From a virus, in the IMG/VR virus record IMGVR_UViG_3300037067_006209, positions 1,252 through 65,251 of that record: DNA of 64,000 nucleotides. One strand, written 5' to 3'. Positions within the stretch are counted from its first letter, which is position 1. Every line of letters begins with the position of its first letter. Positions 1 through 64,000 of this stretch are shown in pieces. The notes below the pieces were generated by a model. That model saw only the letters and a list, made by a program, of their open reading frames with translations, made no database searches and was not told the origin of the DNA. The translations under genes were made by a program, and so were the position numbers.

Positions 1-2
1 AT

Positions 3-941
3 GGCAAACTTGAATGTTTATCAATAGGAGATTATGGAAAGGATGTCAATCTTAAAGCAGATTTTATGGGATTAACAAGAGATATTTCTAAAGTAACTCA
101 TACAGATATGCTACCATTATCAGACAAGTGGGTTGTTACGATATCTACTCAATACGGTTGTTCTATGGGATGTAAATTCTGTGATGTTCCCAAAGTTGGT
201 AAGGGGTTAAATGTTACATATGATGATTTAAAAAATCAAATAATTACAGGATTAAAATTACATCCAGAAGTTACTTCAACTAAGAGGTTAAATATTCATT
301 ATGCTAGAATGGGAGAACCTACATGGAATACTTATGTAATTGATTTTACTAGAAAAATGAGAAAAGAATTATTCCCATATATTAATCGTAGTTTAATTCA
401 TCCAGTAATTTCAACAATGTTACCTAAAAACAATGCAAATCTTGAATGGTTTTTAAATGAATGGATGGATATTAAAAATTATGACTTTAGGGGAGATGCT
501 GGATTACAACTATCAATTAATTCAACATCAAATGAAGAACGTGAACTTATGTTTAATGGAAATGCTTGTTCTTTAGAAAGAGTTTCTGAAATTGGTAATA
601 TGTTAGATATGCCAAAAGGTAGAAAAATAACATTGAATTTTGCAATTGCAGGATATGAAATTAATTCAGAAAAGTTAGCTGATTTATTTAATCCTGATAA
701 ATTTATTGTTAAGCTTACTCCAATGCACAAGACTTATACAGCCTTAGAAAACGATATAAAAACTCAAGGTGATTACACTACATATTATCCATATTTACAT
801 ATAGAAGAAAGCTTGAAGAAGGTTGGCTTTGATGTATTAGTTTTTGTTGCTTCTGAATATGAAGATTTAGGAAGAATTACTTGTGGTAATGCTATTTTGA
901 GTGGAACAATGCCTGAGTGTCCTTATGAGGAATTAATATGA
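3..941 (+). CDS. Radical SAM protein, RlmN/Cfr-like RNA methyltransferase family (5' end truncated by window)
   Basis: ISTQYGCSMGCKFC (CxxxCxxC), RMGEP motif, LQLSINS, C-terminal TCG; frame is open from position 3 to the ATG at 66. Confidence 0.8.
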   Translation, partial: GKLECLSIGDYGKDVNLKADFMGLTRDISKVTHTDMLPLSDKWVVTISTQYGCSMGCKFCDVPKVGKGLNVTYDDLKNQIITGLKLHPEVTSTKRLNIHYARMGEPTWNTYVIDFTRKMRKELFPYINRSLIHPVISTMLPKNNANLEWFLNEWMDIKNYDFRGDAGLQLSINSTSNEERELMFNGNACSLERVSEIGNMLDMPKGRKITLNFAIAGYEINSEKLADLFNPDKFIVKLTPMHKTYTALENDIKTQGDYTTYYPYLHIEESLKKVGFDVLVFVASEYEDLGRITCGNAILSGTMPECPYEELI

Positions 942-1120
942 TTACATATATTAATAATATAATTAAAAAACATATTAAATTTTTATCAGATTGTAAATTT
1001 ATTCTATGGTTGGTTAAACAAATGATTGTATGCTACATAAAAGGTGACAAAGATGGAGTATTAGAATGTAAATGCTTTATAAAAATACATTGGAATTATA
1101 AGAGTACAAAAATAAGTTAA
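938..1120 (+). CDS. Hypothetical protein
   Basis: ORF overlapping upstream stop, GAGG RBS. Confidence 0.5.
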   Translation: MITYINNIIKKHIKFLSDCKFILWLVKQMIVCYIKGDKDGVLECKCFIKIHWNYKSTKIS

Positions 1121-1142
1121 TGAAAAGATTATTCTATAACAT

Positions 1143-1496
1143 ATGAAAGGAAAATTTATGGATATAGTTCTAACAATACCCAAAAGTGAATATAAACATG
1201 ATGATTTAGAAACAGAATATTTCAAAGAAAATAAAGATGCTTTTCAGTTTTGGTCATTAAGTAGAAAGCCTAAAAAATTAAATATTGGTGACAGAGTGTA
1301 TTTTGTTAAGAATAATAAAATAGATTCCTCAATGAAAGTATTTGATGTTAAGAAACATAGCACTATGAAATGTGAAGTAACTAATAGAGTGTGGACAAGA
1401 GAATATCAAATATTTATGAATGATTTAAAAAGTGAAAATATTAATATAGAAGTCAAAGGGTTTCAAGGCTTCAGATATAAATGGTGGGAGGCATAA
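1143..1496 (+). CDS. PUA/ASCH/EVE-like domain protein (true start probably 1158)
   Basis: PKKLNIGDRVYFV and KGFQGFRY motifs typical of PUA-like phage proteins. Confidence 0.5.
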   Translation: MKGKFMDIVLTIPKSEYKHDDLETEYFKENKDAFQFWSLSRKPKKLNIGDRVYFVKNNKIDSSMKVFDVKKHSTMKCEVTNRVWTREYQIFMNDLKSENINIEVKGFQGFRYKWWEA

Positions 1497-1498
1497 TT

Positions 1499-1729
1499 AT
1501 GAGAGATTTAAGAAGAATTGATGTGTTATTAAATGAAAGTACAGAAGAAGAATTTCATAATGGTGATATTGTAAAAATAATTACTTCATGGAATAGTCAC
1601 ACAGAATTTATTGGTAAACTTGTTTGGATAGAAACTTCAGAATTAACAATAGATATGAGCAAAGAATATGAGAGTTTCACTAAAAAGTTTAAGTTTGATG
1701 ATATTGCTAAGATTGAAAAGGTGCAATAG
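1499..1729 (+). CDS. Hypothetical protein
   Basis: GGGAGG RBS then ATG 1499. Confidence 0.6.
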   Translation: MRDLRRIDVLLNESTEEEFHNGDIVKIITSWNSHTEFIGKLVWIETSELTIDMSKEYESFTKKFKFDDIAKIEKVQ

Positions 1730-1765
1730 AAGACATATTTTAATCAAATATAAGGAGAAATATAA

Positions 1766-1993
1766 ATGAATATTGAAGAAAGATTAACAAGAATAGAAAG
1801 AAAGCTCTTTCCAGAAAACATAAAAACATTATATGATTATCATTCAAGATGTAATACTGATTCGTGTTTTTATAATAATACACATCATCAAAATTTTGAG
1901 GAATATCCAAATAGTATTGGTATATGTCCATATTGTGGAAGTAATCTAGAAATATATAATATTTATCAACATGAAGAAATAATTTTTGAATAA
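1766..1993 (+). CDS. Hypothetical Zn-ribbon protein
   Basis: AAGGAG RBS; CxxxxC and CPYCG. Confidence 0.6.
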   Translation: MNIEERLTRIERKLFPENIKTLYDYHSRCNTDSCFYNNTHHQNFEEYPNSIGICPYCGSNLEIYNIYQHEEIIFE

Positions 1994-2036
1994 TGTAATG
2001 ATATAGAATCACGATTTGATAACATAATTAAGGCAG

Positions 2037-2531
2037 GTGATACTTATTACTAAGCAGCAACAATTACAAGAATTATACACAGATTGGAATGAATTAGAGG
2101 CATATCGTAGGTTACAAGATGAATCATTCGATTTTGGAACAGGATTAATAATCAATGATTCTACTGAGAGCGAAGATGTATATTATAAAATTTCACAATG
2201 GAATATTGATGATTATATTGATTATTTGGAAGATAATTGTTACTTTAAAAAGAAGTCTAAGTACTTTAAATATAGAGGTAATTATTATCAAAATAAAGTA
2301 TATGATAAAGAATATTTTAAAATACTTCAACAAAAATATTGGTGGACAGTATACGAGAAAAATATGTTTCAAGATGATGAACCACATTATTTATTAAGAA
2401 ATTGGTTTGCTACAAATACAAGAAGATATTATAAAAAATACAGTAATCATTGTGTTAGAAAGAATAAACATTTTGGATTGAAAGGTAATAGCTATCGTAA
2501 GGTTTTTAATTATTGGAGTATGATTTGGTAA
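2037..2531 (+). CDS. Hypothetical phage protein
   Basis: 164-aa ORF between two boundary sites. Confidence 0.6.
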   Translation: MILITKQQQLQELYTDWNELEAYRRLQDESFDFGTGLIINDSTESEDVYYKISQWNIDDYIDYLEDNCYFKKKSKYFKYRGNYYQNKVYDKEYFKILQQKYWWTVYEKNMFQDDEPHYLLRNWFATNTRRYYKKYSNHCVRKNKHFGLKGNSYRKVFNYWSMIW

Positions 2532-2592
2532 GAGAACAAAAGGCGTATTTTATAAAGATTATATTGTATATTTCGGAAAGAAAGGATTAAAA

Positions 2593-2775
2593 ATGAGTGA
2601 AAAAAATTGTGGGACATGTAGAAATTCAGAAGGTATAGACGGAACTAATAGAATTGGTTGTAATATTGACAAGAAACAGCATGATATAGATTACAAATGC
2701 TTATGTTATGAAGGAGATTATGTTTTCGATTTAAGAACAGGATTCCCAATACTTCGAAAAGATGTTAATGCATAA
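2593..2775 (+). CDS. Small Cys-rich hypothetical protein
   Basis: AAAGGA RBS, CxxC. Confidence 0.55.
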   Translation: MSEKNCGTCRNSEGIDGTNRIGCNIDKKQHDIDYKCLCYEGDYVFDLRTGFPILRKDVNA

Positions 2776-2847
2776 ATGTTCTTAGAAAAGTGAACAGAAT
2801 GTATTATTTATAATAATTATTATATGCCGTTATTAAAATAAATTGTG

Positions 2848-2876
2848 TTGACATTATCAATGTAATATGCTAATAT
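2848..2876 (+). promoter_or_regulatory. SigmaA promoter upstream of tRNA/ncRNA cluster
   Basis: TTGACA-17bp-TAATAT with TG extension. Confidence 0.75.
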
Positions 2877-2882
2877 ATAATT

Positions 2883-2973
2883 ATGGAACGAGGACTACTG
2901 AAAAACTCGATTCGGTGTACATAGTAATTCAAGTATCCGAGAGAATGTATATAAACCGAATGATATGCTCCAT
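2883..2973 (+). ncRNA. Putative structured ncRNA or leader preceding tRNA-Lys
   Basis: Closing stem ATGGA/TCCAT, inner stems TTCGGT/ACCGAA and GTACAT/ATGTAT; starts at the predicted TSS. Confidence 0.35.
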
Positions 2974-2980
2974 TATAAAT

Positions 2981-3056
2981 GCGTTATTAACTCAGTTGGT
3001 AGAGTACGAAACTTTTAATTTCGGAGTCATTGGTTCAAATCCAATATAACACACCA
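2981..3056 (+). tRNA. tRNA-Lys (anticodon TTT)
   Basis: Cloverleaf: GCGTTAT/ATAACAC acceptor (one mismatch), CGAAA-CTTTTAA-TTTCG anticodon arm, ATTGG-TTCAAAT-CCAAT T arm, encoded CCA. Confidence 0.92.
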
Positions 3057-3177
3057 GAATGCAGTTCAATTCTGCTCGTTTGCCGAGGATTGGTATGAGT
3101 ATGCTGTTCGAATCAGTGAAAGATTTAGGTAAGTAAATGGCAGCGTTTGTAGGTATCGTATAAACCTTCTTACATAC

Positions 3178-3248
3178 GGAGAAGTAGTTTAATTGGGAGA
3201 TGCGTGGCTATAAGCTAGGTGGTATGGGTTCAAGTCCCATCTTCTCCA
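3178..3248 (+). tRNA. tRNA-like gene with apparent ATA anticodon (Tyr-type or pseudo-tRNA)
   Basis: GGAGAAG/CTTCTCC acceptor, ATGGG-TTCAAGT-CCCAT T arm; imperfect anticodon stem CGTGG/CTAGG, loop CTATAAG; no encoded CCA. Confidence 0.65.
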
Positions 3249-3274
3249 CTAAATAATAATATAATTATGAAAGG

Positions 3275-3658
3275 ATGATTATTATGAATAAATTTATATG
3301 TAAGAGATGTGGTAGTTCCAATATACATATTCAAGAGAATGGAACACAAATTGGATTATATTGTTCGGATTGTGGAGCATGGATTAAATGGTTAGGTAAA
3401 GATGATAGAAGATTAGCTGAATTACAGATTCAGAATAATAAGGATAAGAATAAAGTATTAGAATCTAATGTAGATAATAATGATTTCATTGATAAATTAT
3501 TAGATTATGTAACTAAATCCGAAGAAGATTATTATGAGTTGGCTTTTAAAGAAATGGATAAAGGTAATATGCAAGGGAATTTAGTTATGCAAGCACAAGC
3601 TACAGCATTTCAACGTGTTAGATATTATATTCAACATTTATTGGATAATAATAAATAA
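3275..3658 (+). CDS. Zn-ribbon hypothetical protein
   Basis: CKRCG and GLYCSDCGAWIKWL. Confidence 0.65.
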   Translation: MIIMNKFICKRCGSSNIHIQENGTQIGLYCSDCGAWIKWLGKDDRRLAELQIQNNKDKNKVLESNVDNNDFIDKLLDYVTKSEEDYYELAFKEMDKGNMQGNLVMQAQATAFQRVRYYIQHLLDNNK

Positions 3659-3701
3659 TGTTATAAAATTCTGATATAGATTTTAATAAGGGGATAATTA
3701 T

Positions 3702-4451
3702 TTGACGAGAGAAGAATATAATAAAAGTAAATGGTTAGAAAATCATAGAGTAAATGAAGATGGTGTTATTGAAAGACTATGTTCGTCATGTGGTAATTGG
3801 ATTGAGGAAAGCGAACAGTTTTTCTATTATAAAAATAAATCTAATAAAGAAAAAGGATTTCAAGGAGAATGTAAAGAATGTGGAAGGGTAAGAAGTCTGA
3901 AAAGAAAATGGGAAAATATAGAAGATGTAAATAGAAAACATGCTATATGGTATTCTGCAAGATTGCAGAATGACCCTGAGTTTAGAGAAAAACATAGACA
4001 AAGAGCACAAAAGGCAAGAGATAGAGGTTATTATAGAAATTATTATCAAAGACCAGAAGTTAAAGCAAGAGATTATAGTGGTAAAAGAATGAAAAATAAA
4101 AAGCATTTAATCACAGATGTTGAATGGACAAATTGCAAGGAATATTTTGATAACCGTTGTGCCTATTGTGGTTTACCTATAGAAGAGCATTTAGTAAAAT
4201 ATAGGGGAGTATTAAAACTTCAAGATTTACATAAAGAACATGTTGTAGAGAACGGGAAAAATGATTTAAGTAACTGTGTTCCATCGTGCCAAGTTTGTAA
4301 TTCAAGGAAGAACATCAAAAGTTTAAATAATTGGTATAACATTAATAATATAAGTTATACATATGAACGCTATTATAAGATTTATATATGGTTAAGATAT
4401 GATTATAAAAAATACATAAAGCAAAAGAAAATCAAAAAGAACATAAAATGA
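3702..4451 (+). CDS. HNH endonuclease (paralog family A)
   Basis: CAYCG...KEHV...NDLSNCVPSCQVCNSRK; TTG start. Confidence 0.85.
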   Translation: MTREEYNKSKWLENHRVNEDGVIERLCSSCGNWIEESEQFFYYKNKSNKEKGFQGECKECGRVRSLKRKWENIEDVNRKHAIWYSARLQNDPEFREKHRQRAQKARDRGYYRNYYQRPEVKARDYSGKRMKNKKHLITDVEWTNCKEYFDNRCAYCGLPIEEHLVKYRGVLKLQDLHKEHVVENGKNDLSNCVPSCQVCNSRKNIKSLNNWYNINNISYTYERYYKIYIWLRYDYKKYIKQKKIKKNIK

Positions 4452-4492
4452 ACTTTTGATAACATTATTAATAGGAAAGGAAGTTATACATA

Positions 4493-4921
4493 ATGAAAAG
4501 TAATGAGCATTTAGGCAGTATATGGTCTACTATAAATCAAAAATGTAACAATCCTAATAATTCGGATTTTGAATATTATGGTGGTAAAGGTATTATATTA
4601 TGTGAAGAGTGGGATAATTATAATACTTTTAAAGAATGGGCAACAAATAATGGATATAAGGATAATCTAGTTTTAAGTAGAAAGGATACTGAAGGAGATT
4701 ATTGTCCAGAAAATTGCGAGTGGATTACTGATTCATTACATAGACAAAAAAGAAGAAAATATGAAGCAATGGTAGAATATAATGGAAATATAATTAGTAT
4801 TTATGAATTAGGTAATATTGTTAATATAAATGTTAAAACTATAATCTCAAGATACTTAGCAGGATGTAGGGGAATGGATTTAGTAAGAGTACCTAATAAA
4901 AGTATTAAGGTAGCTGTGTAA
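4493..4921 (+). CDS. HNH homing-endonuclease-like protein (degenerate)
   Basis: CNNPN..YYGGKGI..CEEW..F.EWA..GY..GDYCPENCEW pattern. Confidence 0.65.
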   Translation: MKSNEHLGSIWSTINQKCNNPNNSDFEYYGGKGIILCEEWDNYNTFKEWATNNGYKDNLVLSRKDTEGDYCPENCEWITDSLHRQKRRKYEAMVEYNGNIISIYELGNIVNINVKTIISRYLAGCRGMDLVRVPNKSIKVAV

Positions 4922-4942
4922 ACGAAAGTGAGGAATACTACA

Positions 4943-5116
4943 TATGTTTTATGTTACAAGTAAAAAACCAGAATCAATATTCGATGAAAAATCAGGTATG
5001 AGAAATAAAAAGAAGGTTTATTCTGTACAATACAAAAGTGGATATCCATTCTTTACCTTCTATGAAAATGGACAATGGATAACCCGTAGTGCAAAACATT
5101 ATGAGCCAGTAGAATA
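4943..5116 (+). CDS. Small hypothetical protein
   Basis: GAGGA RBS, 57-aa ORF. Confidence 0.5.
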
Positions 5117-5167
5117 AAAGTGAATGAACTACGAATTTCATAATAAATTAAAGACGAGGATAATAAA

Positions 5168-5920
5168 ATGAATAAAGAATTAGTAATACCATATGAAAAT
5201 TGGAAATCAAATTATTGTTGTGAATGTGGGAAAGATATGACAAATCAAGAATCATTTTGGAAAGTATTTAGAGAGTTTGGTGGAAAAGTATATCAAGTAA
5301 AAATTTGTGATGATTGTGAAGACCCTTATCATACTTCACAAAAACAAATTGATTTTAAGAATTACTTTAAAGAACTACTTATACAAAATAATTTATATGA
5401 TGTTTTTTGTGCTTATTATAAAATTGATTTTAATAAGAACAAATATTGTTTTGATAATATTAATAGAGATGGAGAAGATATTGAAAATTGGAAAGAATAT
5501 TTTTTAATAAGTTTTTCTTCATATGAGATAAAATTTTCTGAACAATTTATATTGCAGGAAAAATATGAAATAGGGAAATCTTTTATAAATCCAATCATTG
5601 ATATGCTTTTAAAAAATGGATTTGAAATAATACAAAAATATACTCATATTGACAATAATTCAATAAATATAGAATTAGTTAATAATAAAACTAAAGAAAA
5701 ACATCTAAAAGAATATGAAGAAGAAAAAGTTAAAATTAATGATTTAAAAAACCAAAAAGATAATATAGATAATAATATAATTTCTAATATTATTAGGTTT
5801 GAGGAATTGAAGTTACTTATCGACAATGCATTAAAAAATAATGATAAAAATTTATTTACATTACTTATAGAAGAATTTAATGCAATTGAAAAAATTTTTA
5901 AAATGAACATAGAAAACTGA
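5168..5920 (+). CDS. Hypothetical protein with N-terminal Zn finger and C-terminal IDEAL-like domain
   Basis: CECG..CDDC; LIDNALKNNDKNLF. Confidence 0.6.
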   Translation: MNKELVIPYENWKSNYCCECGKDMTNQESFWKVFREFGGKVYQVKICDDCEDPYHTSQKQIDFKNYFKELLIQNNLYDVFCAYYKIDFNKNKYCFDNINRDGEDIENWKEYFLISFSSYEIKFSEQFILQEKYEIGKSFINPIIDMLLKNGFEIIQKYTHIDNNSINIELVNNKTKEKHLKEYEEEKVKINDLKNQKDNIDNNIISNIIRFEELKLLIDNALKNNDKNLFTLLIEEFNAIEKIFKMNIEN

Positions 5921-5953
5921 TTAATTTAACTATTATAAATGGAGGAATAAAAA

Positions 5954-6265
5954 ATGTGTGATAAAAAATTCTCAAATTATATAGGAGAAGTGTATGATTT
6001 TAATACAAATAATTATTTAGGTAAGACTTTAATACCAATTGGGTTTGAATCTTATAGTTGTCAATATATTGGTAAAAAATGTTTTATAAAAATAGATTCA
6101 GATATTCAAATTAAACAAATTCCCAATAAAGTAAAAATAATTATGAACGTTAATGACTCTAATATGGTTAATATTTATCAAATAAATTATATTTATGACA
6201 TTTTAGGAAGTATAAAAGATTGCTACAAATGTAAATTTATAGAAGTATATAAAACTGAAATTTAA
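5954..6265 (+). CDS. Hypothetical protein
   Basis: GGAGG RBS. Confidence 0.55.
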   Translation: MCDKKFSNYIGEVYDFNTNNYLGKTLIPIGFESYSCQYIGKKCFIKIDSDIQIKQIPNKVKIIMNVNDSNMVNIYQINYIYDILGSIKDCYKCKFIEVYKTEI

Positions 6266-6275
6266 AGGGAGATAT

Positions 6276-6593
6276 ATGATGATAAGAATTCAATCAAAAA
6301 TAGGAAAAAATGGAAAGCCTAGTTATAAAATAAGTAGAGAATATTCATCAATGACTACATATAGAGGGGTGCATAAAAAACCTTTCTATATTAAAAAGGA
6401 TAATTTATTTATTAGTGAGTTGAAAGTTAATTCTAGAAATTCTGTAAGAAAATTTATAATCTCTATAAGACGTGATGGCACTAACGAGAATGACAGAGAA
6501 TATATACTATCGCAAATGGTTTTTGATGAGGAAGAATTAATTCAAGTAAGAGATTGTATAAACAATATTTTAAATAATGTAATAAAAGACTGA
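6276..6593 (+). CDS. Hypothetical protein
   Basis: GGGAG RBS. Confidence 0.55.
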   Translation: MMIRIQSKIGKNGKPSYKISREYSSMTTYRGVHKKPFYIKKDNLFISELKVNSRNSVRKFIISIRRDGTNENDREYILSQMVFDEEELIQVRDCINNILNNVIKD

Positions 6594-6626
6594 TTTTAAT
6601 TAAACTTATATGAAAGGAATTTAATA

Positions 6627-6848
6627 ATGGCTAAAATATATTTTCAAGATTATCCAGACAAGAATCAAGCAACTGTGATGATTGGATATGTAGATTCAGA
6701 AACAGGCATGGGCGAAGCTAATTTATATAGTATTGCAAATACATATCACATTGATATTAATGAAAATGGAATAGTTAAACAAACAGGTACTTATAAGCAA
6801 GATGCATATAAATTTGCATCTGAAGCAATAGATAAAGTAAATAAATAA
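6627..6848 (+). CDS. Hypothetical protein
   Basis: AAAGGA RBS; bracketed by boundary sites. Confidence 0.6.
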   Translation: MAKIYFQDYPDKNQATVMIGYVDSETGMGEANLYSIANTYHIDINENGIVKQTGTYKQDAYKFASEAIDKVNK

Positions 6849-6894
6849 TAGATTTCATAACATATTAAAATAAATTTTTAGAGAGGAATAAAAT

Positions 6895-8082
6895 ATGAGT
6901 TACATATTTGAAAAGAAAAAGTTATATAATTATTTGGGTAGTTCATTGGTAGACACTTTGCAAAAATATAATGCATATGTAGCTGGTGGAGCTGTTACTA
7001 GTTTACTATGTAATAGAGATATTAATGATGTAGATATTTATTTTAGAAATAAAAATGATGCTGGAGACTTTGTTGGAGAAATAATTGAAAGTAGTGGTTG
7101 GATTATTAGTCATACGAAAAAGGCTACTGCCTTTAGATATAATAGTATAACTTGTCAAGTAATTCATTTTGATTATTTTGAAACGCCAGAAGATATATTT
7201 AAAAAGTTTGATTATACTATATGCATGGGAGTATTTGATTTTTCTAAAGAAGAATTTGTATTCCATGAAGACTTTTTTAAGCATAATGTCCAAAAGCTTT
7301 TAAAATTTAATGAAGATACAGCATATCCTATAATATCGGCGTTACGTATACAAAAGTATGAAGATAAGGGATATACGATTTCTAAACCAGAATATATTAA
7401 AGTATTATTAACTTGTATGAATCTTAAAATAGATAATTATGAAGATTTAAAGGAACAAATGGGTGGAATGTATGGGGTTAATTATGATAAATTACTTAAA
7501 CCAGAGGATGGTAAAGAATTTAATCTTAGTGCAATTATAAGTAAGTTAAGTGATTTAATATTAGAGAATGATTACTTTAATGAACCAGAACCTTATAAAT
7601 TTCCTGATGATATTGATGATTTGGTTTATGAAATTAATGAAACTAAGATAAAAGTATTTAAGTTCAAGAATAAGTATTTTAAATATAAAGGTAATATTTT
7701 TGAATACATAAACAAGAGTGATATTGATAAAAAAGAAATATATGAATTAGTAGATGCTGATACCATACTTCATTCTGGTATTAAGTTTTATAAATTTGTA
7801 CAAAAAACAAAAGATAATAAATATTATAGCTTTTATGATAAGAGTTTTGAATACAAGATTGAAGAAGAAGTTAAATCAAAGAAAAATGATTATTCTTCAG
7901 GAATATATTGTGGACATTTAAAAAATGTAAGTGATTTTTCATATTCAGATAAAGAAGAAAGTGTATTAATTGAATTAGAATTATTAGATATTAATGACAT
8001 ATTAAATTTTAATAGTTTTATATTAAATAGAGCGAAAGTAATAAGAGAAGTTCCGAAAGAAGAATATGAAAAATATTTATAA
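6895..8082 (+). CDS. Nucleotidyltransferase, poly(A)-polymerase/CCA-adding head-like
   Basis: YVAGGAVTSLL..RDINDVDIYF (GG..DxD) and FDYTICM. Confidence 0.7.
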   Translation: MSYIFEKKKLYNYLGSSLVDTLQKYNAYVAGGAVTSLLCNRDINDVDIYFRNKNDAGDFVGEIIESSGWIISHTKKATAFRYNSITCQVIHFDYFETPEDIFKKFDYTICMGVFDFSKEEFVFHEDFFKHNVQKLLKFNEDTAYPIISALRIQKYEDKGYTISKPEYIKVLLTCMNLKIDNYEDLKEQMGGMYGVNYDKLLKPEDGKEFNLSAIISKLSDLILENDYFNEPEPYKFPDDIDDLVYEINETKIKVFKFKNKYFKYKGNIFEYINKSDIDKKEIYELVDADTILHSGIKFYKFVQKTKDNKYYSFYDKSFEYKIEEEVKSKKNDYSSGIYCGHLKNVSDFSYSDKEESVLIELELLDINDILNFNSFILNRAKVIREVPKEEYEKYL

Positions 8083-8129
8083 TAAAATTTCTATTTCAAG
8101 TTATATTAGTATAATAGGAGATAATATAA

Positions 8130-8312
8130 ATGATTTCAACAAGAAGAATATTTTCCGATACAAATAAATCCATCAATTTAGAAACATTAATGGAAAAAGT
8201 AGATAAATATTTAAATAGCATTTTAACAGAAGGTTTTGAAGTTATTTCTGTCAGTTATGTGTCAGTTGAAAATATATTTTGTACAGTAATTACATTAAGA
8301 ACAATAAAATAG
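8130..8312 (+). CDS. Hypothetical protein
   Basis: AGGAG RBS. Confidence 0.5.
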   Translation: MISTRRIFSDTNKSINLETLMEKVDKYLNSILTEGFEVISVSYVSVENIFCTVITLRTIK

Positions 8313-8331
8313 TAGAAAGGATTAATACATA

Positions 8332-8679
8332 ATGAATTTAAATGAATTAGCAAAAGAAGTACACCAAAATGCCGTTGAGCATGGTTGGTGGGAAGAAGAA
8401 AGAAGTTTTGGTGATATCATATCTTTATGTCATAGTGAGTTATCAGAAGCCTTAGAAGAATATAGAAATAAGAAGGAATTTTTTTATTATCATTATCCAC
8501 AAGGATATTTTAATGCAGAAAGTAGAGAACCTGAAGGTATAGCTGTTGAGTTAGCTGATTGTATTATACGAATATTAGATTATTGTAGTAAAGAAAATAT
8601 TGATATTGATAAAATAGTACATATAAAGCATGAGTTTAATAAAACAAGACCATATAAGCATGGTGGTAAAATAATTTAA
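8332..8679 (+). CDS. MazG-like all-alpha nucleotide pyrophosphohydrolase
   Basis: HSELSEALEEYR...ELADCIIRILD...K.EFNKTRPYKHG. Confidence 0.8.
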   Translation: MNLNELAKEVHQNAVEHGWWEEERSFGDIISLCHSELSEALEEYRNKKEFFYYHYPQGYFNAESREPEGIAVELADCIIRILDYCSKENIDIDKIVHIKHEFNKTRPYKHGGKII

Positions 8680-8691
8680 TTGGAGGTAACT

Positions 8692-9009
8692 ATGAACAAA
8701 CCAGAAGAAATAATTGAGGAATTACAAAAGTTATCAAACTATGCTGAAATATTAAAGAATCCTGACGAGTATTTCGTACATATGAACGGACATCATACTG
8801 CATTATCTTTAGTATTATGTGCATTTGATATTGCTTATAAGAGTAAAGAAATTATTCAAGCATTAGAACAACAGATACCTAAAGATATTACACAAGAAGC
8901 AACTATTCTTACCTATGGAACTTGCCCAAGTTGCAAAAATGTTGTTAGAGAACGCAATCAAGATTTTAATTATTTATATTGTCATTTTTGTGGACAGAAA
9001 TTGTCTTAA
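8692..9009 (+). CDS. Zn-ribbon hypothetical protein
   Basis: ALEQQIPK..CPSC..YCHFCGQKL; GGAGG RBS before ATG 8692. Confidence 0.65.
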   Translation: MNKPEEIIEELQKLSNYAEILKNPDEYFVHMNGHHTALSLVLCAFDIAYKSKEIIQALEQQIPKDITQEATILTYGTCPSCKNVVRERNQDFNYLYCHFCGQKLS

Positions 9010-9079
9010 AATTAGTACATAGAATGACACTTTTATAGCAATATAAAATTAGTAATGTTATCCAATACGTTTAAATATA

Positions 9080-9108
9080 TTGTCGAATTATGAATTATTA
9101 TGTATAAT
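9080..9108 (+). promoter_or_regulatory. SigmaA promoter
   Basis: TTGTCG-17bp-TATAAT. Confidence 0.55.
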
Positions 9109-9143
9109 AAAGTCACATAATAAAATATATTTTGGAGGATATA

Positions 9144-9407
9144 ATGAAATTTATTAAAAGTCATAAACGAAAATATTATGAAACTTGGCACTATATTGAT
9201 AAAGAAAATGATTGTATTGTTCACATTCATCATATTCAAAAAGCAAAGAATTATGAAAATGGTGTTTATCATTTTACAGTAGTTGGAAATGATTTTAAAT
9301 TCTCAAGTATTAAGAACGATATGATTTTCATAGATTTTAATGAATGTGTTGCTGCAATTGAGAAATTAAGAATGATAGGTCTTACAGATAGTCAAAAAGA
9401 AAAATAG
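9144..9407 (+). CDS. Hypothetical protein
   Basis: GGAGG RBS before ATG 9144. Confidence 0.55.
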   Translation: MKFIKSHKRKYYETWHYIDKENDCIVHIHHIQKAKNYENGVYHFTVVGNDFKFSSIKNDMIFIDFNECVAAIEKLRMIGLTDSQKEK

Positions 9408-9535
9408 AATAGATAGATGATAAACAACTCTTTTAAACAGAGTGGAAAGGAGGACTATATGGATTTTAATAATTATAATTTGATTAATTTTGACCGCATA
9501 CTCGTGACTTCAGTCATGAGTTAGGTCAAAAGGTC

Positions 9536-9564
9536 TTGACAAATTTTAACTGTGGGTATATAAT
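9536..9564 (+). promoter_or_regulatory. tnpB promoter
   Basis: TTGACA-17bp-TATAAT. Confidence 0.75.
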
Positions 9565-9584
9565 ATAAATATAAATTAACGGAG

Positions 9585-10715
9585 GTGATTAAATTGGCAG
9601 AAAAAGCATATAAATATCGTATATATCCAAATAAAGAACAAGAAATACAATTAGCTAAAATCTTTGGCTCTTGTAGATTCGTTTATAATTATTATTTATC
9701 TAAACGTATTGAATTATATGAATTAGATAAACAAACTATGAATTATAATGCTTGTTCTGTTGATTTAACTATTCTTAAAAAAGAATTGGTTTGGTTAAAA
9801 GAAATAGATAAATTTGCTTTGCAGAATTCTCTTAAAGATTTAGATAGAGCTTATCAAAATTTCTTTAGAGAAATTAAAAAAGGTAATAATGAACAAGGAT
9901 TTCCCAAATTTAAATCAAAACACGACCATGAATATAGCTACAAAACAACTTTTACAAATAATAATATAGAAATAAGAGGAAATAAAATAAAACTTCCTAA
10001 ACTTGGATTAGTTAAATTTGCCAATTCACAAGATGTTCAAGGCAGAATATTAAATTGTACTATTAGTAAAACTTATTCTGGAAAGTATTTTGTATCAGTA
10101 TGTTGTACTGATATTTATATAGAGAGATTACCACAAAATAGTAATAGTATAGGAATAGACTTAGGATTAAAAGAATTTGCAATTACATCCGATGGAGAAA
10201 TAATAGACAATCCTAAATATTTATCTAAACTTGAAAACAAACTTAAAAAAGAACAAAGAAGATTATCTAACAAGAAAAAAGGAAGTAAAAATTATAATAA
10301 GCAAAGAATTAAATTAAATAGAGTACATGAAAAAATAGCTAATCAAAGGACAGACTTTTTACAGAAATTATCAACAAGATTTATTAGTGAAAACCAAATT
10401 ATATGTCTTGAGACACTTAAAGTAAAAAACATGGTTCAGAACCATAAATTAGCTAAAAGTATTAATGATGTATCATGGAGTAATTTTGTAAGAATGTTAC
10501 AATATAAAGCTGATTGGAATGATAGGCTTATTCAACAGATAGATACTTATTATCCATCATCTCAATTATGTAACGTATGTGGATATCAGAATTCTGAAAC
10601 CAAGGATTTATCAGTAAGAGAATGGATATGTACTGAATGTAACACAAAGCATAATAGAGATATCAACGCTGCAATAAATATATTAAATGAAGGATTAAGA
10701 TTATTAGTAAGTTAA
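9585..10715 (+). CDS. tnpB: TnpB RNA-guided endonuclease
   Basis: HTH_OrfB N-terminus (KAYKYRIYP), RuvC GIDLG / CLETL / RDINAA, Zn finger CNVC..CTEC. Confidence 0.95.
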   Translation: MIKLAEKAYKYRIYPNKEQEIQLAKIFGSCRFVYNYYLSKRIELYELDKQTMNYNACSVDLTILKKELVWLKEIDKFALQNSLKDLDRAYQNFFREIKKGNNEQGFPKFKSKHDHEYSYKTTFTNNNIEIRGNKIKLPKLGLVKFANSQDVQGRILNCTISKTYSGKYFVSVCCTDIYIERLPQNSNSIGIDLGLKEFAITSDGEIIDNPKYLSKLENKLKKEQRRLSNKKKGSKNYNKQRIKLNRVHEKIANQRTDFLQKLSTRFISENQIICLETLKVKNMVQNHKLAKSINDVSWSNFVRMLQYKADWNDRLIQQIDTYYPSSQLCNVCGYQNSETKDLSVREWICTECNTKHNRDINAAINILNEGLRLLVS

Positions 10716-10852
10716 AATATAATAACAAAGTAAAAAATAGTGTAAGAACTACACAAATTTAAGCCTGTGGAGATAGTAGGTTACGAGGTCTATGAAACAG
10801 GAATCACGCAACTTCAGTCGTGTGAGGTTCAAGAATGATTCTTATGGATTTA
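10716..10852 (+). ncRNA. Predicted omegaRNA 3' part; guide from flank starting 10833 (GAATGATTCTTATGG...)
   Basis: Established TnpB right-end architecture; 5' boundary uncertain. Confidence 0.55.
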
Positions 10853-11055
10853 AATTTGCTAAAAATAATATTATGAAATCAAAAACTTTAGGCATATGTA
10901 TGCAATGCGGTAAATTAACTAATTTTATTGAAATATGTTCAGAAGGAAGACTTTGTTCAGATGAATGTGAAAATGCATGGTATGATAGATATAATAAATC
11001 TATAAGTAATTTAGAATAGAAACCTAATTTGCTTTAATTAATAAAAAGGAGCGTT

Positions 11056-11340
11056 ATGAGTAAATTTAAAAATTTGTTTTATAAGTGGAATAACCTAGAG
11101 AAGTGTCCTAAGTGTAAATCTACTAAAACAATAACTACAAATACATATTATGAGGAACATTGGCAAGTTGAATATGACATTGTGTGCGAAAATTGTAATA
11201 GTAAAATCAATCATTTTGCTTACGGATATTTAGATGAACCAAATACAAAACTAGAATATATTAAGTGGCTTTGGGATGGATATTATTTGGATTCGATATT
11301 AGGTAAGATTAAAAGAAATTTACATATTTTATTTTATTAA
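11056..11340 (+). CDS. Zn-ribbon hypothetical protein
   Basis: CPKC..CENC; AAGGAG RBS. Confidence 0.6.
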   Translation: MSKFKNLFYKWNNLEKCPKCKSTKTITTNTYYEEHWQVEYDIVCENCNSKINHFAYGYLDEPNTKLEYIKWLWDGYYLDSILGKIKRNLHILFY

Positions 11341-11513
11341 TATAAATTAAGGAGGATTTTATAATGCATTGGTTACAAATAGATGATAGATTAAAAAAGT
11401 TATATAATGCTATAACTACTGCTCATTCTGATACAGTAAGTTTTAATACTGCTATGAATGCTGAATTAGAAGCACAAAAAATTATGGAAGAATTAACTAT
11501 AGAGTTAGAAAAA

Positions 11514-11901
11514 TTAAAATAAGACCAAATTCTAATTTATATTAATATAATTTAAGAAAGGAATTAACTTAATGAAAGAGTACATGGATGTTTTAATTAA
11601 TGCGCCAAAAGAAATTTATACTACATTTGAAGAATTTACACATTTTACATACTATGAAATAGCAGCGTTCTTTTGCAATTGGAAAGTATGTTTTTATAAG
11701 AATGAAGATGGTTCTATTAAAATGAGAACAAGTAAATGGAGTATTGCAGATACTTGTATGAAAAGTAAAAGATTTGAAGGAATTGATTGGTTTGAAAATG
11801 AAAGTACAGAGGTATATAGTTGTACAATACCTAAAGACAATAAATTAATTGAAATAATTGAAACGAAGTTTAATTATTTGTTTTTAAAATAAGACCAAAT
11901 T
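11514..11901 (+). repeat. Exact 18-bp direct repeat TTAAAATAAGACCAAATT (11514-11531, 11884-11901)
   Basis: Both copies contain a gene stop and run into a boundary-site variant. Confidence 0.75.
11572..11892 (+). CDS. Hypothetical protein
   Basis: AAAGGA RBS. Confidence 0.6.
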   Translation: MKEYMDVLINAPKEIYTTFEEFTHFTYYEIAAFFCNWKVCFYKNEDGSIKMRTSKWSIADTCMKSKRFEGIDWFENESTEVYSCTIPKDNKLIEIIETKFNYLFLK

Positions 11902-11964
11902 ACATTTTCATTCACTCAGAATATGAAAGTAAAATATATTAACTAATATTAGGGAGAATTAAAT

Positions 11965-12225
11965 ATGATTAAAGATTTAACAGATGACCAATTTATTGAA
12001 ATTCAAAACTGTTGTAAAAACATATTTATCAATAATATAGAGTTCAAAAGAATATGTTCCTTTAGAACTGCTTTAAAAGATGATTGTATTAGAGAATACG
12101 AAATATTCAAGGATACTTCTACAGATATTTATTATAAAGTATGCATTAATATTCATAATTGGGGAGACAATGTCTTGATACCTTTAACTAAAGATGAATT
12201 GAAAGAATATGATGATTATTTATAG
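11965..12225 (+). CDS. Hypothetical protein
   Basis: GGGAG RBS. Confidence 0.55.
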   Translation: MIKDLTDDQFIEIQNCCKNIFINNIEFKRICSFRTALKDDCIREYEIFKDTSTDIYYKVCINIHNWGDNVLIPLTKDELKEYDDYL

Positions 12226-12403
12226 GAGTATAAGACATGAAATTTTAAAAGAAGATGAAACTATTCATCTATCACCAGTAATATTTTAGGAGGTTAAATA
12301 TGATTATTTATCATGCAGAGCCAAATGTTAAGAGAGTAACTACATATTTTATGAAAGACGGTATAGTCATTACAAATATAATTTATAGGAGGATTTTAAA
12401 ACA

Positions 12404-13684
12404 ATGAGTTATAATGCATACATAACTAAGATTAAAAATACTAGAAAACATTCTAATGCTGATAGATTATTAGTAGGTGATTGTTTTGGAAATAGCATAA
12501 TAGTAAGTCTTGATGTTCAAGAAAATGAATTAGGATGCTATTTTCCCACAGATGGTAGACTTGGAATGGAATATTGTGAAGCTAATAATTTGATAAGAAA
12601 AAAGGATGAACAAGGTAATAATATCGGAGGATATTTAGAACCAGAAAAGAGGCACGTATCTACATTAAAGTTACGTGGAGAAAAATCAGATGGTTTATTT
12701 ATGCCTCTGAAAAGTCTTGAGAAATTCTGCAAAATTCAAGACCTTAAAGAAGGTGACACTATAACTACTCTAAATGGAATATTGATTTGTGAAAAGTATA
12801 TACCTAAGAGTAATCATAGAACAAATATTCAAACTACAAGTAAGGGTAAAAAAGTAGTAACTGACAAAATTTCATATCCAATGTTTGATGAACACAGAGA
12901 CACTTCTCAACTTGCGTACAATTTAAATCAATTTAAAGAAGGTGATATATGTTATCTTACTCTTAAAATGCATGGAACGTCACAAAGAACGGCATATACT
13001 ATACAGGAGTTTTTAAAGAAGAGAAATTGGATTCAAAACATATTTAAGTTGAATAATAAAATAATTAAGTCTTGGAAGTATGTTACTGGCACTAGACGTT
13101 GTATGTTAAAGAATTTTGATAATGGATATTATGGTAACGATTTATTTAGAAAGACATATCATGATTATTTTATTGGTAAACTACATAAAGGTGAAGAAGT
13201 TTTCTATGAAGTAGTAGGATATGTTAATGAAAATACAACTATAATGCCAGAGTGTAATAATAAGAAAACTAATGATAAAGAGTTTATTAAGCAATATGGA
13301 GAAACTACAAGATTTACATATGGTTGTGGTACTGGACAAAATGATATCTATGTATATAGAATGACAAAAACAGATGAAGATGGAAATATTATTGAATATC
13401 CTTGGCATCTTGTTAAATTAAGATGTGAGCAAATGGGAGTAAAACATGTTCTCGATTTTGAAAAATTTATATTTACCAATAAAGAAGATTTAATGGAACG
13501 TGTAAATAAATACGTTGATGGAGCAGACCCTATTGGTAAAACTCATGTTAAGGAAGGTGTAGTTGTTAGAATAGACAACAAAGAAAAGTTTTCTGCATAT
13601 AAACATAAGAATTTTTCATTCAAGGTTTTAGAAGGAATTATCAAGGCTAATGATGTTCTTGATATGGAAGAAGCAGAATCATAG
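12404..13684 (+). CDS. ATP-dependent RNA ligase, DRB0094/Rnl5-like
   Basis: N-terminal HSNADRL..KLRGEKSDG module; motif I TLKMHGTS; EGVVVR; YKHK. Confidence 0.8.
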   Translation: MSYNAYITKIKNTRKHSNADRLLVGDCFGNSIIVSLDVQENELGCYFPTDGRLGMEYCEANNLIRKKDEQGNNIGGYLEPEKRHVSTLKLRGEKSDGLFMPLKSLEKFCKIQDLKEGDTITTLNGILICEKYIPKSNHRTNIQTTSKGKKVVTDKISYPMFDEHRDTSQLAYNLNQFKEGDICYLTLKMHGTSQRTAYTIQEFLKKRNWIQNIFKLNNKIIKSWKYVTGTRRCMLKNFDNGYYGNDLFRKTYHDYFIGKLHKGEEVFYEVVGYVNENTTIMPECNNKKTNDKEFIKQYGETTRFTYGCGTGQNDIYVYRMTKTDEDGNIIEYPWHLVKLRCEQMGVKHVLDFEKFIFTNKEDLMERVNKYVDGADPIGKTHVKEGVVVRIDNKEKFSAYKHKNFSFKVLEGIIKANDVLDMEEAES

Positions 13685-13703
13685 TATTATTAATATAAAT
13701 TTG

Positions 13704-13732
13704 TTGACTTTTAATATAATCATATGTATAAT
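13704..13732 (+). promoter_or_regulatory. SigmaA promoter
   Basis: TTGACT-17bp-TATAAT. Confidence 0.7.
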
Positions 13733-13764
13733 ATAACTATAATAAATATAGGAGGGTTATACAT

Positions 13765-14487
13765 ATGATTATAAAATTTAAACAAAAAGATAAATGGCAT
13801 TCATTAGAAAGCACCTTACCACAAGCAAAAGAATATCTTGAGGTAATAGTTAGAAAATTGCTTGAAAATAAGTTTGGTTCTTATGTTTTTAAGCAATCAA
13901 AAACACAGTATCAAATAAGAGCGAAAGAAAAAACTGTAGTTACAATTATTATTATAAAAGATGAACAAAATAATTCGTATATACAATTAAATTTTTGCAA
14001 TGGAATGACTTCAGTAAAGGTTAATACAATTGATGAATTTAAAATTGCTATAAATCAATGGTACGAGGAGTTTATAAACAATCCAACTTTAAAAAGTGGC
14101 ACACAAAAAGGATATGTTAGAAAAGGTATTTATTCAATAAACAATATATTAAGTAAAAGAAATGATTTGCGTCATAATGAAGATAGTGTTGAATTTGATG
14201 GTGATATGATTCATATGAATAGTGATAGATACCATACATTTGCTACGAGTGGAACTAAATGTGTTTGTTGTGGATTAGAAGCTAAGTATTTTGCAAAAGA
14301 AAAGGACTTTAGCTCAAATAGATATCATTTTAATTTATATGGAATTAATGAAGAAGGACAAGAAATCTTATTTACAAAAGACCATATAGTACCTAAAAGT
14401 AAAGGTGGTAAAAATGATATATCAAACTATCAAACAATGTGTTCTACATGTAATGAAGTAAAGGGTAGTAATATGGAAGGAGAATGA
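13765..14487 (+). CDS. HNH endonuclease
   Basis: CVCCG...TKDHIVPKSKGGKNDISNYQTMCSTCNEVKG. Confidence 0.85.
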   Translation: MIIKFKQKDKWHSLESTLPQAKEYLEVIVRKLLENKFGSYVFKQSKTQYQIRAKEKTVVTIIIIKDEQNNSYIQLNFCNGMTSVKVNTIDEFKIAINQWYEEFINNPTLKSGTQKGYVRKGIYSINNILSKRNDLRHNEDSVEFDGDMIHMNSDRYHTFATSGTKCVCCGLEAKYFAKEKDFSSNRYHFNLYGINEEGQEILFTKDHIVPKSKGGKNDISNYQTMCSTCNEVKGSNMEGE

Positions 14488-14488
14488 G

Positions 14489-15397
14489 ATGGCAAATTTT
14501 ACGATGATGTGTGGATTACCTGCAAGTGGTAAAAGTACATATGCAAAAGAGATATCTATAAAAGAAAATAGTGTTGTGCTATCTTCGGATACTTTAAGAG
14601 AAAAGTTATTTGATGATATTAATAATCAAGATGGCAATGAAATCATATTTGATTTATTACATAAGCTAATTAAGTATTATTTAAAAAATGGTATATCTGT
14701 TATTTATGATGCAACCAATATAAATTACAAACAACGTATGGAGTTATTAAAGGAGTTAAAAAGTATTGATTGTTATAAGCAATGTATTTTAGTAGCTACC
14801 CCTTATGAGAAATGCTTAGAACAAAATAGTAAAAGAGATAGACAAGTTCCTAAGTATGTGATTGATAAAATGTATAAGAATTTTTATATACCTCAATATT
14901 ATGAAAAATGGGATAATATAGAAATTGTTTATAATGATGATGGCTATATATTTGATATTCATGAATTGTTTAACAATGAAAATGGGTTGAATTACATAAA
15001 TCAAGATAATCCAAATCACACACTCACTATAGGAAATCATTGTTTTCAAAGTGCTTTATTATGTGAAGAATATGATGGGAATAGGTTGCTTTGTATGGCA
15101 GCATTACTTCATGATATTGGTAAAAAATTTACTAAAGAATTTAAAAATTCAAAAGGTGAAGAAACCGATATAGCACATTATTATCAACATCATTTAGTTT
15201 CTGCATATGATTCACTATTTTATTATAAGGACATGGATTTAGAAGATAAATTAAAATTAGTGGATTATATACAATGGCATATGCAATTATTCTTTCTTGA
15301 ATCAGAAAAAGCTAAGAATAAATTTATAAGATTAGTTGGTCAAGAGTTTTATGATGATTTATTAATTTTTCATGAAGCTGATAAAAATGCAAAGTGA
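14489..15397 (+). CDS. Polynucleotide kinase (P-loop) fused to HD phosphohydrolase
   Basis: GLPASGKST, SSDTLR, YDATN; H..LLHDIGK..H..H..D. Confidence 0.85.
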   Translation: MANFTMMCGLPASGKSTYAKEISIKENSVVLSSDTLREKLFDDINNQDGNEIIFDLLHKLIKYYLKNGISVIYDATNINYKQRMELLKELKSIDCYKQCILVATPYEKCLEQNSKRDRQVPKYVIDKMYKNFYIPQYYEKWDNIEIVYNDDGYIFDIHELFNNENGLNYINQDNPNHTLTIGNHCFQSALLCEEYDGNRLLCMAALLHDIGKKFTKEFKNSKGEETDIAHYYQHHLVSAYDSLFYYKDMDLEDKLKLVDYIQWHMQLFFLESEKAKNKFIRLVGQEFYDDLLIFHEADKNAK

Positions 15398-15407
15398 GGA
15401 TAAAGAA

Positions 15408-16196
15408 ATGAATATTATAATGAAAAGACTTGAAGAACATTACATAGAAGTTGAGAAAATGGGGTATGAAATAGTAGGTGTATTCCTCCAAGGCAGCCAA
15501 AACTATAATTTGTCATATGAAAATAGTGATATAGATAGTAAGGCTATATTACTTCCTAAGTTTAATGATTTTGTACTTAATAAAAGTCCTATAAGTACAA
15601 CTCATATTATGGAGAATAATGAACATGTAGACAAAAAAGATATTAGATTAATGTTTGATTGTTTTAAGAAACAGAACATAAACTTTGTTGAAATTCTGTT
15701 TACTAAGTATAAAATAATTAATCCAAAGTATGAATCATTGATACAACCACTTTTTGATAATAACGAATTAATTGCAAGATATAATAATTATGCTTCAGTT
15801 AATTGTATTGCAGGAACTAGTATGGAGAAGTATAAAGCTTTAGAGCATCCGTATCCATCTATAATTGATAAGATAGAGAAATTCGGTTTTGACGGAAAAC
15901 AACTCCACCATATAGTAAGACTTAATCAATTTATTAAAAGATATTTAGCAGGAGAACTATATGCTGATTGTTTAATTGCAAATGATAAAGATTATTTAAT
16001 TAGTTTAAAGAAAAACGAAATATCATTAGCTGAAGCAAGAGAAATAGCAAAAAGATTAAGTGATGAAACATATCAGATTAAAACAGATTATATGAATAGT
16101 ACACCATTACAGGTTAATAAAGAGGTTGAGACTATTCTAAATGATGTATTGATAAATGTTTTAAAATATAATTTTAAGAATGAAATAATGTCATAA
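15408..16196 (+). CDS. Pol-beta superfamily nucleotidyltransferase (RlaP-like)
   Basis: GSQNYNL...SDIDSK, NFVEILF, DGKQLHH.VRL. Confidence 0.75.
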   Translation: MNIIMKRLEEHYIEVEKMGYEIVGVFLQGSQNYNLSYENSDIDSKAILLPKFNDFVLNKSPISTTHIMENNEHVDKKDIRLMFDCFKKQNINFVEILFTKYKIINPKYESLIQPLFDNNELIARYNNYASVNCIAGTSMEKYKALEHPYPSIIDKIEKFGFDGKQLHHIVRLNQFIKRYLAGELYADCLIANDKDYLISLKKNEISLAEAREIAKRLSDETYQIKTDYMNSTPLQVNKEVETILNDVLINVLKYNFKNEIMS

Positions 16197-16235
16197 ATCT
16201 TATCATCTATGCACTATTTAGGAAAGGAATACATA

Positions 16236-16709
16236 ATGATTAAAATTCTAGAAGGAAATATCTTAGATGCAGATGAAACAATTATCTGTCAACAAGTTAA
16301 TTGTAAAGGTGTAATGGGTTCGGGACTAGCAAAACAAATAAGAAATAAATATCCTAATGTATATACTGATTATAAATTGTTTTGTAAGACTGTTAAAAAT
16401 CCATTAGGTCAAGTTAATAGTGTAGTTGTGCAAGATAAAGAAAAAGGCTTAAATCATATAATTATGAATATCTTTGGTCAAGATGGTTATGGTAGGGATA
16501 GACGATATACTGATTATAATGCATTAGAAATGGGACTTCAAAGTATATATAATGAAGTTACTACAGAAGGTAAATTCTTATATGGTAAATCTATAGCTAT
16601 CCCATACAATTTAGGTTGTGGTTTAGCAGGTGGTGATTGGAATGTTGTTTGTAAAATAATTGAAGATGTTTTTAATGATTATAATGTAACTATTTATAAG
16701 TTAGTGTAA
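16236..16709 (+). CDS. Macro domain protein (ADP-ribose processing)
   Basis: QQVNCKGVMGSGLAKQI, IAIPYNLGCGLAGGDW. Confidence 0.9.
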   Translation: MIKILEGNILDADETIICQQVNCKGVMGSGLAKQIRNKYPNVYTDYKLFCKTVKNPLGQVNSVVVQDKEKGLNHIIMNIFGQDGYGRDRRYTDYNALEMGLQSIYNEVTTEGKFLYGKSIAIPYNLGCGLAGGDWNVVCKIIEDVFNDYNVTIYKLV

Positions 16710-16720
16710 AGGAGAAACCC

Positions 16721-16954
16721 ATGAATGAAATAAAAGCTTATGAATGTGAAACTTGTGGAGAATTATGGCATGATAAAAATAGATTTTATAAATGTGTAGT
16801 TTGTGGCGTTGAATTATGTAGAACTTGTGGTAATGAAATAGCATCAAATTACCCTAGTGATAGTTTTGATATTACAACTATAAAAATATGTGATGATTGC
16901 TATGATAATTTATCTGATAAATTTGTAGAATTATGTTTAAAACATAAAGTATAA
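16721..16954 (+). CDS. Multi-Cys Zn-finger protein
   Basis: Four CxxC pairs. Confidence 0.6.
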   Translation: MNEIKAYECETCGELWHDKNRFYKCVVCGVELCRTCGNEIASNYPSDSFDITTIKICDDCYDNLSDKFVELCLKHKV

Positions 16955-17077
16955 AACAATTTTGTCACACACTTGTAATATGATAATTAGAGTAACAAAG
17001 AGTATGCGTGAGTAATTGGAAGTAATAAATTATCAATTAATGAATGAAAACGCTGATTTATCGCATATTGAAAAGAG

Positions 17078-17506
17078 GTGGTTATAATAAAAGTATTAGA
17101 GTGTTCATCTAAGGGTGATAAGAGATATTCTGCATTTTATGCTAGAGTAAAAGTATTCGGTAAATATGATAGTATAGAAAATCACTATCAACTTTGTAAA
17201 AGATTTGGTGAAATAGTTCCTCAATCATGGAGAGATGCAAAAGGTAAGATACCTACTCATATTTGTATTAAAGGAAGAGATCTTGATGTAAGATATTTAA
17301 CTATGTTTTATAAAATGTTATGGACTAAATACTTAGATAATAATCCTGAATTAGTTGAATATGCAAGTACATATGATGAGTTTAATGATATATTCAAAGG
17401 CAAAAAATCTTTAAATTGTCAAGCAGATGTAATTAGACAATACATAAAACAAGGCAAGACATCTATTTTAGAAGAATGTAAAGAATTTATTGAGTTATTA
17501 AAATAA
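17078..17506 (+). CDS. NADAR-like protein (DarT1-associated NADAR-like)
   Basis: LECSSKGDKRYSAFYA..SIENHYQ..KRF..KGK..NCQA pattern. Confidence 0.55.
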   Translation: MVIIKVLECSSKGDKRYSAFYARVKVFGKYDSIENHYQLCKRFGEIVPQSWRDAKGKIPTHICIKGRDLDVRYLTMFYKMLWTKYLDNNPELVEYASTYDEFNDIFKGKKSLNCQADVIRQYIKQGKTSILEECKEFIELLK

Positions 17507-17522
17507 TTAAGGAGATTATTAT

Positions 17523-17825
17523 ATGAAAGCAAATAAGAAAACTTTGATGGCAGTAAAAAGTTATTTGGAGAATAAAGAAGGTTGGGATTTAGACGAATTA
17601 ATTTCAGAGATGGTACACAGTACAAAACTCCTAAAACATAAAGATATGGGAGAACATACGCTATCTATGGATGAATGTGGGATTGAATGGGATGGTGATA
17701 ATATTTGTCTATTGGAGGATTTTGTTGAAAGTTATACAGATAAATTTATTGAAGGTATTTGTAATATCTTAGATTCATTTGTTGACGAAGATATAGATTG
17801 TTATCTCTATAACGAGGAAGAATAA
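17523..17825 (+). CDS. Acidic hypothetical protein
   Basis: AAGGAG RBS; D/E-rich. Confidence 0.6.
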   Translation: MKANKKTLMAVKSYLENKEGWDLDELISEMVHSTKLLKHKDMGEHTLSMDECGIEWDGDNICLLEDFVESYTDKFIEGICNILDSFVDEDIDCYLYNEEE

Positions 17826-17869
17826 TTTAAATTGTGTTCACTAATTAATAATAAGAATGGAGAATAAAA

Positions 17870-18337
17870 ATGGATAACCAAGAATTGATATGGGTAACTA
17901 AAGAACAAGCAAAGATATTTAAGGATTTAGATTCAGAATCTAATCAAAAGAATTTTGTTGATGAGTTAATTACAAGAAGAAAAATTGACATACAAAATAG
18001 TATTGAATGTTTAGACGATGATTTACTTAGACTAAAAGCATTTGCTTTAACTTATAAAACAGAACTTAAAAAGGTTTATGAGGAACAAGATAAAGCACTT
18101 GAAGAATTATGGGAATCTCACGATGTAAAAATTTATGAATCAAAGGAAAAAATTAAGCAATTAAAGCCAGAACTTCAGTCAATTACAAATCAGATTAATG
18201 AAGTTAATAAAGTTATGAATGATGTTTCTACGTATAATATTGATAAATTAATTGAAGTTGTTCATAAAGTTAATAATATGTCTGATAATGATAAGAAACT
18301 TATGACTGATTTAATCAATTTAACTCAAGTAAAATAA
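17870..18337 (+). CDS. Coiled-coil hypothetical protein
   Basis: Heptad-like K/E/L pattern. Confidence 0.6.
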   Translation: MDNQELIWVTKEQAKIFKDLDSESNQKNFVDELITRRKIDIQNSIECLDDDLLRLKAFALTYKTELKKVYEEQDKALEELWESHDVKIYESKEKIKQLKPELQSITNQINEVNKVMNDVSTYNIDKLIEVVHKVNNMSDNDKKLMTDLINLTQVK

Positions 18338-18351
18338 ATAAAAGGAGAGCT

Positions 18352-18786
18352 ATGGACAATATAGAAAAATTCAAACAAGAATATATGTGTGAGAGGAAAC
18401 CCAATAATACGGCTTTGAATTCAACTGGTTTATGTTTATTGCATATATATAAAGAAATTCATAAAAACTGCTTATGGATACATGAGCAAATGGGAGTAAA
18501 TCCAAATGAAAGATTAGATGTTTTGAGTCATATAATTAATCAAATTTGTCATGAATTAGAAATAAATAGTGAAAAGATATTTACTATTTCTCCTTCAGGT
18601 AGATTAAAACCTAATCTATTTGAGAGATATATTGACAAAAATGACATACCAAAACTTTATAAAGATGAATATAAAATAGTTTGGGATAGGTACAGTCAAC
18701 TATCAGCAGAATATAACAAAAGAGAAGAAGAACGTGAAAAAGAAAGATATAATGATTCTAATTATACTTTCACATTTTTTAAATGA
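18352..18786 (+). CDS. Hypothetical protein
   Basis: AAGGAG RBS. Confidence 0.6.
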   Translation: MDNIEKFKQEYMCERKPNNTALNSTGLCLLHIYKEIHKNCLWIHEQMGVNPNERLDVLSHIINQICHELEINSEKIFTISPSGRLKPNLFERYIDKNDIPKLYKDEYKIVWDRYSQLSAEYNKREEEREKERYNDSNYTFTFFK

Positions 18787-18847
18787 AAAACGTGTTTTAT
18801 TCAGAATTGTTATTAAAATAATTTATATAATAGAAGGAGTTAATTAT

Positions 18848-19618
18848 TTGTCTAATAAAAAATATAATGATGTTCATAGAATTAATGAACAAGATTTAGA
18901 AGAAAAGCAATGTAAAAATTGTAAAGAATGGCTATTAATGAATAATACATATTTTAATATAGTGAATAAAAAGAAAGATAAATTTAATGACAGATGTAGA
19001 ATATGTCAAGATATCTATCAAAAAATTTATTATTCTAAAACTGCTGATAGGCAAAGAGAAAAGGCTAATAAAAGAAGATTGGAAAAACTACCTGAGATTA
19101 CTGAATATTTTTTACAGTATTATCAAGACAATAAAGAAACCATGAAAGCAAAGAACAAAATATACAAAAAGGAACGCCCTGATTATTATAAAGAACTAAG
19201 TAAAAAATTTAGGAATTCGGAACATGGTCGTGAGAGATGTAAAATTTATAATAAAAAGCATAAAGAGAAAAAACACCAAGTAACTGAAAAAGAATGGGAA
19301 GATTGTAAAAAGTATTTTAATCATAAGTGCGCTTACTGTGGACTACCAATTGAAGAACACTATTATACTAGAAATAATATTACAAAATTAGGAGATTTTC
19401 ATAAAGAGCATGTTGTAGATGATGGAAAGAATGATTTGCGTAATTGCGTTCCAAGTTGTGGTTCATGTAATAGTAGTAAAAGAGAATATTCTTTACATAC
19501 ATGGTATAACCCTAAGAATCCTATTTATGATAGTGAAAGATATCATAAACTGTATATGTGGATTAGATATGACCATAAAAAATATATAAAGCAGAAAAAA
19601 TTAAAACATTCAAAATAA
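18848..19618 (+). CDS. HNH endonuclease (paralog family A)
   Basis: CAYCG...KEHVVDDGKNDLRNCVPSCGSCNSSK; GAAGGAG RBS with in-frame TTG 18848. Confidence 0.85.
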   Translation: MSNKKYNDVHRINEQDLEEKQCKNCKEWLLMNNTYFNIVNKKKDKFNDRCRICQDIYQKIYYSKTADRQREKANKRRLEKLPEITEYFLQYYQDNKETMKAKNKIYKKERPDYYKELSKKFRNSEHGRERCKIYNKKHKEKKHQVTEKEWEDCKKYFNHKCAYCGLPIEEHYYTRNNITKLGDFHKEHVVDDGKNDLRNCVPSCGSCNSSKREYSLHTWYNPKNPIYDSERYHKLYMWIRYDHKKYIKQKKLKHSK

Positions 19619-19642
19619 ATATACTTTTATTAAAATAATATG

Positions 19643-19671
19643 TTGACAAATTTTTCTATTCATGATATATT
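19643..19671 (+). promoter_or_regulatory. SigmaA promoter of TerY-P-like operon
   Basis: TTGACA-17bp-TATATT with TG extension. Confidence 0.7.
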
Positions 19672-19733
19672 AATAGTGCAAGATAACTTATTAAAATAAA
19701 TTAATACATATTAAAAAAGGAGATTAAGAGATT

Positions 19734-20645
19734 ATGTTAAAAACAAAGTATGAAGAGATTGTAAATGTTCCGTCAATAGGAAAGTCAGAGAACCCAATAT
19801 TGATGAACGAACTATTAAAACTTGCCAATGTAGAACAGTTAACACCAGCAAGTAAAAATCCAGAAAAAGTTTTGGTTATAGGAATTGATGTGCAACAAGA
19901 TTTCATGGACAATGGAGCATTGGGAGTAGGAGGAGCTAATAAAGATGTTGAAAATTTTACAAAGTTTATTTATAACAATGTAAATGAAATTTCTCAAATA
20001 GCTGTATCTATTGATACACATACTCCATTCCAAATATTTCATCCTTGTTGGTGGGTAGATAGTAATGGGAATAATCCCCCACCATATACTGCAATTACAT
20101 TAGCAGATTTAGATTCTGGAAAATGGATGCCTGTAGTTAATCCAAAAGCAAGTAGAGAATATGTTGAACATCTTGAAAAGGATGGCAAGAAAGTATTAGT
20201 TATTTGGACATATCATTGTTTGCAGGGTACAAGTGGTTGTTCTTTGGAAAATCAATTTGCTAATATGGTTTACTTCCATTCAGTAGCTAAAAAGACAATG
20301 ACATTGAGACTTGTAAAAGGTCAAGACCCTTTATCTGAAATGTATGGAATTATAAAGCCTGAATACGACACTAAAAATTACATTAATATTGATTTTCTCA
20401 ATAAGATTGAGCAATTTGATAAGATTATAATTGGTGGAGAAGCAAAGAGCCACTGTGTAATGGAATCAATTAAGCAGATTCTTGAATATTATCAGAACAA
20501 ACCAGAAGTTACAAAGAAGATATTTATACTTGATGATTGTATGTCTTCTATACCAACTTTTGAAAAGCCAACAGAAGATGCTTTTAACAACTTTAAGAAG
20601 CAATACAAAGTAAATATAATTAAATCAATAGATTTGAAACTATAA
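19734..20645 (+). CDS. Nicotinamidase/isochorismatase-family cysteine hydrolase
   Basis: IDVQQDF, DTH..FH, WTYHC, KG, GEAKSHCV. Confidence 0.85.
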   Translation: MLKTKYEEIVNVPSIGKSENPILMNELLKLANVEQLTPASKNPEKVLVIGIDVQQDFMDNGALGVGGANKDVENFTKFIYNNVNEISQIAVSIDTHTPFQIFHPCWWVDSNGNNPPPYTAITLADLDSGKWMPVVNPKASREYVEHLEKDGKKVLVIWTYHCLQGTSGCSLENQFANMVYFHSVAKKTMTLRLVKGQDPLSEMYGIIKPEYDTKNYINIDFLNKIEQFDKIIIGGEAKSHCVMESIKQILEYYQNKPEVTKKIFILDDCMSSIPTFEKPTEDAFNNFKKQYKVNIIKSIDLKL

Positions 20646-20663
20646 TATTAGGAGGATAATATA

Positions 20664-21332
20664 ATGAGTGAAGAATTAGATATATTAGGAATGGATGAAG
20701 TAGAAATTGAGAATACTTCAGTAGATGAAATTGATAATGAAAGTGTAAATCTTATTTTTGTTGGAATTGATGGTTCAGGTTCTATGGGTGGGTATGTATC
20801 TGATATGAAGAAATCTCTTAATGATTTTAAGGATGCATTACTTAATTCAAAAGAAGTAGATGAAATTTTAGTTGCAAGAGCTGACTTTGCTGACAGAATA
20901 AATGTTGGTGGATATAAAAAAGTTTCTGAGTTTGATACAGTATATTCGGCTTCAGGTATGACAGCGTTATATGATGTTATTGTAGAAGGTAAAGATAAAC
21001 TTACTAATTACATGACATTTTTAAAAAATCAAGGTATGAGAGTTAAAGCAGTATTTGCAATCTTTAGTGATGGTGATGATACTTCTTCTCGTAAAATGAT
21101 TTCTGATGCTAAAAATAGCATAAAGTATTTAAATGATGAAGAAATTACAACTGCATTTATTAGTTTTGGTGGTGGAGCAACAAATGTTGCCAAAGCATTA
21201 GAATTTAAGAATATTCTCAATGTAGGTGGTTCAGCAGCAGAGTTGAGAAAAGCATTTAACTGTTTATCAAAATCTGTTATTGAAAGTTCAAAAGCTGTAG
21301 TAAATACAACAGATGATTTCTTTACAATGTAA
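20664..21332 (+). CDS. vWA domain protein (TerY-like)
   Basis: MIDAS DGSGS, GMTALYD, FSDG. Confidence 0.85.
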   Translation: MSEELDILGMDEVEIENTSVDEIDNESVNLIFVGIDGSGSMGGYVSDMKKSLNDFKDALLNSKEVDEILVARADFADRINVGGYKKVSEFDTVYSASGMTALYDVIVEGKDKLTNYMTFLKNQGMRVKAVFAIFSDGDDTSSRKMISDAKNSIKYLNDEEITTAFISFGGGATNVAKALEFKNILNVGGSAAELRKAFNCLSKSVIESSKAVVNTTDDFFTM

Positions 21333-21345
21333 GTGTTATTAAAAT

Positions 21346-21385
21346 AATATAGAGTAGGGTATTAATATAATCCTACTCTATATTA
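21346..21385 (+). terminator. Strong intergenic hairpin (terminator or mRNA-stabilising)
   Basis: AATATAGAGTAGG...CCTACTCTATATT inverted repeat. Confidence 0.6.
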
Positions 21386-21403
21386 CAATAAGGAGAGTAC
21401 ATA

Positions 21404-22030
21404 ATGTTTATTAATAAAGTTGGTCATGAACATAGGGAAACGGGATTAAATTGTCATGATTATGGATTTATAAATGATACAGTAAAGTGTGTTGTAGACG
21501 GTTGTTCTGAAGGATTACATTCAGAAATCGGAGCAAAGCTTTTCTGTCATTTATTTAATCAAGGATATTCAATAGATGAAATATTCAATAAGATATTTAT
21601 GGTTATTGATAATACTGCATTAAATATAAGAAATTATTTATGTTTCACTATATTATTTATTGAAGAAACTGAAGATAGTTTTATAGTAAATTATTGTGGT
21701 GATGGATTTATAATCAAGCAGAAACATGATAATACAATAGAATTTGATAAAATTGATGATGGTGAATATCCTAAATACTATGTATACAATTTTACTGATA
21801 AAAAGTATTTAAGCCATTATAAGGATGGAGTAGAAATACAACAATCAATCTTTCCTAAATCTGAATATAAAGCTATTGGCATTGCAACAGATGGACTTAG
21901 ATATATTTTTGATAAAGAATATGAACAAGAGTTTATAAATTTATTAGAAAAAGGTAAAGAAAGTGCTGTTAAAAGATTGGTTAATAGAGAATATAAACAT
22001 TTTAAAGATGATATTACAATCATTTTATAG
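21404..22030 (+). CDS. PP2C-family protein phosphatase
   Basis: G.EH...NCHD, VVDGCS, GDG, ATDG, DDITI. Confidence 0.85.
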   Translation: MFINKVGHEHRETGLNCHDYGFINDTVKCVVDGCSEGLHSEIGAKLFCHLFNQGYSIDEIFNKIFMVIDNTALNIRNYLCFTILFIEETEDSFIVNYCGDGFIIKQKHDNTIEFDKIDDGEYPKYYVYNFTDKKYLSHYKDGVEIQQSIFPKSEYKAIGIATDGLRYIFDKEYEQEFINLLEKGKESAVKRLVNREYKHFKDDITIIL

Positions 22031-22038
22031 GAGAGAAT

Positions 22039-23745
22039 ATGATAAATATTGATGATAAGTTTTTAAAACAAACTCCTTTAGCTGAAGGAGGAGAAGGTAT
22101 TATTTATGAATATAATGATAGTATTATAAAAATTTACAAATCCAATGTTGATAAAAACGAAAAATTAAAGAAGATACAATTATTAATGAGTAAACAATTA
22201 CCTTCTAATGTTATATCTCCAATAGATATCGTATACAATAAAAATCAGTTTGTTGGATTTATGATGAATAAAGTTGAAGGGGAAGAGTTTAAACGACTTT
22301 CAAATAAAAAGTTTATACAGATAAATAACATTAAAACTAAGGATATCCTAAAGATGCTAGTAGATATTAAAAATATCTTAGTAACTTTACATAGTCAAAA
22401 TATATTTATAAGTGATTTAAATGATTGCAATATTTTATTTGATAAGAATTTCAATGTATATTTTATAGATTGCGATAGTTGGACAATAGATAATGTTCAA
22501 TGTACTGTATGCATGGATTCTTTTAAAGACCCTTTACTCAAAGGTAATAATTTCTCATCGGAAACAGATAGTTTTGCATGGGCAACACTTATGTTCAAAT
22601 CATTAACAAAAATACATCCTTTTGGTGGAACAATGAATCCAGATATGGATATATTAGAAAGAATGAAAAACAGAATATCAGTTATAGAGAATCCTAGTGT
22701 CACAATTCCTAAGACTATAAATAAGTGGACATTCATATCACCTAAATTACTAAAAGAATTAAAAGAAACTTTTGAAACAAATAAAAGGGTTCTTATTAAT
22801 CAGACACTAGATGATTATTATAGTAATTTAAAATATTGCGACATAGATAATGAATATTACTATTCAAAATTTAATGAATGTCCTATATGTAATAGTACAG
22901 CCAAGGTTATTGATAAGCCTGTTAAGGTTGCTACTACTGCAAATGGTATCCCTATGTTATTGTACTTTACAAATGAGTTTATAAAAACAATATTATCATT
23001 AGAGTTATATATAGATAATGATAACTACGCTACTCATATTAAAACAGGCAAAAAAGTAAAATGTAAAAACAACTATAAATATTATTTTTCTGATGATGGT
23101 GAGATAATATATGCTGTAAGTAATAAAGCTATTCAGATAAAGACAAAAAGCAATCTATATACATTTGATAAAATCAATAAAAGTAATGTTCAAGTATTAG
23201 ATAAGAAAGTATACTATGTTAATTTAAATAATAATTTAGTTGAACTTAATATTACTGATAGTGGAAATTGTAATAAGTCTATCAGTAAAGTATCATTTAA
23301 TAATCTATTTGAAATCATAGACGATAAGAATTATTTTATATGCAATAATTATGATAATATGAAAATCATCAATATATCTGGTTATAACTATACTTATATG
23401 AATACATCAAAAATAGTTGATTATGGAATTCATTTTGATACAGTTACTAAAAGATGGTTATTTATTTTTGAAGATAGCAAGGGTAAATTTACAACAATGG
23501 TATTTGATAAAAACAATCTTATTTATCAAAGTGACAGTATTAAATATACAAACACTTTGAGTAACTTATGTTTTAATAACAATGTTATATTTAAACCTTG
23601 TGATGGAGCAATTAAGGGTTATAGCTATGAAAAGAATATTTACAAAGATTTTGAATGTAGTGTTGTCAATGAAGATAGTAAAATTGTAAAAAATAGCAAT
23701 AAGTTTATTGTTATCAATGAAAAAGAGATATATAAGATTGGATAA
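22039..23745 (+). CDS. Ser/Thr protein kinase-like protein with C-terminal beta-rich domain
   Basis: AEGGEGIIY, IIKIY, SDLNDCNIL, FIDCDS, IHPF. Confidence 0.85.
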   Translation: MINIDDKFLKQTPLAEGGEGIIYEYNDSIIKIYKSNVDKNEKLKKIQLLMSKQLPSNVISPIDIVYNKNQFVGFMMNKVEGEEFKRLSNKKFIQINNIKTKDILKMLVDIKNILVTLHSQNIFISDLNDCNILFDKNFNVYFIDCDSWTIDNVQCTVCMDSFKDPLLKGNNFSSETDSFAWATLMFKSLTKIHPFGGTMNPDMDILERMKNRISVIENPSVTIPKTINKWTFISPKLLKELKETFETNKRVLINQTLDDYYSNLKYCDIDNEYYYSKFNECPICNSTAKVIDKPVKVATTANGIPMLLYFTNEFIKTILSLELYIDNDNYATHIKTGKKVKCKNNYKYYFSDDGEIIYAVSNKAIQIKTKSNLYTFDKINKSNVQVLDKKVYYVNLNNNLVELNITDSGNCNKSISKVSFNNLFEIIDDKNYFICNNYDNMKIINISGYNYTYMNTSKIVDYGIHFDTVTKRWLFIFEDSKGKFTTMVFDKNNLIYQSDSIKYTNTLSNLCFNNNVIFKPCDGAIKGYSYEKNIYKDFECSVVNEDSKIVKNSNKFIVINEKEIYKIG

Positions 23746-23773
23746 TTCAAATTTTATTAAAAAAGGAGTGGTT

Positions 23774-24307
23774 ATTATTAAAATAATTAATTATTGGCTG
23801 CATTTTAAAACAATAACTAAACATAAATGGTATGTATTTAATGCCTGCAAAGATTGTGGAATTGTTTGGCGTGGTATTAAACATGACTTGTCTAAATTCT
23901 CTGTTAAAGAGTTTATTTCAAGTGCTAAGTACTTTCAAGGGAATAGTAGTCCTATAGATGCTGAAAAGATAGCTAAAGGTTATTCTATTGCGTGGCAAAA
24001 TCACAAAGGACACAATACCCATCATTGGCAATATTGGTTAGATAACAATGGAAAAGAAATAATTCCTTTGAAAATGCCTTATAAAGATTTAATTGAATTG
24101 ATATGTGATTGGATTGGAGCAGGTAAAGCATATAATAAAGGAAAGTGGACTCAAGAAGAACCTTGGAATTACTGGTGCAAGAATAAAGATAAGATGTTAT
24201 TTAATCAAGATACTTATATCTTTATTAATGAAACATTAAGGTACATAAAAGATTATGGATGGAGTAATTTTAGTTATACTATAAAAAAGAAAAATTGGGA
24301 GTATTAA
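23774..24307 (+). CDS. DUF5662-like HD-fold protein (probable ATT start)
   Basis: HKWYV..HDLSKF..HKGHNTHHWQYW..CDWIGAG; AGGAG RBS at 23764. Confidence 0.7.
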   Translation: MIKIINYWLHFKTITKHKWYVFNACKDCGIVWRGIKHDLSKFSVKEFISSAKYFQGNSSPIDAEKIAKGYSIAWQNHKGHNTHHWQYWLDNNGKEIIPLKMPYKDLIELICDWIGAGKAYNKGKWTQEEPWNYWCKNKDKMLFNQDTYIFINETLRYIKDYGWSNFSYTIKKKNWEY

Positions 24308-24308
24308 T

Positions 24309-24590
24309 ATGAGTAGAATATGGGAGCAATGTGTTAATTCAGTTGATTTATGTAAAGATATAGGTTGTGATTATATATTTTCATACAAACAAGGTGGATT
24401 TGGATTGATGCTTATTAAGGATGAAAAATGGATTGGGTTTATAGATGATTACATAAATATCCTTGGTGATGATTTTATAATTAATAAGATTAAAATATAT
24501 AATAATGAAGAACTATCATATAAACTTACACAGAAGTATATGGGTAAAATATTAATAACATGCAAATGTATTGATAATATTCAGTCATAA
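24309..24590 (+). CDS. Hypothetical protein
   Basis: ORF abutting upstream gene. Confidence 0.5.
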   Translation: MSRIWEQCVNSVDLCKDIGCDYIFSYKQGGFGLMLIKDEKWIGFIDDYINILGDDFIINKIKIYNNEELSYKLTQKYMGKILITCKCIDNIQS

Positions 24591-24655
24591 TATAAACAGC
24601 ATAAAACAATGATTTCGTATTAAAATAATATAAAACCTGAAAGGAGGAATATTAT

Positions 24656-24931
24656 ATGTTTAAAGAAGGTTATGTTGCTAATTTTTATGGCATGGGATAT
24701 CAAATTAAAGACATTTTAAAAGAAGAAGGAATTAAAGCACCAAAAGGATTTTTTGATTATGAAAATTTTTATGAAATGTTTAAAGTAGTAGATGATAGTC
24801 AAGAAGATTTTGTTGGAATATGGTTTGCTAATCTTGAAGAAGATATGTTTATTGATAATGATGGCGATTTAGTTAAAGAAACTCCTAATAAATTTTATGT
24901 AGATAGAGAAGACGTAACTATATGGGGATAA
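24656..24931 (+). CDS. Acidic hypothetical protein
   Basis: AGGAGG RBS. Confidence 0.65.
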   Translation: MFKEGYVANFYGMGYQIKDILKEEGIKAPKGFFDYENFYEMFKVVDDSQEDFVGIWFANLEEDMFIDNDGDLVKETPNKFYVDREDVTIWG

Positions 24932-25057
24932 TAAAATTTGTTCAATGTAATTAATTAAAACTTAACGTGGTGAGATTCCACGATAATATATTGACATAGA
25001 GCGAATTACTATTCGCAGAAATGCTTTATATAAAATAAATATATTGAGGTGTATGTT

Positions 25058-25414
25058 ATGGACAAAATTTTATAAGTTAAATATGGAACTATCTATAATA
25101 AAGAAATGACATTCGGTATAGATAATATGGCTGTTATTATAGATAAAGATGGTGATTCAGATGAGTATATGGATAAATACTATACTGATATGATATCAAA
25201 ATACAAAAAAGCAGGACTAGAAGATATATGTGATAATTTAGTTTATATTAAATTTGATAGATATGATGGTGTATTAACCATAGAGGAGATATGTACATTT
25301 GTTAATTATATGTTGATGTGTTCAGTTAATGGAAATAAAATTATGAATATGTTAAATATGTCTGCTAATGAAATTAAAAGTGAAATTGCTAGATTACAAG
25401 AAATTGGTTATTAA
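25058..25414 (+). pseudogene. Hypothetical gene with in-frame TAA at codon 6 (25073)
   Basis: GAGGTG RBS and ATG 25058 are in frame with ORF 25106-25414 but separated from it by TAA. Confidence 0.5.
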
Positions 25415-25438
25415 CTATTATAAATATAAATTAAACGC

Positions 25439-25467
25439 TTGACAATAATAAAATAATATAGTATACT
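25439..25467 (+). promoter_or_regulatory. SigmaA promoter
   Basis: TTGACA-17bp-TATACT. Confidence 0.7.
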
Positions 25468-25484
25468 AAGGATATGGTTAAGAG

Positions 25485-25688
25485 ATGTGCGAAATGAAAG
25501 GTTATTCACCAAGAGAATTTAAGATGATATTGGATAAGAACGGTTGGAGAGCAGACCATAGTAAGGGAAGTCATTGTACATATATTAAAAATGGAATGAA
25601 TTATCATGTAACATTTAGTGATAAAGGTAAAGAATTGCCAAGACCTTTGATTAAACGGATGATAAAGGAAGCAATGTTAATTGTTTAA
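25485..25688 (+). CDS. HicA-like mRNA interferase (dsRBD fold), no adjacent HicB seen
   Basis: ILDKNGW...KGSH..Y..VTF...ELP..LIK.MIKEA. Confidence 0.7.
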   Translation: MCEMKGYSPREFKMILDKNGWRADHSKGSHCTYIKNGMNYHVTFSDKGKELPRPLIKRMIKEAMLIV

Positions 25689-25942
25689 TTTGGTATTAAT
25701 AAAATAAATTTATTATAAAAGGAGAGTATTATGAAAAAATTAGTAATCACAGATGGGGTAAACTACATAGGATAAGATTTAAGTTTAAATGATGGACTTG
25801 GTGAGTACATAACAACACAAAACTTAGATGAGGCAAAGAATTTTAAATGGGCATGGTTATTTGCTTCAAAGAAGTTAATTTTAAATGGAATTAGATTTAT
25901 TTTTGGTAATGATTATAAATATAATTCAGTGGAGGTTAAATA

Positions 25943-26314
25943 ATGGAAGATTTTTCAGTAACAAAGATTGTGGTAGGTATAATTTTGATTCTAGCTTTGA
26001 TATTTGGATTATGTTGGATTGGTGGAGCATTTGATATATTCTTTGATAAAACAATTGGAGTAGAAAAAGCAAATGTACAAAGAGAAAAGTTTGAGCAATC
26101 CGCAAGTTATGTAAAAGGAATGGTAAGTGATTTAGCTAAGTATAAGTACGAATTTGAAACAGAAAAAGATACTACAGCAAAGAAAGCTATTATTGATGTG
26201 ATAATTTCAACTTACGCAGATTTTTCACCAGATAAGATTGATGATGCAAGTACCAAAACTTTCTTAAAGGATATTAAAGACGGTAAATATAATAATTTAG
26301 AGGAGAAAAAATAA
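25943..26314 (+). CDS. Membrane-anchored protein
   Basis: N-terminal TM helix, GGAGG RBS. Confidence 0.7.
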   Translation: MEDFSVTKIVVGIILILALIFGLCWIGGAFDIFFDKTIGVEKANVQREKFEQSASYVKGMVSDLAKYKYEFETEKDTTAKKAIIDVIISTYADFSPDKIDDASTKTFLKDIKDGKYNNLEEKK

Positions 26315-26315
26315 T

Positions 26316-26858
26316 ATGGAAAGAATTTTAAGTTTAGGACTGATAATGATTTTAAGTCTGTGTATGTTAACAGGATGCTATGAAGAATCTGCTACAGTAG
26401 ATAAACAACAGCAAGCACAACAGGAACAAATTTTACAAGAAATAAACAATCAAACAGGTCTTCCAAGTGTAACGAGTGGGACTGAAAAGAAAAATATGAA
26501 GAGAATAATTGAAGAAAGAGATAATAGTAAACTTGTTTGTTATGTTTACACTAAAAATACAATGACAGGAAAATATATCTTTGAAGGTAAATCTATAGGA
26601 TATCCTTTGCCATATGCAACACAATATACTAATCCAGAAAGAGAAGTTAATCATGGAAGCTATGGACAAATCACTCTTCCACAAGCAGACCCTTCGGGAT
26701 TATTTTCACCTGCAAGTGCAGATGCCACATGGGTTATGATGATTAATGAAGATACTGGTAAAACCGAAGTTTAATATTATGAAGATAAATTAAATGTTAC
26801 ACAAACAAAAAAAGCGAAAAGATTATGCGAAGAGTGGTCATTACCATCAAATTATTAA
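26316..26858 (+). pseudogene. Lipoprotein gene with premature in-frame TAA (26772-26774)
   Basis: Lipobox LTGC; frame continues 27 codons past the TAA (YYEDKLNVTQ...) to a stop just before the next ATG. Confidence 0.6.
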
Positions 26859-26859
26859 T

Positions 26860-27108
26860 ATGAGCGTTTTTGCATACACTATCATTTTTATAAGTATTCC
26901 CATTGTATTAGCTATTATATATGACATAAATAAAAAGTATAAGAAATCTAACGCTATTAAAATATCTAAACAAAAAGAAAAGGATTCACAATGGGAATAC
27001 TTCATATCTGAAAAATATAATGAAATGAAAATATGGGATTCTAACATTGAGTATGAAGAAGTTAAAAAGATTGTATTAGATACTGTTAAAAAGGAGCGAA
27101 GAAGATAA
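26860..27108 (+). CDS. Small membrane protein
   Basis: N-terminal hydrophobic helix. Confidence 0.5.
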   Translation: MSVFAYTIIFISIPIVLAIIYDINKKYKKSNAIKISKQKEKDSQWEYFISEKYNEMKIWDSNIEYEEVKKIVLDTVKKERRR

Positions 27109-27419
27109 TGATTAAATATGCAAGTATTGATGGTTATAAAAACTTAGGAGAAATAGAATTGTTTTCTCATTTGTATCAATTTATGGAGAAAGGCAAAGAA
27201 ACTCCTATGACTATTTTAATTCATGCTTATGAATGTGAAACAAAATTCTTTAAAGGATATGTATTCAATAATACTAAAACTTATAAGAGTATTCCTTTAA
27301 CAGAATTAGAGATTAAAGAAATTGAGAAGTATACTGGAACAGGACAACAAGTAGACTTTTTAAAGTTTATAATTGGTACTATAGTAGAAGATTATTATAA
27401 AGATTTTATGTGTGCATAA
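27108..27419 (+). CDS. Hypothetical protein
   Basis: Translationally coupled ORF. Confidence 0.55.
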   Translation: MIKYASIDGYKNLGEIELFSHLYQFMEKGKETPMTILIHAYECETKFFKGYVFNNTKTYKSIPLTELEIKEIEKYTGTGQQVDFLKFIIGTIVEDYYKDFMCA

Positions 27420-27434
27420 AGAAGGAGATTACAT

Positions 27435-27698
27435 ATGTGGATTAGAACTCAAGACAGAAAATATTTATGTGAAGTTTCTAAAAAGATTGGAATCATTCAT
27501 GACAATGAAGATACTGATATACCAGTGGGTATATTTAATTATGATTCTTCATTAACAATGTTAGGTGAATATTCCACCAAAGAGAGAGCATTAAAAGTAT
27601 TAAATGAATTACAAGAAAGTTTTATGAAGTTTGAAACATATTCAAATAAAAAGATGCTTAGTTTTAATGAGACAGTATATATAATGCCATTAGAATAA
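27435..27698 (+). CDS. Conserved phage hypothetical protein
   Basis: MWIRTQD..LGEYSTKERALKVL..YIMP pattern. Confidence 0.65.
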   Translation: MWIRTQDRKYLCEVSKKIGIIHDNEDTDIPVGIFNYDSSLTMLGEYSTKERALKVLNELQESFMKFETYSNKKMLSFNETVYIMPLE

Positions 27699-27926
27699 TT
27701 GCTATGAAATATATGTTCTATTACATAGGGAGATTATATCATGAATAATGAATTGTTTGTATTAAGATGTACACAATGTGGAGAAGAAATTTATATCCCA
27801 AATAAAAAAGGGAACACAGAAATAGAAGGAATAGAAATTTTCTTGGAAATGAACGATAATATAAGAATAGAATGTGATTGTGGTAATAAAATTATAATTT
27901 AATATTATGAGGGGGAAGTATATGAT

Positions 27927-28166
27927 ATGAGGTCATTGGAACAAATAATAGGCGATGATTTAGTAAAACTACATATAAAAGAACTAGAAAATAATATAGA
28001 ACAACTTTATGGCACTGAAGATACCTTTGTATGTTTTACTATTCAAAAAAGATTTGGTCAAGAATATGAAAAAAAGATAATAAAAGAAATAAGTTATGCA
28101 CAGTATACATATGAAATTGATAACGAAAATGATTCATTTAAAAAATTAAAAATATACATTGGATAG
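27927..28166 (+). CDS. Hypothetical protein
   Basis: GAGGGGG RBS. Confidence 0.5.
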   Translation: MRSLEQIIGDDLVKLHIKELENNIEQLYGTEDTFVCFTIQKRFGQEYEKKIIKEISYAQYTYEIDNENDSFKKLKIYIG

Positions 28167-28196
28167 AAGAAACATTTGATGATTAAGGAGAATTAT

Positions 28197-28364
28197 ATGA
28201 TTTCATGGTTAATTATAAAACTTTGTAGTTATGAATACAAGAAACAAAAGAAGAATAATTCATTATTTACTATTTTTTATATTAAAGGTACAGGAAAAGA
28301 TTATCCAAAGTCTTTATTATATACAGAAGTAGAGCGTGTTGCGAAACAAATGGATAATATTTGA
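28197..28364 (+). CDS. Small hypothetical protein
   Basis: AAGGAG RBS; bracketed by sites 28163 and 28364. Confidence 0.5.
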   Translation: MISWLIIKLCSYEYKKQKKNNSLFTIFYIKGTGKDYPKSLLYTEVERVAKQMDNI

Positions 28365-28381
28365 TGAAATTGACTTTTTAT

Positions 28382-28453
28382 TTACTATTTTAAAGTAATT
28401 TGAGGTATCTTTGCTAATGCAAGTTTAACCAACAAGCATGTAAATTAATGCTT
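28382..28453 (-). ncRNA. Structured RNA copy 1 (candidate guide scaffold)
   Basis: Hairpins AAGCAT/ATGCTT, TTGC/GCAA, TTACT/AGTAA; core AGATACCTCAAA; minus-strand TATAAT at 28466-28461 just upstream. Confidence 0.65.
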
Positions 28454-28528
28454 AATCAAAATTATAATAGTAATTGTAATAATTTTAAATACTTTTAGTT
28501 TATAATTTGTTTATTAATATAATTTACA

Positions 28529-28557
28529 TTGACATTGTAGCTCAATTAATGTATACT
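28529..28557 (+). promoter_or_regulatory. SigmaA promoter for HTH gene
   Basis: TTGACA-17bp-TATACT. Confidence 0.75.
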
Positions 28558-28630
28558 ATTAATTGTAAGATAACATCTCTTCCCTGTTACTACATAATTA
28601 TATATAATAGCTTATGGGAGAGTGAACATT

Positions 28631-28864
28631 ATGCAAATAAAAATAACCGAAAATAAAATAGAACACCAGATTGAAATATATCGTAAGAAAACTGGAGCAA
28701 CAAAAACTTGGATTGCCGAACAATTAGGAATGACTAAACAACGCATGTATGCTTTATTTAAAGCAGATAATATGATGTTAGATGTAGCATTAAGATTTGC
28801 TGAATTTTTAGAATGTGACATCAAGGATTTGTTTGAATATGAAGTAATTAATAATCGTAACTAA
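28631..28864 (+). CDS. Cro/XRE-type HTH transcriptional regulator
   Basis: TKTWIAEQLGMTKQRMY..ALRFAEFLECDIKDLF. Confidence 0.85.
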   Translation: MQIKITENKIEHQIEIYRKKTGATKTWIAEQLGMTKQRMYALFKADNMMLDVALRFAEFLECDIKDLFEYEVINNRN

Positions 28865-28892
28865 TATTATTTACTTTTTGTAATAAATATTA

Positions 28893-28973
28893 TTGACACT
28901 TTTAAAGTTATCCCTTATAATAGAAAATGTAAGTTAAAGGTTGCAACCATACTTACTTAATTTATTATAAGGG
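28893..28973 (+). promoter_or_regulatory. SigmaA promoter plus RBS-sequestering inverted repeat
   Basis: TTGACA-17bp-TATAAT; CCCTTATAATA (28912-28922) pairs with TATTATAAGGG (28963-28973). Confidence 0.7.
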
Positions 28974-28982
28974 GTGTCGATT

Positions 28983-29423
28983 ATGAAATTAGGTAAAGAA
29001 TGCGAATTAAATCAGTTGTTAAAATTTTTAAACATGAGGTGTGAAGTATCAATAAACTTTCATAATACTAATAATAATTTTATGAGTACATATGTCTATG
29101 AGAGTTTAGATTGTGACATTGGTAAATTCATTCTCTGTTTATTTGATGGTAGAAACCAAACTTTAAACACTAGAATTAATAATGAATTAATCTTAGAAGT
29201 TCGAAATAACTTTGAAGATGTTTATGACGATGTTGTACATATTTATACTGAAAACTTTATCCTATCCATTACTAAATTAGATCAGAAAATTGTCCTTCCT
29301 AAATGTAATCACTGTGGCTGTGAAATAGAACATAATGAGTATTGGTTAAGTGGTGCTTATGGTGATTTGAGATTGTGTGAGAATTGTTCTTATCCATTAT
29401 ATCCAAGTAATGAAGAAAATTAA
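28983..29423 (+). CDS. Hypothetical protein with C-terminal Zn ribbon
   Basis: CNHC...CENC. Confidence 0.65.
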   Translation: MKLGKECELNQLLKFLNMRCEVSINFHNTNNNFMSTYVYESLDCDIGKFILCLFDGRNQTLNTRINNELILEVRNNFEDVYDDVVHIYTENFILSITKLDQKIVLPKCNHCGCEIEHNEYWLSGAYGDLRLCENCSYPLYPSNEEN

Positions 29424-29450
29424 TAATATGAGTAGAGAGGAGGAGTAATC

Positions 29451-30854
29451 ATGGCTACTGAAATGAGAGCAATTAAATTTTATTCTAATAGTAAAACTTC
29501 TACAGAAGATTTTGATAAAGGTATTAATTTTTTAACTGAATGTCGAGAAGTTGAAAATAAATTATTAGAGTATTATTGGAATAACTTTAATGAAGTTATT
29601 AGAGTTAGAACATGGATTGATTTCTATAGTAATAGAATTATGATTACTTCTCCTGCTACTAAATTCCAGCATTACATGCAAATATTATCTATGACCTATG
29701 GTGCATTAAAGTCATTGCAAGAAAATATCATTCAAAAAATCCATTTCAAATTTGAAGATAAGATGCAACAACGCATATACAATTATTGTAGTAAATTTGT
29801 ATTTGATTGGGATAGACTTGTAACTTATATCAATAAGCAGGTTAAAGAGTATAAGAAAAAAGATAAAAAATATCATGAGTTCTTATTAGAAGTAAAGAAA
29901 GTAATTGATAATGAGCAATCGTTTTTAATATTACAGCAAGATATAGAAGATAAATTTTGGGAGCTAAAAAACAAGATAAATCTACCAATAAAGAAATCTA
30001 AGCAAATTTGGGCAAATACCTTTCATACGGTAGACATTGAAAAATATGATGATTATTGGATATTTATTATTGATACCAATAAGTTCATTACCAAACGTAA
30101 AATGGAGAACTTCAGAATAGTAGTGGATATTTCAGATTATCATAAGAAGATACTAGATAAATATACTTTACAAAATACTTTTACTATTAAATTTAATAAC
30201 TATGACAGATTTGAAATCATTGGAGCATACGAAAAAGAGATAAATCACCCAACTCCTAACCCCGTAGATATTATTGGTATAGATATAGGATTAAAAAAGC
30301 TTATTACTTCATCTGATGGAGAGATAGTTGAGCAAAATAAAACTATAGTGAAGAAAGCACAAAAATTAATTAAGAATCAAGCCAATAGACAAAGTTTAGA
30401 AGCACATATGCGCAAAAAGTTAGACGATGAAAAATTTACTTTACCTGATAAGAATTATAAGAAAAAACAAAACAAATTAAGCAGATTTGTTCAGTGTGAT
30501 AACTGTTATAGAATAAAGCAATTTCTTAAAGGTAAAGAAGATACTCATATTATTATGGAGGATTTACAATTAAACGATGCTAAAACATATAGTAAAGAAG
30601 TTAATTACATGTTAAGAAGAATGAAGATTCAAGGTATTAAAAATGATATCCTAAAATACACAAAAGAGATGGGTATTAAAACAACACAGGTCAATCCAAG
30701 GTATACAAGTATTGATTGTCCTATATGTGGAAATAGAGACAAACTAAATAGACAAACACAGGAAACATTTAAATGCACTAAATGTGGTCATACAGATAAT
30801 GCAGACCATAATGCAAGTATTAATATTGAAAATAGATTTTTAAAAGCACAATGA
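29451..30854 (+). CDS. Atypical TnpB/Cas12f-like RuvC nuclease (467 aa)
   Basis: GIDIG, IMEDL, NADHNA catalytic triad; YTSIDCPICG..CTKCG Zn finger; expanded N-terminal region. Confidence 0.88.
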   Translation: MATEMRAIKFYSNSKTSTEDFDKGINFLTECREVENKLLEYYWNNFNEVIRVRTWIDFYSNRIMITSPATKFQHYMQILSMTYGALKSLQENIIQKIHFKFEDKMQQRIYNYCSKFVFDWDRLVTYINKQVKEYKKKDKKYHEFLLEVKKVIDNEQSFLILQQDIEDKFWELKNKINLPIKKSKQIWANTFHTVDIEKYDDYWIFIIDTNKFITKRKMENFRIVVDISDYHKKILDKYTLQNTFTIKFNNYDRFEIIGAYEKEINHPTPNPVDIIGIDIGLKKLITSSDGEIVEQNKTIVKKAQKLIKNQANRQSLEAHMRKKLDDEKFTLPDKNYKKKQNKLSRFVQCDNCYRIKQFLKGKEDTHIIMEDLQLNDAKTYSKEVNYMLRRMKIQGIKNDILKYTKEMGIKTTQVNPRYTSIDCPICGNRDKLNRQTQETFKCTKCGHTDNADHNASINIENRFLKAQ

Positions 30855-30862
30855 GAATAAAA

Positions 30863-30935
30863 AGGTATTTATTTATATACCTGTAGGTTAAGCGTACTTT
30901 AGTACAGATACCTCAAATCACTATAAAATTAGTGA
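30863..30935 (+). ncRNA. Structured RNA copy 2 (candidate guide scaffold)
   Basis: Hairpins AGGTAT/ATACCT, GTAC/GTAC, TCACTA/TAGTGA; core AGATACCTCAAA; begins 8 nt after the nuclease stop. Confidence 0.65.
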
Positions 30936-30978
30936 ATGAATAAAGAGTTCTATTCACATTTAAAAGGAGGATAATATA

Positions 30979-31875
30979 ATTATAGACAAAAAGACAACTA
31001 AAAAGTATAATGATTATAATAAAATTGAAAATGGAGTTAAATATCGAAAATGTAAAGAGTGTGAAAATTGGTTTGAATTAAGTAAAAATTATTTTAAAAT
31101 AAGAAGTAAAGATAAAGAAGGTTTTAATTCTAAGTGTAATACTTGTCAAGAAGAATATAATCATAATAATTACATGAAAGACAGAGAAAATCAAATAAAA
31201 AAGGCACAAGAAAATAGATTAGAAAACTTTGAAACAAGAAAAAAATATGACAAGGAAAGATATTTATCAAATCCTCAAAAGTTTATTGATAATGATAGAA
31301 AGGTTCAGCAAGCTAAACCTGAACATTATAAGAACAAAAATAAGAAATGGAGAAAAGAAAACCCTGAAAGATGTTGCTATCTAAGTTCATTACATAGAAA
31401 TCATGATGTTAATGCAAAAGAAGAGAAAGCAATGTTAACAGTTTTTGATTATTCATGTGCCTATTGTGGTATGAGCCTCAGTGAACATCGTAAGATTTAT
31501 GGTGAGAAATTACATAACGAACATGTAGATGACGAAGGTTATAACGATTTAAGAAATGATATTCCTGCATGTAAGGCTTGTAATTGTGGTAAACATCAAA
31601 GAAGTTTAGAAGATTGGTATCCTCAACAAAAGTTTTTTAGTGAAGAAAGACTACAAAAAATAATTTGGTGGACTACCAAAGGTTATAAGGATTGTATAGA
31701 GAAAAAACCATCATACAGATTTAAACGCAAAAGAGTGTATAACGCTGATAATACATATTTTACACAACATGAATTATGGAAAGTGGATAATAAATGTAAT
31801 TTAGTAGATATAATTTATATGGGAAATAGTAAACAACAATTAAAGAATTTTATTGCTATTAATAATATAATTTAG
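30979..31875 (+). CDS. HNH endonuclease (paralog family A), probable ATT/ATA start
   Basis: CAYCG..EHVDDEGYNDLRNDIPACKACNCGK; frame open to AGGAGG RBS at 30965 with homologous N-terminal CKEC. Confidence 0.8.
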   Translation: MIDKKTTKKYNDYNKIENGVKYRKCKECENWFELSKNYFKIRSKDKEGFNSKCNTCQEEYNHNNYMKDRENQIKKAQENRLENFETRKKYDKERYLSNPQKFIDNDRKVQQAKPEHYKNKNKKWRKENPERCCYLSSLHRNHDVNAKEEKAMLTVFDYSCAYCGMSLSEHRKIYGEKLHNEHVDDEGYNDLRNDIPACKACNCGKHQRSLEDWYPQQKFFSEERLQKIIWWTTKGYKDCIEKKPSYRFKRKRVYNADNTYFTQHELWKVDNKCNLVDIIYMGNSKQQLKNFIAINNII

Positions 31876-31912
31876 TTAAATATTAATTATACAATTTAGA
31901 AAGGATAATTAA

Positions 31913-32269
31913 ATGAAATTCGAGAAAATCATTAATGAATTAATCAAAAAAGAAATTGATTCTGCTACCCGTAAAATGTATGAATCTATGTGTTGTAATG
32001 AATTAGTTAGTTCAACAAGTACATCATCTACATATACAACTGCTAGTTTATCATTAGAAAGTTTTAAAAATATGATTGAAAAGTTAAGACCTCAATATGC
32101 TATTTTACTTAATAATTATATTGAGGATAATCAAATATTTGAAATGGAAAATATATTACCAGATAAATATTATTGTAAAAAGTTATTACTAATAAATCAT
32201 AATTATTATCATATTAAGCTAAAAAATATAATGAATCAATATGGATGTAATATAAAAGTCTATGAATAA
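31913..32269 (+). CDS. Hypothetical protein
   Basis: AAAGGA RBS. Confidence 0.55.
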   Translation: MKFEKIINELIKKEIDSATRKMYESMCCNELVSSTSTSSTYTTASLSLESFKNMIEKLRPQYAILLNNYIEDNQIFEMENILPDKYYCKKLLLINHNYYHIKLKNIMNQYGCNIKVYE

Positions 32270-32281
32270 AAGGAGATAAAT

Positions 32282-32596
32282 ATGAACAAATTTAATACAA
32301 TTGAAGAATATATAAACGATAAAATTAAAACTACTTTTTGTAAAAGTTTTTATCCATCAGCTATATTAACACATGTAGACGGTTCTACATGTGAAAGTAT
32401 TTATAATGTATGTGAAAAATACATATCAGAAAACAAGTTACAAGAGATATATGAAATAAGATGTCTTGATTGTGCTGATATCTTAGGTGTATATGAGCAT
32501 TATGCAGATATACCAGAAGTTTCGGAATGTTTAAAATGTGGAGAAGATGTTAGAAGAATGAACAATGCTATTATTTTATATAAAATAATAAGATAA
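32282..32596 (+). CDS. Zn-ribbon hypothetical protein
   Basis: CLDC..CLKCG. Confidence 0.6.
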   Translation: MNKFNTIEEYINDKIKTTFCKSFYPSAILTHVDGSTCESIYNVCEKYISENKLQEIYEIRCLDCADILGVYEHYADIPEVSECLKCGEDVRRMNNAIILYKIIR

Positions 32597-32607
32597 GGGA
32601 GATAAAT

Positions 32608-32823
32608 ATGAAATTTTTGTTTGGAGACATTGTAGTAATCAATAGAAATCAAATTGGTGTGGTAGTCAAAATATGGAGAAAATCAGCTCTTAATACATTT
32701 GAATATGAAATATATAATAGAATGATTAGTTGTATTGAAACTTATTTGGAAAAAGATATTGAGAGATATAGTGTTAGACATAAATACTTAAATGAAGAAG
32801 AAATAGGATATCAGTGGGGATAA
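32608..32823 (+). CDS. Hypothetical protein
   Basis: GGGAG RBS. Confidence 0.55.
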   Translation: MKFLFGDIVVINRNQIGVVVKIWRKSALNTFEYEIYNRMISCIETYLEKDIERYSVRHKYLNEEEIGYQWG

Positions 32824-32826
32824 TAA

Positions 32827-33024
32827 ATGGATATATCACAAGATATAAAACTAATACAGAAAATAAAGAAAGATTTAATGAGTATTCGAAAAACTATAGA
32901 TTTAAATCCTGATAATTTATCAGTATTCTGTCAAGAAATGAAAAATCAATATATAAAATTAGCTGAAGAACTAGGTAATAAATATGAAAAATTGTCAATA
33001 AAATTAAGACAAAAAATGTTATGA
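32827..33024 (+). CDS. Hypothetical protein
   Basis: Operonic ORF. Confidence 0.5.
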   Translation: MDISQDIKLIQKIKKDLMSIRKTIDLNPDNLSVFCQEMKNQYIKLAEELGNKYEKLSIKLRQKML

Positions 33025-33050
33025 ATTGTTTATTTGGAAAGGAATTGGAA

Positions 33051-33287
33051 ATGAGGATACAAGATATTCAAATAGGTAAATATTATAGATTAAAAAATAC
33101 CAATGGAGAATTTACTCAATATTATGGTTGGGTAAAAGTATTGGATATTTTCAAAAGAGGTCAATGGAATAGTCCCGATAAGACAAAGAGTATTGTAAAA
33201 TGTGAACATACCGTAAATAAAACAGATACATTTGGGTTTATTAGATATTTTAGACCAATGGACTTAGTTGATACAAATGAAAATTAA
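33051..33287 (+). CDS. Hypothetical protein
   Basis: AAAGGA RBS before ATG 33051. Confidence 0.55.
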   Translation: MRIQDIQIGKYYRLKNTNGEFTQYYGWVKVLDIFKRGQWNSPDKTKSIVKCEHTVNKTDTFGFIRYFRPMDLVDTNEN

Positions 33288-33314
33288 TACAAAAGCAAAG
33301 TTAAAGCCGAACAC

Positions 33315-33343
33315 TTGACAAATTATTTTATTAATGCTAATAT
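33315..33343 (+). promoter_or_regulatory. SigmaA promoter
   Basis: TTGACA-17bp-TAATAT with TG extension. Confidence 0.65.
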
Positions 33344-33363
33344 AAGAAAGGTGATACATAAGC

Positions 33364-33582
33364 ATGATTGGATTACAAGAGAATACAGCTAAAGAAATTT
33401 TTAATACTAATATTAATAAGTATGTGAGAGTAAGTCTTATATCTGAAAATGAATTACTTGAAGGGAAGTTAGTTGGTATTAGTTGTAATACATTTATTAT
33501 TGAAGATAAGCATGGATATAGAAGCATGTTTAGATATGAGGATTGTAGATATTTAATATCATTAATACCAGTTAGTAATTGA
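33364..33582 (+). CDS. Possible Sm/Hfq-like protein
   Basis: Helix then V.V.L....LEGKLVG....F.I pattern, 72 aa. Confidence 0.4.
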   Translation: MIGLQENTAKEIFNTNINKYVRVSLISENELLEGKLVGISCNTFIIEDKHGYRSMFRYEDCRYLISLIPVSN

Positions 33583-33608
33583 TTAATAATATAATTTTTG
33601 CAAAACAT

Positions 33609-33637
33609 TTGACAAACAAAAGGAACTGTGTTATTAT
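33609..33637 (+). promoter_or_regulatory. SigmaA promoter for ligase
   Basis: TTGACA-17bp-TATTAT. Confidence 0.65.
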
Positions 33638-33689
33638 AAATGAGTACCAAATAATAAAATAATTTACTTACATAAATGAAAGGAGTTTT

Positions 33690-35660
33690 ATGAGAGAGAA
33701 AATCGAAAGAATACATAAGTTAGTACAGATATTAAATAATGCATGTTACAACTATTATAATCTAAGTAAATCAATAATGGGAAATAGAGAATATAATGAG
33801 CTGTTTGATGAACTAGTGGAACTAGAAGAATCAACTGGAATTATACTCTCCAATAGCCCAACGCAAAGAGCAGGATATAAAATTGTATCTACTTTACCAA
33901 AAGTTAAACATGATATTCCATTATTATCACTTGGTAAAAGTAAAAAGATATCTGATTTAGAAACATGGTTAGGCAATAATGAAGGAATATTAATGCTTAA
34001 AATTGATGGTGGTACGGGTAAGGTTGAATATAAAAATAAATTATTTAACCAATTAAGTACTAGAGGTGATTCAGAAACTAATATTGGAGAAGATATTTCA
34101 CATAATATTAATAGTATTAAAGGTATTCCTTTAAAAATTGATGATGATAATGATATACAGGTTGTCGGTGAAAATCATATGACATTTAAATCATTCAATA
34201 CTGTCAATGATAGCATATTACTTGAAAAAGATAAATATAAGCATCCAAGAAACTTAGCCAATGGCTCTGTAGGTTTACTCGACAGTAAAGTTTGTAAAGA
34301 AAGAAATATAGAATTTTGTGCTTTCAATATAATTAAAGGAAATAAGTTTAAGACTAAAGCTGAACAATTTGAATGGTTAAAAGGTCAAGGATTTAATACA
34401 GTTAAATATTGGATTGTCACTAAGAATGATTTACAAGAGACTATTGAACAAATAATCGAGGATATTCCTAATATTGAGATTCCAATAGATGGACTCGTGT
34501 TAAGTTTCAATAATATAGAATATGGATTATCTAAAGGCAGCAGTAATCACCATCCGAACCATTCTATCAGTTTTAAATTTGAGGATAGTTGGTACGATAC
34601 AAATTACAACTATACAGAATGGAATACTAGCCGAACTGGAAAGATTGTACCTAAAGGTATTTTTACATCAATTAAGATGGATGGAGCAGACCATGATAGG
34701 GCAACACTACATAATTTAGATAGGTTTAGAGCTATGAAATTAGGTCATGGAGATTTCATTCAGACAAGTAAGAGAAACAAAATTATTCCTGCCATTGAAA
34801 ACAATATTACTAGAAGTAATACTGAAGTAATTCCAACTAAATGTCCAGCTTGTGGTGGAGATATAGAAGAAAGATTACTTGTAAATACACATGATTTATA
34901 TTGTTTAAATCCAGATTGTGATGCCAAGTTATTGAAGAAACTAAAACACTTTGTAAGCAAACAATGTTTTAATATTTCTGATATTGGTGAAACTACACTT
35001 GAAACACTCATAGATAAAGGATTCCTTGAAAACTATATAGATATATTCAAACTAAGTAGATTTAAAAAAGAAATATTATCACTTGATGGATTTGCTGAGA
35101 AGTCATACATAAAAATGTTAGAAGCGATTGAAAATTCTAAAAATATTGAAATGTCATCATTAATTACTTCTTTAGGAATAAAGAATGTTGGCTTTGGTAC
35201 ATCTAAAAGAATTGCTAAATATTTTAACAATGATATTAGTAAGTTTATAAATTCAACTAAGTATCCTATGAGTTTTGCAAGTATTGAGGATTGTGGAGAA
35301 ATTACTTCATTAAGTATCTACGAATACTTTAAAAACGAAGAGAATATGAATTTATTTAATGAGTTATTAGAATTAATAACTATTAAGCAGGAAGAAAAGA
35401 AATCTGATAGTAAGCTTAAAGACCTTGCAGGATTAACATTTGTTATCACAGGTTCAGTGACCACCTTTAAGAATAGAGATGAGTTTAAGGAATTAGTAGA
35501 ATCGCTTAATGGTAAAGTTGCAGGAGGAGTCTCATCAAAAACTAATTACTTGGTTAATAACGATGTTACATCAACTAGTGGTAAGAATAAGACTGCAAAA
35601 GATTTAAATGTTGAAATCATAAGTGAACAACAATTTAATGAAATGATAGGGAGGAGTTAA
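33690..35660 (+). CDS. ligA: NAD-dependent DNA ligase
   Basis: KIDG adenylation motif, STRGD, PRNLA.G, DGLV, C4 Zn finger, HhH, BRCT (FVITGS). Confidence 0.95.
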   Translation: MREKIERIHKLVQILNNACYNYYNLSKSIMGNREYNELFDELVELEESTGIILSNSPTQRAGYKIVSTLPKVKHDIPLLSLGKSKKISDLETWLGNNEGILMLKIDGGTGKVEYKNKLFNQLSTRGDSETNIGEDISHNINSIKGIPLKIDDDNDIQVVGENHMTFKSFNTVNDSILLEKDKYKHPRNLANGSVGLLDSKVCKERNIEFCAFNIIKGNKFKTKAEQFEWLKGQGFNTVKYWIVTKNDLQETIEQIIEDIPNIEIPIDGLVLSFNNIEYGLSKGSSNHHPNHSISFKFEDSWYDTNYNYTEWNTSRTGKIVPKGIFTSIKMDGADHDRATLHNLDRFRAMKLGHGDFIQTSKRNKIIPAIENNITRSNTEVIPTKCPACGGDIEERLLVNTHDLYCLNPDCDAKLLKKLKHFVSKQCFNISDIGETTLETLIDKGFLENYIDIFKLSRFKKEILSLDGFAEKSYIKMLEAIENSKNIEMSSLITSLGIKNVGFGTSKRIAKYFNNDISKFINSTKYPMSFASIEDCGEITSLSIYEYFKNEENMNLFNELLELITIKQEEKKSDSKLKDLAGLTFVITGSVTTFKNRDEFKELVESLNGKVAGGVSSKTNYLVNNDVTSTSGKNKTAKDLNVEIISEQQFNEMIGRS

Positions 35661-35662
35661 CT

Positions 35663-35878
35663 ATGAATAATTCAAGTGAATGCTTACAATGTGGGTTAAA
35701 TAATCTAAAGAAAGAATTTGAAGATATAAAATTGAATCATCAAATTGAAGGATTAAGATATAAAACAGTTATTAGTTCAGAAGGGTTTTTATCGGAATTA
35801 ATAATAAATGAATTACCAGACGATATTTTTGTTAATATTTTAAAACATAGAGGATATAAGATAATTAAAGAAATGTGA
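35663..35878 (+). CDS. Hypothetical protein
   Basis: GGAGGAG RBS. Confidence 0.55.
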   Translation: MNNSSECLQCGLNNLKKEFEDIKLNHQIEGLRYKTVISSEGFLSELIINELPDDIFVNILKHRGYKIIKEM

Positions 35879-35920
35879 TAGATGATTAATTTTATAACAT
35901 ATTAAAAGGAGATTAAATTT

Positions 35921-36325
35921 ATGGAATTGGATTATAAAAAGAAAAAGATTCTGAAAAACTTATCAAAGCAAACTATGGAAACAGGTATTATAATGAACGG
36001 TGTTATTGAAACAACCGATTGTTATATATCGGATGTTAAATGGAACTCAAAATATAATGTGTATGAAACACAAGGATTTGTATGGGATGAAATAGGAGAA
36101 GATTATATAGCTAAAGATTCATTAAGATCATCACTAGATTTACACCAAATAGAAAATTTGGCAGGAGATATTGCTATAGGTTTAAATTGTTATGATAATA
36201 AGGGAAAAATAAAAGATATATTGAAAAAATGGACTTATTATGATAGAACAAGGAGAACAAAGAGAAAAGAAGAAGATGATGCTAAAAGTTATCATGAAAT
36301 GGTTTGTTCATATACTGATACTTGA
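35921..36325 (+). CDS. Hypothetical protein
   Basis: AAGGAG RBS; bracketed by sites. Confidence 0.6.
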   Translation: MELDYKKKKILKNLSKQTMETGIIMNGVIETTDCYISDVKWNSKYNVYETQGFVWDEIGEDYIAKDSLRSSLDLHQIENLAGDIAIGLNCYDNKGKIKDILKKWTYYDRTRRTKRKEEDDAKSYHEMVCSYTDT

Positions 36326-36391
36326 TAAACATAAAACAACATGAAAGGTCAGTTTCATTCAATAATAAAATAAAATGGAGGATATAAGGAT

Positions 36392-36703
36392 ATGGAAACA
36401 ATTTTAATCAAACCAGAATTATTAGAACTGGTTAAGAAAGAAGAAAAAACAACTACTTGTAGGCAAGGATTACGTACATATTCACTAGCAAAAACAATAC
36501 TTAAATCAAATGCATCTGAAGATTTTGTTTATATTAATGTTAATGAGTTAAGATATTACAAACTCAAAGACGTAACAGATGAAATGGCTATGGATGATGG
36601 TTTTGAAAATAGAGATAATTTGATTCAAGTACTCCAAGGTATTTATCAAGGAATAAATGATGAATCAGATGTTACAATTGTTTGTTTTTCATTAAGTGAA
36701 TAG
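36392..36703 (+). CDS. ASCH domain protein
   Basis: KTTTCR, A..DGF...L...L..IY. Confidence 0.75.
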   Translation: METILIKPELLELVKKEEKTTTCRQGLRTYSLAKTILKSNASEDFVYINVNELRYYKLKDVTDEMAMDDGFENRDNLIQVLQGIYQGINDESDVTIVCFSLSE

Positions 36704-36754
36704 ATTGTTAGTTTTATGCTGATACAAATATAAATTATTGAAAGGAGTTTTTAA

Positions 36755-37996
36755 GTGAAAGCAAATATTTTCATACCTAAGAAAATAAATGTGGGTTTTC
36801 AAAATAGAAATGATACATATACAGGGAAGTTAGCTTATATTATTTATACAGATGAGAAAGGGAAGCTAAGAAAAGAAACAAGTTGGCAATCATGGAGAGA
36901 TGAAAAAATACCACCTCAAGAATTTGATAATATTCCCACAGAAGGTTTTGTTCTTAATAAAAAAGTTGGTGACTATGATAGTGGATGGAGTCATAGACAT
37001 GCCTATACAAGAGTATATGACCCTCGTAACTTTGAATTTGAAATAACTATTGAAAATCTTCTTTATATCCTTGAAAATGCTACATCTACAAAAGGAAAAG
37101 GATTAGAGGGACAGTTTATTTATGGTTGGGACGGTAAAGACTTATTGTTAATGCCTATAGAATCACCTGACTATAAAGAGATTAATGAATACAACAATAT
37201 CTTGCATAACAATGAAACAATAAAAGCTAAAGATTTGATAATAGGAGCAACATATTTAACAAAAGATAATCATGAAATGGTTTATATGGGTAAATATGAT
37301 TATTATTCAAGTGGATATATGTGGTTAACAAATAAAGAATGGAAAACTTCTAAATCCCATAAAGATATTCCAGATGAGCTTGTTAGGTATGGAAGAAGAA
37401 AAATAGATTATAAAAATATAAATAACTTTCATTATGGAAAATATTTATGGTTTGCATATAAAAACTTTGATTATGATTATGTTAATGGAGAAAGAGTTAA
37501 TAAAACAGAATATAAATGGAATTTTAATCAATACCCAAGCATATCAGGTAAATTTATAAAATGTATAGATGATAAATGTTTAAATGAATATGCCGATATA
37601 TTTGAAAAAATGGAATGTAGTTATAATTATTCCCCATATGATGAATCAAAGGATGTTTTTTGTAAGATATCGTTGGAGGATTTTATTAAACATGGAAAAT
37701 GTGAATATAACGATGGGTCAATTTATTATTCTAGTTTTAAATTTATAAGTGAATCAACAGGAATAAAAAAATCATATCTTGTTGAGCCTGTTACAAAAGA
37801 TAAAAATGATTATATTTTACAAGAATATAAATATAAAGAAGATGATAAATATACTTACGGTTATAAGGTAGGGTTTGTTAAAGTTCAAAATATATCATCT
37901 ATATCTCTAGAAGAGATATATGAAAAAGTACAACCATTATATATACAAAGATATTTAAAAAATGGCAGAAAATATGAAAAGGAGTATTCTTTATGA
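36755..37996 (+). CDS. Conserved phage hypothetical protein
   Basis: 413-aa ORF, AAAGGAG RBS, GTG start. Confidence 0.7.
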   Translation: MKANIFIPKKINVGFQNRNDTYTGKLAYIIYTDEKGKLRKETSWQSWRDEKIPPQEFDNIPTEGFVLNKKVGDYDSGWSHRHAYTRVYDPRNFEFEITIENLLYILENATSTKGKGLEGQFIYGWDGKDLLLMPIESPDYKEINEYNNILHNNETIKAKDLIIGATYLTKDNHEMVYMGKYDYYSSGYMWLTNKEWKTSKSHKDIPDELVRYGRRKIDYKNINNFHYGKYLWFAYKNFDYDYVNGERVNKTEYKWNFNQYPSISGKFIKCIDDKCLNEYADIFEKMECSYNYSPYDESKDVFCKISLEDFIKHGKCEYNDGSIYYSSFKFISESTGIKKSYLVEPVTKDKNDYILQEYKYKEDDKYTYGYKVGFVKVQNISSISLEEIYEKVQPLYIQRYLKNGRKYEKEYSL

Positions 37997-38409
37997 GTAA
38001 TGAAACAAATGACCAAAGAATTTTACAACTAAAGGAACAGATTGAGAAGAAAAAGGAACAGTTAGGTAAGTCAACAAGATTTACACCATTAACAAATTGT
38101 TCTCTTGAACTAGAAGGAGAAAGATATAATATTAATGTTTTGTCAAAGAAACAATTAGTATCATTAATGATAAGATTGAATATGTATAAGATTTCTGCTA
38201 GTGACTTGGGAATAATGATGACTGATGTAGAATTTAGTGGATATGATGTCTTTGATTGGATTAAAGATATTAAAGCTAAGATTGAAATTCTTTCAAGAAA
38301 AGATGAGGAAAGAAACCTCAAGGCAATGGAAGATAAATTAGTTAAGCTATTGTCAGATGGTAAGAAGGTTGAGCTAGAACTTGATGAGATTGCATCATTA
38401 TTAAAATAA
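37993..38409 (+). CDS. Coiled-coil hypothetical protein
   Basis: Coupled to upstream gene. Confidence 0.65.
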   Translation: MSNETNDQRILQLKEQIEKKKEQLGKSTRFTPLTNCSLELEGERYNINVLSKKQLVSLMIRLNMYKISASDLGIMMTDVEFSGYDVFDWIKDIKAKIEILSRKDEERNLKAMEDKLVKLLSDGKKVELELDEIASLLK

Positions 38410-38434
38410 TATTTAAGAATAAAGGAGTTCACAT

Positions 38435-38632
38435 ATGAATGAAGAAGGTAATTTAAAAATTGATTTTAGTTTCACTAATGAATTCGGACAAGAGAGTAGA
38501 GTTATTAAAACATATACCCCATATGTATTACAAGACCAAACATGTTTTGATTTTCTAGTGGAAGAATTTAAAATGTTCATGTCTGCTGCTGGATTTACAA
38601 ATGTAGATAAAATAACTGTAATTGAAGATTAA
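38435..38632 (+). CDS. Hypothetical protein
   Basis: AAGGAG RBS. Confidence 0.55.
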   Translation: MNEEGNLKIDFSFTNEFGQESRVIKTYTPYVLQDQTCFDFLVEEFKMFMSAAGFTNVDKITVIED

Positions 38633-38654
38633 AAGTACTTAAAAAGGAGATTCT

Positions 38655-38912
38655 ATGTCAAATATTTTATTTCAGAAAGTTCCAACTAATGAAAAAGGTA
38701 ATATATTATTAGATTTGGAGCAAATTTCGTTAATTCATAATTGCATAAAAAATATTATACCAAAAGATTATACATTAATTACTTCACCTATGGAAATACA
38801 AAAGTTAGATGGTGATTTTAAGTTTGTTATGATTGGTTGTAAAATTTATACATATAATGAACTGATGGAAACTATTGAAAAAGCAAGTATGTATGATGGA
38901 TTATCCAAATAA
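38655..38912 (+). CDS. Hypothetical protein
   Basis: AAGGAG RBS. Confidence 0.55.
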   Translation: MSNILFQKVPTNEKGNILLDLEQISLIHNCIKNIIPKDYTLITSPMEIQKLDGDFKFVMIGCKIYTYNELMETIEKASMYDGLSK

Positions 38913-38964
38913 AGTTAGCAATGAAATAATAATATAAATTAATTAACGAAAAGGAGACTAAAAG

Positions 38965-39315
38965 ATGATTAACGTAACTGATAATTACAAGTTAGTAAAC
39001 ATGGAAATTGAGGGTGAGGAAAGTGTACAGAGACTTGATGAAAAGCCTTGGAATGTTGTGGAAGTAGAATTTGAAGGAGTAATAACTGTTCTTCAGGAAG
39101 GTAATCAAATTCAGTTTATTATTGAAAGTAATGACCAAGTTATTATAGGAACTCTTGAAAAAATTTCTGGTAAAAAAGAAAAAATGAGTTTTCAGATTAA
39201 TCCCCTTCGTGGTGACTGTAGACAAATTTGGGATGTTACGAAAATAAAAGAAGGTACATTGAAAGTTATTACTAATGAGAATACTGAAAACGATGAGACT
39301 GAGGATGAAGAATAA
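38965..39315 (+). CDS. Acidic hypothetical protein
   Basis: AAGGAG RBS. Confidence 0.6.
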   Translation: MINVTDNYKLVNMEIEGEESVQRLDEKPWNVVEVEFEGVITVLQEGNQIQFIIESNDQVIIGTLEKISGKKEKMSFQINPLRGDCRQIWDVTKIKEGTLKVITNENTENDETEDEE

Positions 39316-39643
39316 TACATAAGGAGAAAAGGATATGGAATTTAAGTGTAATGGAGAAGTTTTAGAAGTTAAGAAAGAAAATGGCGAATGGGAATTTATT
39401 GTTGATTGCTGTGAGAGTTTAGAGTATACCTTTGAATGTATAGCAAATGCTTTGGGAGTTGATTATACATTAGTTGAAGATGATGATGAATAGGAGTAAT
39501 ACATAATGAAAATGAAAGATAATCGCAAGCGTCCAATAAAACGCTGTCAGAGTCCACCTAATTATAGCGTGAAATGAATATTTTATCATATGTTAGAAAT
39601 TGTAAGTTTATAAAATAAATTTAAATGGAGGTAATACATAAAC

Positions 39644-40594
39644 ATGGCAAATATAGGATTTAAGAAAGCAAAAAGAGAACAAATATGGATTAAGGTTCTT
39701 GGAGCAGGAGCATCAGGAAGTGGAAAAACATATTCTATGCTTAGACTTGCTACAGGATTTGCAAAAAAGTCGGGTGGTAAGATTGCAGCAATAGATACGG
39801 AGAATGGACGTATAAGATATTATGCAAATGAATTTGATTTTGATGATTTGCAATTATCAGCACCTTATACACCAGAAAAATATATTGAGGCAATAGAATC
39901 TGCTGTTGAGAGTGGCTATACTATATTAATTATAGATAGTATAACTCATGAGTGGGATTATTGTTTAGAAGTTCACTCAAAAATGCCTGGTAATAGTTAT
40001 ACTAATTGGTCTAAAATTACACCTAGACATGACCCTTTTATGGAAAAGATACTTCAATCACCATTACATATTTTTGCTACAGTTAGAGGAAAAGATGAAT
40101 ATGTAATGGAAGATAAAAATGGTAAGCAAGTTCCAAAGAAAGTTGGTTTAGGATATAAGCAAAGAGATAATACAGAATATAATTATACTGTAACATTTAA
40201 TATTGACCAACAATCACATATTGCTGATGCTATGAAAGATAATACTCATTTATTTGAAAATAGATATGATGTATTAACTGAGAAAGACGGAATGGCATTA
40301 TATGATTGGGCTAATAGTGGAGATGCTCCAGCACAAAAACCACAACCTAAAACAAATGTTGAACAATTTAAGGAAATAGAAACAGTAATAGTTGATGATT
40401 TAACAAAAGTAAAGGAAGATATTAAAGCTTTAGTTAGTAAATTATCTTCTGAAGGTGTATCGGAAGCAGATATTAAAACTGCAATAAAAAATAAACACAC
40501 AGTAGCTAATTACAATTCTATAAAAGATATTTCAGTAGCAAATTCTGTTATTGAAGAGTTAAATAAAATTAAAATATCACAGGAGGATAAATAA
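39644..40594 (+). CDS. AAA_24/Sak4-like ATPase (single-strand annealing protein)
   Basis: GASGSGKT, IDTE, IIDSITHEW; adjacent to ssb. Confidence 0.8.
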   Translation: MANIGFKKAKREQIWIKVLGAGASGSGKTYSMLRLATGFAKKSGGKIAAIDTENGRIRYYANEFDFDDLQLSAPYTPEKYIEAIESAVESGYTILIIDSITHEWDYCLEVHSKMPGNSYTNWSKITPRHDPFMEKILQSPLHIFATVRGKDEYVMEDKNGKQVPKKVGLGYKQRDNTEYNYTVTFNIDQQSHIADAMKDNTHLFENRYDVLTEKDGMALYDWANSGDAPAQKPQPKTNVEQFKEIETVIVDDLTKVKEDIKALVSKLSSEGVSEADIKTAIKNKHTVANYNSIKDISVANSVIEELNKIKISQEDK

Positions 40595-40596
40595 TT

Positions 40597-41007
40597 ATGA
40601 ATAAATCAATATTGATGGGAAGACTTACAAAAGACCCTGAACTAAAATACACTAGTGGCAATAATACAGCGGTAGCAAGTTTTACCTTGGCTGTAAATAG
40701 AAGATTTAAACAAGAAGGACAACCAAATGCAGATTTTATAAATATTGTTGCATGGGCTAAAACAGCAGAGTTTTGTGGAAAATATTTTACAAAAGGTTCT
40801 CAAGTAGCAGTAGTAGGAAGAATTCAAACTCGAACATGGGATGATAATGAAGGCAAAAAACATTATGTTACTGAGGTTGTTGCTGAAGAAACATATTTTG
40901 CAGACAGTAAAAAAAGTAATAATGGAACTACTCCAAACACTAATACTAGTCAAGCTAATGGTGATGGATTCTATCCAATGGATGAGGATGACGAGCTTCC
41001 TTTTTAA
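40597..41007 (+). CDS. ssb: Single-stranded DNA-binding protein
   Basis: MNKSILMGRLTKDPEL; acidic tail DDELPF. Confidence 0.97.
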   Translation: MNKSILMGRLTKDPELKYTSGNNTAVASFTLAVNRRFKQEGQPNADFINIVAWAKTAEFCGKYFTKGSQVAVVGRIQTRTWDDNEGKKHYVTEVVAEETYFADSKKSNNGTTPNTNTSQANGDGFYPMDEDDELPF

Positions 41008-41028
41008 TAATAATATAATTTAATATAT

Positions 41029-41052
41029 GGGGGGAATTAATATTCTCCCCTA
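41029..41052 (+). terminator. Hairpin after ssb
   Basis: GGGGAAT/ATTCTCCCC stem. Confidence 0.5.
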
Positions 41053-41077
41053 AATTTAATTTAAAGAAGGTGTTACA

Positions 41078-41749
41078 GTGGCAGGTAGAACTAAGCAAAC
41101 TATAGAATTTTTTCCACATTTATTAAAAGAAAGCTCAACAATTAAAGCATTAGAAATTCTATATCAAAATAATGGATATGCAGTTTGGTTTAAGCTATTA
41201 GAAGTTTTGGGTAGTAAGGCATCAGAAAATTATCAATATCGTGCTAAAACAAAAGAAGAATGTCAAGTACTATTAGATAAATTTAAAATAGATGGCCAAT
41301 TAATGTCTAAAATTTTAGATACTCTTTGTGAACTAGATGCTATTGATAAAGAAAAATGGAAAAAAGAAAGAATTTTATATGTTCCAAATTTATTACATAA
41401 TATTCAAAAGATAAAAAAGAAAGTAAATGTTAAGACTAATTTAATAGAAAAAGAAAATATAGAAGAAACTTCTATACAGAAAACTCAATATTTAGAATAT
41501 GTTTATTTAACTGAAGAAGAATATCAAAAATTAATAAATAGATATAGTGAAGAATTGATTAAAGATAAAATAGAAAGTTTAAATAATTGGATTGGTGAAA
41601 ATCCTAATGATAAAAAAAGAAAAAAATCAAGCCATTATCACACTATTCTAAATTGGTTTAAGATGGAAGAGAAGAAAAAGGCACAAAACAATATTAATCA
41701 ACCAAAGAAACCACAATATAAAGATTTATCAAATTATGAAATAAGATAA
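41078..41749 (+). CDS. Replication initiator-like protein (DUF4373/Lin1244-like N-terminus)
   Basis: FFPH..GYAVWFKLLE; C-terminal V.LTEEEY.KL..SHY.TILNW; lies before dnaB. Confidence 0.65.
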   Translation: MAGRTKQTIEFFPHLLKESSTIKALEILYQNNGYAVWFKLLEVLGSKASENYQYRAKTKEECQVLLDKFKIDGQLMSKILDTLCELDAIDKEKWKKERILYVPNLLHNIQKIKKKVNVKTNLIEKENIEETSIQKTQYLEYVYLTEEEYQKLINRYSEELIKDKIESLNNWIGENPNDKKRKKSSHYHTILNWFKMEEKKKAQNNINQPKKPQYKDLSNYEIR

Positions 41750-41759
41750 GGATGGTATT

Positions 41760-44174
41760 ATGAATTTAGATAAATTAAGTAGAATACCACCTCAAAATAT
41801 TGAAGCAGAGCAAAGTATTCTAGGGTCTATCATGTTAGATAAAGATATTATACCCGATATTATGGCTATTTTAAAATCAAGAGATTTTTATAGAGAAGAC
41901 CACCAAGAAATATTTGATGCAATTTATGAATTACATAATAGTAATAAACCTATAGATATAATAACTGTATCAGAGCAATTAAATATCCAAGGGATGTTAA
42001 ATAATATAGGTGGTTTAGAATATCTTGCTAATATTACTAGTAGTGTTGCAACAACTGCAAATGTTATACATTATGCAAAAATAGTTGAGGAGAAATCTAT
42101 TAGAAGACAGTTAATAAAAAAGTCCTCGGATGTTCAAAAAAAAGCATATGAACAAGAATATGATAATCCTATTGATTTAAAAAATGATGCCTTAGAAATA
42201 ATATCTGAAATTGATGTCAATGATAAAAATAGAAATAGAAGTATGAAAAAAGCTTCTGAAGAGCTAGATGAAGATATTAGTAGAAAAAGAAATCAGGATA
42301 ATGGTAATGAAGAGAAATACCATACAGGATTGACTGACTATGATTATTGGCTTGATGGATTACATGAACAAGAATTTACAATTATAGGAGCTAGACCTGC
42401 TGTGGGTAAAGAGCAACCTCTATATAGCAAAATACTTACTCCTAATGGTTGGACAACAATGGGAGAGATTTCAGTCGGAACAAAAATAATAGGGAGCGAT
42501 GGTAAAACATACAATATTACTAATGTTTTCCCACAAGGAATAAAAGATATTTATAGAGTATATTTTAATGATGATTCATTTGCTGATTGTGGATTAGACC
42601 ATTTATGGGAAACCAAAACTAGATATGAAAGAAAAGACAAAAAGAATTCAAATGTAAGAACAACAAAAGAGATTCTAAATTCAATAATAATAAATAAAGA
42701 TAATAGATTAAATCATTCTATTAAATGGGTAAAACCCGTTGAATTTTCAGAAAAACTTTTACCAATACATCCATATGTTATGGGAGCATTGCTAGGGGAT
42801 GGATGTCTTTCTAAAGAAAACGTTGTCAGATTTATAACTTTAGAAAAAGACATAATTGAAAACATACTATGTCATTTACCATTTACTGACACTCTAAAAA
42901 TAGGTATAGATAGGTTAAACCATACCATTATTAGAAAACAAAAAACCAACAAAAAAACAGATACATATACCGAATTAGATAAAATGAACTTAATTGGGAA
43001 AAAGTCATATGAAAAATTTATCCCTAAATGCTATTTATATTCATCAATACACCAAAGAATTGAATTATTACAAGGTTTAATTGATACAGATGGGCATGTG
43101 GTTCACAATGGGAGCAATATAATAGAATATTCTACAACATCATATGATTTGGTTCAAGATATTAAAGAACTAGTTAATTCATTAGGAGGAAGATGCACTT
43201 ATACTTCTAGAACAGGTAGTTATAAAAAGAATAATATAATTGTTGATTGCAGAGTTAATTATAGAATTAATATAAGTTTTACAAATGATATTATTCCTGT
43301 AAGTTCAAAAAAACATTTATTGAAATACAAAAAACCAATAAAATCTCTCGACAGATTTATAAAAAATATTGAATTTATAGGAAAATATGAAGCACAATGT
43401 ATAATGGTAGATTCTCCTGACCACTTATATATAACCGATAATTATATATTAACTCACAATACTGCCATTGGTCTACAAATAGTAAGAAACTTAGTAAAAA
43501 AAGGACTATATATTCCATTTATTAGTTTAGAAATGTCTGATAAACAATTATTAGCAAGGTTAATATCTTCAGAGTCTAAAATTAATAGTCATAAATTAAG
43601 AAAACCAAAATTAATGACAGATGAAGAATACCTACTATATAAAAAGACTTTAAATGATATAAATAGTCTTCCACTTCAAATAGAAGAACTGAAATATATT
43701 CAAGAAATTCGTTCTTATTGCAGACAATTAAAATCAAAGAATAAATTAGATGCTTTATTTGTTGACTATATACAATTGATGCTAACTATGAAAAAGACTA
43801 ACAATAGAAACGAAGAACTTGGAGATATTAGTAGAAATTTAAAAGCTATATCAAAAGAGTTTAATATTCCAGTCGTTGCATTAGCTCAATTAAATCGTGC
43901 TACAGAAAAAGAAAATAGAGAACCAAGATTAAGTGATTTAAGAGAATGTGGAGATATTGAACAAGATGCCGATAATGTAATATTTCTTCATAAAGAAAGT
44001 GACGCAGATGATTTAGCAGAAATTCAAAAAAGAAAAGTTATAATTGCAAAACAAAGAAATGGGGCAACTGGATATTTTCCTTTAATGTTTGAAGGTAAAA
44101 CTTTTAATTTTTACAATGTTCCAAAAAATGATAAATCTCCATCAATATTTATGAAAAATAAGAAAGGAGGATAA
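41760..44174 (+). CDS. dnaB: Replicative DNA helicase DnaB with intein
   Basis: PPQNIEAEQS, GARPAVGK|T Walker A split by intein, SLEM, VDYIQL, QLNR, IEQDAD, KQRNG. Confidence 0.95.
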   Translation: MNLDKLSRIPPQNIEAEQSILGSIMLDKDIIPDIMAILKSRDFYREDHQEIFDAIYELHNSNKPIDIITVSEQLNIQGMLNNIGGLEYLANITSSVATTANVIHYAKIVEEKSIRRQLIKKSSDVQKKAYEQEYDNPIDLKNDALEIISEIDVNDKNRNRSMKKASEELDEDISRKRNQDNGNEEKYHTGLTDYDYWLDGLHEQEFTIIGARPAVGKEQPLYSKILTPNGWTTMGEISVGTKIIGSDGKTYNITNVFPQGIKDIYRVYFNDDSFADCGLDHLWETKTRYERKDKKNSNVRTTKEILNSIIINKDNRLNHSIKWVKPVEFSEKLLPIHPYVMGALLGDGCLSKENVVRFITLEKDIIENILCHLPFTDTLKIGIDRLNHTIIRKQKTNKKTDTYTELDKMNLIGKKSYEKFIPKCYLYSSIHQRIELLQGLIDTDGHVVHNGSNIIEYSTTSYDLVQDIKELVNSLGGRCTYTSRTGSYKKNNIIVDCRVNYRINISFTNDIIPVSSKKHLLKYKKPIKSLDRFIKNIEFIGKYEAQCIMVDSPDHLYITDNYILTHNTAIGLQIVRNLVKKGLYIPFISLEMSDKQLLARLISSESKINSHKLRKPKLMTDEEYLLYKKTLNDINSLPLQIEELKYIQEIRSYCRQLKSKNKLDALFVDYIQLMLTMKKTNNRNEELGDISRNLKAISKEFNIPVVALAQLNRATEKENREPRLSDLRECGDIEQDADNVIFLHKESDADDLAEIQKRKVIIAKQRNGATGYFPLMFEGKTFNFYNVPKNDKSPSIFMKNKKGG
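42411..43460 (+). mobile_element. Intein with LAGLIDADG endonuclease, class-3 signature (350 aa)
   Basis: Starts EQPL, ends ILTHN before T; DHLW (block B Trp), QCIMVD (block F Cys); GALLGDG and GLIDTDG. Confidence 0.9.
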
Positions 44175-44177
44175 AAT

Positions 44178-44954
44178 ATGGATGATAATTTTTTTATGGA
44201 TGAATTCACTTGGAGTTATTCGAGATTGAATAGCTATTACATATGTCCTTATAGTTCTAAACTTCAATATGTTGATTGTATAAAAGGTGAAAATAATTTT
44301 TTTGGTCAATATGGTTCATTTTGTCATAAATTATTTGAAGATTATTTAAAAGGATATATATCATTATTTGATATGTGCGAGGTTTATGAAAATAAATTCA
44401 ATGATGTTGTCAAATTAAAAGCACCCTATAATAAGTTTTCCAATATTCGTCAAAGTTATTATATATCTGGTCTTGATTATTTTGGTAACTTTGAGGGATG
44501 GGATGATTATAAAATAATTAGTGTAGAAGAAAAATTTAAGTTTGAAATTGATGGAAAACAATTTATTACAATACCTGATTTAATTATAAGAAATAAAAAT
44601 GATAGACTTGAAATCATTGACCATAAAAGTGAAGATTTAAAATATCCTAAAAGACAGAATACAAAAGTAAGTGAAAAATTTGAAGAAAAAATTAAACAGT
44701 TATATTTAAATAGTTATGCTGTTTACCAAAGATATAATGAATTTCCTGAATATTTAAATTTCAATATATTTAGAGTAAATAATTGGATTAAAGAACCTTT
44801 TAAAGTTGAAGATTATAATAAAACTATCCAATGGGCAAAAAATACTATTGAATTATATAAGAAAGAATCTGAATGGAAGCCAAAATTTGATTACTATTAT
44901 TGTAATAATATTTGTAACTTTAGAAATATATGTGAGAAGAAGGGGCAAAAATGA
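44178..44954 (+). CDS. PD-(D/E)XK Cas4/RecB-like exonuclease
   Basis: WSYSRL..CP, G..CH, PDL..IIDHKS, QL.L, CNNICNFR..C. Confidence 0.85.
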   Translation: MDDNFFMDEFTWSYSRLNSYYICPYSSKLQYVDCIKGENNFFGQYGSFCHKLFEDYLKGYISLFDMCEVYENKFNDVVKLKAPYNKFSNIRQSYYISGLDYFGNFEGWDDYKIISVEEKFKFEIDGKQFITIPDLIIRNKNDRLEIIDHKSEDLKYPKRQNTKVSEKFEEKIKQLYLNSYAVYQRYNEFPEYLNFNIFRVNNWIKEPFKVEDYNKTIQWAKNTIELYKKESEWKPKFDYYYCNNICNFRNICEKKGQK

Positions 44955-47900
44955 TATCTACTATAAATAAAATAATTGATACTTTAAAATTTAAATTTCC
45001 CTACGATGCAGAAGATTATGCAGAAAATATGTATGTTGAAAATTATCATAAACATACTGATTTTTCAAATACTTCTACACCAGATTGTGCAGAATCTATC
45101 CAAGCTTATGCACAACAAACTAATGAATATGGAGGAAAATGTTTATTTAGTGGAGAGCATGGTAATCAAGGGAATCAATTTTTAGTATATAAAACAGCAG
45201 ATGAAAATAATTTAAAATATAGACATTCCGTAGAAGCATATTGGGTTAAAAATAGATTTGAAAAAGATAGAGCTAATTGTCATATATGTTTAATTGCAAA
45301 GAATCCTGAAGGACGAGAAGACATAAATTTTATTCTTTCTATGGCTAATGAAGATGGTTATTACTATAAGCCTAGAATAGATTTAGATTTATTATTTAGT
45401 GTTTCCAAAGATAATATAATAGTTACTTCAGCCTGTGTTGCAGGGTGGAAATATGAAGATGCTGAAGATATATGGTTAAAAATACACAATCATTTTGGAA
45501 ACAATTTCTTTTTAGAAGTACAGTATCATAATACAGATAGTCAAAAAGTTTTAAATAAAAAAATATTAGAATTATCTAAAATTCATAATATACAAATTAT
45601 ATGTGGATTAGATAGTCACTATGTAAAACCTGAAAACACAATTAAAAGAGACCAAATTTTAAAATATAAAGGAATTACATATGAAGATGAAGATGGATGG
45701 TATTTAGATTATCCTAATGGTAAAGAGATATTTAATAGATTTAAGATACAAGGTGTTTTAAATAACCAAGAAATTCTTACTTCTATGATGAATACAAATA
45801 TATTTGTAAATGAATGTGAGGAAATTGTATTTGATAAGGGTTTCAAAATTCCTTGTGTATATCCAAATACCAGTTATGAAGATAGAGTTAAAATATTCAA
45901 AAATATAATTAATGAAAGATATAAAAAAGAAAAACTAAAAACTCCAGAGAAAATTGAAGGAATAAGATACGAAACAGGAGAAATTGTTGATAGTGGTGTT
46001 GTAGATTATTTTTTAATGAATGATAAAATAATCTCTAAAGCTGTTAATGAAAAGGGTGGAATACTTACTACTACATCCAGAGGTAGTTCTGCATCATTTA
46101 TTGTAAATAAAATATTAGGATTTACTACTATTGATAGGTTCAATTGTGAGATTCCTATTTATCCTGAAAGATTTCTCACCAAAGAGAGAGTATTAAGTGG
46201 ACAAATGCCAGATATCGACCTTAATATCGCTACTCAAGAACCTTTTATAGAAGCTACAAAAGAATTAATTGGTGAGCATAGTTGTTATCCATTAATGGCA
46301 ATTGAAAAGCTCAAAGAGAAAGCAGCATGGCAATTATATGCAGGTGCAAATGATGTTAAACCTGAAGTAGCTAATGAAATATCAAAATTCATAGATAAAT
46401 ATAATGACAAAATGAAATATGCAGAAGAAGAAGATAAAGAATTTATACATATTGAAGATTTTATTCCAGAAGAGTATTTGGATATTTATAAAGAAAGTTT
46501 AGAATATCAAGGAATTACAATTAACTTAAAATGCCATCCATGTGGTCATTTACTTTTAGAAGGAGACATCAGACGTAAAATTGGTTTGATAACTGCTATA
46601 TCTGAAACAACAGGAAAGCGTACATTATGTGCTTGTATTGAAGGAAACTATCTTGATGAATTTGGATATGTTAAAAATGATTACCTTATAGTCGATAGTG
46701 TCCATCTAACTTATGAATTTTTTCAAAGTATTGGACAAAAAGTACCTTCTTTTGATGAGTTAAGAGAAATGATTGATGATGATGAGGCTACTTGGGATAT
46801 TTACGCAAAAGGTATTACGTGCTGTGTAAATCAAGTTGAAAAAGAATCAACAACTAAAAAAGCTAAACAATATAAATGTACTAATCTAGCAGAATCTAGT
46901 GCATTTATAGCTGGTATTAGACCTGGATTTAAAACTTTATTAGGAACTTTTTTAGCAAGAGAAAATTATTCTACTGGTGAAAAGGTTATAGATGATATTC
47001 TCAAAGATAGTTATCATTTTATGTTATATCAAGAATCAATTATGAAACTTTTATCATTTTTAGGTGTTCCTATGGGTGATGCTTATGGAGTTATTAAAGC
47101 AATATCCAAAAAGAAATTAAAAGGAGAAAAACTTGAGCATCTTAAAAATACATTGAAAGATAATTGGTTAAAAATCATTGGTAATTTAGATAATTTTGAT
47201 AATGTATGGAATGTAATAGAAGATTCTGCAAGATACGCATTTAATGCTCCTCATGCTTTATCAATGGGAGGAGATAGTGCATACCAAGCATGGTTTAAAG
47301 CACATCATACTGCAAAGTTTTATGAAGTTGCAATAAATCATTATCAAAATAAAAATAAAAAAGACAAAATTGATGCTTTAGTTAAAGAATCTTTAACATT
47401 TTATGGTTATAAATTAGGTGATTATGAATTTGGTAAAGATAATAGAAGAGTTAATGTTGATGAAGTAAACAAGGTGATTTATCCAAATATGTCAAGCATC
47501 AAAGGATTTGGTGAAGGTATTTCACAACTTTTATTTGAAGTAGGAGTAAAGGAATATTCAACATTTTCTGAAATATTAGAAACTCTAAAGGGAATAAAAA
47601 TAAATAAAACAGTATTAGATAAATTAGTTCGTTTAAATTATTTCAAACAGTTTGGAGATGTAAATTATTTGCTAGAAATAATAAAGTGGACAGATATATT
47701 TAAGGAAGCCAAGGAAATATCTAAGTCAAAAATTGAGGAATATGGATTAGATATCAATTATATTCTTCAATATGGAAATGAAACAGCAAAAAAAGTTACC
47801 AAGCTTAGAAATAAAGAATTGCTTAATGATATTATTTCAAATATAAAATATGAACCTTTAACTATAAAAGAAATTGTTGATAACCAAAAAGAAATTTTAG

Positions 47901-48235
47901 GTATTATAACTTACTCTGATGATAAATATTCTCCAGATATTTATTATGTGTCAGAACTAGAAGTAATGAAATCTATTGTAAAAGCAACACTATACAAAAT
48001 AAAAAATGGAGAAATTATAGAAATTAAAATGTGGACTAATATGTTCAACAAAGTTATTTTTGAACAAAGAGACTTTTTATATATCAAAAGTATTGAAGAG
48101 AAACCACAAAAAGAACCTACAGGAGAAATTAACCAAGAAACAGGTAAAAAGATATATAGAGATATTGAGGGAAGCGTTGAATTTTGGATATCTAGGTATC
48201 AAAACATTACATACAAATTTGAAGGTGAGGAATAA
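44951..48235 (+). CDS. dnaE: DNA polymerase III alpha subunit (DnaE family)
   Basis: PHP domain (YHKHT, DSHY), SRGS, ERFL, PDIDL, IRPG, LYQE, YAFN..HA. Confidence 0.93.
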   Translation: MISTINKIIDTLKFKFPYDAEDYAENMYVENYHKHTDFSNTSTPDCAESIQAYAQQTNEYGGKCLFSGEHGNQGNQFLVYKTADENNLKYRHSVEAYWVKNRFEKDRANCHICLIAKNPEGREDINFILSMANEDGYYYKPRIDLDLLFSVSKDNIIVTSACVAGWKYEDAEDIWLKIHNHFGNNFFLEVQYHNTDSQKVLNKKILELSKIHNIQIICGLDSHYVKPENTIKRDQILKYKGITYEDEDGWYLDYPNGKEIFNRFKIQGVLNNQEILTSMMNTNIFVNECEEIVFDKGFKIPCVYPNTSYEDRVKIFKNIINERYKKEKLKTPEKIEGIRYETGEIVDSGVVDYFLMNDKIISKAVNEKGGILTTTSRGSSASFIVNKILGFTTIDRFNCEIPIYPERFLTKERVLSGQMPDIDLNIATQEPFIEATKELIGEHSCYPLMAIEKLKEKAAWQLYAGANDVKPEVANEISKFIDKYNDKMKYAEEEDKEFIHIEDFIPEEYLDIYKESLEYQGITINLKCHPCGHLLLEGDIRRKIGLITAISETTGKRTLCACIEGNYLDEFGYVKNDYLIVDSVHLTYEFFQSIGQKVPSFDELREMIDDDEATWDIYAKGITCCVNQVEKESTTKKAKQYKCTNLAESSAFIAGIRPGFKTLLGTFLARENYSTGEKVIDDILKDSYHFMLYQESIMKLLSFLGVPMGDAYGVIKAISKKKLKGEKLEHLKNTLKDNWLKIIGNLDNFDNVWNVIEDSARYAFNAPHALSMGGDSAYQAWFKAHHTAKFYEVAINHYQNKNKKDKIDALVKESLTFYGYKLGDYEFGKDNRRVNVDEVNKVIYPNMSSIKGFGEGISQLLFEVGVKEYSTFSEILETLKGIKINKTVLDKLVRLNYFKQFGDVNYLLEIIKWTDIFKEAKEISKSKIEEYGLDINYILQYGNETAKKVTKLRNKELLNDIISNIKYEPLTIKEIVDNQKEILGIITYSDDKYSPDIYYVSELEVMKSIVKATLYKIKNGEIIEIKMWTNMFNKVIFEQRDFLYIKSIEEKPQKEPTGEINQETGKKIYRDIEGSVEFWISRYQNITYKFEGEE

Positions 48236-48236
48236 G

Positions 48237-48770
48237 ATGATTGATAAATTTCGATACTCAGAAACAGAATTAAAGAAGATACTTAAAAGTATAGTTATAT
48301 TAGTAGATACGAGAGAGCATGACGGTAAAAATACTCATATTCTTAATTGGTTTGATGAAAATAAAATTAGTTATGAAAAAGCAAAGCTTCCTTATGGTGA
48401 TTATAGTTTCAAACTTCCTCGAAATGAGGAGTTTGGGATTATAAGGGATATTCATTATACAGATGATATTAGTATTGAGCGTAAGGCTAATGTTGATGAA
48501 ATTATAGGAAATTTCGCTAATGATAGAAATCGCATAGAAGATGAAATGATTAGACATAAAGGGAAAATGATTTTACTTATTGAAGATGGCAACTATTCTG
48601 ATATTAGAAACGGTAACTATAAAAGCAAATATAACTCTAAATCAGCTATAGGAACTCTTCATAGCTTCAGTATTAAATATAATATGCCATTTATGTTTAT
48701 AAGTAAAGAAGATATAGGGTGCTTTATATATTGTACATTTTACTATTATTTAAGAAGTAAGATAAGTTAA
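48237..48770 (+). CDS. ERCC4-domain nuclease
   Basis: VDTRE, GDYS, SIERK. Confidence 0.88.
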   Translation: MIDKFRYSETELKKILKSIVILVDTREHDGKNTHILNWFDENKISYEKAKLPYGDYSFKLPRNEEFGIIRDIHYTDDISIERKANVDEIIGNFANDRNRIEDEMIRHKGKMILLIEDGNYSDIRNGNYKSKYNSKSAIGTLHSFSIKYNMPFMFISKEDIGCFIYCTFYYYLRSKIS

Positions 48771-48802
48771 CTATTATTAATATAATTTATTTATATTTGC
48801 TA

Positions 48803-48831
48803 TTGACAATAAAAACGAAAAGGATTATACT
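48803..48831 (+). promoter_or_regulatory. SigmaA promoter
   Basis: TTGACA-17bp-TATACT. Confidence 0.7.
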
Positions 48832-49241
48832 AATGGTAGAAACTAACAAAGTAGAACATATATACATAATGGAAAACAAAGATAAATATGAATATTATAA
48901 AGAAGATGGTGAATGGATATTATACATTTATGATTTAGAACATAATGAAGGAAAATTTCTTACTAGAAGCAAATTTATAGATAAGATATTAGAAAGAATA
49001 CCAAGTTAATTAAAATAATATTACATATATAAGGAGTTATAAATGGCAAGATATGAATTATGTAAAAATATGGAGTGTAAAAAGAGATATCAATGTAAAA
49101 GATATTGTACCCCAACTGAAGCAGGAGAAGAAAAAATAGATTTCAGTGATAAATGTAATGAGAGTAATGAGTATTCATTATACATAGACTGGAAATCAAG
49201 AAGAGAAATTGAAATTAATTAAAATATAAAAGGAGAAAATA

Positions 49242-52019
49242 ATGAAAAAGAAAATCAAGCTATATCAATTAAAGAATATAAAGGATTGTAAATTTAAGGC
49301 TTACATATCTCAGTTTAGCGATTTTAAGATTCTTAATAATAAGGCTAGTATGATTTCACAAATATACAAGACTATTATTAAGGATTATGATTTCATTAAA
49401 TTGACTAACGAAAAGTTAAAAGATATTATATCTACACTTATGGAAGATAAATATTTTTTAACAAATCAAGAAAAAGAAGTAGAGAGTAATATAATATTAC
49501 ATCATCTTTCGAGATATATTACATATGAAAAATTACAAAACAGAAAGATTTTATCTAAAGATACATATGGGAATATAGAATTGAACGGAGAAGAAATAGA
49601 AGTCAAAGCCGATATAATTTTTGAGAATGCTAATAGTATTGAAATTGTTAAGATTAAGACATCAGCTACAGAGTTAAGCTATAAAGCTAGAACGGACAAG
49701 AATTTACCAGAAAATGATATTGAGTTATATTTACTAAAAGTACTAGGAGAACAATTATATTCTAAATCAGATAAGCCTATTATTGCTTCATTTTATCACT
49801 TAAAAGGGAAGAAGGATAAAGAAACTATATATACTCAATTTTTATCAGATGAAAAAGAGTTACTGAAGTCATTAAATAATTTGAAATTAACAAGCTACTC
49901 TGACAAGAAGATGCAGAAGGAAGTAGATAAACAGATAAAAGAAATATCAGATATTCTGTATTTCAATAATTCTGAGGGTAATAATATTATCTCGTTTGAT
50001 TATAGTAAATCTTTAGATGATAAAATTATTGAATTATTAAATTCAGAATTAAGTTTTAATTCGGATAAATGTAAATCAAATGATTGCGATTTTTGTAATT
50101 ATTCTACTTTATGCAACTATGAGAACACTGATAATAAAAAGAATCTTGAAATAGTAAAAAGTATTAAGAAATCAAATAGTAAAATAGAACTCACAGATGC
50201 ACAGAAACAAGTTGTGGATGTTGAAGATGGTAATTATAGAATCAATGCTGTAGCAGGTTCGGGCAAATCATCAAGTGTTGTTACAAGAACGGTGGAATTA
50301 TTTGATAAGGGATTTTCTATAGAGGATATACTCTTGATTACATTTACTAATAAAGGGACTTCGGAATTAAAAGATAAAATTAAGAAACTTAAAAATATTG
50401 ATAATGATAAACTACATATATTCACATTTAATTCATTTGGAGATAGCATTGTATCTAAGGAATGGGAGACTTTAGGATTCACTCAAAAACCCCAATTAGC
50501 AAGTATTATAGATATAAATGATATTATTAAAGAAATGCTTCAAATGACTGAATATGGTAGTATTGAATGGTTAAATTACAAGAATCCTTTACTTAATTAT
50601 CCTCATGCTAAAGGTGCTTTTAAACAATTAATAATATACTTTAATATTATAAAAAGTTATAGCTACGATGTTAATACTTTCAATGAAAAAGTTTTAGCAA
50701 AAGAAAAGGTACATTTTGATAATAAGGCTAATCTTATATATGAAATGTATGCTAAATTTAATAAGATGTTGAAAGCCAAAAACTTATTGCAGTATCAAGA
50801 CCAAATATTATATTTGATTGAATTGTTTGAAAAGAATCCAAATTTAATTAATATATATGGTTATAAGCATGTAATAGTAGATGAATATCAAGACACAGAT
50901 TTTACACAAGTAAAACTACTACATTTATTAGAGAAATATAAGGATTTTAAATCCTTAATGATTGTTGGTGACGATGTTCAGGCAATTTATGGCTTCAGAA
51001 ATACTACACCTGAAAACATCTTAAATTTTGATAAAGAATTTGCAGATGTTAACGATATTTTCTTGCTTGATAATTTTAGGTCAACTCCAGAAATATGTCA
51101 TATAGCAAATGAACTTAGTAAACTAAATACTCAGAGAATTGATAAGGATATTACTAGTAGAAAGGAGCACGGTAAAGAACCATCATTAATACAATATGAT
51201 TCTTTAGAAGATGAATACACTGGAATTACCAACTGTATAAAGGAGCATATAGATAATGACATTCCTAAACATGATATATGTGTTATAGCTAGAACTAAAA
51301 AGGAGTTATTAGAAATTCAATCATATTTGAATAAAGAAAATATACCAAGTAATATTGAAGCCAGCGAGTTATTTATTGATAATATAAATGTACAATGCAT
51401 TGTAAACATAGGTAACTTCTTTAAGAACACTGAACATGATTATTACTTGATGGAATATTTATACCTTACTAAGAATGATTTTATAGGAGCAACTAATGAA
51501 GATATAATATCTTATACAAATGACTTTAAAACTAAACTATTGGAATTATTTAATACACTAGAATCTGAAGAAGAAAAAATAGATTTCTTTTATACATTAA
51601 TATATCCTTTAGTTGAAAAAGATGATATAGCCAAAAGTTTTGTTGAGAATTTACAAGGAAAAACCTTTTATAGTTTTAGTCAATTTTTAGAGTATCTATA
51701 CAAGGTTATTTTATATCATGATGATACTAGTATAGATAAAGATGAAAATAAATATGATGCTGTTACATTGACTACAGCACATTCAAGTAAGGGTAAAGAA
51801 TGGGGTATAGTTATTACTACAATTAATTCATTCCACTACGAAGATATACAAGATGATTTAACCTTATTAGAAGAAGAAAGAAGATTACTTTTTGTTGATA
51901 TTACTAGAGCAAAAAATGAATTATATATTACATATAATACCAATCAAAATAAAACTAGAAATAAAGGCAAGTATTGTTTATTTGCAGATGAACTAAATAC
52001 AATAATTGAGAAGAAATAG
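49242..52019 (+). CDS. UvrD/PcrA-family SF1 helicase with N-terminal PD-(D/E)XK-like domain
   Basis: AVAGSGKS, ITFTNK, VDEYQD, VGDDVQAIYGFR, NFRS, TAHSSKGKEW, EERRL..ITRAK; N-terminal KADII..IVKIKT and C..CDFC..C. Confidence 0.88.
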   Translation: MKKKIKLYQLKNIKDCKFKAYISQFSDFKILNNKASMISQIYKTIIKDYDFIKLTNEKLKDIISTLMEDKYFLTNQEKEVESNIILHHLSRYITYEKLQNRKILSKDTYGNIELNGEEIEVKADIIFENANSIEIVKIKTSATELSYKARTDKNLPENDIELYLLKVLGEQLYSKSDKPIIASFYHLKGKKDKETIYTQFLSDEKELLKSLNNLKLTSYSDKKMQKEVDKQIKEISDILYFNNSEGNNIISFDYSKSLDDKIIELLNSELSFNSDKCKSNDCDFCNYSTLCNYENTDNKKNLEIVKSIKKSNSKIELTDAQKQVVDVEDGNYRINAVAGSGKSSSVVTRTVELFDKGFSIEDILLITFTNKGTSELKDKIKKLKNIDNDKLHIFTFNSFGDSIVSKEWETLGFTQKPQLASIIDINDIIKEMLQMTEYGSIEWLNYKNPLLNYPHAKGAFKQLIIYFNIIKSYSYDVNTFNEKVLAKEKVHFDNKANLIYEMYAKFNKMLKAKNLLQYQDQILYLIELFEKNPNLINIYGYKHVIVDEYQDTDFTQVKLLHLLEKYKDFKSLMIVGDDVQAIYGFRNTTPENILNFDKEFADVNDIFLLDNFRSTPEICHIANELSKLNTQRIDKDITSRKEHGKEPSLIQYDSLEDEYTGITNCIKEHIDNDIPKHDICVIARTKKELLEIQSYLNKENIPSNIEASELFIDNINVQCIVNIGNFFKNTEHDYYLMEYLYLTKNDFIGATNEDIISYTNDFKTKLLELFNTLESEEEKIDFFYTLIYPLVEKDDIAKSFVENLQGKTFYSFSQFLEYLYKVILYHDDTSIDKDENKYDAVTLTTAHSSKGKEWGIVITTINSFHYEDIQDDLTLLEEERRLLFVDITRAKNELYITYNTNQNKTRNKGKYCLFADELNTIIEKK

Positions 52020-52103
52020 AGAAATACCTACAAGGGTTTCAAATGTTATGAAATATGAGTTTTATCTCATATTATTAAAATAATATTTAAAGGAGATTAA
52101 AAT

Positions 52104-52877
52104 ATGTTAGGTGCAATTCTAGGAGATATTGTAGGTTCAAGATTTGAATTTAATAAAATAAGATATAATAAATCAGAAAATTTTAATTTGTTTCAAAAAG
52201 ATTGTCATTTTACAGATGATACCGTTATGACAATTGCTACAGCAGATGCTATATTAAACAATAAGGATTTTGGAGAGTGTTATCATAAGTGGGGTAATAA
52301 ATATCCATATGGTGGATATGGAGCGAGATTTGCTAGTTGGTTAGGTTCTAGTAATCCACAACCTTATAATAGTTTCGGTAATGGTTCTGCTATGAGGATA
52401 AGTCCTGTAGGTTGGTTATATAATGATTTAGAAACTGTTTTTACTAAAGCAGAAGAATCAGCTATAGTTACACATAATCATGAAGAAGGAATTAAAGGTG
52501 CTGTATCAATTGCATGTTGTATATATCTTGCTAGGAATAAAACTCCTAAGAAAATTATCAAAGAATTTATTGAGACATATTTTGATTATGATTTATCTAG
52601 GACAATTGAGCAAATAAGACCTACATATGATTTTGATGAAACATGTCAAGGTAGTGTACCAGAATCTATAATTTGTTTTCTTGAAGGGAATAATTATGAA
52701 GATGTAATAAGAAAAGCTGTAAGTCTTGGTGGTGATACAGATACACAAGCTGGTATTGCAGGAAGCATTGCTGAAGCATATTATGGAATTCCTGATAAAT
52801 ATATTATAAAGCTTGATGATTATTTACCTGATGATATGTTAAATATAATTGTTCAATTTAATAAATTAAGAACTTGA
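52104..52877 (+). CDS. ADP-ribosylglycohydrolase (DraG/ARH family)
   Basis: GAILGDIVG, TDDT, GNGSAMR, THNH, GGDTDT. Confidence 0.93.
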   Translation: MLGAILGDIVGSRFEFNKIRYNKSENFNLFQKDCHFTDDTVMTIATADAILNNKDFGECYHKWGNKYPYGGYGARFASWLGSSNPQPYNSFGNGSAMRISPVGWLYNDLETVFTKAEESAIVTHNHEEGIKGAVSIACCIYLARNKTPKKIIKEFIETYFDYDLSRTIEQIRPTYDFDETCQGSVPESIICFLEGNNYEDVIRKAVSLGGDTDTQAGIAGSIAEAYYGIPDKYIIKLDDYLPDDMLNIIVQFNKLRT

Positions 52878-52930
52878 CATGAAATACAACTTTTAAGTAA
52901 TAATAATAAAATAAATTAGGGGATAATTAA

Positions 52931-53641
52931 TTGACAAGAAAAGAATATACACATCAGCAATGGTTAAAAAATCACAGAGTAAATGAAGATGGAGTAATAG
53001 AAAGATTATGTTCTAAATGTAATATTTGGAAAGAAGAAAGTGAAGATAATTTCTACTTAGCAAACAAATCTAAACCTGAAAAGGGATTTAGTGGTGAATG
53101 TAGAATATGTTCAATTGAAAGAGCAAAAATAATTCAGAAAAACAATCCTGAAAGAAAGAAGATATATATAAAAAAAGACAATGTAAGACCAGAGAGCAAA
53201 GCAAGAAGAAGGGAATGGAGTCAAAAAGCTAGAGATAATGGATATTATAGTGAATATTTTGTAACCAATCCAGAAAAATTAAAAGATTATAATAAAAGAA
53301 GACAACATAAAAAGCATAATATAACCGAAATTCAATGGAAATGGTGCAAAGAATATTTTAATAATTCATGTGCATATTGCGGATTACATGTAAGTGAACA
53401 TTTTCAAAAATACGCAGGAGAATTAAAACTGTTCGACTTACACAAAGAACATGTAGATGATGAAGGTTCTAATGAATTAAGTAACTGTGTTCCAAGTTGT
53501 GCCTCATGTAATAGTAGTAAAAGAGCTAATAACTTAGAAGAGTGGTATAACAGAAATAATCCGATATTTAATCAAGATAGATTAATTAAAATATATAAAT
53601 GGATTAACGAGGATTATAAATTACATATAAATAAGAAGTGA
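52931..53641 (+). CDS. HNH endonuclease (paralog family A)
   Basis: CAYCG..KEHVDDEGSNELSNCVPSCASCNSSK; TTG start; N-terminus very similar to 3702-4451. Confidence 0.85.
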   Translation: MTRKEYTHQQWLKNHRVNEDGVIERLCSKCNIWKEESEDNFYLANKSKPEKGFSGECRICSIERAKIIQKNNPERKKIYIKKDNVRPESKARRREWSQKARDNGYYSEYFVTNPEKLKDYNKRRQHKKHNITEIQWKWCKEYFNNSCAYCGLHVSEHFQKYAGELKLFDLHKEHVDDEGSNELSNCVPSCASCNSSKRANNLEEWYNRNNPIFNQDRLIKIYKWINEDYKLHINKK

Positions 53642-53700
53642 ATAAAGGTATGATTTCATTAACTAATAAAATAATATTTGAAAAGGAGTTTAAATTAATT

Positions 53701-53970
53701 ATGGGATTTATGACAACAATAACAATTTTAAATGATGCTTTTGACCAAATACAAAAAGACCCTGAAGAATTTGTAGACCAAATACAAAAGGGATTGAATG
53801 GTATAACTGATTTTGGAGATAGAGGTAGAAATATTAACACCTATGGAATAGGCAATTATTGTAACCCAATTATAATTTCAAAATCACAACATGCAGATGT
53901 TGATAGATTATATTTAGTTGGTGGAAATATGATGACTGAACTTGGATATTTTAATGATATGATAATTTAG
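53701..53970 (+). CDS. Hypothetical protein (possibly frameshifted at 3' end)
   Basis: AAGGAG RBS; alternative frame continues YDNLELRKKLLKRAKSII. Confidence 0.5.
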   Translation: MGFMTTITILNDAFDQIQKDPEEFVDQIQKGLNGITDFGDRGRNINTYGIGNYCNPIIISKSQHADVDRLYLVGGNMMTELGYFNDMII

Positions 53971-54263
53971 AGTTAAGGAAAAAATTATTAAAGAGAGCTA
54001 AAAGTATTATTAAAGAAGAAGAATAACTTATAAAAGAAATAGAAAATAAAAATAAATAGAAGGAGAATAATTATGAAGGTAGATATTTATGATTCAAGAG
54101 ATAATTGTATAAATACTATAGAAAACGCTGAAGAAGTTGAATCGTGTAAAGATGGAAGACATTTAATTACATACCCTAAAAAATGTGAGACTTGTGGACA
54201 TATTGAAGATTATATTTGGCAAATACCATAGGGATATAAAATTGAGAATAAAGGAAAAATTTA

Positions 54264-54455
54264 ATGAAAAAATTACTTATTGAAGTAATAACCTGTGAAT
54301 CTGGTGATTGGGAAGTTTTAAAAGTTGATGGAAAAATTGAATATGAAGGACATGATATACCAGAATTTGTGTGGATGACACTTATTGAAAAATTAGGGCA
54401 TACAGCTGACCCAAGAATAATTTCAGATGAAGATATGGAGAATGGTAATTATTAA
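54264..54455 (+). CDS. Hypothetical protein
   Basis: AAGGA RBS. Confidence 0.55.
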   Translation: MKKLLIEVITCESGDWEVLKVDGKIEYEGHDIPEFVWMTLIEKLGHTADPRIISDEDMENGNY

Positions 54456-54503
54456 CATGATATAAAAGACAAATTCTATAATGTTTTAAGAAAGGAGTAC
54501 ATA

Positions 54504-54770
54504 ATGAAAGAATTTTTAGCTAATTTATTTTTTAAAAATATGTTACTAGAGGTAAAGAATGATAATTATAATATGGGATATAGGATAGGTTATGAAAAAG
54601 GATACAATGAAGGACATGCTAAAGGAGAAGTAAAAGGGAAAGAATTTGGATATCTTAAAGGATTTGATGAAGGTTCAAAAGGTGGTATTTATATTAATTC
54701 AAATGGAACGTGTATAAGTAATGGTAGAGGAGAATTCAAAATAGCTTTATCTGAAAATAATATATTATAA
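54504..54770 (+). CDS. GxxxG-repeat (Yae1/FliH-like) protein
   Basis: GYRIGYEKGYNEG repeats. Confidence 0.55.
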   Translation: MKEFLANLFFKNMLLEVKNDNYNMGYRIGYEKGYNEGHAKGEVKGKEFGYLKGFDEGSKGGIYINSNGTCISNGRGEFKIALSENNIL

Positions 54771-54819
54771 AATTCAGTTTCGATGACCAATAGAGAATAT
54801 AATATAAAGGAGAATAATT

Positions 54820-55176
54820 ATGTTTTTAGAAAAACAACTAATAATGACAATTGGAATAACTCAAAATGGATGGGAACTTACTAAAGAAATGATTAATAAT
54901 TCTATAAATACTTTTGCACAAGCTCCTATTGTTTTAAACTCAAGACAAGAATATAAAAATTATAATAATCCATTTGAAGACTATTTAAATAATTGTACTG
55001 TAATAGGAGTTATAAGTAGTACACCAAATATAATTATTGAAGAAAATAATGTGTATGCAGACATTCTACTTTGGGAGCATAAAAAGAACTTTTGGAAAGA
55101 TAAATTTGATAATTGGTGTATAGAAGTAAGTGATGATAAAAAATCATTTAAACTTCAAAGTATAGAAGTATTTTAA
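54820..55176 (+). CDS. Hypothetical protein
   Basis: AAGGAG RBS. Confidence 0.6.
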   Translation: MFLEKQLIMTIGITQNGWELTKEMINNSINTFAQAPIVLNSRQEYKNYNNPFEDYLNNCTVIGVISSTPNIIIEENNVYADILLWEHKKNFWKDKFDNWCIEVSDDKKSFKLQSIEVF

Positions 55177-55181
55177 AATGA

Positions 55182-55403
55182 AATTCAATATTTAAAGAAG
55201 GAGTAAGACTTACTCATTGTCCTAAAGATTGTGAAAGAAGTAGATTTAATTTATTCGGACATGTACACAAGTTATGTATGATAAAACCATATGGGTTAAA
55301 TGTTGGAACAGATTGTCATAATTTTAAACCCATTAACGAAGAAACAATATTATTTTATAAGAATGCAATAGAAAAACATTATGATGATAATGTTTTTAGA
55401 TGA
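55182..55403 (+). pseudogene. Start-less C-terminal fragment of a calcineurin-like phosphoesterase
   Basis: LTHCP..NLFGHVH..LNVGTDCHNFKPI; bounded by sites 55178 and 55400. Confidence 0.75.
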
Positions 55404-55601
55404 AATGCCGTTTCTAATCAAACTGAAAGGAGAGATATTATGTGTAATTGTGATTATTGCAATGAATCAGAAGAAGAAAATTCATTTTGGGGTGACGTAT
55501 GCTATTATATGCAAGAACATTCATGTTCCGAGGATGAGGCTATAAAGATTATAAGAGAAATTTATTTTAAGGAAAAACAAAAGAAGGGAGATTGATAATA
55601 A

Positions 55602-55913
55602 ATGTACATAATTCAAACCAACACCAGTATGGTAAATGATATTTTTTGTGATTTTCAAAGTTTAATATTCAGAGTGACAAAATTGACATGGGAAGAATTT
55701 AAAGATTATATATTAAATGATAAGTCAGATAATACAAATATGCTTAGAAGTACAATGGATGGTAAAATAAAGCCTACCAATGTAAAAATTGAAAAAGTAT
55801 TAATTAATGATGATATTCATCTAGAAATAATAACTATTCATGGTAAATATAATTTTAAAACAAATGTTAAATATTACATGGTTACTGATGAAGCATTTAG
55901 TAACTTGAGATAG
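55602..55913 (+). CDS. Hypothetical protein
   Basis: 103-aa ORF ending in a site. Confidence 0.55.
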   Translation: MYIIQTNTSMVNDIFCDFQSLIFRVTKLTWEEFKDYILNDKSDNTNMLRSTMDGKIKPTNVKIEKVLINDDIHLEIITIHGKYNFKTNVKYYMVTDEAFSNLR

Positions 55914-55959
55914 AACTCAGATTTGGTAATATAAATACAATTGAAAGGATATTAAATAA

Positions 55960-56490
55960 TTGAGTACATATTATGCAGGAATAGGTTCAAGAGAAACACC
56001 TAAAGATATATTAAAGTTTTTTGAAAAGCTTGGTACATTTTTAGCTAAGAATGGATTAATATTACGTTCTGGTCATGCACAAGGAGCAGATATAACTTTT
56101 GAAAACGGTTGTGACAAAGTAAATGGAGAGAAAGAAATATATCTTCCTTGGAACGGATTTGAGGGTTCTAATTCAAATTTAATTGTTAGTAACCTTAAAG
56201 CATTTAAAATTGCTGAAGAATATCATCCTTATTGGCATAATCTAAAACAAGGTGCTAAAAGTTTACAAGCAAGAAATAGTCATCAAGTTTTAGGGAATAA
56301 TTTAGAGACACCATCTAGTTTTGTAATATGTTGGACTAAGAATGGTAAGGGTTCTGGTGGTACTGGTCAAGCTATAAGAATAGCAAAGGCTTATGATATT
56401 CCTGTATTTGATGCAGGAGCTTATTCAGATATTGAGATTGTTAAAAAGGAATGTAAGTTGTTTTTAATAGAACATTCAATATTAAAGTAA
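55960..56490 (+). CDS. SLOG (SMF/DprA/LOG) family protein
   Basis: YAGIGSRETP, SGHAQGAD, ARN, GGTGQA. Confidence 0.8.
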   Translation: MSTYYAGIGSRETPKDILKFFEKLGTFLAKNGLILRSGHAQGADITFENGCDKVNGEKEIYLPWNGFEGSNSNLIVSNLKAFKIAEEYHPYWHNLKQGAKSLQARNSHQVLGNNLETPSSFVICWTKNGKGSGGTGQAIRIAKAYDIPVFDAGAYSDIEIVKKECKLFLIEHSILK

Positions 56491-56799
56491 ATCGTAATAA
56501 ATTTGCAATCTGTAAATCATAGCATTATTGAATATTATAGAGTAAATAGAAGCTAGTAAATTCAAATAACGCTATAAAATGAGAGTTCTGTGATGAAATG
56601 AAAATATATTTAGTTATGAGACAATACAATTCAAATATTAAACCAATTCATGCTTACACAAATCATACTAGAGCAGTTTTGGTGTCACAGGATTATCAAG
56701 ATAAAGAACCCATTAGTTATTCACCTTGTAGGTATTATGTTGAGGATATTGAAGTAAGTGAATAAATTTGGGATTTTGTTTTAACTGAAAGGAGAAATT

Positions 56800-57234
56800 A
56801 TGGATATTACAATTAAAGAGAAAATTAGTTTATACATAGATTTTTTATCTTATATACTACCAACAAATAATGATTATGAAGTATGGATTCCTACTTGTAT
56901 TGAATGTTTACAATTTGCATTAGACAATGAAAAATTACTAAATGAAAAACCAGAATTATATCAAGATACATTGAATACATTATATCTTTTATATTCTTGT
57001 ATTGTAAAAAATGAAGAATGGGCTTATATAGAACTAAGACAAAAATTTAGAAAAATCTATAGTCCAAAAGAAGTTGGTAAAGCACTAAAAGAATTTTCTA
57101 TCAGATTAAGTAAGAAAAAAGAAGAATTGTATACAAACAATTGTTTAATAGATTTTAAAGATAATAATGGTGATTTTAAATCTGTAGAGCAGATATTATC
57201 TGAGTTAAGTATACAATTTAATAATATAAAATAA
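56800..57234 (+). CDS. Hypothetical protein
   Basis: AAAGGAG RBS. Confidence 0.6.
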   Translation: MDITIKEKISLYIDFLSYILPTNNDYEVWIPTCIECLQFALDNEKLLNEKPELYQDTLNTLYLLYSCIVKNEEWAYIELRQKFRKIYSPKEVGKALKEFSIRLSKKKEELYTNNCLIDFKDNNGDFKSVEQILSELSIQFNNIK

Positions 57235-57276
57235 AACAATATAGAATCTCAGTTTGGTTCAGAAAGGACGTTTAAA

Positions 57277-57615
57277 ATGAATATTATTTTAGGACACCTT
57301 ATAGGTGATTATTTATTTCAATCTGATTGGATGGCAATAAATAAAAAGAGCAAAGGAATTAAAGGCTTTATAGCTTGTTTATTACATAGTTTAATTTGGA
57401 CAGTGTCAGTTTATTTATTTGGGTTCTATTCTACTCATAGTATACTTGTATTTGGATTGTTGTTATTGTCTCATTTTGTATTAGATAGATGGAATTTTGT
57501 GAAATGGTTTCTCAATACTTTTAAAATAATGCCTAACCCTACAATGTGGAAAATAATAATTGTTGATAATACATTACATTTATTAATGGTATATGGTTTA
57601 TTTAAATTAATATAA
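57277..57615 (+). CDS. DUF3307-like membrane protein
   Basis: GHLIGDYLFQSDWMA..K, H..H.VLD, DNTLH; TM helices. Confidence 0.8.
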   Translation: MNIILGHLIGDYLFQSDWMAINKKSKGIKGFIACLLHSLIWTVSVYLFGFYSTHSILVFGLLLLSHFVLDRWNFVKWFLNTFKIMPNPTMWKIIIVDNTLHLLMVYGLFKLI

Positions 57616-57659
57616 TAGAAGTTCTGTTCTATTTACTTATTATAAAGGAGGAATTTATT

Positions 57660-57878
57660 ATGAGTTATAAAAATTTATGTGAAGTATGTGGAGATATTCA
57701 AGATAAAGCAGAAAATATATTTAAACTTATAGAAGAAGGAAATTATATTGAAGCACAACAAATAACAGATAAAATTACTCAATTAGGAGCATTAGCTTCT
57801 AGTATGGGACAAAAGATGGAAAAAAGATTACAGAAATATAGGAATGGAATAGAGCAACTGGGGTTTAAAAGAACATAG
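57660..57878 (+). CDS. Hypothetical protein
   Basis: AGGAGG RBS; bracketed by exact sites. Confidence 0.6.
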   Translation: MSYKNLCEVCGDIQDKAENIFKLIEEGNYIEAQQITDKITQLGALASSMGQKMEKRLQKYRNGIEQLGFKRT

Positions 57879-57910
57879 AATGTAGGTTTTATACTAAGTG
57901 AGGAGAATAT

Positions 57911-58120
57911 ATGAAGAATAATGAAATATTAACTATGGAAAAGAAAAAAGAATTAATACAATTAAATCTAGAAATGCTTAAAGGCATCCTTGAAAATAAT
58001 GGTATGGCTATAGGATTCAATAAAACCGATGATAATTTTATGTTTTTTGATAGAGAAATATATATTAAATCAGGTAAATTCAATGGATTCCAAATATCTA
58101 TACAAGAATTAAGTTATTAG
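57911..58120 (+). CDS. Hypothetical protein
   Basis: GAGGAG RBS. Confidence 0.55.
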   Translation: MKNNEILTMEKKKELIQLNLEMLKGILENNGMAIGFNKTDDNFMFFDREIYIKSGKFNGFQISIQELSY

Positions 58121-58151
58121 TCATAATAAATATAAATTGAGGTGAGGATAT

Positions 58152-58757
58152 ATTCTATTAAACGAGAACTATAGTAAGAACGAAAGCAGAGAACATTATG
58201 AACTAAAACAAATAGCAAAATACATATTATATAGTAAGGGTTATAATTGTTTGGCTACAGAAGTCTCATTAGATAAACATTGTCAATATCTTAAACAATA
58301 TAATTGGTTTAAATCTAAAGCTATAAATAAAAACATTATTGATGTTATAGGTGTTAAAGGTAATTTATTGCATTTAAGAGAAGCTACAGTGGATAAATAT
58401 AAGGTAATGGGTATAGAGTCTAAGGCATCATATGCTGACTTTTTAAATGGATTCTGCTGTCAATGTGAATATACATATATAATTGCTCCAATAGGAGTTA
58501 TACCAGTTGATAAAATTCCTGAGAAAATAGGGTTAATTGAAGTAGACCTAAATAATTATTTAATAAAACATAGTAGTAGAAAATTTGAATTTACAGGGAT
58601 TACTACAACTAAACAATGTTCTAGCCGTAAAAAAGATTTGTGGAAAAGAAATGATATTTATAGAGTTGATACTTTTAATGTATTAAGAAGAGTAGCTTAC
58701 AGAAGTTCAGTAAATGATTTGTTTAAGAACAAAGAGATTAAAATAATAGGATTATAG
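58152..58757 (+). CDS. PD-(D/E)XK nuclease, MmcB-like (probable ATT start)
   Basis: ES.EHYELK, ATEV, IDVIG, GIESKAS..DF; frame open to GAGG RBS. Confidence 0.6.
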   Translation: MLLNENYSKNESREHYELKQIAKYILYSKGYNCLATEVSLDKHCQYLKQYNWFKSKAINKNIIDVIGVKGNLLHLREATVDKYKVMGIESKASYADFLNGFCCQCEYTYIIAPIGVIPVDKIPEKIGLIEVDLNNYLIKHSSRKFEFTGITTTKQCSSRKKDLWKRNDIYRVDTFNVLRRVAYRSSVNDLFKNKEIKIIGL

Positions 58758-58925
58758 AAAAGGGGAAAATATGAATCAAGTAGATAAAGATGCTGAGAAT
58801 CCAATTATACATACATTTAATAATTATGGTTGGGAATTTATAGTTGAGTTGATGAAATATCTAGGATTAGATTGTGAAGAGTGCTAAGTAAATTTTCAAT
58901 TCATTCTATTATTAAAATAAATGTA

Positions 58926-58954
58926 TTGACTTTGTTTGCGTATAAGTTTATAAT
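58926..58954 (+). promoter_or_regulatory. SigmaA promoter
   Basis: TTGACT-17bp-TATAAT. Confidence 0.7.
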
Positions 58955-58971
58955 AATACTGAGGTGATAAT

Positions 58972-59238
58972 TTGAAATCATGTATTAGATGTGGACTATG
59001 CTGTGAATTAGAATTATGTAGTAAGGGTAGACGAAAAGATAAAAAAGTAAAAGGTAATTGTTTATATCTTATTAAACATGAAGATAATACAACGTCTTGT
59101 AAATTAGTATTAGATAATAAAATGCCTTCTTGTTGTATTAATTTTCAACAAGGATGTTTAATACAGGAAAAATATCCTTTAATGTATGAATTTCAAAAAG
59201 AATATAGAAAGGAAAAATTAAAATGTATGATGAATTAG
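58972..59238 (+). CDS. CxxCxxCC cysteine-cluster protein
   Basis: CIRCGLCC..C..C. Confidence 0.6.
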   Translation: MKSCIRCGLCCELELCSKGRRKDKKVKGNCLYLIKHEDNTTSCKLVLDNKMPSCCINFQQGCLIQEKYPLMYEFQKEYRKEKLKCMMN

Positions 59239-59534
59239 AATGTCCTTACTGTGGTAAAAATAACGATATGTCAGATGCTCTATGTGATGGACTATCAGAT
59301 GATAATAAATTTGATAAAGAGTGTGAACACTGCGGAGAAGAATTTGAAGTATATGTTGAGTTTGACCCTACATATAGTGCAAGTAAAATAGTATATGAAG
59401 ATTGTGATAAATGTTATAAAAGTGTTAGAGATATAAATAAGAAGGGAAGAACCTTCCCATTTCCGACATTAGGTAATAGACAGAAATTATGTCATGAATG
59501 TTATTGTAAACTAATGTTTAGAGAAATGGATTAA
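59223..59534 (+). CDS. Zn-finger hypothetical protein
   Basis: CPYC, CEHC, CDKC, CHEC. Confidence 0.65.
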   Translation: MYDELECPYCGKNNDMSDALCDGLSDDNKFDKECEHCGEEFEVYVEFDPTYSASKIVYEDCDKCYKSVRDINKKGRTFPFPTLGNRQKLCHECYCKLMFREMD

Positions 59535-59593
59535 TAATATAAAATAAAATAAAAGAGAGATTTTATTATGAAATATAAAGGAGGGAAATAGTT

Positions 59594-59803
59594 ATGTTAA
59601 AATATGTTTTAATTTATAATGAAGAAACAGGTTTGTGGGATGGAGAATTTATAAATAATGATGATGTTATATTTTCTGCATCAGATAAAAACACAGATGA
59701 TGTGATAAATAAAATTAATTGGCAAGCATTTCATGTAAGTATGAATAAACAATTTAATCAAAACAGCAATTCTATTATGATTGAAAGGAGATATTATGTC
59801 TGA
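59594..59803 (+). CDS. Hypothetical protein
   Basis: AGGAGG RBS. Confidence 0.5.
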   Translation: MLKYVLIYNEETGLWDGEFINNDDVIFSASDKNTDDVINKINWQAFHVSMNKQFNQNSNSIMIERRYYV

Positions 59804-60023
59804 AAAATATATTCAGTGTAATGAAAGATTACCACAAACTTCTGCATGGTATTCAGTAATAAAAGGGTTTTTGATTGGAAATGGAACTGAAGAAAGTTCA
59901 CTATGGTTTGGAGACATAGGAAATGGTAATCACTTTTATATATATGAGTCACCAAAAAGAAATAATATTCCGCTTGGTCAAGGAATTCTCGAAATGGATT
60001 GTTTAGTTACGGCATGGGAATGA
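59796..60023 (+). CDS. Hypothetical protein
   Basis: AAAGGAG RBS before ATG 59796. Confidence 0.55.
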   Translation: MSEKYIQCNERLPQTSAWYSVIKGFLIGNGTEESSLWFGDIGNGNHFYIYESPKRNNIPLGQGILEMDCLVTAWE

Positions 60024-60364
60024 AAATATTTATAGTTAAGATAAATTCAAATATTGATAATAATAATATAAGATTGGAGGATATTTTATGAAAGTTAAAA
60101 TTATTGCAAATAAGCCAATAGATAATAATTGTTCTAGTATTGAAGAGTACATAGGAATGGAATTTGGAACATATGTTGATAAAGATGGAGATTTAATGGC
60201 AAAGGTACATGGTGCTAGTGATTTTGTTTTGTTTGACGGAGAATATGAAATTATAGAAAAGTAGATAGAAAACTTATTTTAAGTCAATTTTAGAAAGGAA
60301 TATTAATAATGATAAACAGATAAATAGGTATATATTGTAAATAAGAATGGAAAGGTGGTATTAA

Positions 60365-61537
60365 ATGTATTCAAGAAATGAACTTATTGAAAAACTCAAT
60401 TACTTAAAAACAAAGTATAAGATTCCATTGGGTTCATATATAGATAAAGAAGTTAATTTTCCAACAAGAAAAGTATTTATAAGAGAATTTGGGAGTATAG
60501 AGAATGCTTTTAAAGAAGTAGGAATATTAACTTATAAAAAAGGTAAATTTTATATATCTGATGCTCAAAATGTATTAAATAATAGAAATCCTAATTTCAT
60601 ATTATTATGTTTTAGTAGTATGAGAAATAAAAATTTAACTCAATGTAAAACATGTGGATATCAATGGAGTGTATCAACAGATAGCCTATTAAGAAATAAT
60701 ACAACAAGTCATGGATGTCCAAACTGTTCATTAAAGGAATTTTATAATAAATTAGAACAAAATGATTTACAACTTATTGAATCGGCATCTAATAATAGAA
60801 AAAAAGTTATGTGTAAAAAATGTAAAACAATTTTCACTATATATGCTTCTAATGCAACTAGTAAAAATTTTAATTGTCAATATTGTTCTCAAGTAGATAA
60901 AAAGAAATATAAATTATCTATTTTAAATCGAAATTATTTACAAAGTTATTATATATTAGGATTTTTATTTTCAGACGGTAGTTTTCATGAAAATAGGTTG
61001 AGATTTTATTTACGAAAGAAAGATTCATATATTGTATATGAAATTGCACATTATTTAGGAATAACTGAATTAATTACAATTAATAAAAATTCAATTGGAT
61101 TCAGTTGTATGGACACATCAAGCATATCAGTATTAGTAAATAGATATAATATAAAAAATAATAAAACTTATACTCCATGTGATTTAACTCCTATGCTTAA
61201 TAGCGATAATTTTACAGCATTTATTATAGGATTTATTGATGGAGATGGTTATCTTGGGTATAGGTCAGATACACACGTCCCTAAATATGTAATTAAATTA
61301 CATAAAAATTGGAAAAATAATTTAAATTTAATGTCTGCACATCTTTATAATTCTATAGGATTATTACACTACCCAATATCCATAAACGTGCGTCAAAAAA
61401 ATGAAATATATGCAAGTTTGACAATAGGAAATCAAATGGTAATAAAATATTTAAACAATTTTATTTTAAAAAACAATTTGTTTGTATTAGATAGAAAATG
61501 GTTGTTAAACAAAGGGGGTGGTTTTAATAATGAGTGA
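60365..61537 (+). CDS. Free-standing LAGLIDADG homing endonuclease with N-terminal Zn ribbons
   Basis: YILGFLFSDG and FIIGFIDGDG motifs; FGS..NA..EVG repeat; CxxC pairs. Confidence 0.85.
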   Translation: MYSRNELIEKLNYLKTKYKIPLGSYIDKEVNFPTRKVFIREFGSIENAFKEVGILTYKKGKFYISDAQNVLNNRNPNFILLCFSSMRNKNLTQCKTCGYQWSVSTDSLLRNNTTSHGCPNCSLKEFYNKLEQNDLQLIESASNNRKKVMCKKCKTIFTIYASNATSKNFNCQYCSQVDKKKYKLSILNRNYLQSYYILGFLFSDGSFHENRLRFYLRKKDSYIVYEIAHYLGITELITINKNSIGFSCMDTSSISVLVNRYNIKNNKTYTPCDLTPMLNSDNFTAFIIGFIDGDGYLGYRSDTHVPKYVIKLHKNWKNNLNLMSAHLYNSIGLLHYPISINVRQKNEIYASLTIGNQMVIKYLNNFILKNNLFVLDRKWLLNKGGGFNNE

Positions 61538-62106
61538 AAGAAAATTTTATATTTCAGACACTCATTTCTAGCGTCGGACATGAGAACATCATTAAATTTG
61601 ATGATAGACCTTTCATAACCGTACAAGAAATGGAAAATACTCTGATATCTAATTGGAATTCAGTAGTTAAGAATGAAGATACAACATACATATTAGGTGA
61701 TTTTTGTTGGGATAAAGAAGATGAATGGAAGAGAATTCTTAAATTACTTAATGGAAATAAAGTGCTTATTTTGGGCAACCATGATTTAAAAAGTATGTCT
61801 GCTGAATTAAAAAGAATGTTTCAAGATGTTAAAGACTATAAAGAAATAACTGATAATGGTAAACATATAATTATGTCACATTATCCAATATTGTTTTATA
61901 AAAGCTCTTATAATCCAAATTGTTATATGCTCTGTGGTCATGTACATACAACAAGAGAAAATGATTATTTAAATAAATGGTGTACAGAATTGATAGAAAC
62001 AAAAAATTCTAATTCAGATAATTGTGGAAATATTTATAATGTTGGTTGTATGACCCCTTGGATGAATTATACACCAAGAACATTAGATGAAATTATTACA
62101 TCATGA
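61530..62106 (+). pseudogene. Calcineurin-like metallophosphoesterase interrupted by a 7-nt insert (61569-61575)
   Basis: MSERKFYISDTHF-TAGCGTC-GHENIIKF...LGDF..GNHD..HYP..GHVH..NVG. Confidence 0.8.
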
Positions 62107-62142
62107 AATTACCAATTGGTAATGTTTAGGGAAAGGAGAACT

Positions 62143-62487
62143 ATGAAAGAAGTTAGAGCAATAAAAATTGAAAAGTATATGGAAATAATGCTAGATGATA
62201 GCATTATTAAAGATAAACTAAATATTAAGGATGTTACTGAAGTATATAGTGTTGGTATTGATTTTTCAATAGATGCTAATATTTTTTATGGAGTTAAAAG
62301 TGGCAATACACTATATGAATCATGTAATATATCAGATTTTGAAAATTATGATGTAATACTAAGATTATTAAATTGGGACAAATTTTACACCGACGAACAT
62401 TATTATTTTAGGGTATTAAAATCTAATAATAATGAAGTGGTGAATTTTAGAGAAGAAAAAGAATATTTAAAATGGAGACTTATATGA
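62143..62487 (+). CDS. Hypothetical protein
   Basis: AAAGGAG RBS before ATG 62143. Confidence 0.55.
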   Translation: MKEVRAIKIEKYMEIMLDDSIIKDKLNIKDVTEVYSVGIDFSIDANIFYGVKSGNTLYESCNISDFENYDVILRLLNWDKFYTDEHYYFRVLKSNNNEVVNFREEKEYLKWRLI

Positions 62488-62774
62488 TAAATAGATATGC
62501 AAGAGGTTCTGGTAAGACAATACTAAATTTTGCTAACTTTCTAGAAAATTGCAAAAATGAAAGTAAATCTGAAGAAGATAAGATATTTTTTCAATGTATG
62601 AAAGAATCATGGTTAGAATTTAATTATGGTAAAAATAATGAAGAGAATTAGATACTTAGTAATATAAATGTAATATGAATTACATAGATAAAAGAAGTAA
62701 ACGTGAGCATAAGAGAGTTAAACATTACCAAATATGTACTAATAATATAAAGTTTAGAAAGGTTACGTGCAAAT

Positions 62775-63056
62775 ATGTATATGAGAACAACAAAAGTTAG
62801 TAAGCAATGTCATATGTGTGGAGAAACAATTGAAGTAGTTCCTAAAAACCAATTACAAGAAATTGTATCAAATGTAATGTTGGATTTAAGAACACATTTT
62901 CATTATAAAAAAGAACACAATACTTCATACTTAAAGATTAAAGGGGTTGTTAAAAGAATCTTTAAAATGTTTATGTATTTATTTTTAGGAATAATATTTT
63001 TTCCAATATGGTTAATTACATATCCATTTTGGTTGATACATGAGTTGTTAAATTAA
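62775..63056 (+). CDS. Zn-finger membrane protein
   Basis: CHMC..H..H and C-terminal TM helix. Confidence 0.55.
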   Translation: MYMRTTKVSKQCHMCGETIEVVPKNQLQEIVSNVMLDLRTHFHYKKEHNTSYLKIKGVVKRIFKMFMYLFLGIIFFPIWLITYPFWLIHELLN

Positions 63057-63084
63057 AAAATATAAAAAGAAAGGATTTGAGTTT

Positions 63085-63330
63085 ATGTGGAAATTAGAGC
63101 AAAAGTATTTTACGAATGAACTAAACAATGATGAATTTACAACTGAACAATTCGACCATATTGAAGATTATGTATTAGAAGGTTGTAGAGATACAGGTTG
63201 GTATACAGATGAAGAGATATATGATTTTCTTGATGAAATAGCAAACCTTAAACTTGGTGAATATGCATCTGTTTTAGGAAAAGATTATGGAATTATAAAA
63301 GATTTCATAAAAGTTACAAAAATTGCATAG
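63085..63330 (+). CDS. Acidic hypothetical protein
   Basis: AAAGGA RBS. Confidence 0.55.
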   Translation: MWKLEQKYFTNELNNDEFTTEQFDHIEDYVLEGCRDTGWYTDEEIYDFLDEIANLKLGEYASVLGKDYGIIKDFIKVTKIA

Positions 63331-63358
63331 TAGGATATAGGCGTAGAGCCTATTCTAC
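63330..63358. terminator. Hairpin between convergent genes
   Basis: GTAGGATATAGGC-GTAGA-GCCTATTCTAC. Confidence 0.55.
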
Positions 63359-63386
63359 ACCTTAAAAATATGATAAAACATGAATT

Positions 63387-63653
63387 TCATGCTGTTTCAA
63401 TCCGAGGATATTCAACGATATACATTTCTGTTTTGTCAATGTAATCCTTTATGTTAAACTTCATTTTATATGTTTGGTTAATTATATATACTGGATTTAA
63501 CTTCGAAGTATACCAACAAAACTTATTATTAGCACTATCTACAAAAATCATTTGATGTAAATGAGTACTAACTTTTTTATGTGTTTTAGTAATAATTGGA
63601 TTAATTTCTTTTAAAGTTAAATCTTTTGTATAACGGTCATAGAAATAATACAT
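63387..63653 (-). CDS. Hypothetical protein, the only credible minus-strand gene
   Basis: GAGGTG RBS; own promoter TTAACA-17bp-TATACT (63700-63672). Confidence 0.75.
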   Translation of the reverse strand: MYYFYDRYTKDLTLKEINPIITKTHKKVSTHLHQMIFVDSANNKFCWYTSKLNPVYIINQTYKMKFNIKDYIDKTEMYIVEYPRIETA

Positions 63654-63913
63654 TAAATCACCTCATTTATTAGTATAACTTACTTTTAATTATCTGTTAA
63701 TATTATGGGAAATATACATTGTTATGAAATTGGATTTTTATTCTATTATTCATACTATAAATATAGATAAGGTCATTATTTCGATTATCGGGAAGGAATT
63801 GTATCAAGATGAAAAAGATATTGTCGTTCATTTTCAAATTGATAATGCGAAAATAGAAATATTAGATGTTGGATATTATCATATTTAATTTTTAAATTAT
63901 ATTAATAATACTA

Positions 63914-63942
63914 TTGACAAGTTATTACATTGGTAGTATTAT
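63914..63942 (+). promoter_or_regulatory. SigmaA promoter
   Basis: TTGACA-17bp-TATTAT. Confidence 0.65.
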
Positions 63943-64000
63943 AATAATATAAGTTGTTGTTAATAATATAATTTAGAATGAAATGAAACGAGGATTTTAT

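Follow-up and report, generated by a model that had tools for sequence, protein, structure and literature searches.

Short dyads of the form ATRRAA-N6-TTYYAT are scattered between the genes of the 64,000-nt stretch of phage DNA analyzed here (positions 1,252 to 65,251 of IMG/VR record IMGVR_UViG_3300037067_006209; hereafter, the window), and comparisons among large phages suggest, tentatively, that the dyad may be a protein-bound fixed junction for gene exchange between related phages, with a tyrosine recombinase as the likeliest agent. The motif itself is confirmed as real, specific in its spacing, and intergenic. The sequence-only reading of this DNA had counted about 45 copies, 14 of them exact. 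The 14 exact copies were recovered, compared with 1.46 expected from 100 dinucleotide shuffles (standard deviation, 1.25; largest value, 6), and with up to one mismatch there are 47 matches across the whole window. Of these, 36 are intergenic (13 of the 14 exact copies and 23 one-mismatch copies), and the 11 coding matches are at the background level of other spacings. Spacer lengths from 0 to 24 yielded 0 to 4 copies each, except for N6 (14 copies) and N11 (8 copies, 2 of which overlap N6 sites); intergenic copies at the other spacings number 0 to 2 exact and 1 to 9 with one mismatch. The enrichment that the sequence-only reading had proposed to measure is also evident in intergenic DNA alone: 10 exact copies and 26 copies with up to one mismatch lie wholly inside the 86 strictly intergenic segments (6,118 bases), against means of 0.13 and 0.16 (maximum, 2) and of 2.46 and 2.24 (maximum, 8 and 9) in 300 mononucleotide and 300 dinucleotide shuffles, respectively, that preserved each stop codon. 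As had been noted, the spacers are richer in G/C than their surroundings (35 of 84 letters, or 42%, vs 23% for intergenic DNA), and the spacers of exact sites are all different within each genome (13/13, 30/30, 85/85, 86/86, and 18/18). The exact and one-mismatch copies are as follows (window coordinates, no strand assigned).

Exact dyad, 1120..1137; position 1 is the last base of the upstream stop codon, next start codon 20 nt away
Exact dyad, 9019..9036; followed by a TnpB element
Exact dyad, 18783..18800; positions 2-4 are a stop codon
Exact dyad, 27704..27721
Exact dyad, 28364..28381; followed by the second TnpB element
Exact dyad, 36341..36358; arms form a perfect palindrome
Exact dyad, 52048..52065; end of the replication block
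Exact dyad, 54462..54479
Exact dyad, 57615..57632; arms form a perfect palindrome
Exact dyad, 57875..57892; positions 2-4 are a stop codon
Exact dyad, 59549..59566; arms form a perfect palindrome
Exact dyad, 63373..63390; right arm includes the stop codon of minus-strand ORF 63387-63653
Exact dyad, 63724..63741; upstream of the minus-strand ORF, left arm is the start of a 54-aa ORF in the crude gene call
Exact dyad, 63983..64000; window's end, 41 nt past a sigma-A-like promoter
One-mismatch intergenic site, 1726..1743
One-mismatch intergenic site, 2003..2020
One-mismatch intergenic site, 2536..2553
One-mismatch intergenic site, 5124..5141
One-mismatch intergenic site, 6841..6858
One-mismatch intergenic site, 8082..8099
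One-mismatch intergenic site, 12255..12272
One-mismatch intergenic site, 17044..17061
One-mismatch intergenic site, 24601..24618
One-mismatch match, 25699..25716; A/T-rich DNA, may be chance
One-mismatch match, 25715..25732; overlaps a ribosome site, may be chance
One-mismatch intergenic site, 28163..28180
One-mismatch intergenic site, 30936..30953; after the second TnpB gene
One-mismatch intergenic site, 35878..35895
One-mismatch intergenic site, 36700..36717
One-mismatch match, 38639..38656; spacer doubles as a ribosome site, possibly a chance match
One-mismatch intergenic site, 39569..39586; directly before the replication block
One-mismatch intergenic site, 52879..52896
One-mismatch intergenic site, 53642..53659
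One-mismatch intergenic site, 54767..54784
One-mismatch intergenic site, 55400..55417; a 73-aa frame lacking a start codon has its stop here
One-mismatch intergenic site, 56574..56591
One-mismatch intergenic site, 60265..60282

Placement was tallied for the 34 window sites that are flanked by two plus-strand genes. The earlier description of the sites as lying at or just after stop codons and upstream of the next ribosome-binding site proved accurate: 26 of the 34 start no more than 11 bases from the stop codon, which forms motif positions 2 to 4 at 7 sites and ends at position 1 at 5, and the next start codon is found 16 to 50 bases past the site in 25. Stop codons also form positions 2 to 4 in 15 of 40 sites of the distant large phage G001 and in 10 of 35 sites of phage MT835469, with start codons 16 to 30 nt after 20 of the former and 9 to 15 nt after 14 of the latter; the ribosome sites of MT835469 are immediately next to the right arm of the dyad. 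Within operons, the dyads thus occupy the interval from stop codon to ribosome site. Intergenic copies with up to one mismatch are absent from the window between 39569 and 52048, 18783 and 24601, and 12255 and 17044. These stretches correspond to the replication block, the vWA-PP2C-kinase operon, and the ligase/PNK block, which had been reported to be free of sites; most gaps there are too short to hold one. Gaps of up to 25 bases (n = 43) contain no exact and a single one-mismatch site, and about half of the roomy gaps of at least 26 bases (33 of 71) carry a site. The claim that the sites are not tied to sigma-A promoters holds for the scan from -40 to +150 around 11 strong sigma-A-like intergenic promoters, which left out the window's last 18 bases and detected no dyad, but the promoter at 63914-63942 is followed, 41 bases downstream, by the exact site at 63983.

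The same dyad is found in very distant large phages, with 30 exact copies in G001 (vs 4 in the control), 85 in G003 (vs 2), 88 in G004 (vs 4), 17 in G005 (vs 2), and 18 in MT835469 (vs 0 to 8 at other spacings). Its arms are common to phages whose DnaE proteins are only 24 to 37% identical; G003, at the lower end of this range (24%), has just 4 of the window's proteins in common. Between the window and G001, spacers are in effect not shared (1, compared with 0 in the control), so that the spacer "address" is not kept at this distance. The position of UvrD also differs between the window and G001, and there is no site near it.

The colinear phages G003 and G004, with 65 to 86% DNA identity in their cores, allow a site-by-site comparison. 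An identical-spacer colinear partner in G004 exists for 50 G003 sites, compared with 3 and 2 for reversed and shuffled spacers, respectively. Among 53 unique orthologous pairs, all in conserved order, the spacer is identical at 6/6 positions in 49 and at 5/6 in 4, although the pairs were identified via their spacers, a bias for which this ratio and the two controls correct only in part. Each spacer position is identical in 51 to 53 of the pairs, against only 47, 45, and 39 for arm positions 2, 3, and 16; in total, the left arms show 16 and the right arms 19 differences. Around the sites, identity is down to background at -3 on the left and at about +20 to +30 on the right, flank homology is absent on both sides in 32 of the 53 pairs, and 21 of the 42 intervals between consecutive conserved sites lack any tblastx match, with only 4 covered to at least 60%. 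Given that the intervening genes are exchanged and the sites persist, the latter look like fixed exchange junctions.

Other comparisons point the same way in part. At one site, G005 and MT835469 are identical at 99 of 100 positions on the left and lose this identity 3 to 4 nt after the site; at another, an identity of ∼72/100 on the left gives way to 100% starting at the site. G001 and G002 have one junction at a site, but among three gene indels beside their replication block, only 1 of the 6 ends coincides with a site. Gene gain, loss, and rearrangement also occur without sites. No site-joined variants of the window were detected among the contigs of 4 public sequencing runs, from which rare variants drop out. 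The idea that the sites act as boundaries of exchangeable gene units is partly supported, entirely through relatives rather than the lineage of the window itself (the pairs G003/G004, G005/MT835469, and G001/G002); the epithet "integron-like" does not suit a site that stays in place while the genes change.

The two arms behave as DNA half-sites rather than as a stem. When the 6-bp hairpin is forced, its mean energy is +0.2 kcal/mol in the window (6 of 14 sites below 0) and +0.26 kcal/mol in G001 (5 of 25 below 0), and no covariation is seen between positions 3/16 and 4/15. With energies about 0 and no covariation, this is not a stable hairpin. A-C "pairs" account for 10 of 30 G001 sites, and a hand tally of the 85 G003 sites gave 43 G-C, 17 G-T, 23 A-C, and 2 A-T combinations. 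Combinations of two weak halves are avoided and mismatched "pairs" are frequent, which is what two half-sites that each add binding energy would produce. Such features fit duplex DNA bound by a protein with two-fold symmetry. The sequences next to the dyad are not symmetric (A at -5, G/T at -4, and C/A at +21/+22), and conserved positions in G001 reach from -5 on the left to about +22 on the right, which equals the 11-6-11 span of Xer-type sites as given in a review (PMC5357621).

No tyrosine or serine recombinase was found in the entire 65-kb contig, which extends the earlier observation that the window lacks a recombinase gene. Tyrosine recombinases are present in every relative searched (three in G001 and two each in G003, G004, and G005), and serine recombinases were found in none of them. 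The catalytic residues R..K..HxxR..H..Y appear intact by eye in all three G001 proteins and in the ∼310-aa pair from G003/G004. The 306-aa G001 recombinase is Xer-like, matching XerA/XerC/XerD chains with E values of 1e-25 to 1e-27, and has the core-binding SAM-like domain; IntI4 is only a weak, C-terminal match to this protein. Known tyrosine-recombinase sites have 11- to 13-bp arms, in contrast to the dyad, whose strongly conserved arms measure only 6 bp. The recombinases of G001, G003/G004, and MT835469 show a mutual identity of only 22 to 29%, so no single conserved enzyme accompanies the conserved arms.

In the proposed scheme, the dyad would be bound as double-stranded DNA by a two-fold symmetric protein or two protomers and, being located in the untranslated gap between a stop codon and the next ribosome site, would form a fixed gene-exchange junction between related phages. 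The two 6-bp arms would provide the common recognition element and the 6-bp spacer an address, given that it differs at every site within a genome and is kept at the same site in relatives. Most likely, a phage tyrosine recombinase would carry out conservative site-specific recombination between same-spacer sites when relatives co-infect a cell. A pair of these events would exchange the gene between two sites and leave gene order unchanged, and unlike spacers would block deletions between different sites of one genome. We infer binding by the recombinase, catalyzed exchange located in the spacer, and behavior of the window sites like those of G003/G004. Selection for exchangeability would be a second-order effect, and spacer conservation could have another cause. 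An association between arm differences and flanks, expected if crossing-over took place in the spacer, was not observed in G003/G004: left-arm differences occur in 3 of 9 pairs whose flank is homologous and in 13 of 44 whose flank is not, and right-arm differences in 3 of 13 and 16 of 40, respectively.

This lack of linkage speaks for a live, if rather unlikely, rival, in which a dimeric phage regulator uses the dyad as its operator, present in many copies inside operons, and the mosaic junctions are a by-product. The suggestion of a regulatory protein site was already part of the sequence-only reading, and it accommodates the 6-6-6 geometry and the additive half-sites. The regulator might create a transcriptional roadblock, as at mycobacteriophage stoperators, which, according to PMC9283540, also occupy short intergenic spaces, or it might be a recombinase-fold repressor like MrpR on the SPbeta repeated element. 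MrpR, described in PMC10516654 as acting on a repeated intergenic element of a large Firmicute phage, offers a precedent for a recombinase-fold protein that can act as a repressor. The sites occur in short gaps of early regions with small genes and become less dense in late modules (the 55-kb plus-strand module of G001 contains 5 of its 30 exact sites), and gaps carry a strong sigma-A promoter or a dyad but hardly ever both, as would befit autonomous versus program-controlled genes. General recombination between relatives would then cross at the sites because hypervariable regions have no other DNA in common (as in the PeSL or "boundary sequence" model), and the RecA-like/AAA_24 and SSB proteins encoded by the phages might exploit such short stretches of homology. 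However, an 18- to 20-bp island is short for general recombination, and an arm-reading regulator gives no reason for the spacers to outlast the arms. Immunity operators normally diverge quickly, unlike these arms, and a search of G000, G001, and G002 for two regulator families, HTH_3 and HU-type proteins, revealed none.

Compared with the exchange junction and the operator, it is very improbable that the dyad acts in mRNA, as a short intercistronic hairpin for processing, stability, or translation upstream of the ribosome site. The sites are indeed confined to intercistronic DNA and match the gene strand, the ribosome site adjoins the arm in MT835469, the flanks are asymmetric, and orthologous sites combine conserved "loops" with variable "stems," as in structured RNAs. 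The near-zero energies and missing covariation nevertheless argue against the mRNA-processing signal that had been listed as an alternative, as do the A-C combinations (23 of 85 in G003, where A-U is limited to 2). In addition, the loop of each site is kept while both neighboring genes are replaced, and there is no obvious RNA partner.

The idea that a phage-specific sigma factor or RNA polymerase uses the dyad as its promoter is hardly tenable. The numerous sites upstream of genes, their alternation with sigma-A promoters, the sigma-70-family protein encoded by G001, and two sites where the left arm and a downstream hexamer score as a weak sigma-A promoter would agree with it, but the motif is palindromic and the site-to-start geometry comes close to refuting it: the dyad is so near the ribosome site and start codon that the transcript would lack a ribosome site. 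A search for T7-type polymerases was empty but weak, as its control gave no match anywhere.

A true integron array, in which every cassette has a folded attC-like site of its own and is mobilized by an integron integrase, is just as implausible. Integron attC sites are folded and 60 to 140 bases long, in contrast to an 18-bp dyad that gives no pairing signal. The sites do follow the stop codons of mostly promoter-less small genes, and phages are reported to contain attC-like sites and parts of integrons (PMC9892861), but no IntI-type integrase was seen and no attI or common promoter was found, and the array is contradicted by G003/G004, in which genes turn over between sites that hold their order, whereas a cassette site would move together with its gene.

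Exact copies of the dyad ATRRAA-N6-TTYYAT occur 14 times in the window compared with 1.46 expected. In a scan of arm spacings from 0 to 24, all spacings other than N6 gave 0 to 4 copies, apart from N11 with 8, which partly overlap the N6 sites. Intergenic DNA holds 13 exact and 23 one-mismatch dyads, versus 0 to 2 and 1 to 9, respectively, at other spacings. In 86 intergenic segments, 10 exact sites and 26 sites with at most one mismatch were seen, whereas shuffles that kept the stop codons gave 0.13 to 0.16 and 2.2 to 2.5, so the enrichment holds against the very background that the sequence-only reading had proposed as a control. Sites start at a stop codon or just 3′ of it, and the next start codon lies 16 to 50 bases beyond the site in 25 of 34 window cases. 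Same-strand gaps of 26 bases or more number 71, and 33 of them hold a site with no more than one mismatch, as against 1 of 43 shorter gaps. The blocks previously described as free of sites are indeed without copies, but they are also packed tightly. With a single exception, no gap holds both a strong sigma-A-like promoter and a dyad, in agreement with the earlier statement that the sites are not tied to such promoters. Promoters of this type were found at 11 intergenic places, such as 9536-9564, 13704-13732, 19643-19671, 25439-25467, and 28893-28921, in gaps without a dyad; they precede self-contained genes (TnpB, HNH, the vWA/PP2C/kinase operon, and HicA).

The same dyad was found in several related large phages. 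G001, a 148.7-kb IMG/VR contig whose replication core shows 70 to 88% amino acid identity to that of the window but which has almost no accessory genes in common with it, carries 30 exact sites compared with 4 in the control. The 176-kb human-gut phage MT835469.1, whose RecA-like protein shows only some 42% identity, carries 18 exact sites (0 to 8 at other spacings). A pattern scan of IMG/VR added G003 (160 kb, rated complete; 85 sites versus 2 in the control), G004 (143 kb; 88 versus 4), and G005 (172 kb; 17 versus 2). G003 and the window share only four proteins, with 24% identity between their DnaE sequences; judging by the dyad counts in relatives this divergent, the dyad is a device common to a very wide range of large A+T-rich phages, which have been sampled from gut, landfill, and groundwater. 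The preferred half-site is ATAAAA in G001 and ATGAAA in G003, G004, and MT835469, and is mixed in the window. The flanks likewise differ by lineage, with C/A at −2/−1 and G at +20 in G001, CC in G003 and G004, and neither in the window. Many sites are followed by a second short element 5′ of the ribosome site, which is TTAACAGA-like and 3 to 8 nt after the site in G003 and G004 (loci L173 and L099), and AACATA-like at +19 to +26 in the window. Of 80 metagenome loci collected around RecA-like homologues, the 53 of at least 7 kb were scanned, leaving out L013 and L014 (copies of G001's relative G002 and of G001 itself); more than one copy was seen only in L076 (4), L089 (5), and L066 (2), but these loci are centered on the site-poor replication block and are therefore little informative. 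When 21 loci were searched de novo for dyads with exact arms, sensitivity was too low to recover the motif even in the window.

The clearest view of how these sites behave comes from G003 and G004, which are colinear and whose common core blocks show 65 to 86% DNA identity. For 50 G003 sites, a colinear partner with the same 6-base spacer is present in G004, compared with 3 for reversed and 2 for shuffled spacers. In the 53 unique site pairs, the spacer is identical in 49 and one letter off in 4; differences in the arms number 16 on the left and 19 on the right. Spacer letters agree in 51 to 53 of these pairs, arm positions 2, 3, and 16 in 47, 45, and 39, respectively, and identity drops to background (about 17 to 25 of 53) at −3 and beyond on the left and by about +20 to +30 on the right. 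The spacer, free to vary between sites, is the best-kept part of any given site. The flanks behave differently: homology extends to neither side in 32 pairs, to the left only in 8, to the right only in 12, and to both sides in 1. Of the 42 stretches lying between one conserved site and the next, 21 gave no tblastx hit, 17 gave a partial one, and 4 are covered to at least 60%; interval lengths often differ several-fold, and one common gene follows a given site in G003 and precedes the same site in G004. Given conserved order and spacers with unrelated flanks, the sites are islands that persist in order while the intervening genes get replaced. Within each genome, the spacers of exact sites are all different (13/13, 30/30, 85/85, 86/86, and 18/18), although with 85 sites only about one chance coincidence would be expected by our estimate. 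Spacers common to the window, G001, MT835469, and G003 are at the control level, and the window shares none with G001. A search of IMG/VR for one slot site returned G003, G004, and three contigs that lack the usual flanks and are probably chance matches.

Junctions at sites are also seen in other pairs. Between G005 and MT835469, the sequences to the left of one site are identical at 99 of 100 positions and homology is gone 3 to 4 bases to its right; at another site, identity is about 72/100 to the left and 100% from the site on. One replaced segment between G001 and G002 terminates at a site. The expectation that synteny breakpoints in relatives coincide with the motif is borne out in part by the G003/G004 and G005/MT835469 junctions but does not extend to all gene changes, some of which occur without sites. 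Differences in the arms were not associated with a non-homologous flank in G003 and G004. Four public DNA runs, and no RNA run among those listed, contain the window stretch, and their contigs represent identical fragments of one and the same strain. Because of this, and because the window shares no spacers with G001, the exchange behavior is known from relatives rather than from the window's own lineage. For positions 44001-64000, such identical pieces (0 differing letters in the listed contigs) come from runs labeled groundwater (2022) and landfill (2018) in three studies. Apart from one coincidence at 59549, the joints listed for the public-run contigs, with sides of 20 to 23 bases, fall outside the sites, so these contigs are no guide to circles or variants.

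All relatives searched encode tyrosine recombinases, no serine recombinase was found in any of them, and the catalytic residues are intact in the tyrosine recombinases inspected. The enzymes of the relatives resemble either Xer proteins or phage integrases. The 306-aa enzyme of G001 is Xer-like, with a core-binding domain and only a weak C-terminal match to IntI4; the G003/G004 enzyme of about 310 aa is 22 to 25% identical to it. As had been noted from the sequence, no recombinase gene is visible in the window, and the entire 65-kb contig gave no Phage_integrase match. In conservative site-specific recombination, the spacer would be the crossover region, which can have any sequence but should equal that of its counterpart in a related genome. 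Common arms with unlike spacers would then permit exchange at allelic sites of two coinfecting phages and no deletion within a genome. Tens of heterospecific sites, with a unique 6-bp spacer for each gene junction, could let a tyrosine recombinase swap single genes slot by slot between coinfecting relatives, so that nothing would be deleted or reordered, as in a built-in cassette exchange. Heterospecific lox and FRT sites have common arms and different spacers, and only those with equal spacers recombine; in recombinase-mediated cassette exchange, the segment between two unlike sites is swapped without deletion. The combination of common arms with different spacers resembles the dyads, but those systems are engineered, and we know of no description of a natural array of 30 to 90 heterospecific recombination sites. 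Site-guided gene exchange is offered here as a tentative reading, with chances that fall somewhat short of even, and the narrower proposal of a natural array of addressed, unique-spacer sites served by a phage tyrosine recombinase is rather doubtful. These estimates reflect the 22 to 29% mutual identity of recombinases from different lineages, the shortness of the clearly conserved arms, the lack of arm-flank linkage, the site-free gene changes, and the lack of a close relative of the window.

The main rival explanation is that the dyad is a regulatory operator and that general recombination merely exploits its conserved copies. This would account for both the distribution and the form of the dyad, which recurs many times in the short spaces between genes of an operon, and it has precedents. 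Stoperators of cluster A mycobacteriophages are described as asymmetric 13-mers, bound by a monomer and orientation dependent (PMC9283540), and MrpR of SPbeta, a protein with the tyrosine-recombinase fold, has the binding motif SPBRE, with 9 ChAP-seq peaks reported (PMC10516654). Both resemble the dyad in being a single protein-binding motif that a phage genome repeats many times in its short gaps between genes. Unlike stoperators, the dyad has a palindromic core with equivalent halves, and the descriptions compared mention neither a locus-specific conserved spacer nor the marking of gene replacements for either system. The exploitation of conserved copies by recombination has itself been proposed for the promoter early stem-loops (PeSLs) of T4-type phages (PMC2839356) and for boundary sequences (PMC3029335). 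What an operator leaves without explanation is why the spacers are better kept than the arms. Searches of the window contig, G001, and G002 for an HTH_3 repressor and for HU/IHF-type proteins yielded nothing over the cutoff, as did a search for a T7-type RNA polymerase, whose control matched nowhere. Comparison of 60 window proteins with Pfam and PHROGs revealed no regulator, sigma factor, or recombinase.

Readings of the dyad as an RNA element, a promoter, or a true integron site are unlikely. An RNA or single-strand hairpin is at odds with the mean energy of the forced 6-bp stem (about +0.2 kcal/mol) and with the lack of covariation at positions 3/16 and 4/15. Among the 85 listed G003 sites, a hand tally gave 23 A-C combinations and only 2 A-T, the opposite of the pairing prediction; the tally instead fits half-sites whose binding is additive, in that sites with two weak halves are avoided. 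Palindromic symmetry in the absence of pairing points to a double-stranded DNA site for a symmetric protein. An intrinsic terminator, which has a G/C-rich hairpin and then a U run, was rejected because the stem of the dyad is A/U-rich, with an energy of about 0 and no T run after it, and terminator-like sites between 52 and 64 kb are at background (2 versus 1.4 expected). A promoter is rejected because of the short distance to the start codon: in G001, that codon lies 16 to 30 bases beyond the site in 20 of 40 cases, and in MT835469, 9 to 15 bases beyond it in 14 of 35, the ribosome site there coming immediately after the right arm. A consensus promoter scan returned 110 promoter-like sites versus 105 in shuffles, which is background, and a sporulation-sigma-like reading of the CATA-like element after the site would cut off the ribosome site. 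The integron-like architecture suggested by the sequence-only reading agrees with integron arrays in its mostly promoterless genes and in the placement of sites after stop codons. However, attC sites are long imperfect palindromes of 57 to 141 bases that act as folded single strands and move with the cassette, whereas the dyad is 18 bp long, has no stable or covarying stem, and stays put, in the same order and with the same spacers in G003 and G004, while the genes change; no integron integrase was found next to the array in the 65-kb contig.

The closest natural systems include the boundary ("linker") sequences of the modular theory, short conserved stretches at which related phages exchange modules in the course of evolution, although at most mosaic boundaries, according to the same account, such sequences could not be found (PMC3029335). 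The dyad is likewise a short conserved sequence at gene boundaries but differs from what is described there in being one defined motif, with protein-site architecture and a locus-specific spacer, in 33 of 71 roomy gaps and at 85 to 88 places per relative genome. PeSLs are described as about 50 repeated intergenic motifs per genome that are concentrated in hyperplastic regions upstream of ORFans, are rare in the replication and virion modules, and span from the upstream stop codon to the ribosome site; they are also where insertions and replacements map when close relatives are compared (PMC2839356). Similarly, dyads are overrepresented in hypervariable regions and at junctions where genes have been replaced between relatives. 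As presented in that source, however, a PeSL combines a strong sigma-70 promoter with a stable G/C stem-loop terminator, whereas the dyad has neither promoter nor stable stem, and its conserved unit of 18 to 22 bp is short for homologous recombination, the mechanism proposed for PeSLs. The dif/pdif modules of Acinetobacter plasmids are small accessory modules bounded by many Xer core sites and thought to shuffle via site-specific recombination (PMC13141974, PMC7399989, PMC6449649). By these descriptions, they involve 28-bp XerC/XerD sites and host enzymes on plasmids, whereas the dyad is found in phages, has strongly conserved arms of 6 bp, and has only candidate enzymes. Sites such as difH and difSL show partial dyad symmetry around a 6-bp central region of strand exchange and are acted upon by single Xer-type recombinases of 300 to 360 aa (PMC5357621). 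The left arm of difH, as given there, ends in ATGAAAA, resembling the left arm and flank of the dyad, but such core sites occur once per chromosome, have 10- to 11-bp arms, and space their ATGAAA-like cores by about 8 bases instead of 6. When the dyad was examined for arms of the Xer type, the 6-6-6 core was clear, with weaker conservation to −5 and about +22 in G001 and at −2/−1 in G003 and G004; the right-hand signal overlaps the ribosome site.

The dyad system is kin to boundary sequences, PeSLs, and dif modules, and its reading as an array of addressed sites would be new in kind if proven. In the open-access papers searched, on stoperators, PeSLs, MrpR, Xer and pdif modules, integron-like phage elements, and boundary sequences, neither this motif nor the use of locus-specific spacers at junctions between phage genes was described, although a motif sequence cannot be searched by meaning. 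The origin of phage mosaicism is an old open question, with homologous exchange at boundary sequences set against random illegitimate joining followed by selection, and the usual objection to the former, as stated in PMC3029335, is that no such sequences are to be found. In the window, a defined 18-bp site fills roughly half of the wider gaps; it recurs in very distant large phages and, in two pairs of relatives, lies exactly where homology starts or stops. With sites, spacers, and candidate recombinases in hand, the question becomes directly testable. Were the spacers addresses, they would represent a new way of organizing viral gene flow and a natural source of orthogonal recombination sites, and cassette exchange would explain ordered hypervariable phage regions with turnover of content. 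Were the sites operators, they would still be new as a regulatory motif, one that is widespread among large Firmicute-type phages and acts genome-wide.

The window comes from a single 65,251-base virus contig with a CheckV completeness of 36% and a G+C content of 26%; nearly all genes are on the plus strand. Its replication block encodes a RecA-like AAA_24 protein, SSB, a replisome organizer, DnaB, a PD-(D/E)XK nuclease, DnaE, an ERCC4 nuclease, and UvrD. Other genes code for an NAD ligase, PNK-HD, PP2C and a kinase, macro, NADAR, ADP-ribosylglycohydrolase, and HicA proteins, along with four or five HNH proteins, two TnpB proteins, and many small ORFans. The named relatives, all distant, are large Clostridium and Clostridioides phages. 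A search for the extended palindrome in bacterial and archaeal genomes gave single scattered matches in unrelated taxa that point to no host. G001 encodes, at 57964-59994 (L005:17964-19994, minus strand), a 676-aa Cas3-like protein with HD, DEAD-box helicase, and Cas3 C-terminal domains, in this case in a phage. Several individual loci in the window merit separate mention.

9019-10715: TnpB element in an unusually long gap that starts directly 3′ of the exact dyad 9019; TnpB (IS605 OrfB-type) gene at 9585-10715
28364-30953: second such element, directly 3′ of the exact dyad 28364 and with a one-mismatch site, 30936, after it; TnpB gene at 29451-30854
11514-11531 and 11884-11901: run of ∼18 bases shared by the ends of two consecutive genes, leading into a degenerate dyad
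11572-11892: gene between these runs
41760-44174: DnaB helicase gene with a LAGLIDADG intein
55178-55417: region of a 73-aa frame (55182-55403) with a GHVH motif and no start codon
63387-63653, minus strand: the only clear minus-strand gene, between two exact sites (63373-63741)
63700-63672, minus strand: sigma-A-like promoter of that gene

The right arm of the dyad 5′ of the TnpB elements may serve as an insertion target or TAM as well. The intein is absent from the G001 homologue of DnaB (451 aa). The 73-aa frame begins right after a dyad-like sequence with two mismatches, and its stop falls within site 55400; it has no Pfam match, its similarity to the window metallophosphoesterase reaches an E value of only 0.12, and it may be the remnant ("scar") of a truncated gene at a junction. 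The minus-strand gene has its stop codon in the mirrored arm position. The gene at 11572-11892 is the only accessory gene in common with G001, at 66% amino acid identity; DNA similarity is limited to the ORF (11571-11890), and in G001 the gene is found in another context, with one-mismatch sites on both sides.

Follow-up and report, generated by a model that had tools for sequence, protein, structure and literature searches.

A 2.6-kb cassette of a large AT-rich phage, made up of an HTH gene, a gene for a 149-aa Zn-ribbon protein and a gene for a 467-aa TnpB/Cas12f-like nuclease, has at its two ends, in the 64-kb stretch of DNA analyzed here (the window), an ~80-nt element in inverted orientation, with copies at 28376-28454 on the minus strand and 30862-30941 on the plus strand, each adjoining an 18-bp ATRRAA-N6-TTYYAT site. 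Judged by their covariation, the two end elements are one structured unit under selection and not a plain DNA TIR, and the nuclease, by sequence and structural model, is an intact TnpB/Cas12f-like protein. We rate the chances as about even that the whole constitutes a dual-guide, transposase-free OMEGA-type Cas12f-like module, which carries its scaffold twice and replaces rival genes by cutting junctions. The known role of TnpB, a small RNA-guided DNA-cutting enzyme and the ancestor of Cas12, is that of a nuclease with a single guide, defending its transposon's own insertion site; if the proposed reading is true, the cassette would represent a natural route from this logic to a gene drive between viruses that is two-sided and needs no transposase. 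A search of openly accessible full texts recovered no description of a TnpB flanked on either side by an omegaRNA scaffold.

Ten family loci were compared (the window, L001-L008 and L081), including c1, c2 and c3, three cassettes paralogous to one another in a relative whose complete genome is 167 kb (G001). Read outward, the scaffold consists of hairpin 1, a GGU/ACC helix around hairpin 2, hairpin 3 and the inner arm of the 18-bp site. The inverted repeat arms in the window (28387-28449 and 30867-30929) span 63 nt with 79% complementarity, and each copy contains the core word AGATACCTCAAA once, with no further occurrence in the 64 kb. A covariance model likewise finds just two scaffold copies in the window, inverted and 2.4 kb apart, matching the left copy at 28362-28456 on the minus strand (89.8 bits) and the right one at 30860-30955 on the plus strand (101.7 bits; fold z-score -2.68). 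All three hairpins show paired changes between these two copies. Across 11 distinct scaffolds from 7 loci, a MAFFT alignment not fitted to the model has 93.7% of cells pairing and both-side changes in 12 of 16 pairs, a level reached by none of 500 shuffles, with slid controls at 30-43% paired. The model-fitted alignment, which includes the fourth helix (GGU/ACC enclosing hairpin 2), gives 94.4% pairing and 14 of 20 compensatory pairs (0/500 shuffles; slid controls 32-47%). The end sequences quoted in the original prediction are present where it placed them, and both its compensatory hairpin differences and its view of the ends as a structured unit rather than a plain TIR are borne out by the covariation and, for the former, by the two-copy alignment. 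Its scaffold of 55-72 nt with three hairpins needs revision, as the conserved unit extends over ~79-80 nt, from hairpin 1 through the inner arm, and has four helices.

The right scaffold starts 8 nt past the TGA of the nuclease gene, as originally noted, and in c1 a 65-aa ORF separates the tnpB stop from the scaffold. Synonymous constraint at the 3' end of tnpB is only mild. By these sequence features the scaffold is an autonomous, essentially intergenic unit. It ends where the homology between copies ends, and its outward orientation places the variable flank at its 3' end. Guides of TnpB and Cas12 proteins sit at the 3' end of the RNA. Rfam yielded no match, introns included, in the window region and four family loci.

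On the outward strand there are 6 G-U against 0 A-C cells among 176, alike in left and right copies, a bias that rests on ~4-5 independent changes. The hairpin stems fold on the opposite strand too with similar energy; being palindromic, they can form on either strand. Integron attC sites and the ends of IS200/IS605 elements are recombination structures of folded single-stranded DNA, and it could be argued that the hairpins are comparable single-stranded or cruciform structures, serving the enzyme by which modules are swapped at the 18-bp sites. Such an explanation would accommodate the palindromic stems, the G-T pairs (tolerated in DNA too), the position of the units beside the sites and the tyrosine recombinases of the complete relative. 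We nevertheless consider it highly improbable, for the unit goes with tnpB and not with module boundaries: all 8 strong covariance-model matches in 231 kb fall at TnpB cassettes, and other modules have 18-bp sites without the unit. IS200/IS605 ends are, according to a review, direct rather than inverted and in need of Y1, which is absent from the window's record and the complete relative, and the positioned outward promoter of the left copy points to an RNA.

This predicted sigma-70-type promoter (28461-28489, minus strand; TTTAAA-17-TATAAT) has a -10 element (28466-28461) that ends 7 nt before hairpin 1. The divergent -10 had been predicted, and it is both present and conserved in all four left copies; the -35 of the window is weak. 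The counterparts in c1, c2 and c3 are TTGACA-17-TATAAT, TTGACA-17-TATACT and TTGACA-18-TATAAT, so that every left copy lies 6-7 nt behind an outward TTGACA/TTTAAA-17/18-TATAAT/TATACT promoter, kept in c3 though the region is just 42-48% identical to the other cassettes. This AT-rich DNA abounds in promoter-like hexamers (30 in 3 kb, where 25.2 are expected), and hence only positional conservation counts; it supports the left copy having an outward promoter of its own, conserved in 4/4 paired cassettes.

The right copy is found 3' of tnpB in 10/10 family loci, whereas the left copy is limited to the window, c1, c2 and c3 (4/10 loci). The expectation that homologs carry paired scaffolds thus held for these four; the more distant members (the L004 group, L007 and L081) have the right copy only, even with search filters off, and the left copy is absent from three of seven distinct loci. 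Homologs of this single-copy kind had been named at the outset as evidence against the prediction, and they do count against it as originally worded. As the distant members are single-copy, the paired state is a derived feature of one subclade and does not characterize the family, which evidently manages with one RNA. This distribution favors an explanation that we regard as somewhat unlikely, namely that the right copy alone works as an omegaRNA and that the cassette moves passively, through recombination at the 18-bp sites like the gene modules around it. The left copy would then be a small RNA, decoy or regulator, that titrates TnpB or sets its timing, or else an antisense RNA against the gene upstream or a duplicate in slow decay. 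This explanation is difficult to reconcile with the left copies, which keep the four helices through compensatory change, the unpaired words GGTTAA(G/A)C, AGATACC and AAAT, and the positioned promoter in 4/4 otherwise diverged cassettes; left and right copies within one cassette have otherwise diverged to 67-79%. Nor would a decoy have reason to stop precisely at the junction. Conserved helices, words and promoter in the left copy are what one would expect of another RNA to which this protein binds.

The boundary sites show where such RNAs would enter the flanks. The left one (28364-28381, ATGAAA-TTGACT-TTTTAT) is an exact match to the motif and the right one (30936-30953, ATGAAT-AAAGAG-TTCTAT) has one mismatch; the inner arms, 28376-28381 and 30936-30941, belong to the repeated unit. 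The predicted ending of the scaffolds at the cassette sites is therefore upheld, with homology between cassettes beginning at 28377 and homology with c2 ending at 30941. The window contains 14 exact copies of ATRRAA-N6-TTYYAT against 1.46 expected, and other modules carry the sites without the scaffold element. Outside the cassette, 7 of 26 ends of homology blocks shared by the two phages fall within 12 nt of a site against ~0.8 expected. Boundaries of modules thus generally coincide with the 18-bp sites in these phages, and consequently the cassette could move without help from TnpB. The excess of block ends at sites, like the four tyrosine-recombinase genes that we observed in the complete relative and the occurrence of the HTH and 149-aa gene pair without TnpB, agrees with passive movement and a working right copy alone.

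A counterpart allele of c1 is present in the window at 17044-18800 (plus strand), with sites at 17044-17061 and 18783-18800. Four unrelated genes (17078-18786) lie there between the same two sites that flank c1: window 16958-17061 matches G001 79311-79414, and window 18782-19606 matches G001 82177-82991. The targets had been predicted to be cassette-free junctions; the counterpart found instead holds four other genes between the sites. For this locus the two related phages supply one allele with the cassette and one with rival genes, and both target sequences are known; the evidence on rival alleles consists of this one pair. The left putative guide of c1 matches the window over 16/16 nt and the right one over 13 contiguous nt, and no putative guide matches its own genome perfectly anywhere but at its own position. 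The 6-8 nt before the putative targets are GAATGAAT, GAATAAAT and AAATAAAA in self and AAATGAAA and CGATAAAT at the rival junctions. The self and rival arms are much alike and their comparison gives no clear TAM rule, which counts against the dual-guide reading in the matter of self-sparing; the absence of a clear difference also fits the reading in which the right copy alone is functional.

Under the dual-guide reading, the right, family-wide RNA would presumably be cut out of the tnpB transcript, and transcription of the left inverted copy would start from the outward promoter next to it. Past the inner arm, each RNA would continue through the spacer and outer arm into neighboring DNA and would thereby carry a guide specific for the junction it comes from. 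If a co-infecting relative has other genes between the same sites, TnpB loaded with the two RNAs would cut one or both junctions there, upon which recombinational repair from the cassette-bearing genome would swap the rival genes for the cassette. What the sequences themselves show is the anatomy, the covariation, the wobble-pair strand bias, the conserved outward promoter, the intact catalytic residues, the lack of the transposases searched for and the exchange of alleles at one pair of sites; transcription, RNA binding by TnpB, guide start, TAM, cleavage and homing, and dual-guide homing as a whole, are inferred. If true, it could cut rival phage genomes on either side of the cassette's position and would tie RNA-guided cutting to the mosaic way in which phages exchange accessory genes; the small self-contained scaffold (~80 nt, outside the gene) and the 467-aa nuclease would also be of interest for genome editing. 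A stronger version, possible though doubtful, is an RNA-guided cassette-replacement drive in which both junctions are cut, the rival genes are removed and the cassette is copied in without a transposase, while a disabled inner-arm TAM protects the carrier. The 18-bp palindromic sites would then present a TAM-like arm on each strand, and the variant inner arm AAT[G/A]AAT, found in 7 of 8 cassette ends, might be the disabled TAM. Should this be true, TnpB would drive the shuffling of accessory genes, as modules, among the phages of this group.

The nuclease on which the dual-guide reading depends (29451-30854, plus strand) was characterized with Pfam, AF2 and Foldseek. It matches Cas12f1-like_TNB (PF07282; E 2.5e-16, 60 bits against a cut-off of 26.3), and its score for PF01385 (26.3) is under that family's cut-off of 30.5. 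Catalytic D278, E370 and D452, the D-E-D previously described as intact, and zinc-finger C423, C426, C442 and C445 are invariant in 26/26 family members. The AF2 model (mean pLDDT 90) has a WED-REC-WED-RuvC-TNB fold, with AsCas12f as the best Foldseek match (8j12_A, E 1.2e-18) and ISFba1 TnpB (8iaz_A, E 1.5e-13), ISDra2 TnpB (8h1j_A, E 5.7e-11) and CasLambda also among the matches; the family profile against PDB sequences recovers Cas12f 9nzq (E 5.6e-23). With its invariant D-E-D and Zn finger and the full Cas12f/TnpB fold in the model, the nuclease looks active. It shares the RuvC D-E-D, the Zn-finger TNB and the WED-REC-RuvC fold with IS200/IS605 TnpB, but differs in its N-terminal 260 residues, for which no sequence relatives are detectable outside the family.

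No transposase was found that might move the cassette: Y1_Tnp, Resolvase (serine recombinase), DDE_3, IS1595, rve and DDE_Tnp_1 each gave 0/2 in the window's record and the complete relative. There is no target-site duplication at any of the four paired cassettes, whose flanking spacers differ, no CRISPR array in 24-36 kb and no direct-repeat family of the scaffold. The predicted lack of TnpA, serine recombinase, DDE transposase (for the four families searched) and CRISPR array accordingly stands, and an ordinary TIR with target-site duplication, named at the outset as the alternative, receives no support from the four cassettes. We rejected assignment to an IS200/IS605 insertion sequence (Y1 in 0/2 records, ends in inverted copies), to IS607 or an IStron (Resolvase in 0/2 records, no Rfam intron match) and to type V CRISPR-Cas (no array, only two inverted scaffold copies). 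A DDE-associated TnpB transposon was likewise set aside despite the inverted repeats, given the four DDE families in 0/2 records and the lack of a duplication.

The DDE-1 to DDE-6 TnpBs of Altae-Tran et al. 2023 (PMC10691335) are described there as DDE-associated or solo elements with symmetrical ends, through one of which the omegaRNA merely runs. Symmetrical ends and a separate HTH gene, as in the IS630-linked DDE-6 branch of that study, together with three paralogous copies in one genome, would suit a non-autonomous cut-and-paste transposon whose inverted copies are TIRs served by a DDE transposase in trans. We hold this to be improbable: the four DDE families are absent from both records, no target-site duplication exists at the 4/4 cassettes with their differing spacers, the counterpart allele is not empty but has other genes between the same sites, ~80-nt covarying helices and an outward promoter are needless for a transposase binding site, and distant relatives are single-copy. 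As described in that study, such elements resemble the cassette in symmetrical ends, which may enclose a solo TnpB, in an HTH protein (IS630-linked) and in a tnpB 3' end near the element end. The cassette is unlike them in lacking a target duplication and the tested DDE families, whether beside tnpB or anywhere in the complete relative, and in having long, covarying, RNA-like repeats with an outward promoter; it is set apart by this description, and the family may be among those listed there.

The putative dual-guide module shares with OMEGA systems a conserved structured non-coding element directly 3' of the gene, at the element end, oriented such that the flank would form a 3' guide, and with IS1341-type elements a cassette without its own transposase. 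The proposed cutting of an allele lacking the element is as reported for IS605 TnpB in PMC10055086 and PMC10690162. The ends of IS200/IS605 elements, a review states, are not TIRs. Unlike those elements, the cassette has its scaffold twice, inverted and the second with its own promoter, so that its ends are symmetrical; the scaffold is ~80 nt long and essentially intergenic, and the extra HTH and 149-aa genes are enclosed by genome-wide 18-bp sites. In its best structural matches, short RNA handle, putative 3' guide and phage setting it is comparable to V-F Cas12f, CasLambda and CasPhi, but its guides would be fixed flank sequence and not the acquired spacers of type V CRISPR-Cas. As with the free-standing homing endonucleases of T4-like phages, known for intronless homing and marker exclusion, it is proposed to cut a co-infecting relative near its own position and to be copied in, against a similar background of mosaic phage genomes; unlike them, its recognition would be RNA-guided, two-sided and self-updating with the flank.

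The remaining gene content agrees with the original prediction. The XRE/Cro-type HTH gene (28622-28864, plus strand; Pfam HTH_26, E 4.3e-7) encodes 80 aa counted from GTG, with an alternative ATG three codons in, and matches PHROG repressor families weakly. Its promoter-like site (28529-28557, plus strand; TTGACA-17-TATACT, 11/12 matches), divergent from the outward scaffold promoter, is kept in c1 and c2. Another (28893-28921, plus strand; TTGACA-17-TATAAT, 12/12) precedes the 149-aa and TnpB genes, and 3' of it lies the palindrome GGTTGCAACC, present in 4/4 cassettes. The 149-aa protein (28974-29423, plus strand), with a C-terminal CxxC...CxxC Zn ribbon, has no Pfam or PHROG family match and only 5 clusters among 5.8 billion proteins; its AF2 model (pLDDT 79.4), a beta-sandwich plus ribbon, has no PDB match by Foldseek at E <= 0.001. 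HNH genes directly adjoin the cassette both in the window and in c1.

The cassette at window 28364-30953 comprises an HTH gene, a gene for a 149-aa Zn-ribbon protein and one for a 467-aa TnpB/Cas12f-like protein, enclosed by two inverted, outward-facing scaffold elements (left copy, 28376-28454, minus strand; right copy, 30862-30941, plus strand). This anatomy is real and conserved, and the letters quoted for it in the original prediction are found in the sequence as given there. The 467-aa protein matches the Cas12f1-like_TNB profile (E 2.5e-16), its match to OrfB_IS605 being below the cut-off. A search of 5.8 billion proteins recovered 63 clusters at E <= 8.6e-65, with 60-100% query coverage and 42-100% identity, followed by a gap to E 1.9e-18, beyond which only the C-terminal 40-50% is covered; by these sequence comparisons the family is discrete. 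Alignment of 26 family members shows no variation at D278, E370 or D452, nor at the four cysteines of the zinc finger. The AlphaFold2 model is confident (pLDDT 90) and is matched over its whole length by Cas12f (8j12_A, E 1.2e-18), ISFba1 TnpB, CasLambda and ISDra2 TnpB; the sequence profile likewise matches Cas12f. The protein is apparently a functional enzyme of the TnpB/Cas12f type, with an N-terminal half peculiar to the family. The window also encodes a second, canonical TnpB (9585-10715, plus strand, 376 aa) with an N-terminal OrfB-type helix-turn-helix; in the RuvC half it shares about 28% identity with the cassette family, to which it is unrelated. The GC-richer non-coding DNA on its 3' side, to about 10830, may hold its own omegaRNA; a covariance-model hit further on (10947-11035, 18 bits) is weak and is ascribed to chance or to a different RNA.

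Ten loci were read with their DNA context: the window; cassettes c1, c2 and c3 (loci L001-L003), which are paralogs within G001 (a phage genome of 167,493 bp, complete and with terminal repeats) and have 80-85% protein identity to the window; a near-identical group (L004, L005, L006 and L008) at 52-58%; L007 at 47%; and L081, on a 176-kb contig that is binned as a Bacillota MAG and carries phage genes. Apart from L081, metagenome and genome scans yielded distant TnpBs only. The 65,251-nt virus record containing the window is estimated to be 36% complete, and no near-identical phage record was found among 50,697 deposited phages; G+C stays at 24-29% along the whole window, almost all of whose genes are on the plus strand. 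In a 229-kb record (G005:C1:1415-2813; loci L380 and L381; L008) a second family tnpB is present in two pieces with an in-frame TGA, and its right scaffold is unchanged from that of the intact copy. In L081 a GC-rich, 150-nt non-coding stretch (L081:3780-3930), probably structured and with no Rfam match, immediately precedes the solo family tnpB.

The two scaffold copies were recovered by a repeat search as inverted arms of 63 nt (28387-28449 and 30867-30929; 79% complementary), and each copy contains, once, a 12-nt core word that is found nowhere else in the window. An HMM and then a covariance model were built from 11 distinct copies. By these models a scaffold is present 3' of tnpB in all ten loci, and in the window plus the whole of G001 (231 kb) the covariance model gives 8 strong hits, all at the four cassettes. 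In the MAFFT alignment 93.7% of the cells in the three hairpins pair, and both partners have changed in 12 of the 16 pairs; none of 500 shuffles reaches any of five measures, and slid controls are 30-43% paired. The compensatory changes originally noted between the two copies in the window thus recur in the 11-copy set. Single-sequence folds point to a fourth helix, GGU with ACC around hairpin 2; when it is included, an alignment fitted to the model has 94.4% of its cells paired and compensatory change in 14 of 20 pairs. In L004, L007, L081 and c3, hairpins 2 and 3 are swapped for entirely different complementary sequences, and the unpaired words GGTTAAGC, AGAYACC and AAT are retained across copies. 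An RNA bound by a protein varies in this way. With palindromic stems, the two strands fold about equally well. The outward strand has 6 G-U cells and no A-C among its 176, the left and right copies behaving alike; this bias is supportive only, since it reflects about 4-5 independent changes.

No Rfam match to the scaffold region was obtained at E <= 1. A terminator role was ruled out, there being no terminator-like site in 28200-31200, as was the idea that the copies pair at long range within a read-through transcript to form an RNase III site, because the differences between copies keep the local hairpins and reduce inter-copy complementarity. Left-right similarity starts at hairpin 1, and in c1 a 65-aa ORF separates the tnpB stop from the scaffold; the use of identical codons among identical residues rises mildly in the last 17 tnpB codons (0.81, vs 0.55-0.78 elsewhere). 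On sequence grounds the scaffold unit is autonomous and essentially intergenic, of about 80 nt; it is small, as first proposed, and longer than the 55-72 nt then estimated.

Pattern searches of IMG/VR added one further scaffold. Beyond known contigs, the first pattern gave, among the matches listed, only one weak 25-bit model hit, and a third gave 10 new stretches, none matching the covariance model. A tighter pattern found the twelfth copy (L373:10941-11034, minus strand, equivalent to G002 33836-33929; 83.6 bits), which shows further compensatory variants and one U-G pair. It lies on a viral contig of 34 kb whose other genes include those for a tape-measure protein, an integrase and a canonical TnpB, and it is preceded by a Cys-rich ORF of 47 aa and an ORF resembling LAGLIDADG proteins. 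No family TnpB is visible near this scaffold; the contig ends 516 nt further on, and the gene may lie beyond that end.

The right copy is universal, whereas the left copy is present only in the window and c1-c3. Paired scaffolds, which the original prediction expected of homologs, are lacking at L004, L007 and L081, where nothing above 16.4 bits was found for a left copy with filters off. All four cassettes with a left copy have the HTH gene and the small Zn-ribbon gene 5' of tnpB, and the distant loci are without both. Each left copy is preceded by a predicted outward promoter of sigma-70 type, with 6-7 nt between the end of the -10 and hairpin 1 (on the outward strand, TTGACA-17-TATAAT in c1, TTGACA-17-TATACT in c2, TTGACA-18-TATAAT in c3 and TTTAAA-17-TATAAT in the window); the -10 first proposed for the window has a counterpart in each of c1-c3. 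Chance alone yields many promoter-like hexamers in such DNA (30 found vs 25.2 expected); the conservation in place exceeds chance because the surroundings in c3 are only 42-48% identical to the others. The two copies within one cassette are 67-79% identical to each other, which points to an ancient duplication with retention of both. The most fitting reading of the right unit is an omegaRNA-like scaffold of the family, and of the left unit a second copy, specific to one subclade and driven by the predicted promoter.

When the four cassettes and their flanking DNA are compared pairwise by BLASTN, similarity stops at the inner arm, that is, the cassette-side arm of the bounding 18-bp site (window 28377 on the left, 30941-30962 on the right). 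Since the two spacers differ in all four, none of the cassettes is flanked by a direct repeat. The window's record and the complete G001 gave no match to Y1_Tnp, Resolvase, DDE_3, DDE_Tnp_IS1595, rve or DDE_Tnp_1, control genomes being positive in every search, and no tandem array is present in window 24-36 kb. The lack of TnpA, serine recombinase and CRISPR array reported earlier therefore holds, as does that of a DDE transposase for the four families searched in these two records. Contigs of four DNA runs compared with 24000-36000 gave no clean joint skipping the cassette, the joints listed having sides of 20-24 letters and not being counted. Passages of a 2026 review (PMC13565253) describe IS200/IS605 elements as being without terminal inverted repeats, and treat homing by TnpB, with its non-restorative form directed at co-infecting phages, as possible in theory. 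Full-text searches of the literature yielded no TnpB with guide scaffolds at both ends; the supplementary transposon-end lists of PMC10691335 could be relevant to whether the family is already catalogued.

Outside each scaffold copy lies a site of the form ATRRAA-N6-TTYYAT, exact on the left and with one mismatch on the right. Exact copies number 14 in window 1120-64000 (1.46 expected) and 36 in G001 (3.4 expected), about a tenfold excess in both phages. Ends of window-G001 homology blocks fall within 12 nt of such a site in 11 of 37 cases (1.14 expected), or in 7 of 26 with the cassette excluded, a clustering that is partly confounded with gene ends. A role of the sites as RNA hairpins was ruled out: across 50 exact sites the arms do not covary, and A/C is as common as G/C. 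They are accordingly more likely to be DNA recognized by a protein. Phage_integrase has four matches in G001 (L384-L387; G001:C1:128612-129109, 19857-20405, 151624-152169 and 110712-110978) and none in the 65 kb of the window's record; these tyrosine recombinases are candidates for enzymes acting at the 6-6-6 sites. One of the four genes lies about 2 kb downstream of c2. The main rival to guidance from both ends builds on these sites: only the right RNA would guide, and the cassette, as one module of a general site-bounded mosaic, could move by site-based exchange without TnpB.

Several side observations concern the sites. The left arm often contains the stop codon of the gene upstream. A family of HNH endonuclease-like genes occurs directly after the site (window about 30979-31875, 18848-19618, 52949-53647 and 3729-4397), one member being directly 3' of the cassette in both the window and c1. 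For the member 3' of the window cassette, similarity suggests a start upstream of the first ATG, after a strong AAGGAGG, possibly with a non-standard start codon.

Evidence bearing on guidance from both ends comes from a counterpart allele at window 17044-18800. Window 16958-17061 is 76% identical to the DNA directly left of c1, through the site ATGAAA-ACGCTG-ATT[T/C]AT, and window 18782-19606 is 81% identical to the DNA directly right of c1, beginning at the site AT[G/A]AA[A/T]-AACGTG-TTTTAT and running through the HNH gene. The same two sites thus enclose four unrelated genes in the window (17078-18786) and the 2.8-kb TnpB cassette in G001; where a cassette-free junction had been envisaged, the allele found carries four other genes and is not empty. 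If guides start after the inner arm, the putative c1 guides match the window over 16 of 16 nt (left) and 13 contiguous nt (right), and the prediction that the rival allele carries both targets is borne out once. Within its own genome, each of the eight putative guides matches perfectly only at its own position. The bases preceding the target are much alike in self (GAATGAAT, GAATAAAT, AAATAAAA) and rival (AAATGAAA, CGATAAAT), which offers no evident basis for self-sparing. Inner arms end in T in 7 of 8 cases, vs 25% of motif matches in G001, a hint and no test, since the copies are homologous. Cutting of rival alleles at the junctions, directed by two outward guide RNAs, is the best-supported of the proposed mechanisms, and we regard it as about evenly poised between right and wrong.

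The accessory genes are shared by the four cassettes with a left copy. The HTH gene matches HTH_26. The 149-aa protein belongs to no family and has only five clusters of relatives; its model is a β-sandwich with a Zn ribbon and has no significant PDB match. That it is a diverged Y1 transposase was ruled out, there being no Pfam match and, by eye, no His-hydrophobic-His motif. The 149-aa/TnpB operon has a palindrome, GGTTGCAACC (window 28941-28950), between its consensus promoter and its ribosome-binding site. The palindrome is found at the same place in L001, L002 and L003 and hence in four of four cassettes; it is likely to be an operator bound by the HTH protein, or else a structure in the 5' UTR. 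A fourth HTH and 149-aa-like pair occurs in G001 (139146-139928; L370:19146-19928, minus strand) without TnpB or scaffolds, which suggests that the pair is probably a regulatory module. Downstream of this fourth pair are putative antirepressor-like and VapD/Cas2-like genes, named by reading their sequences.
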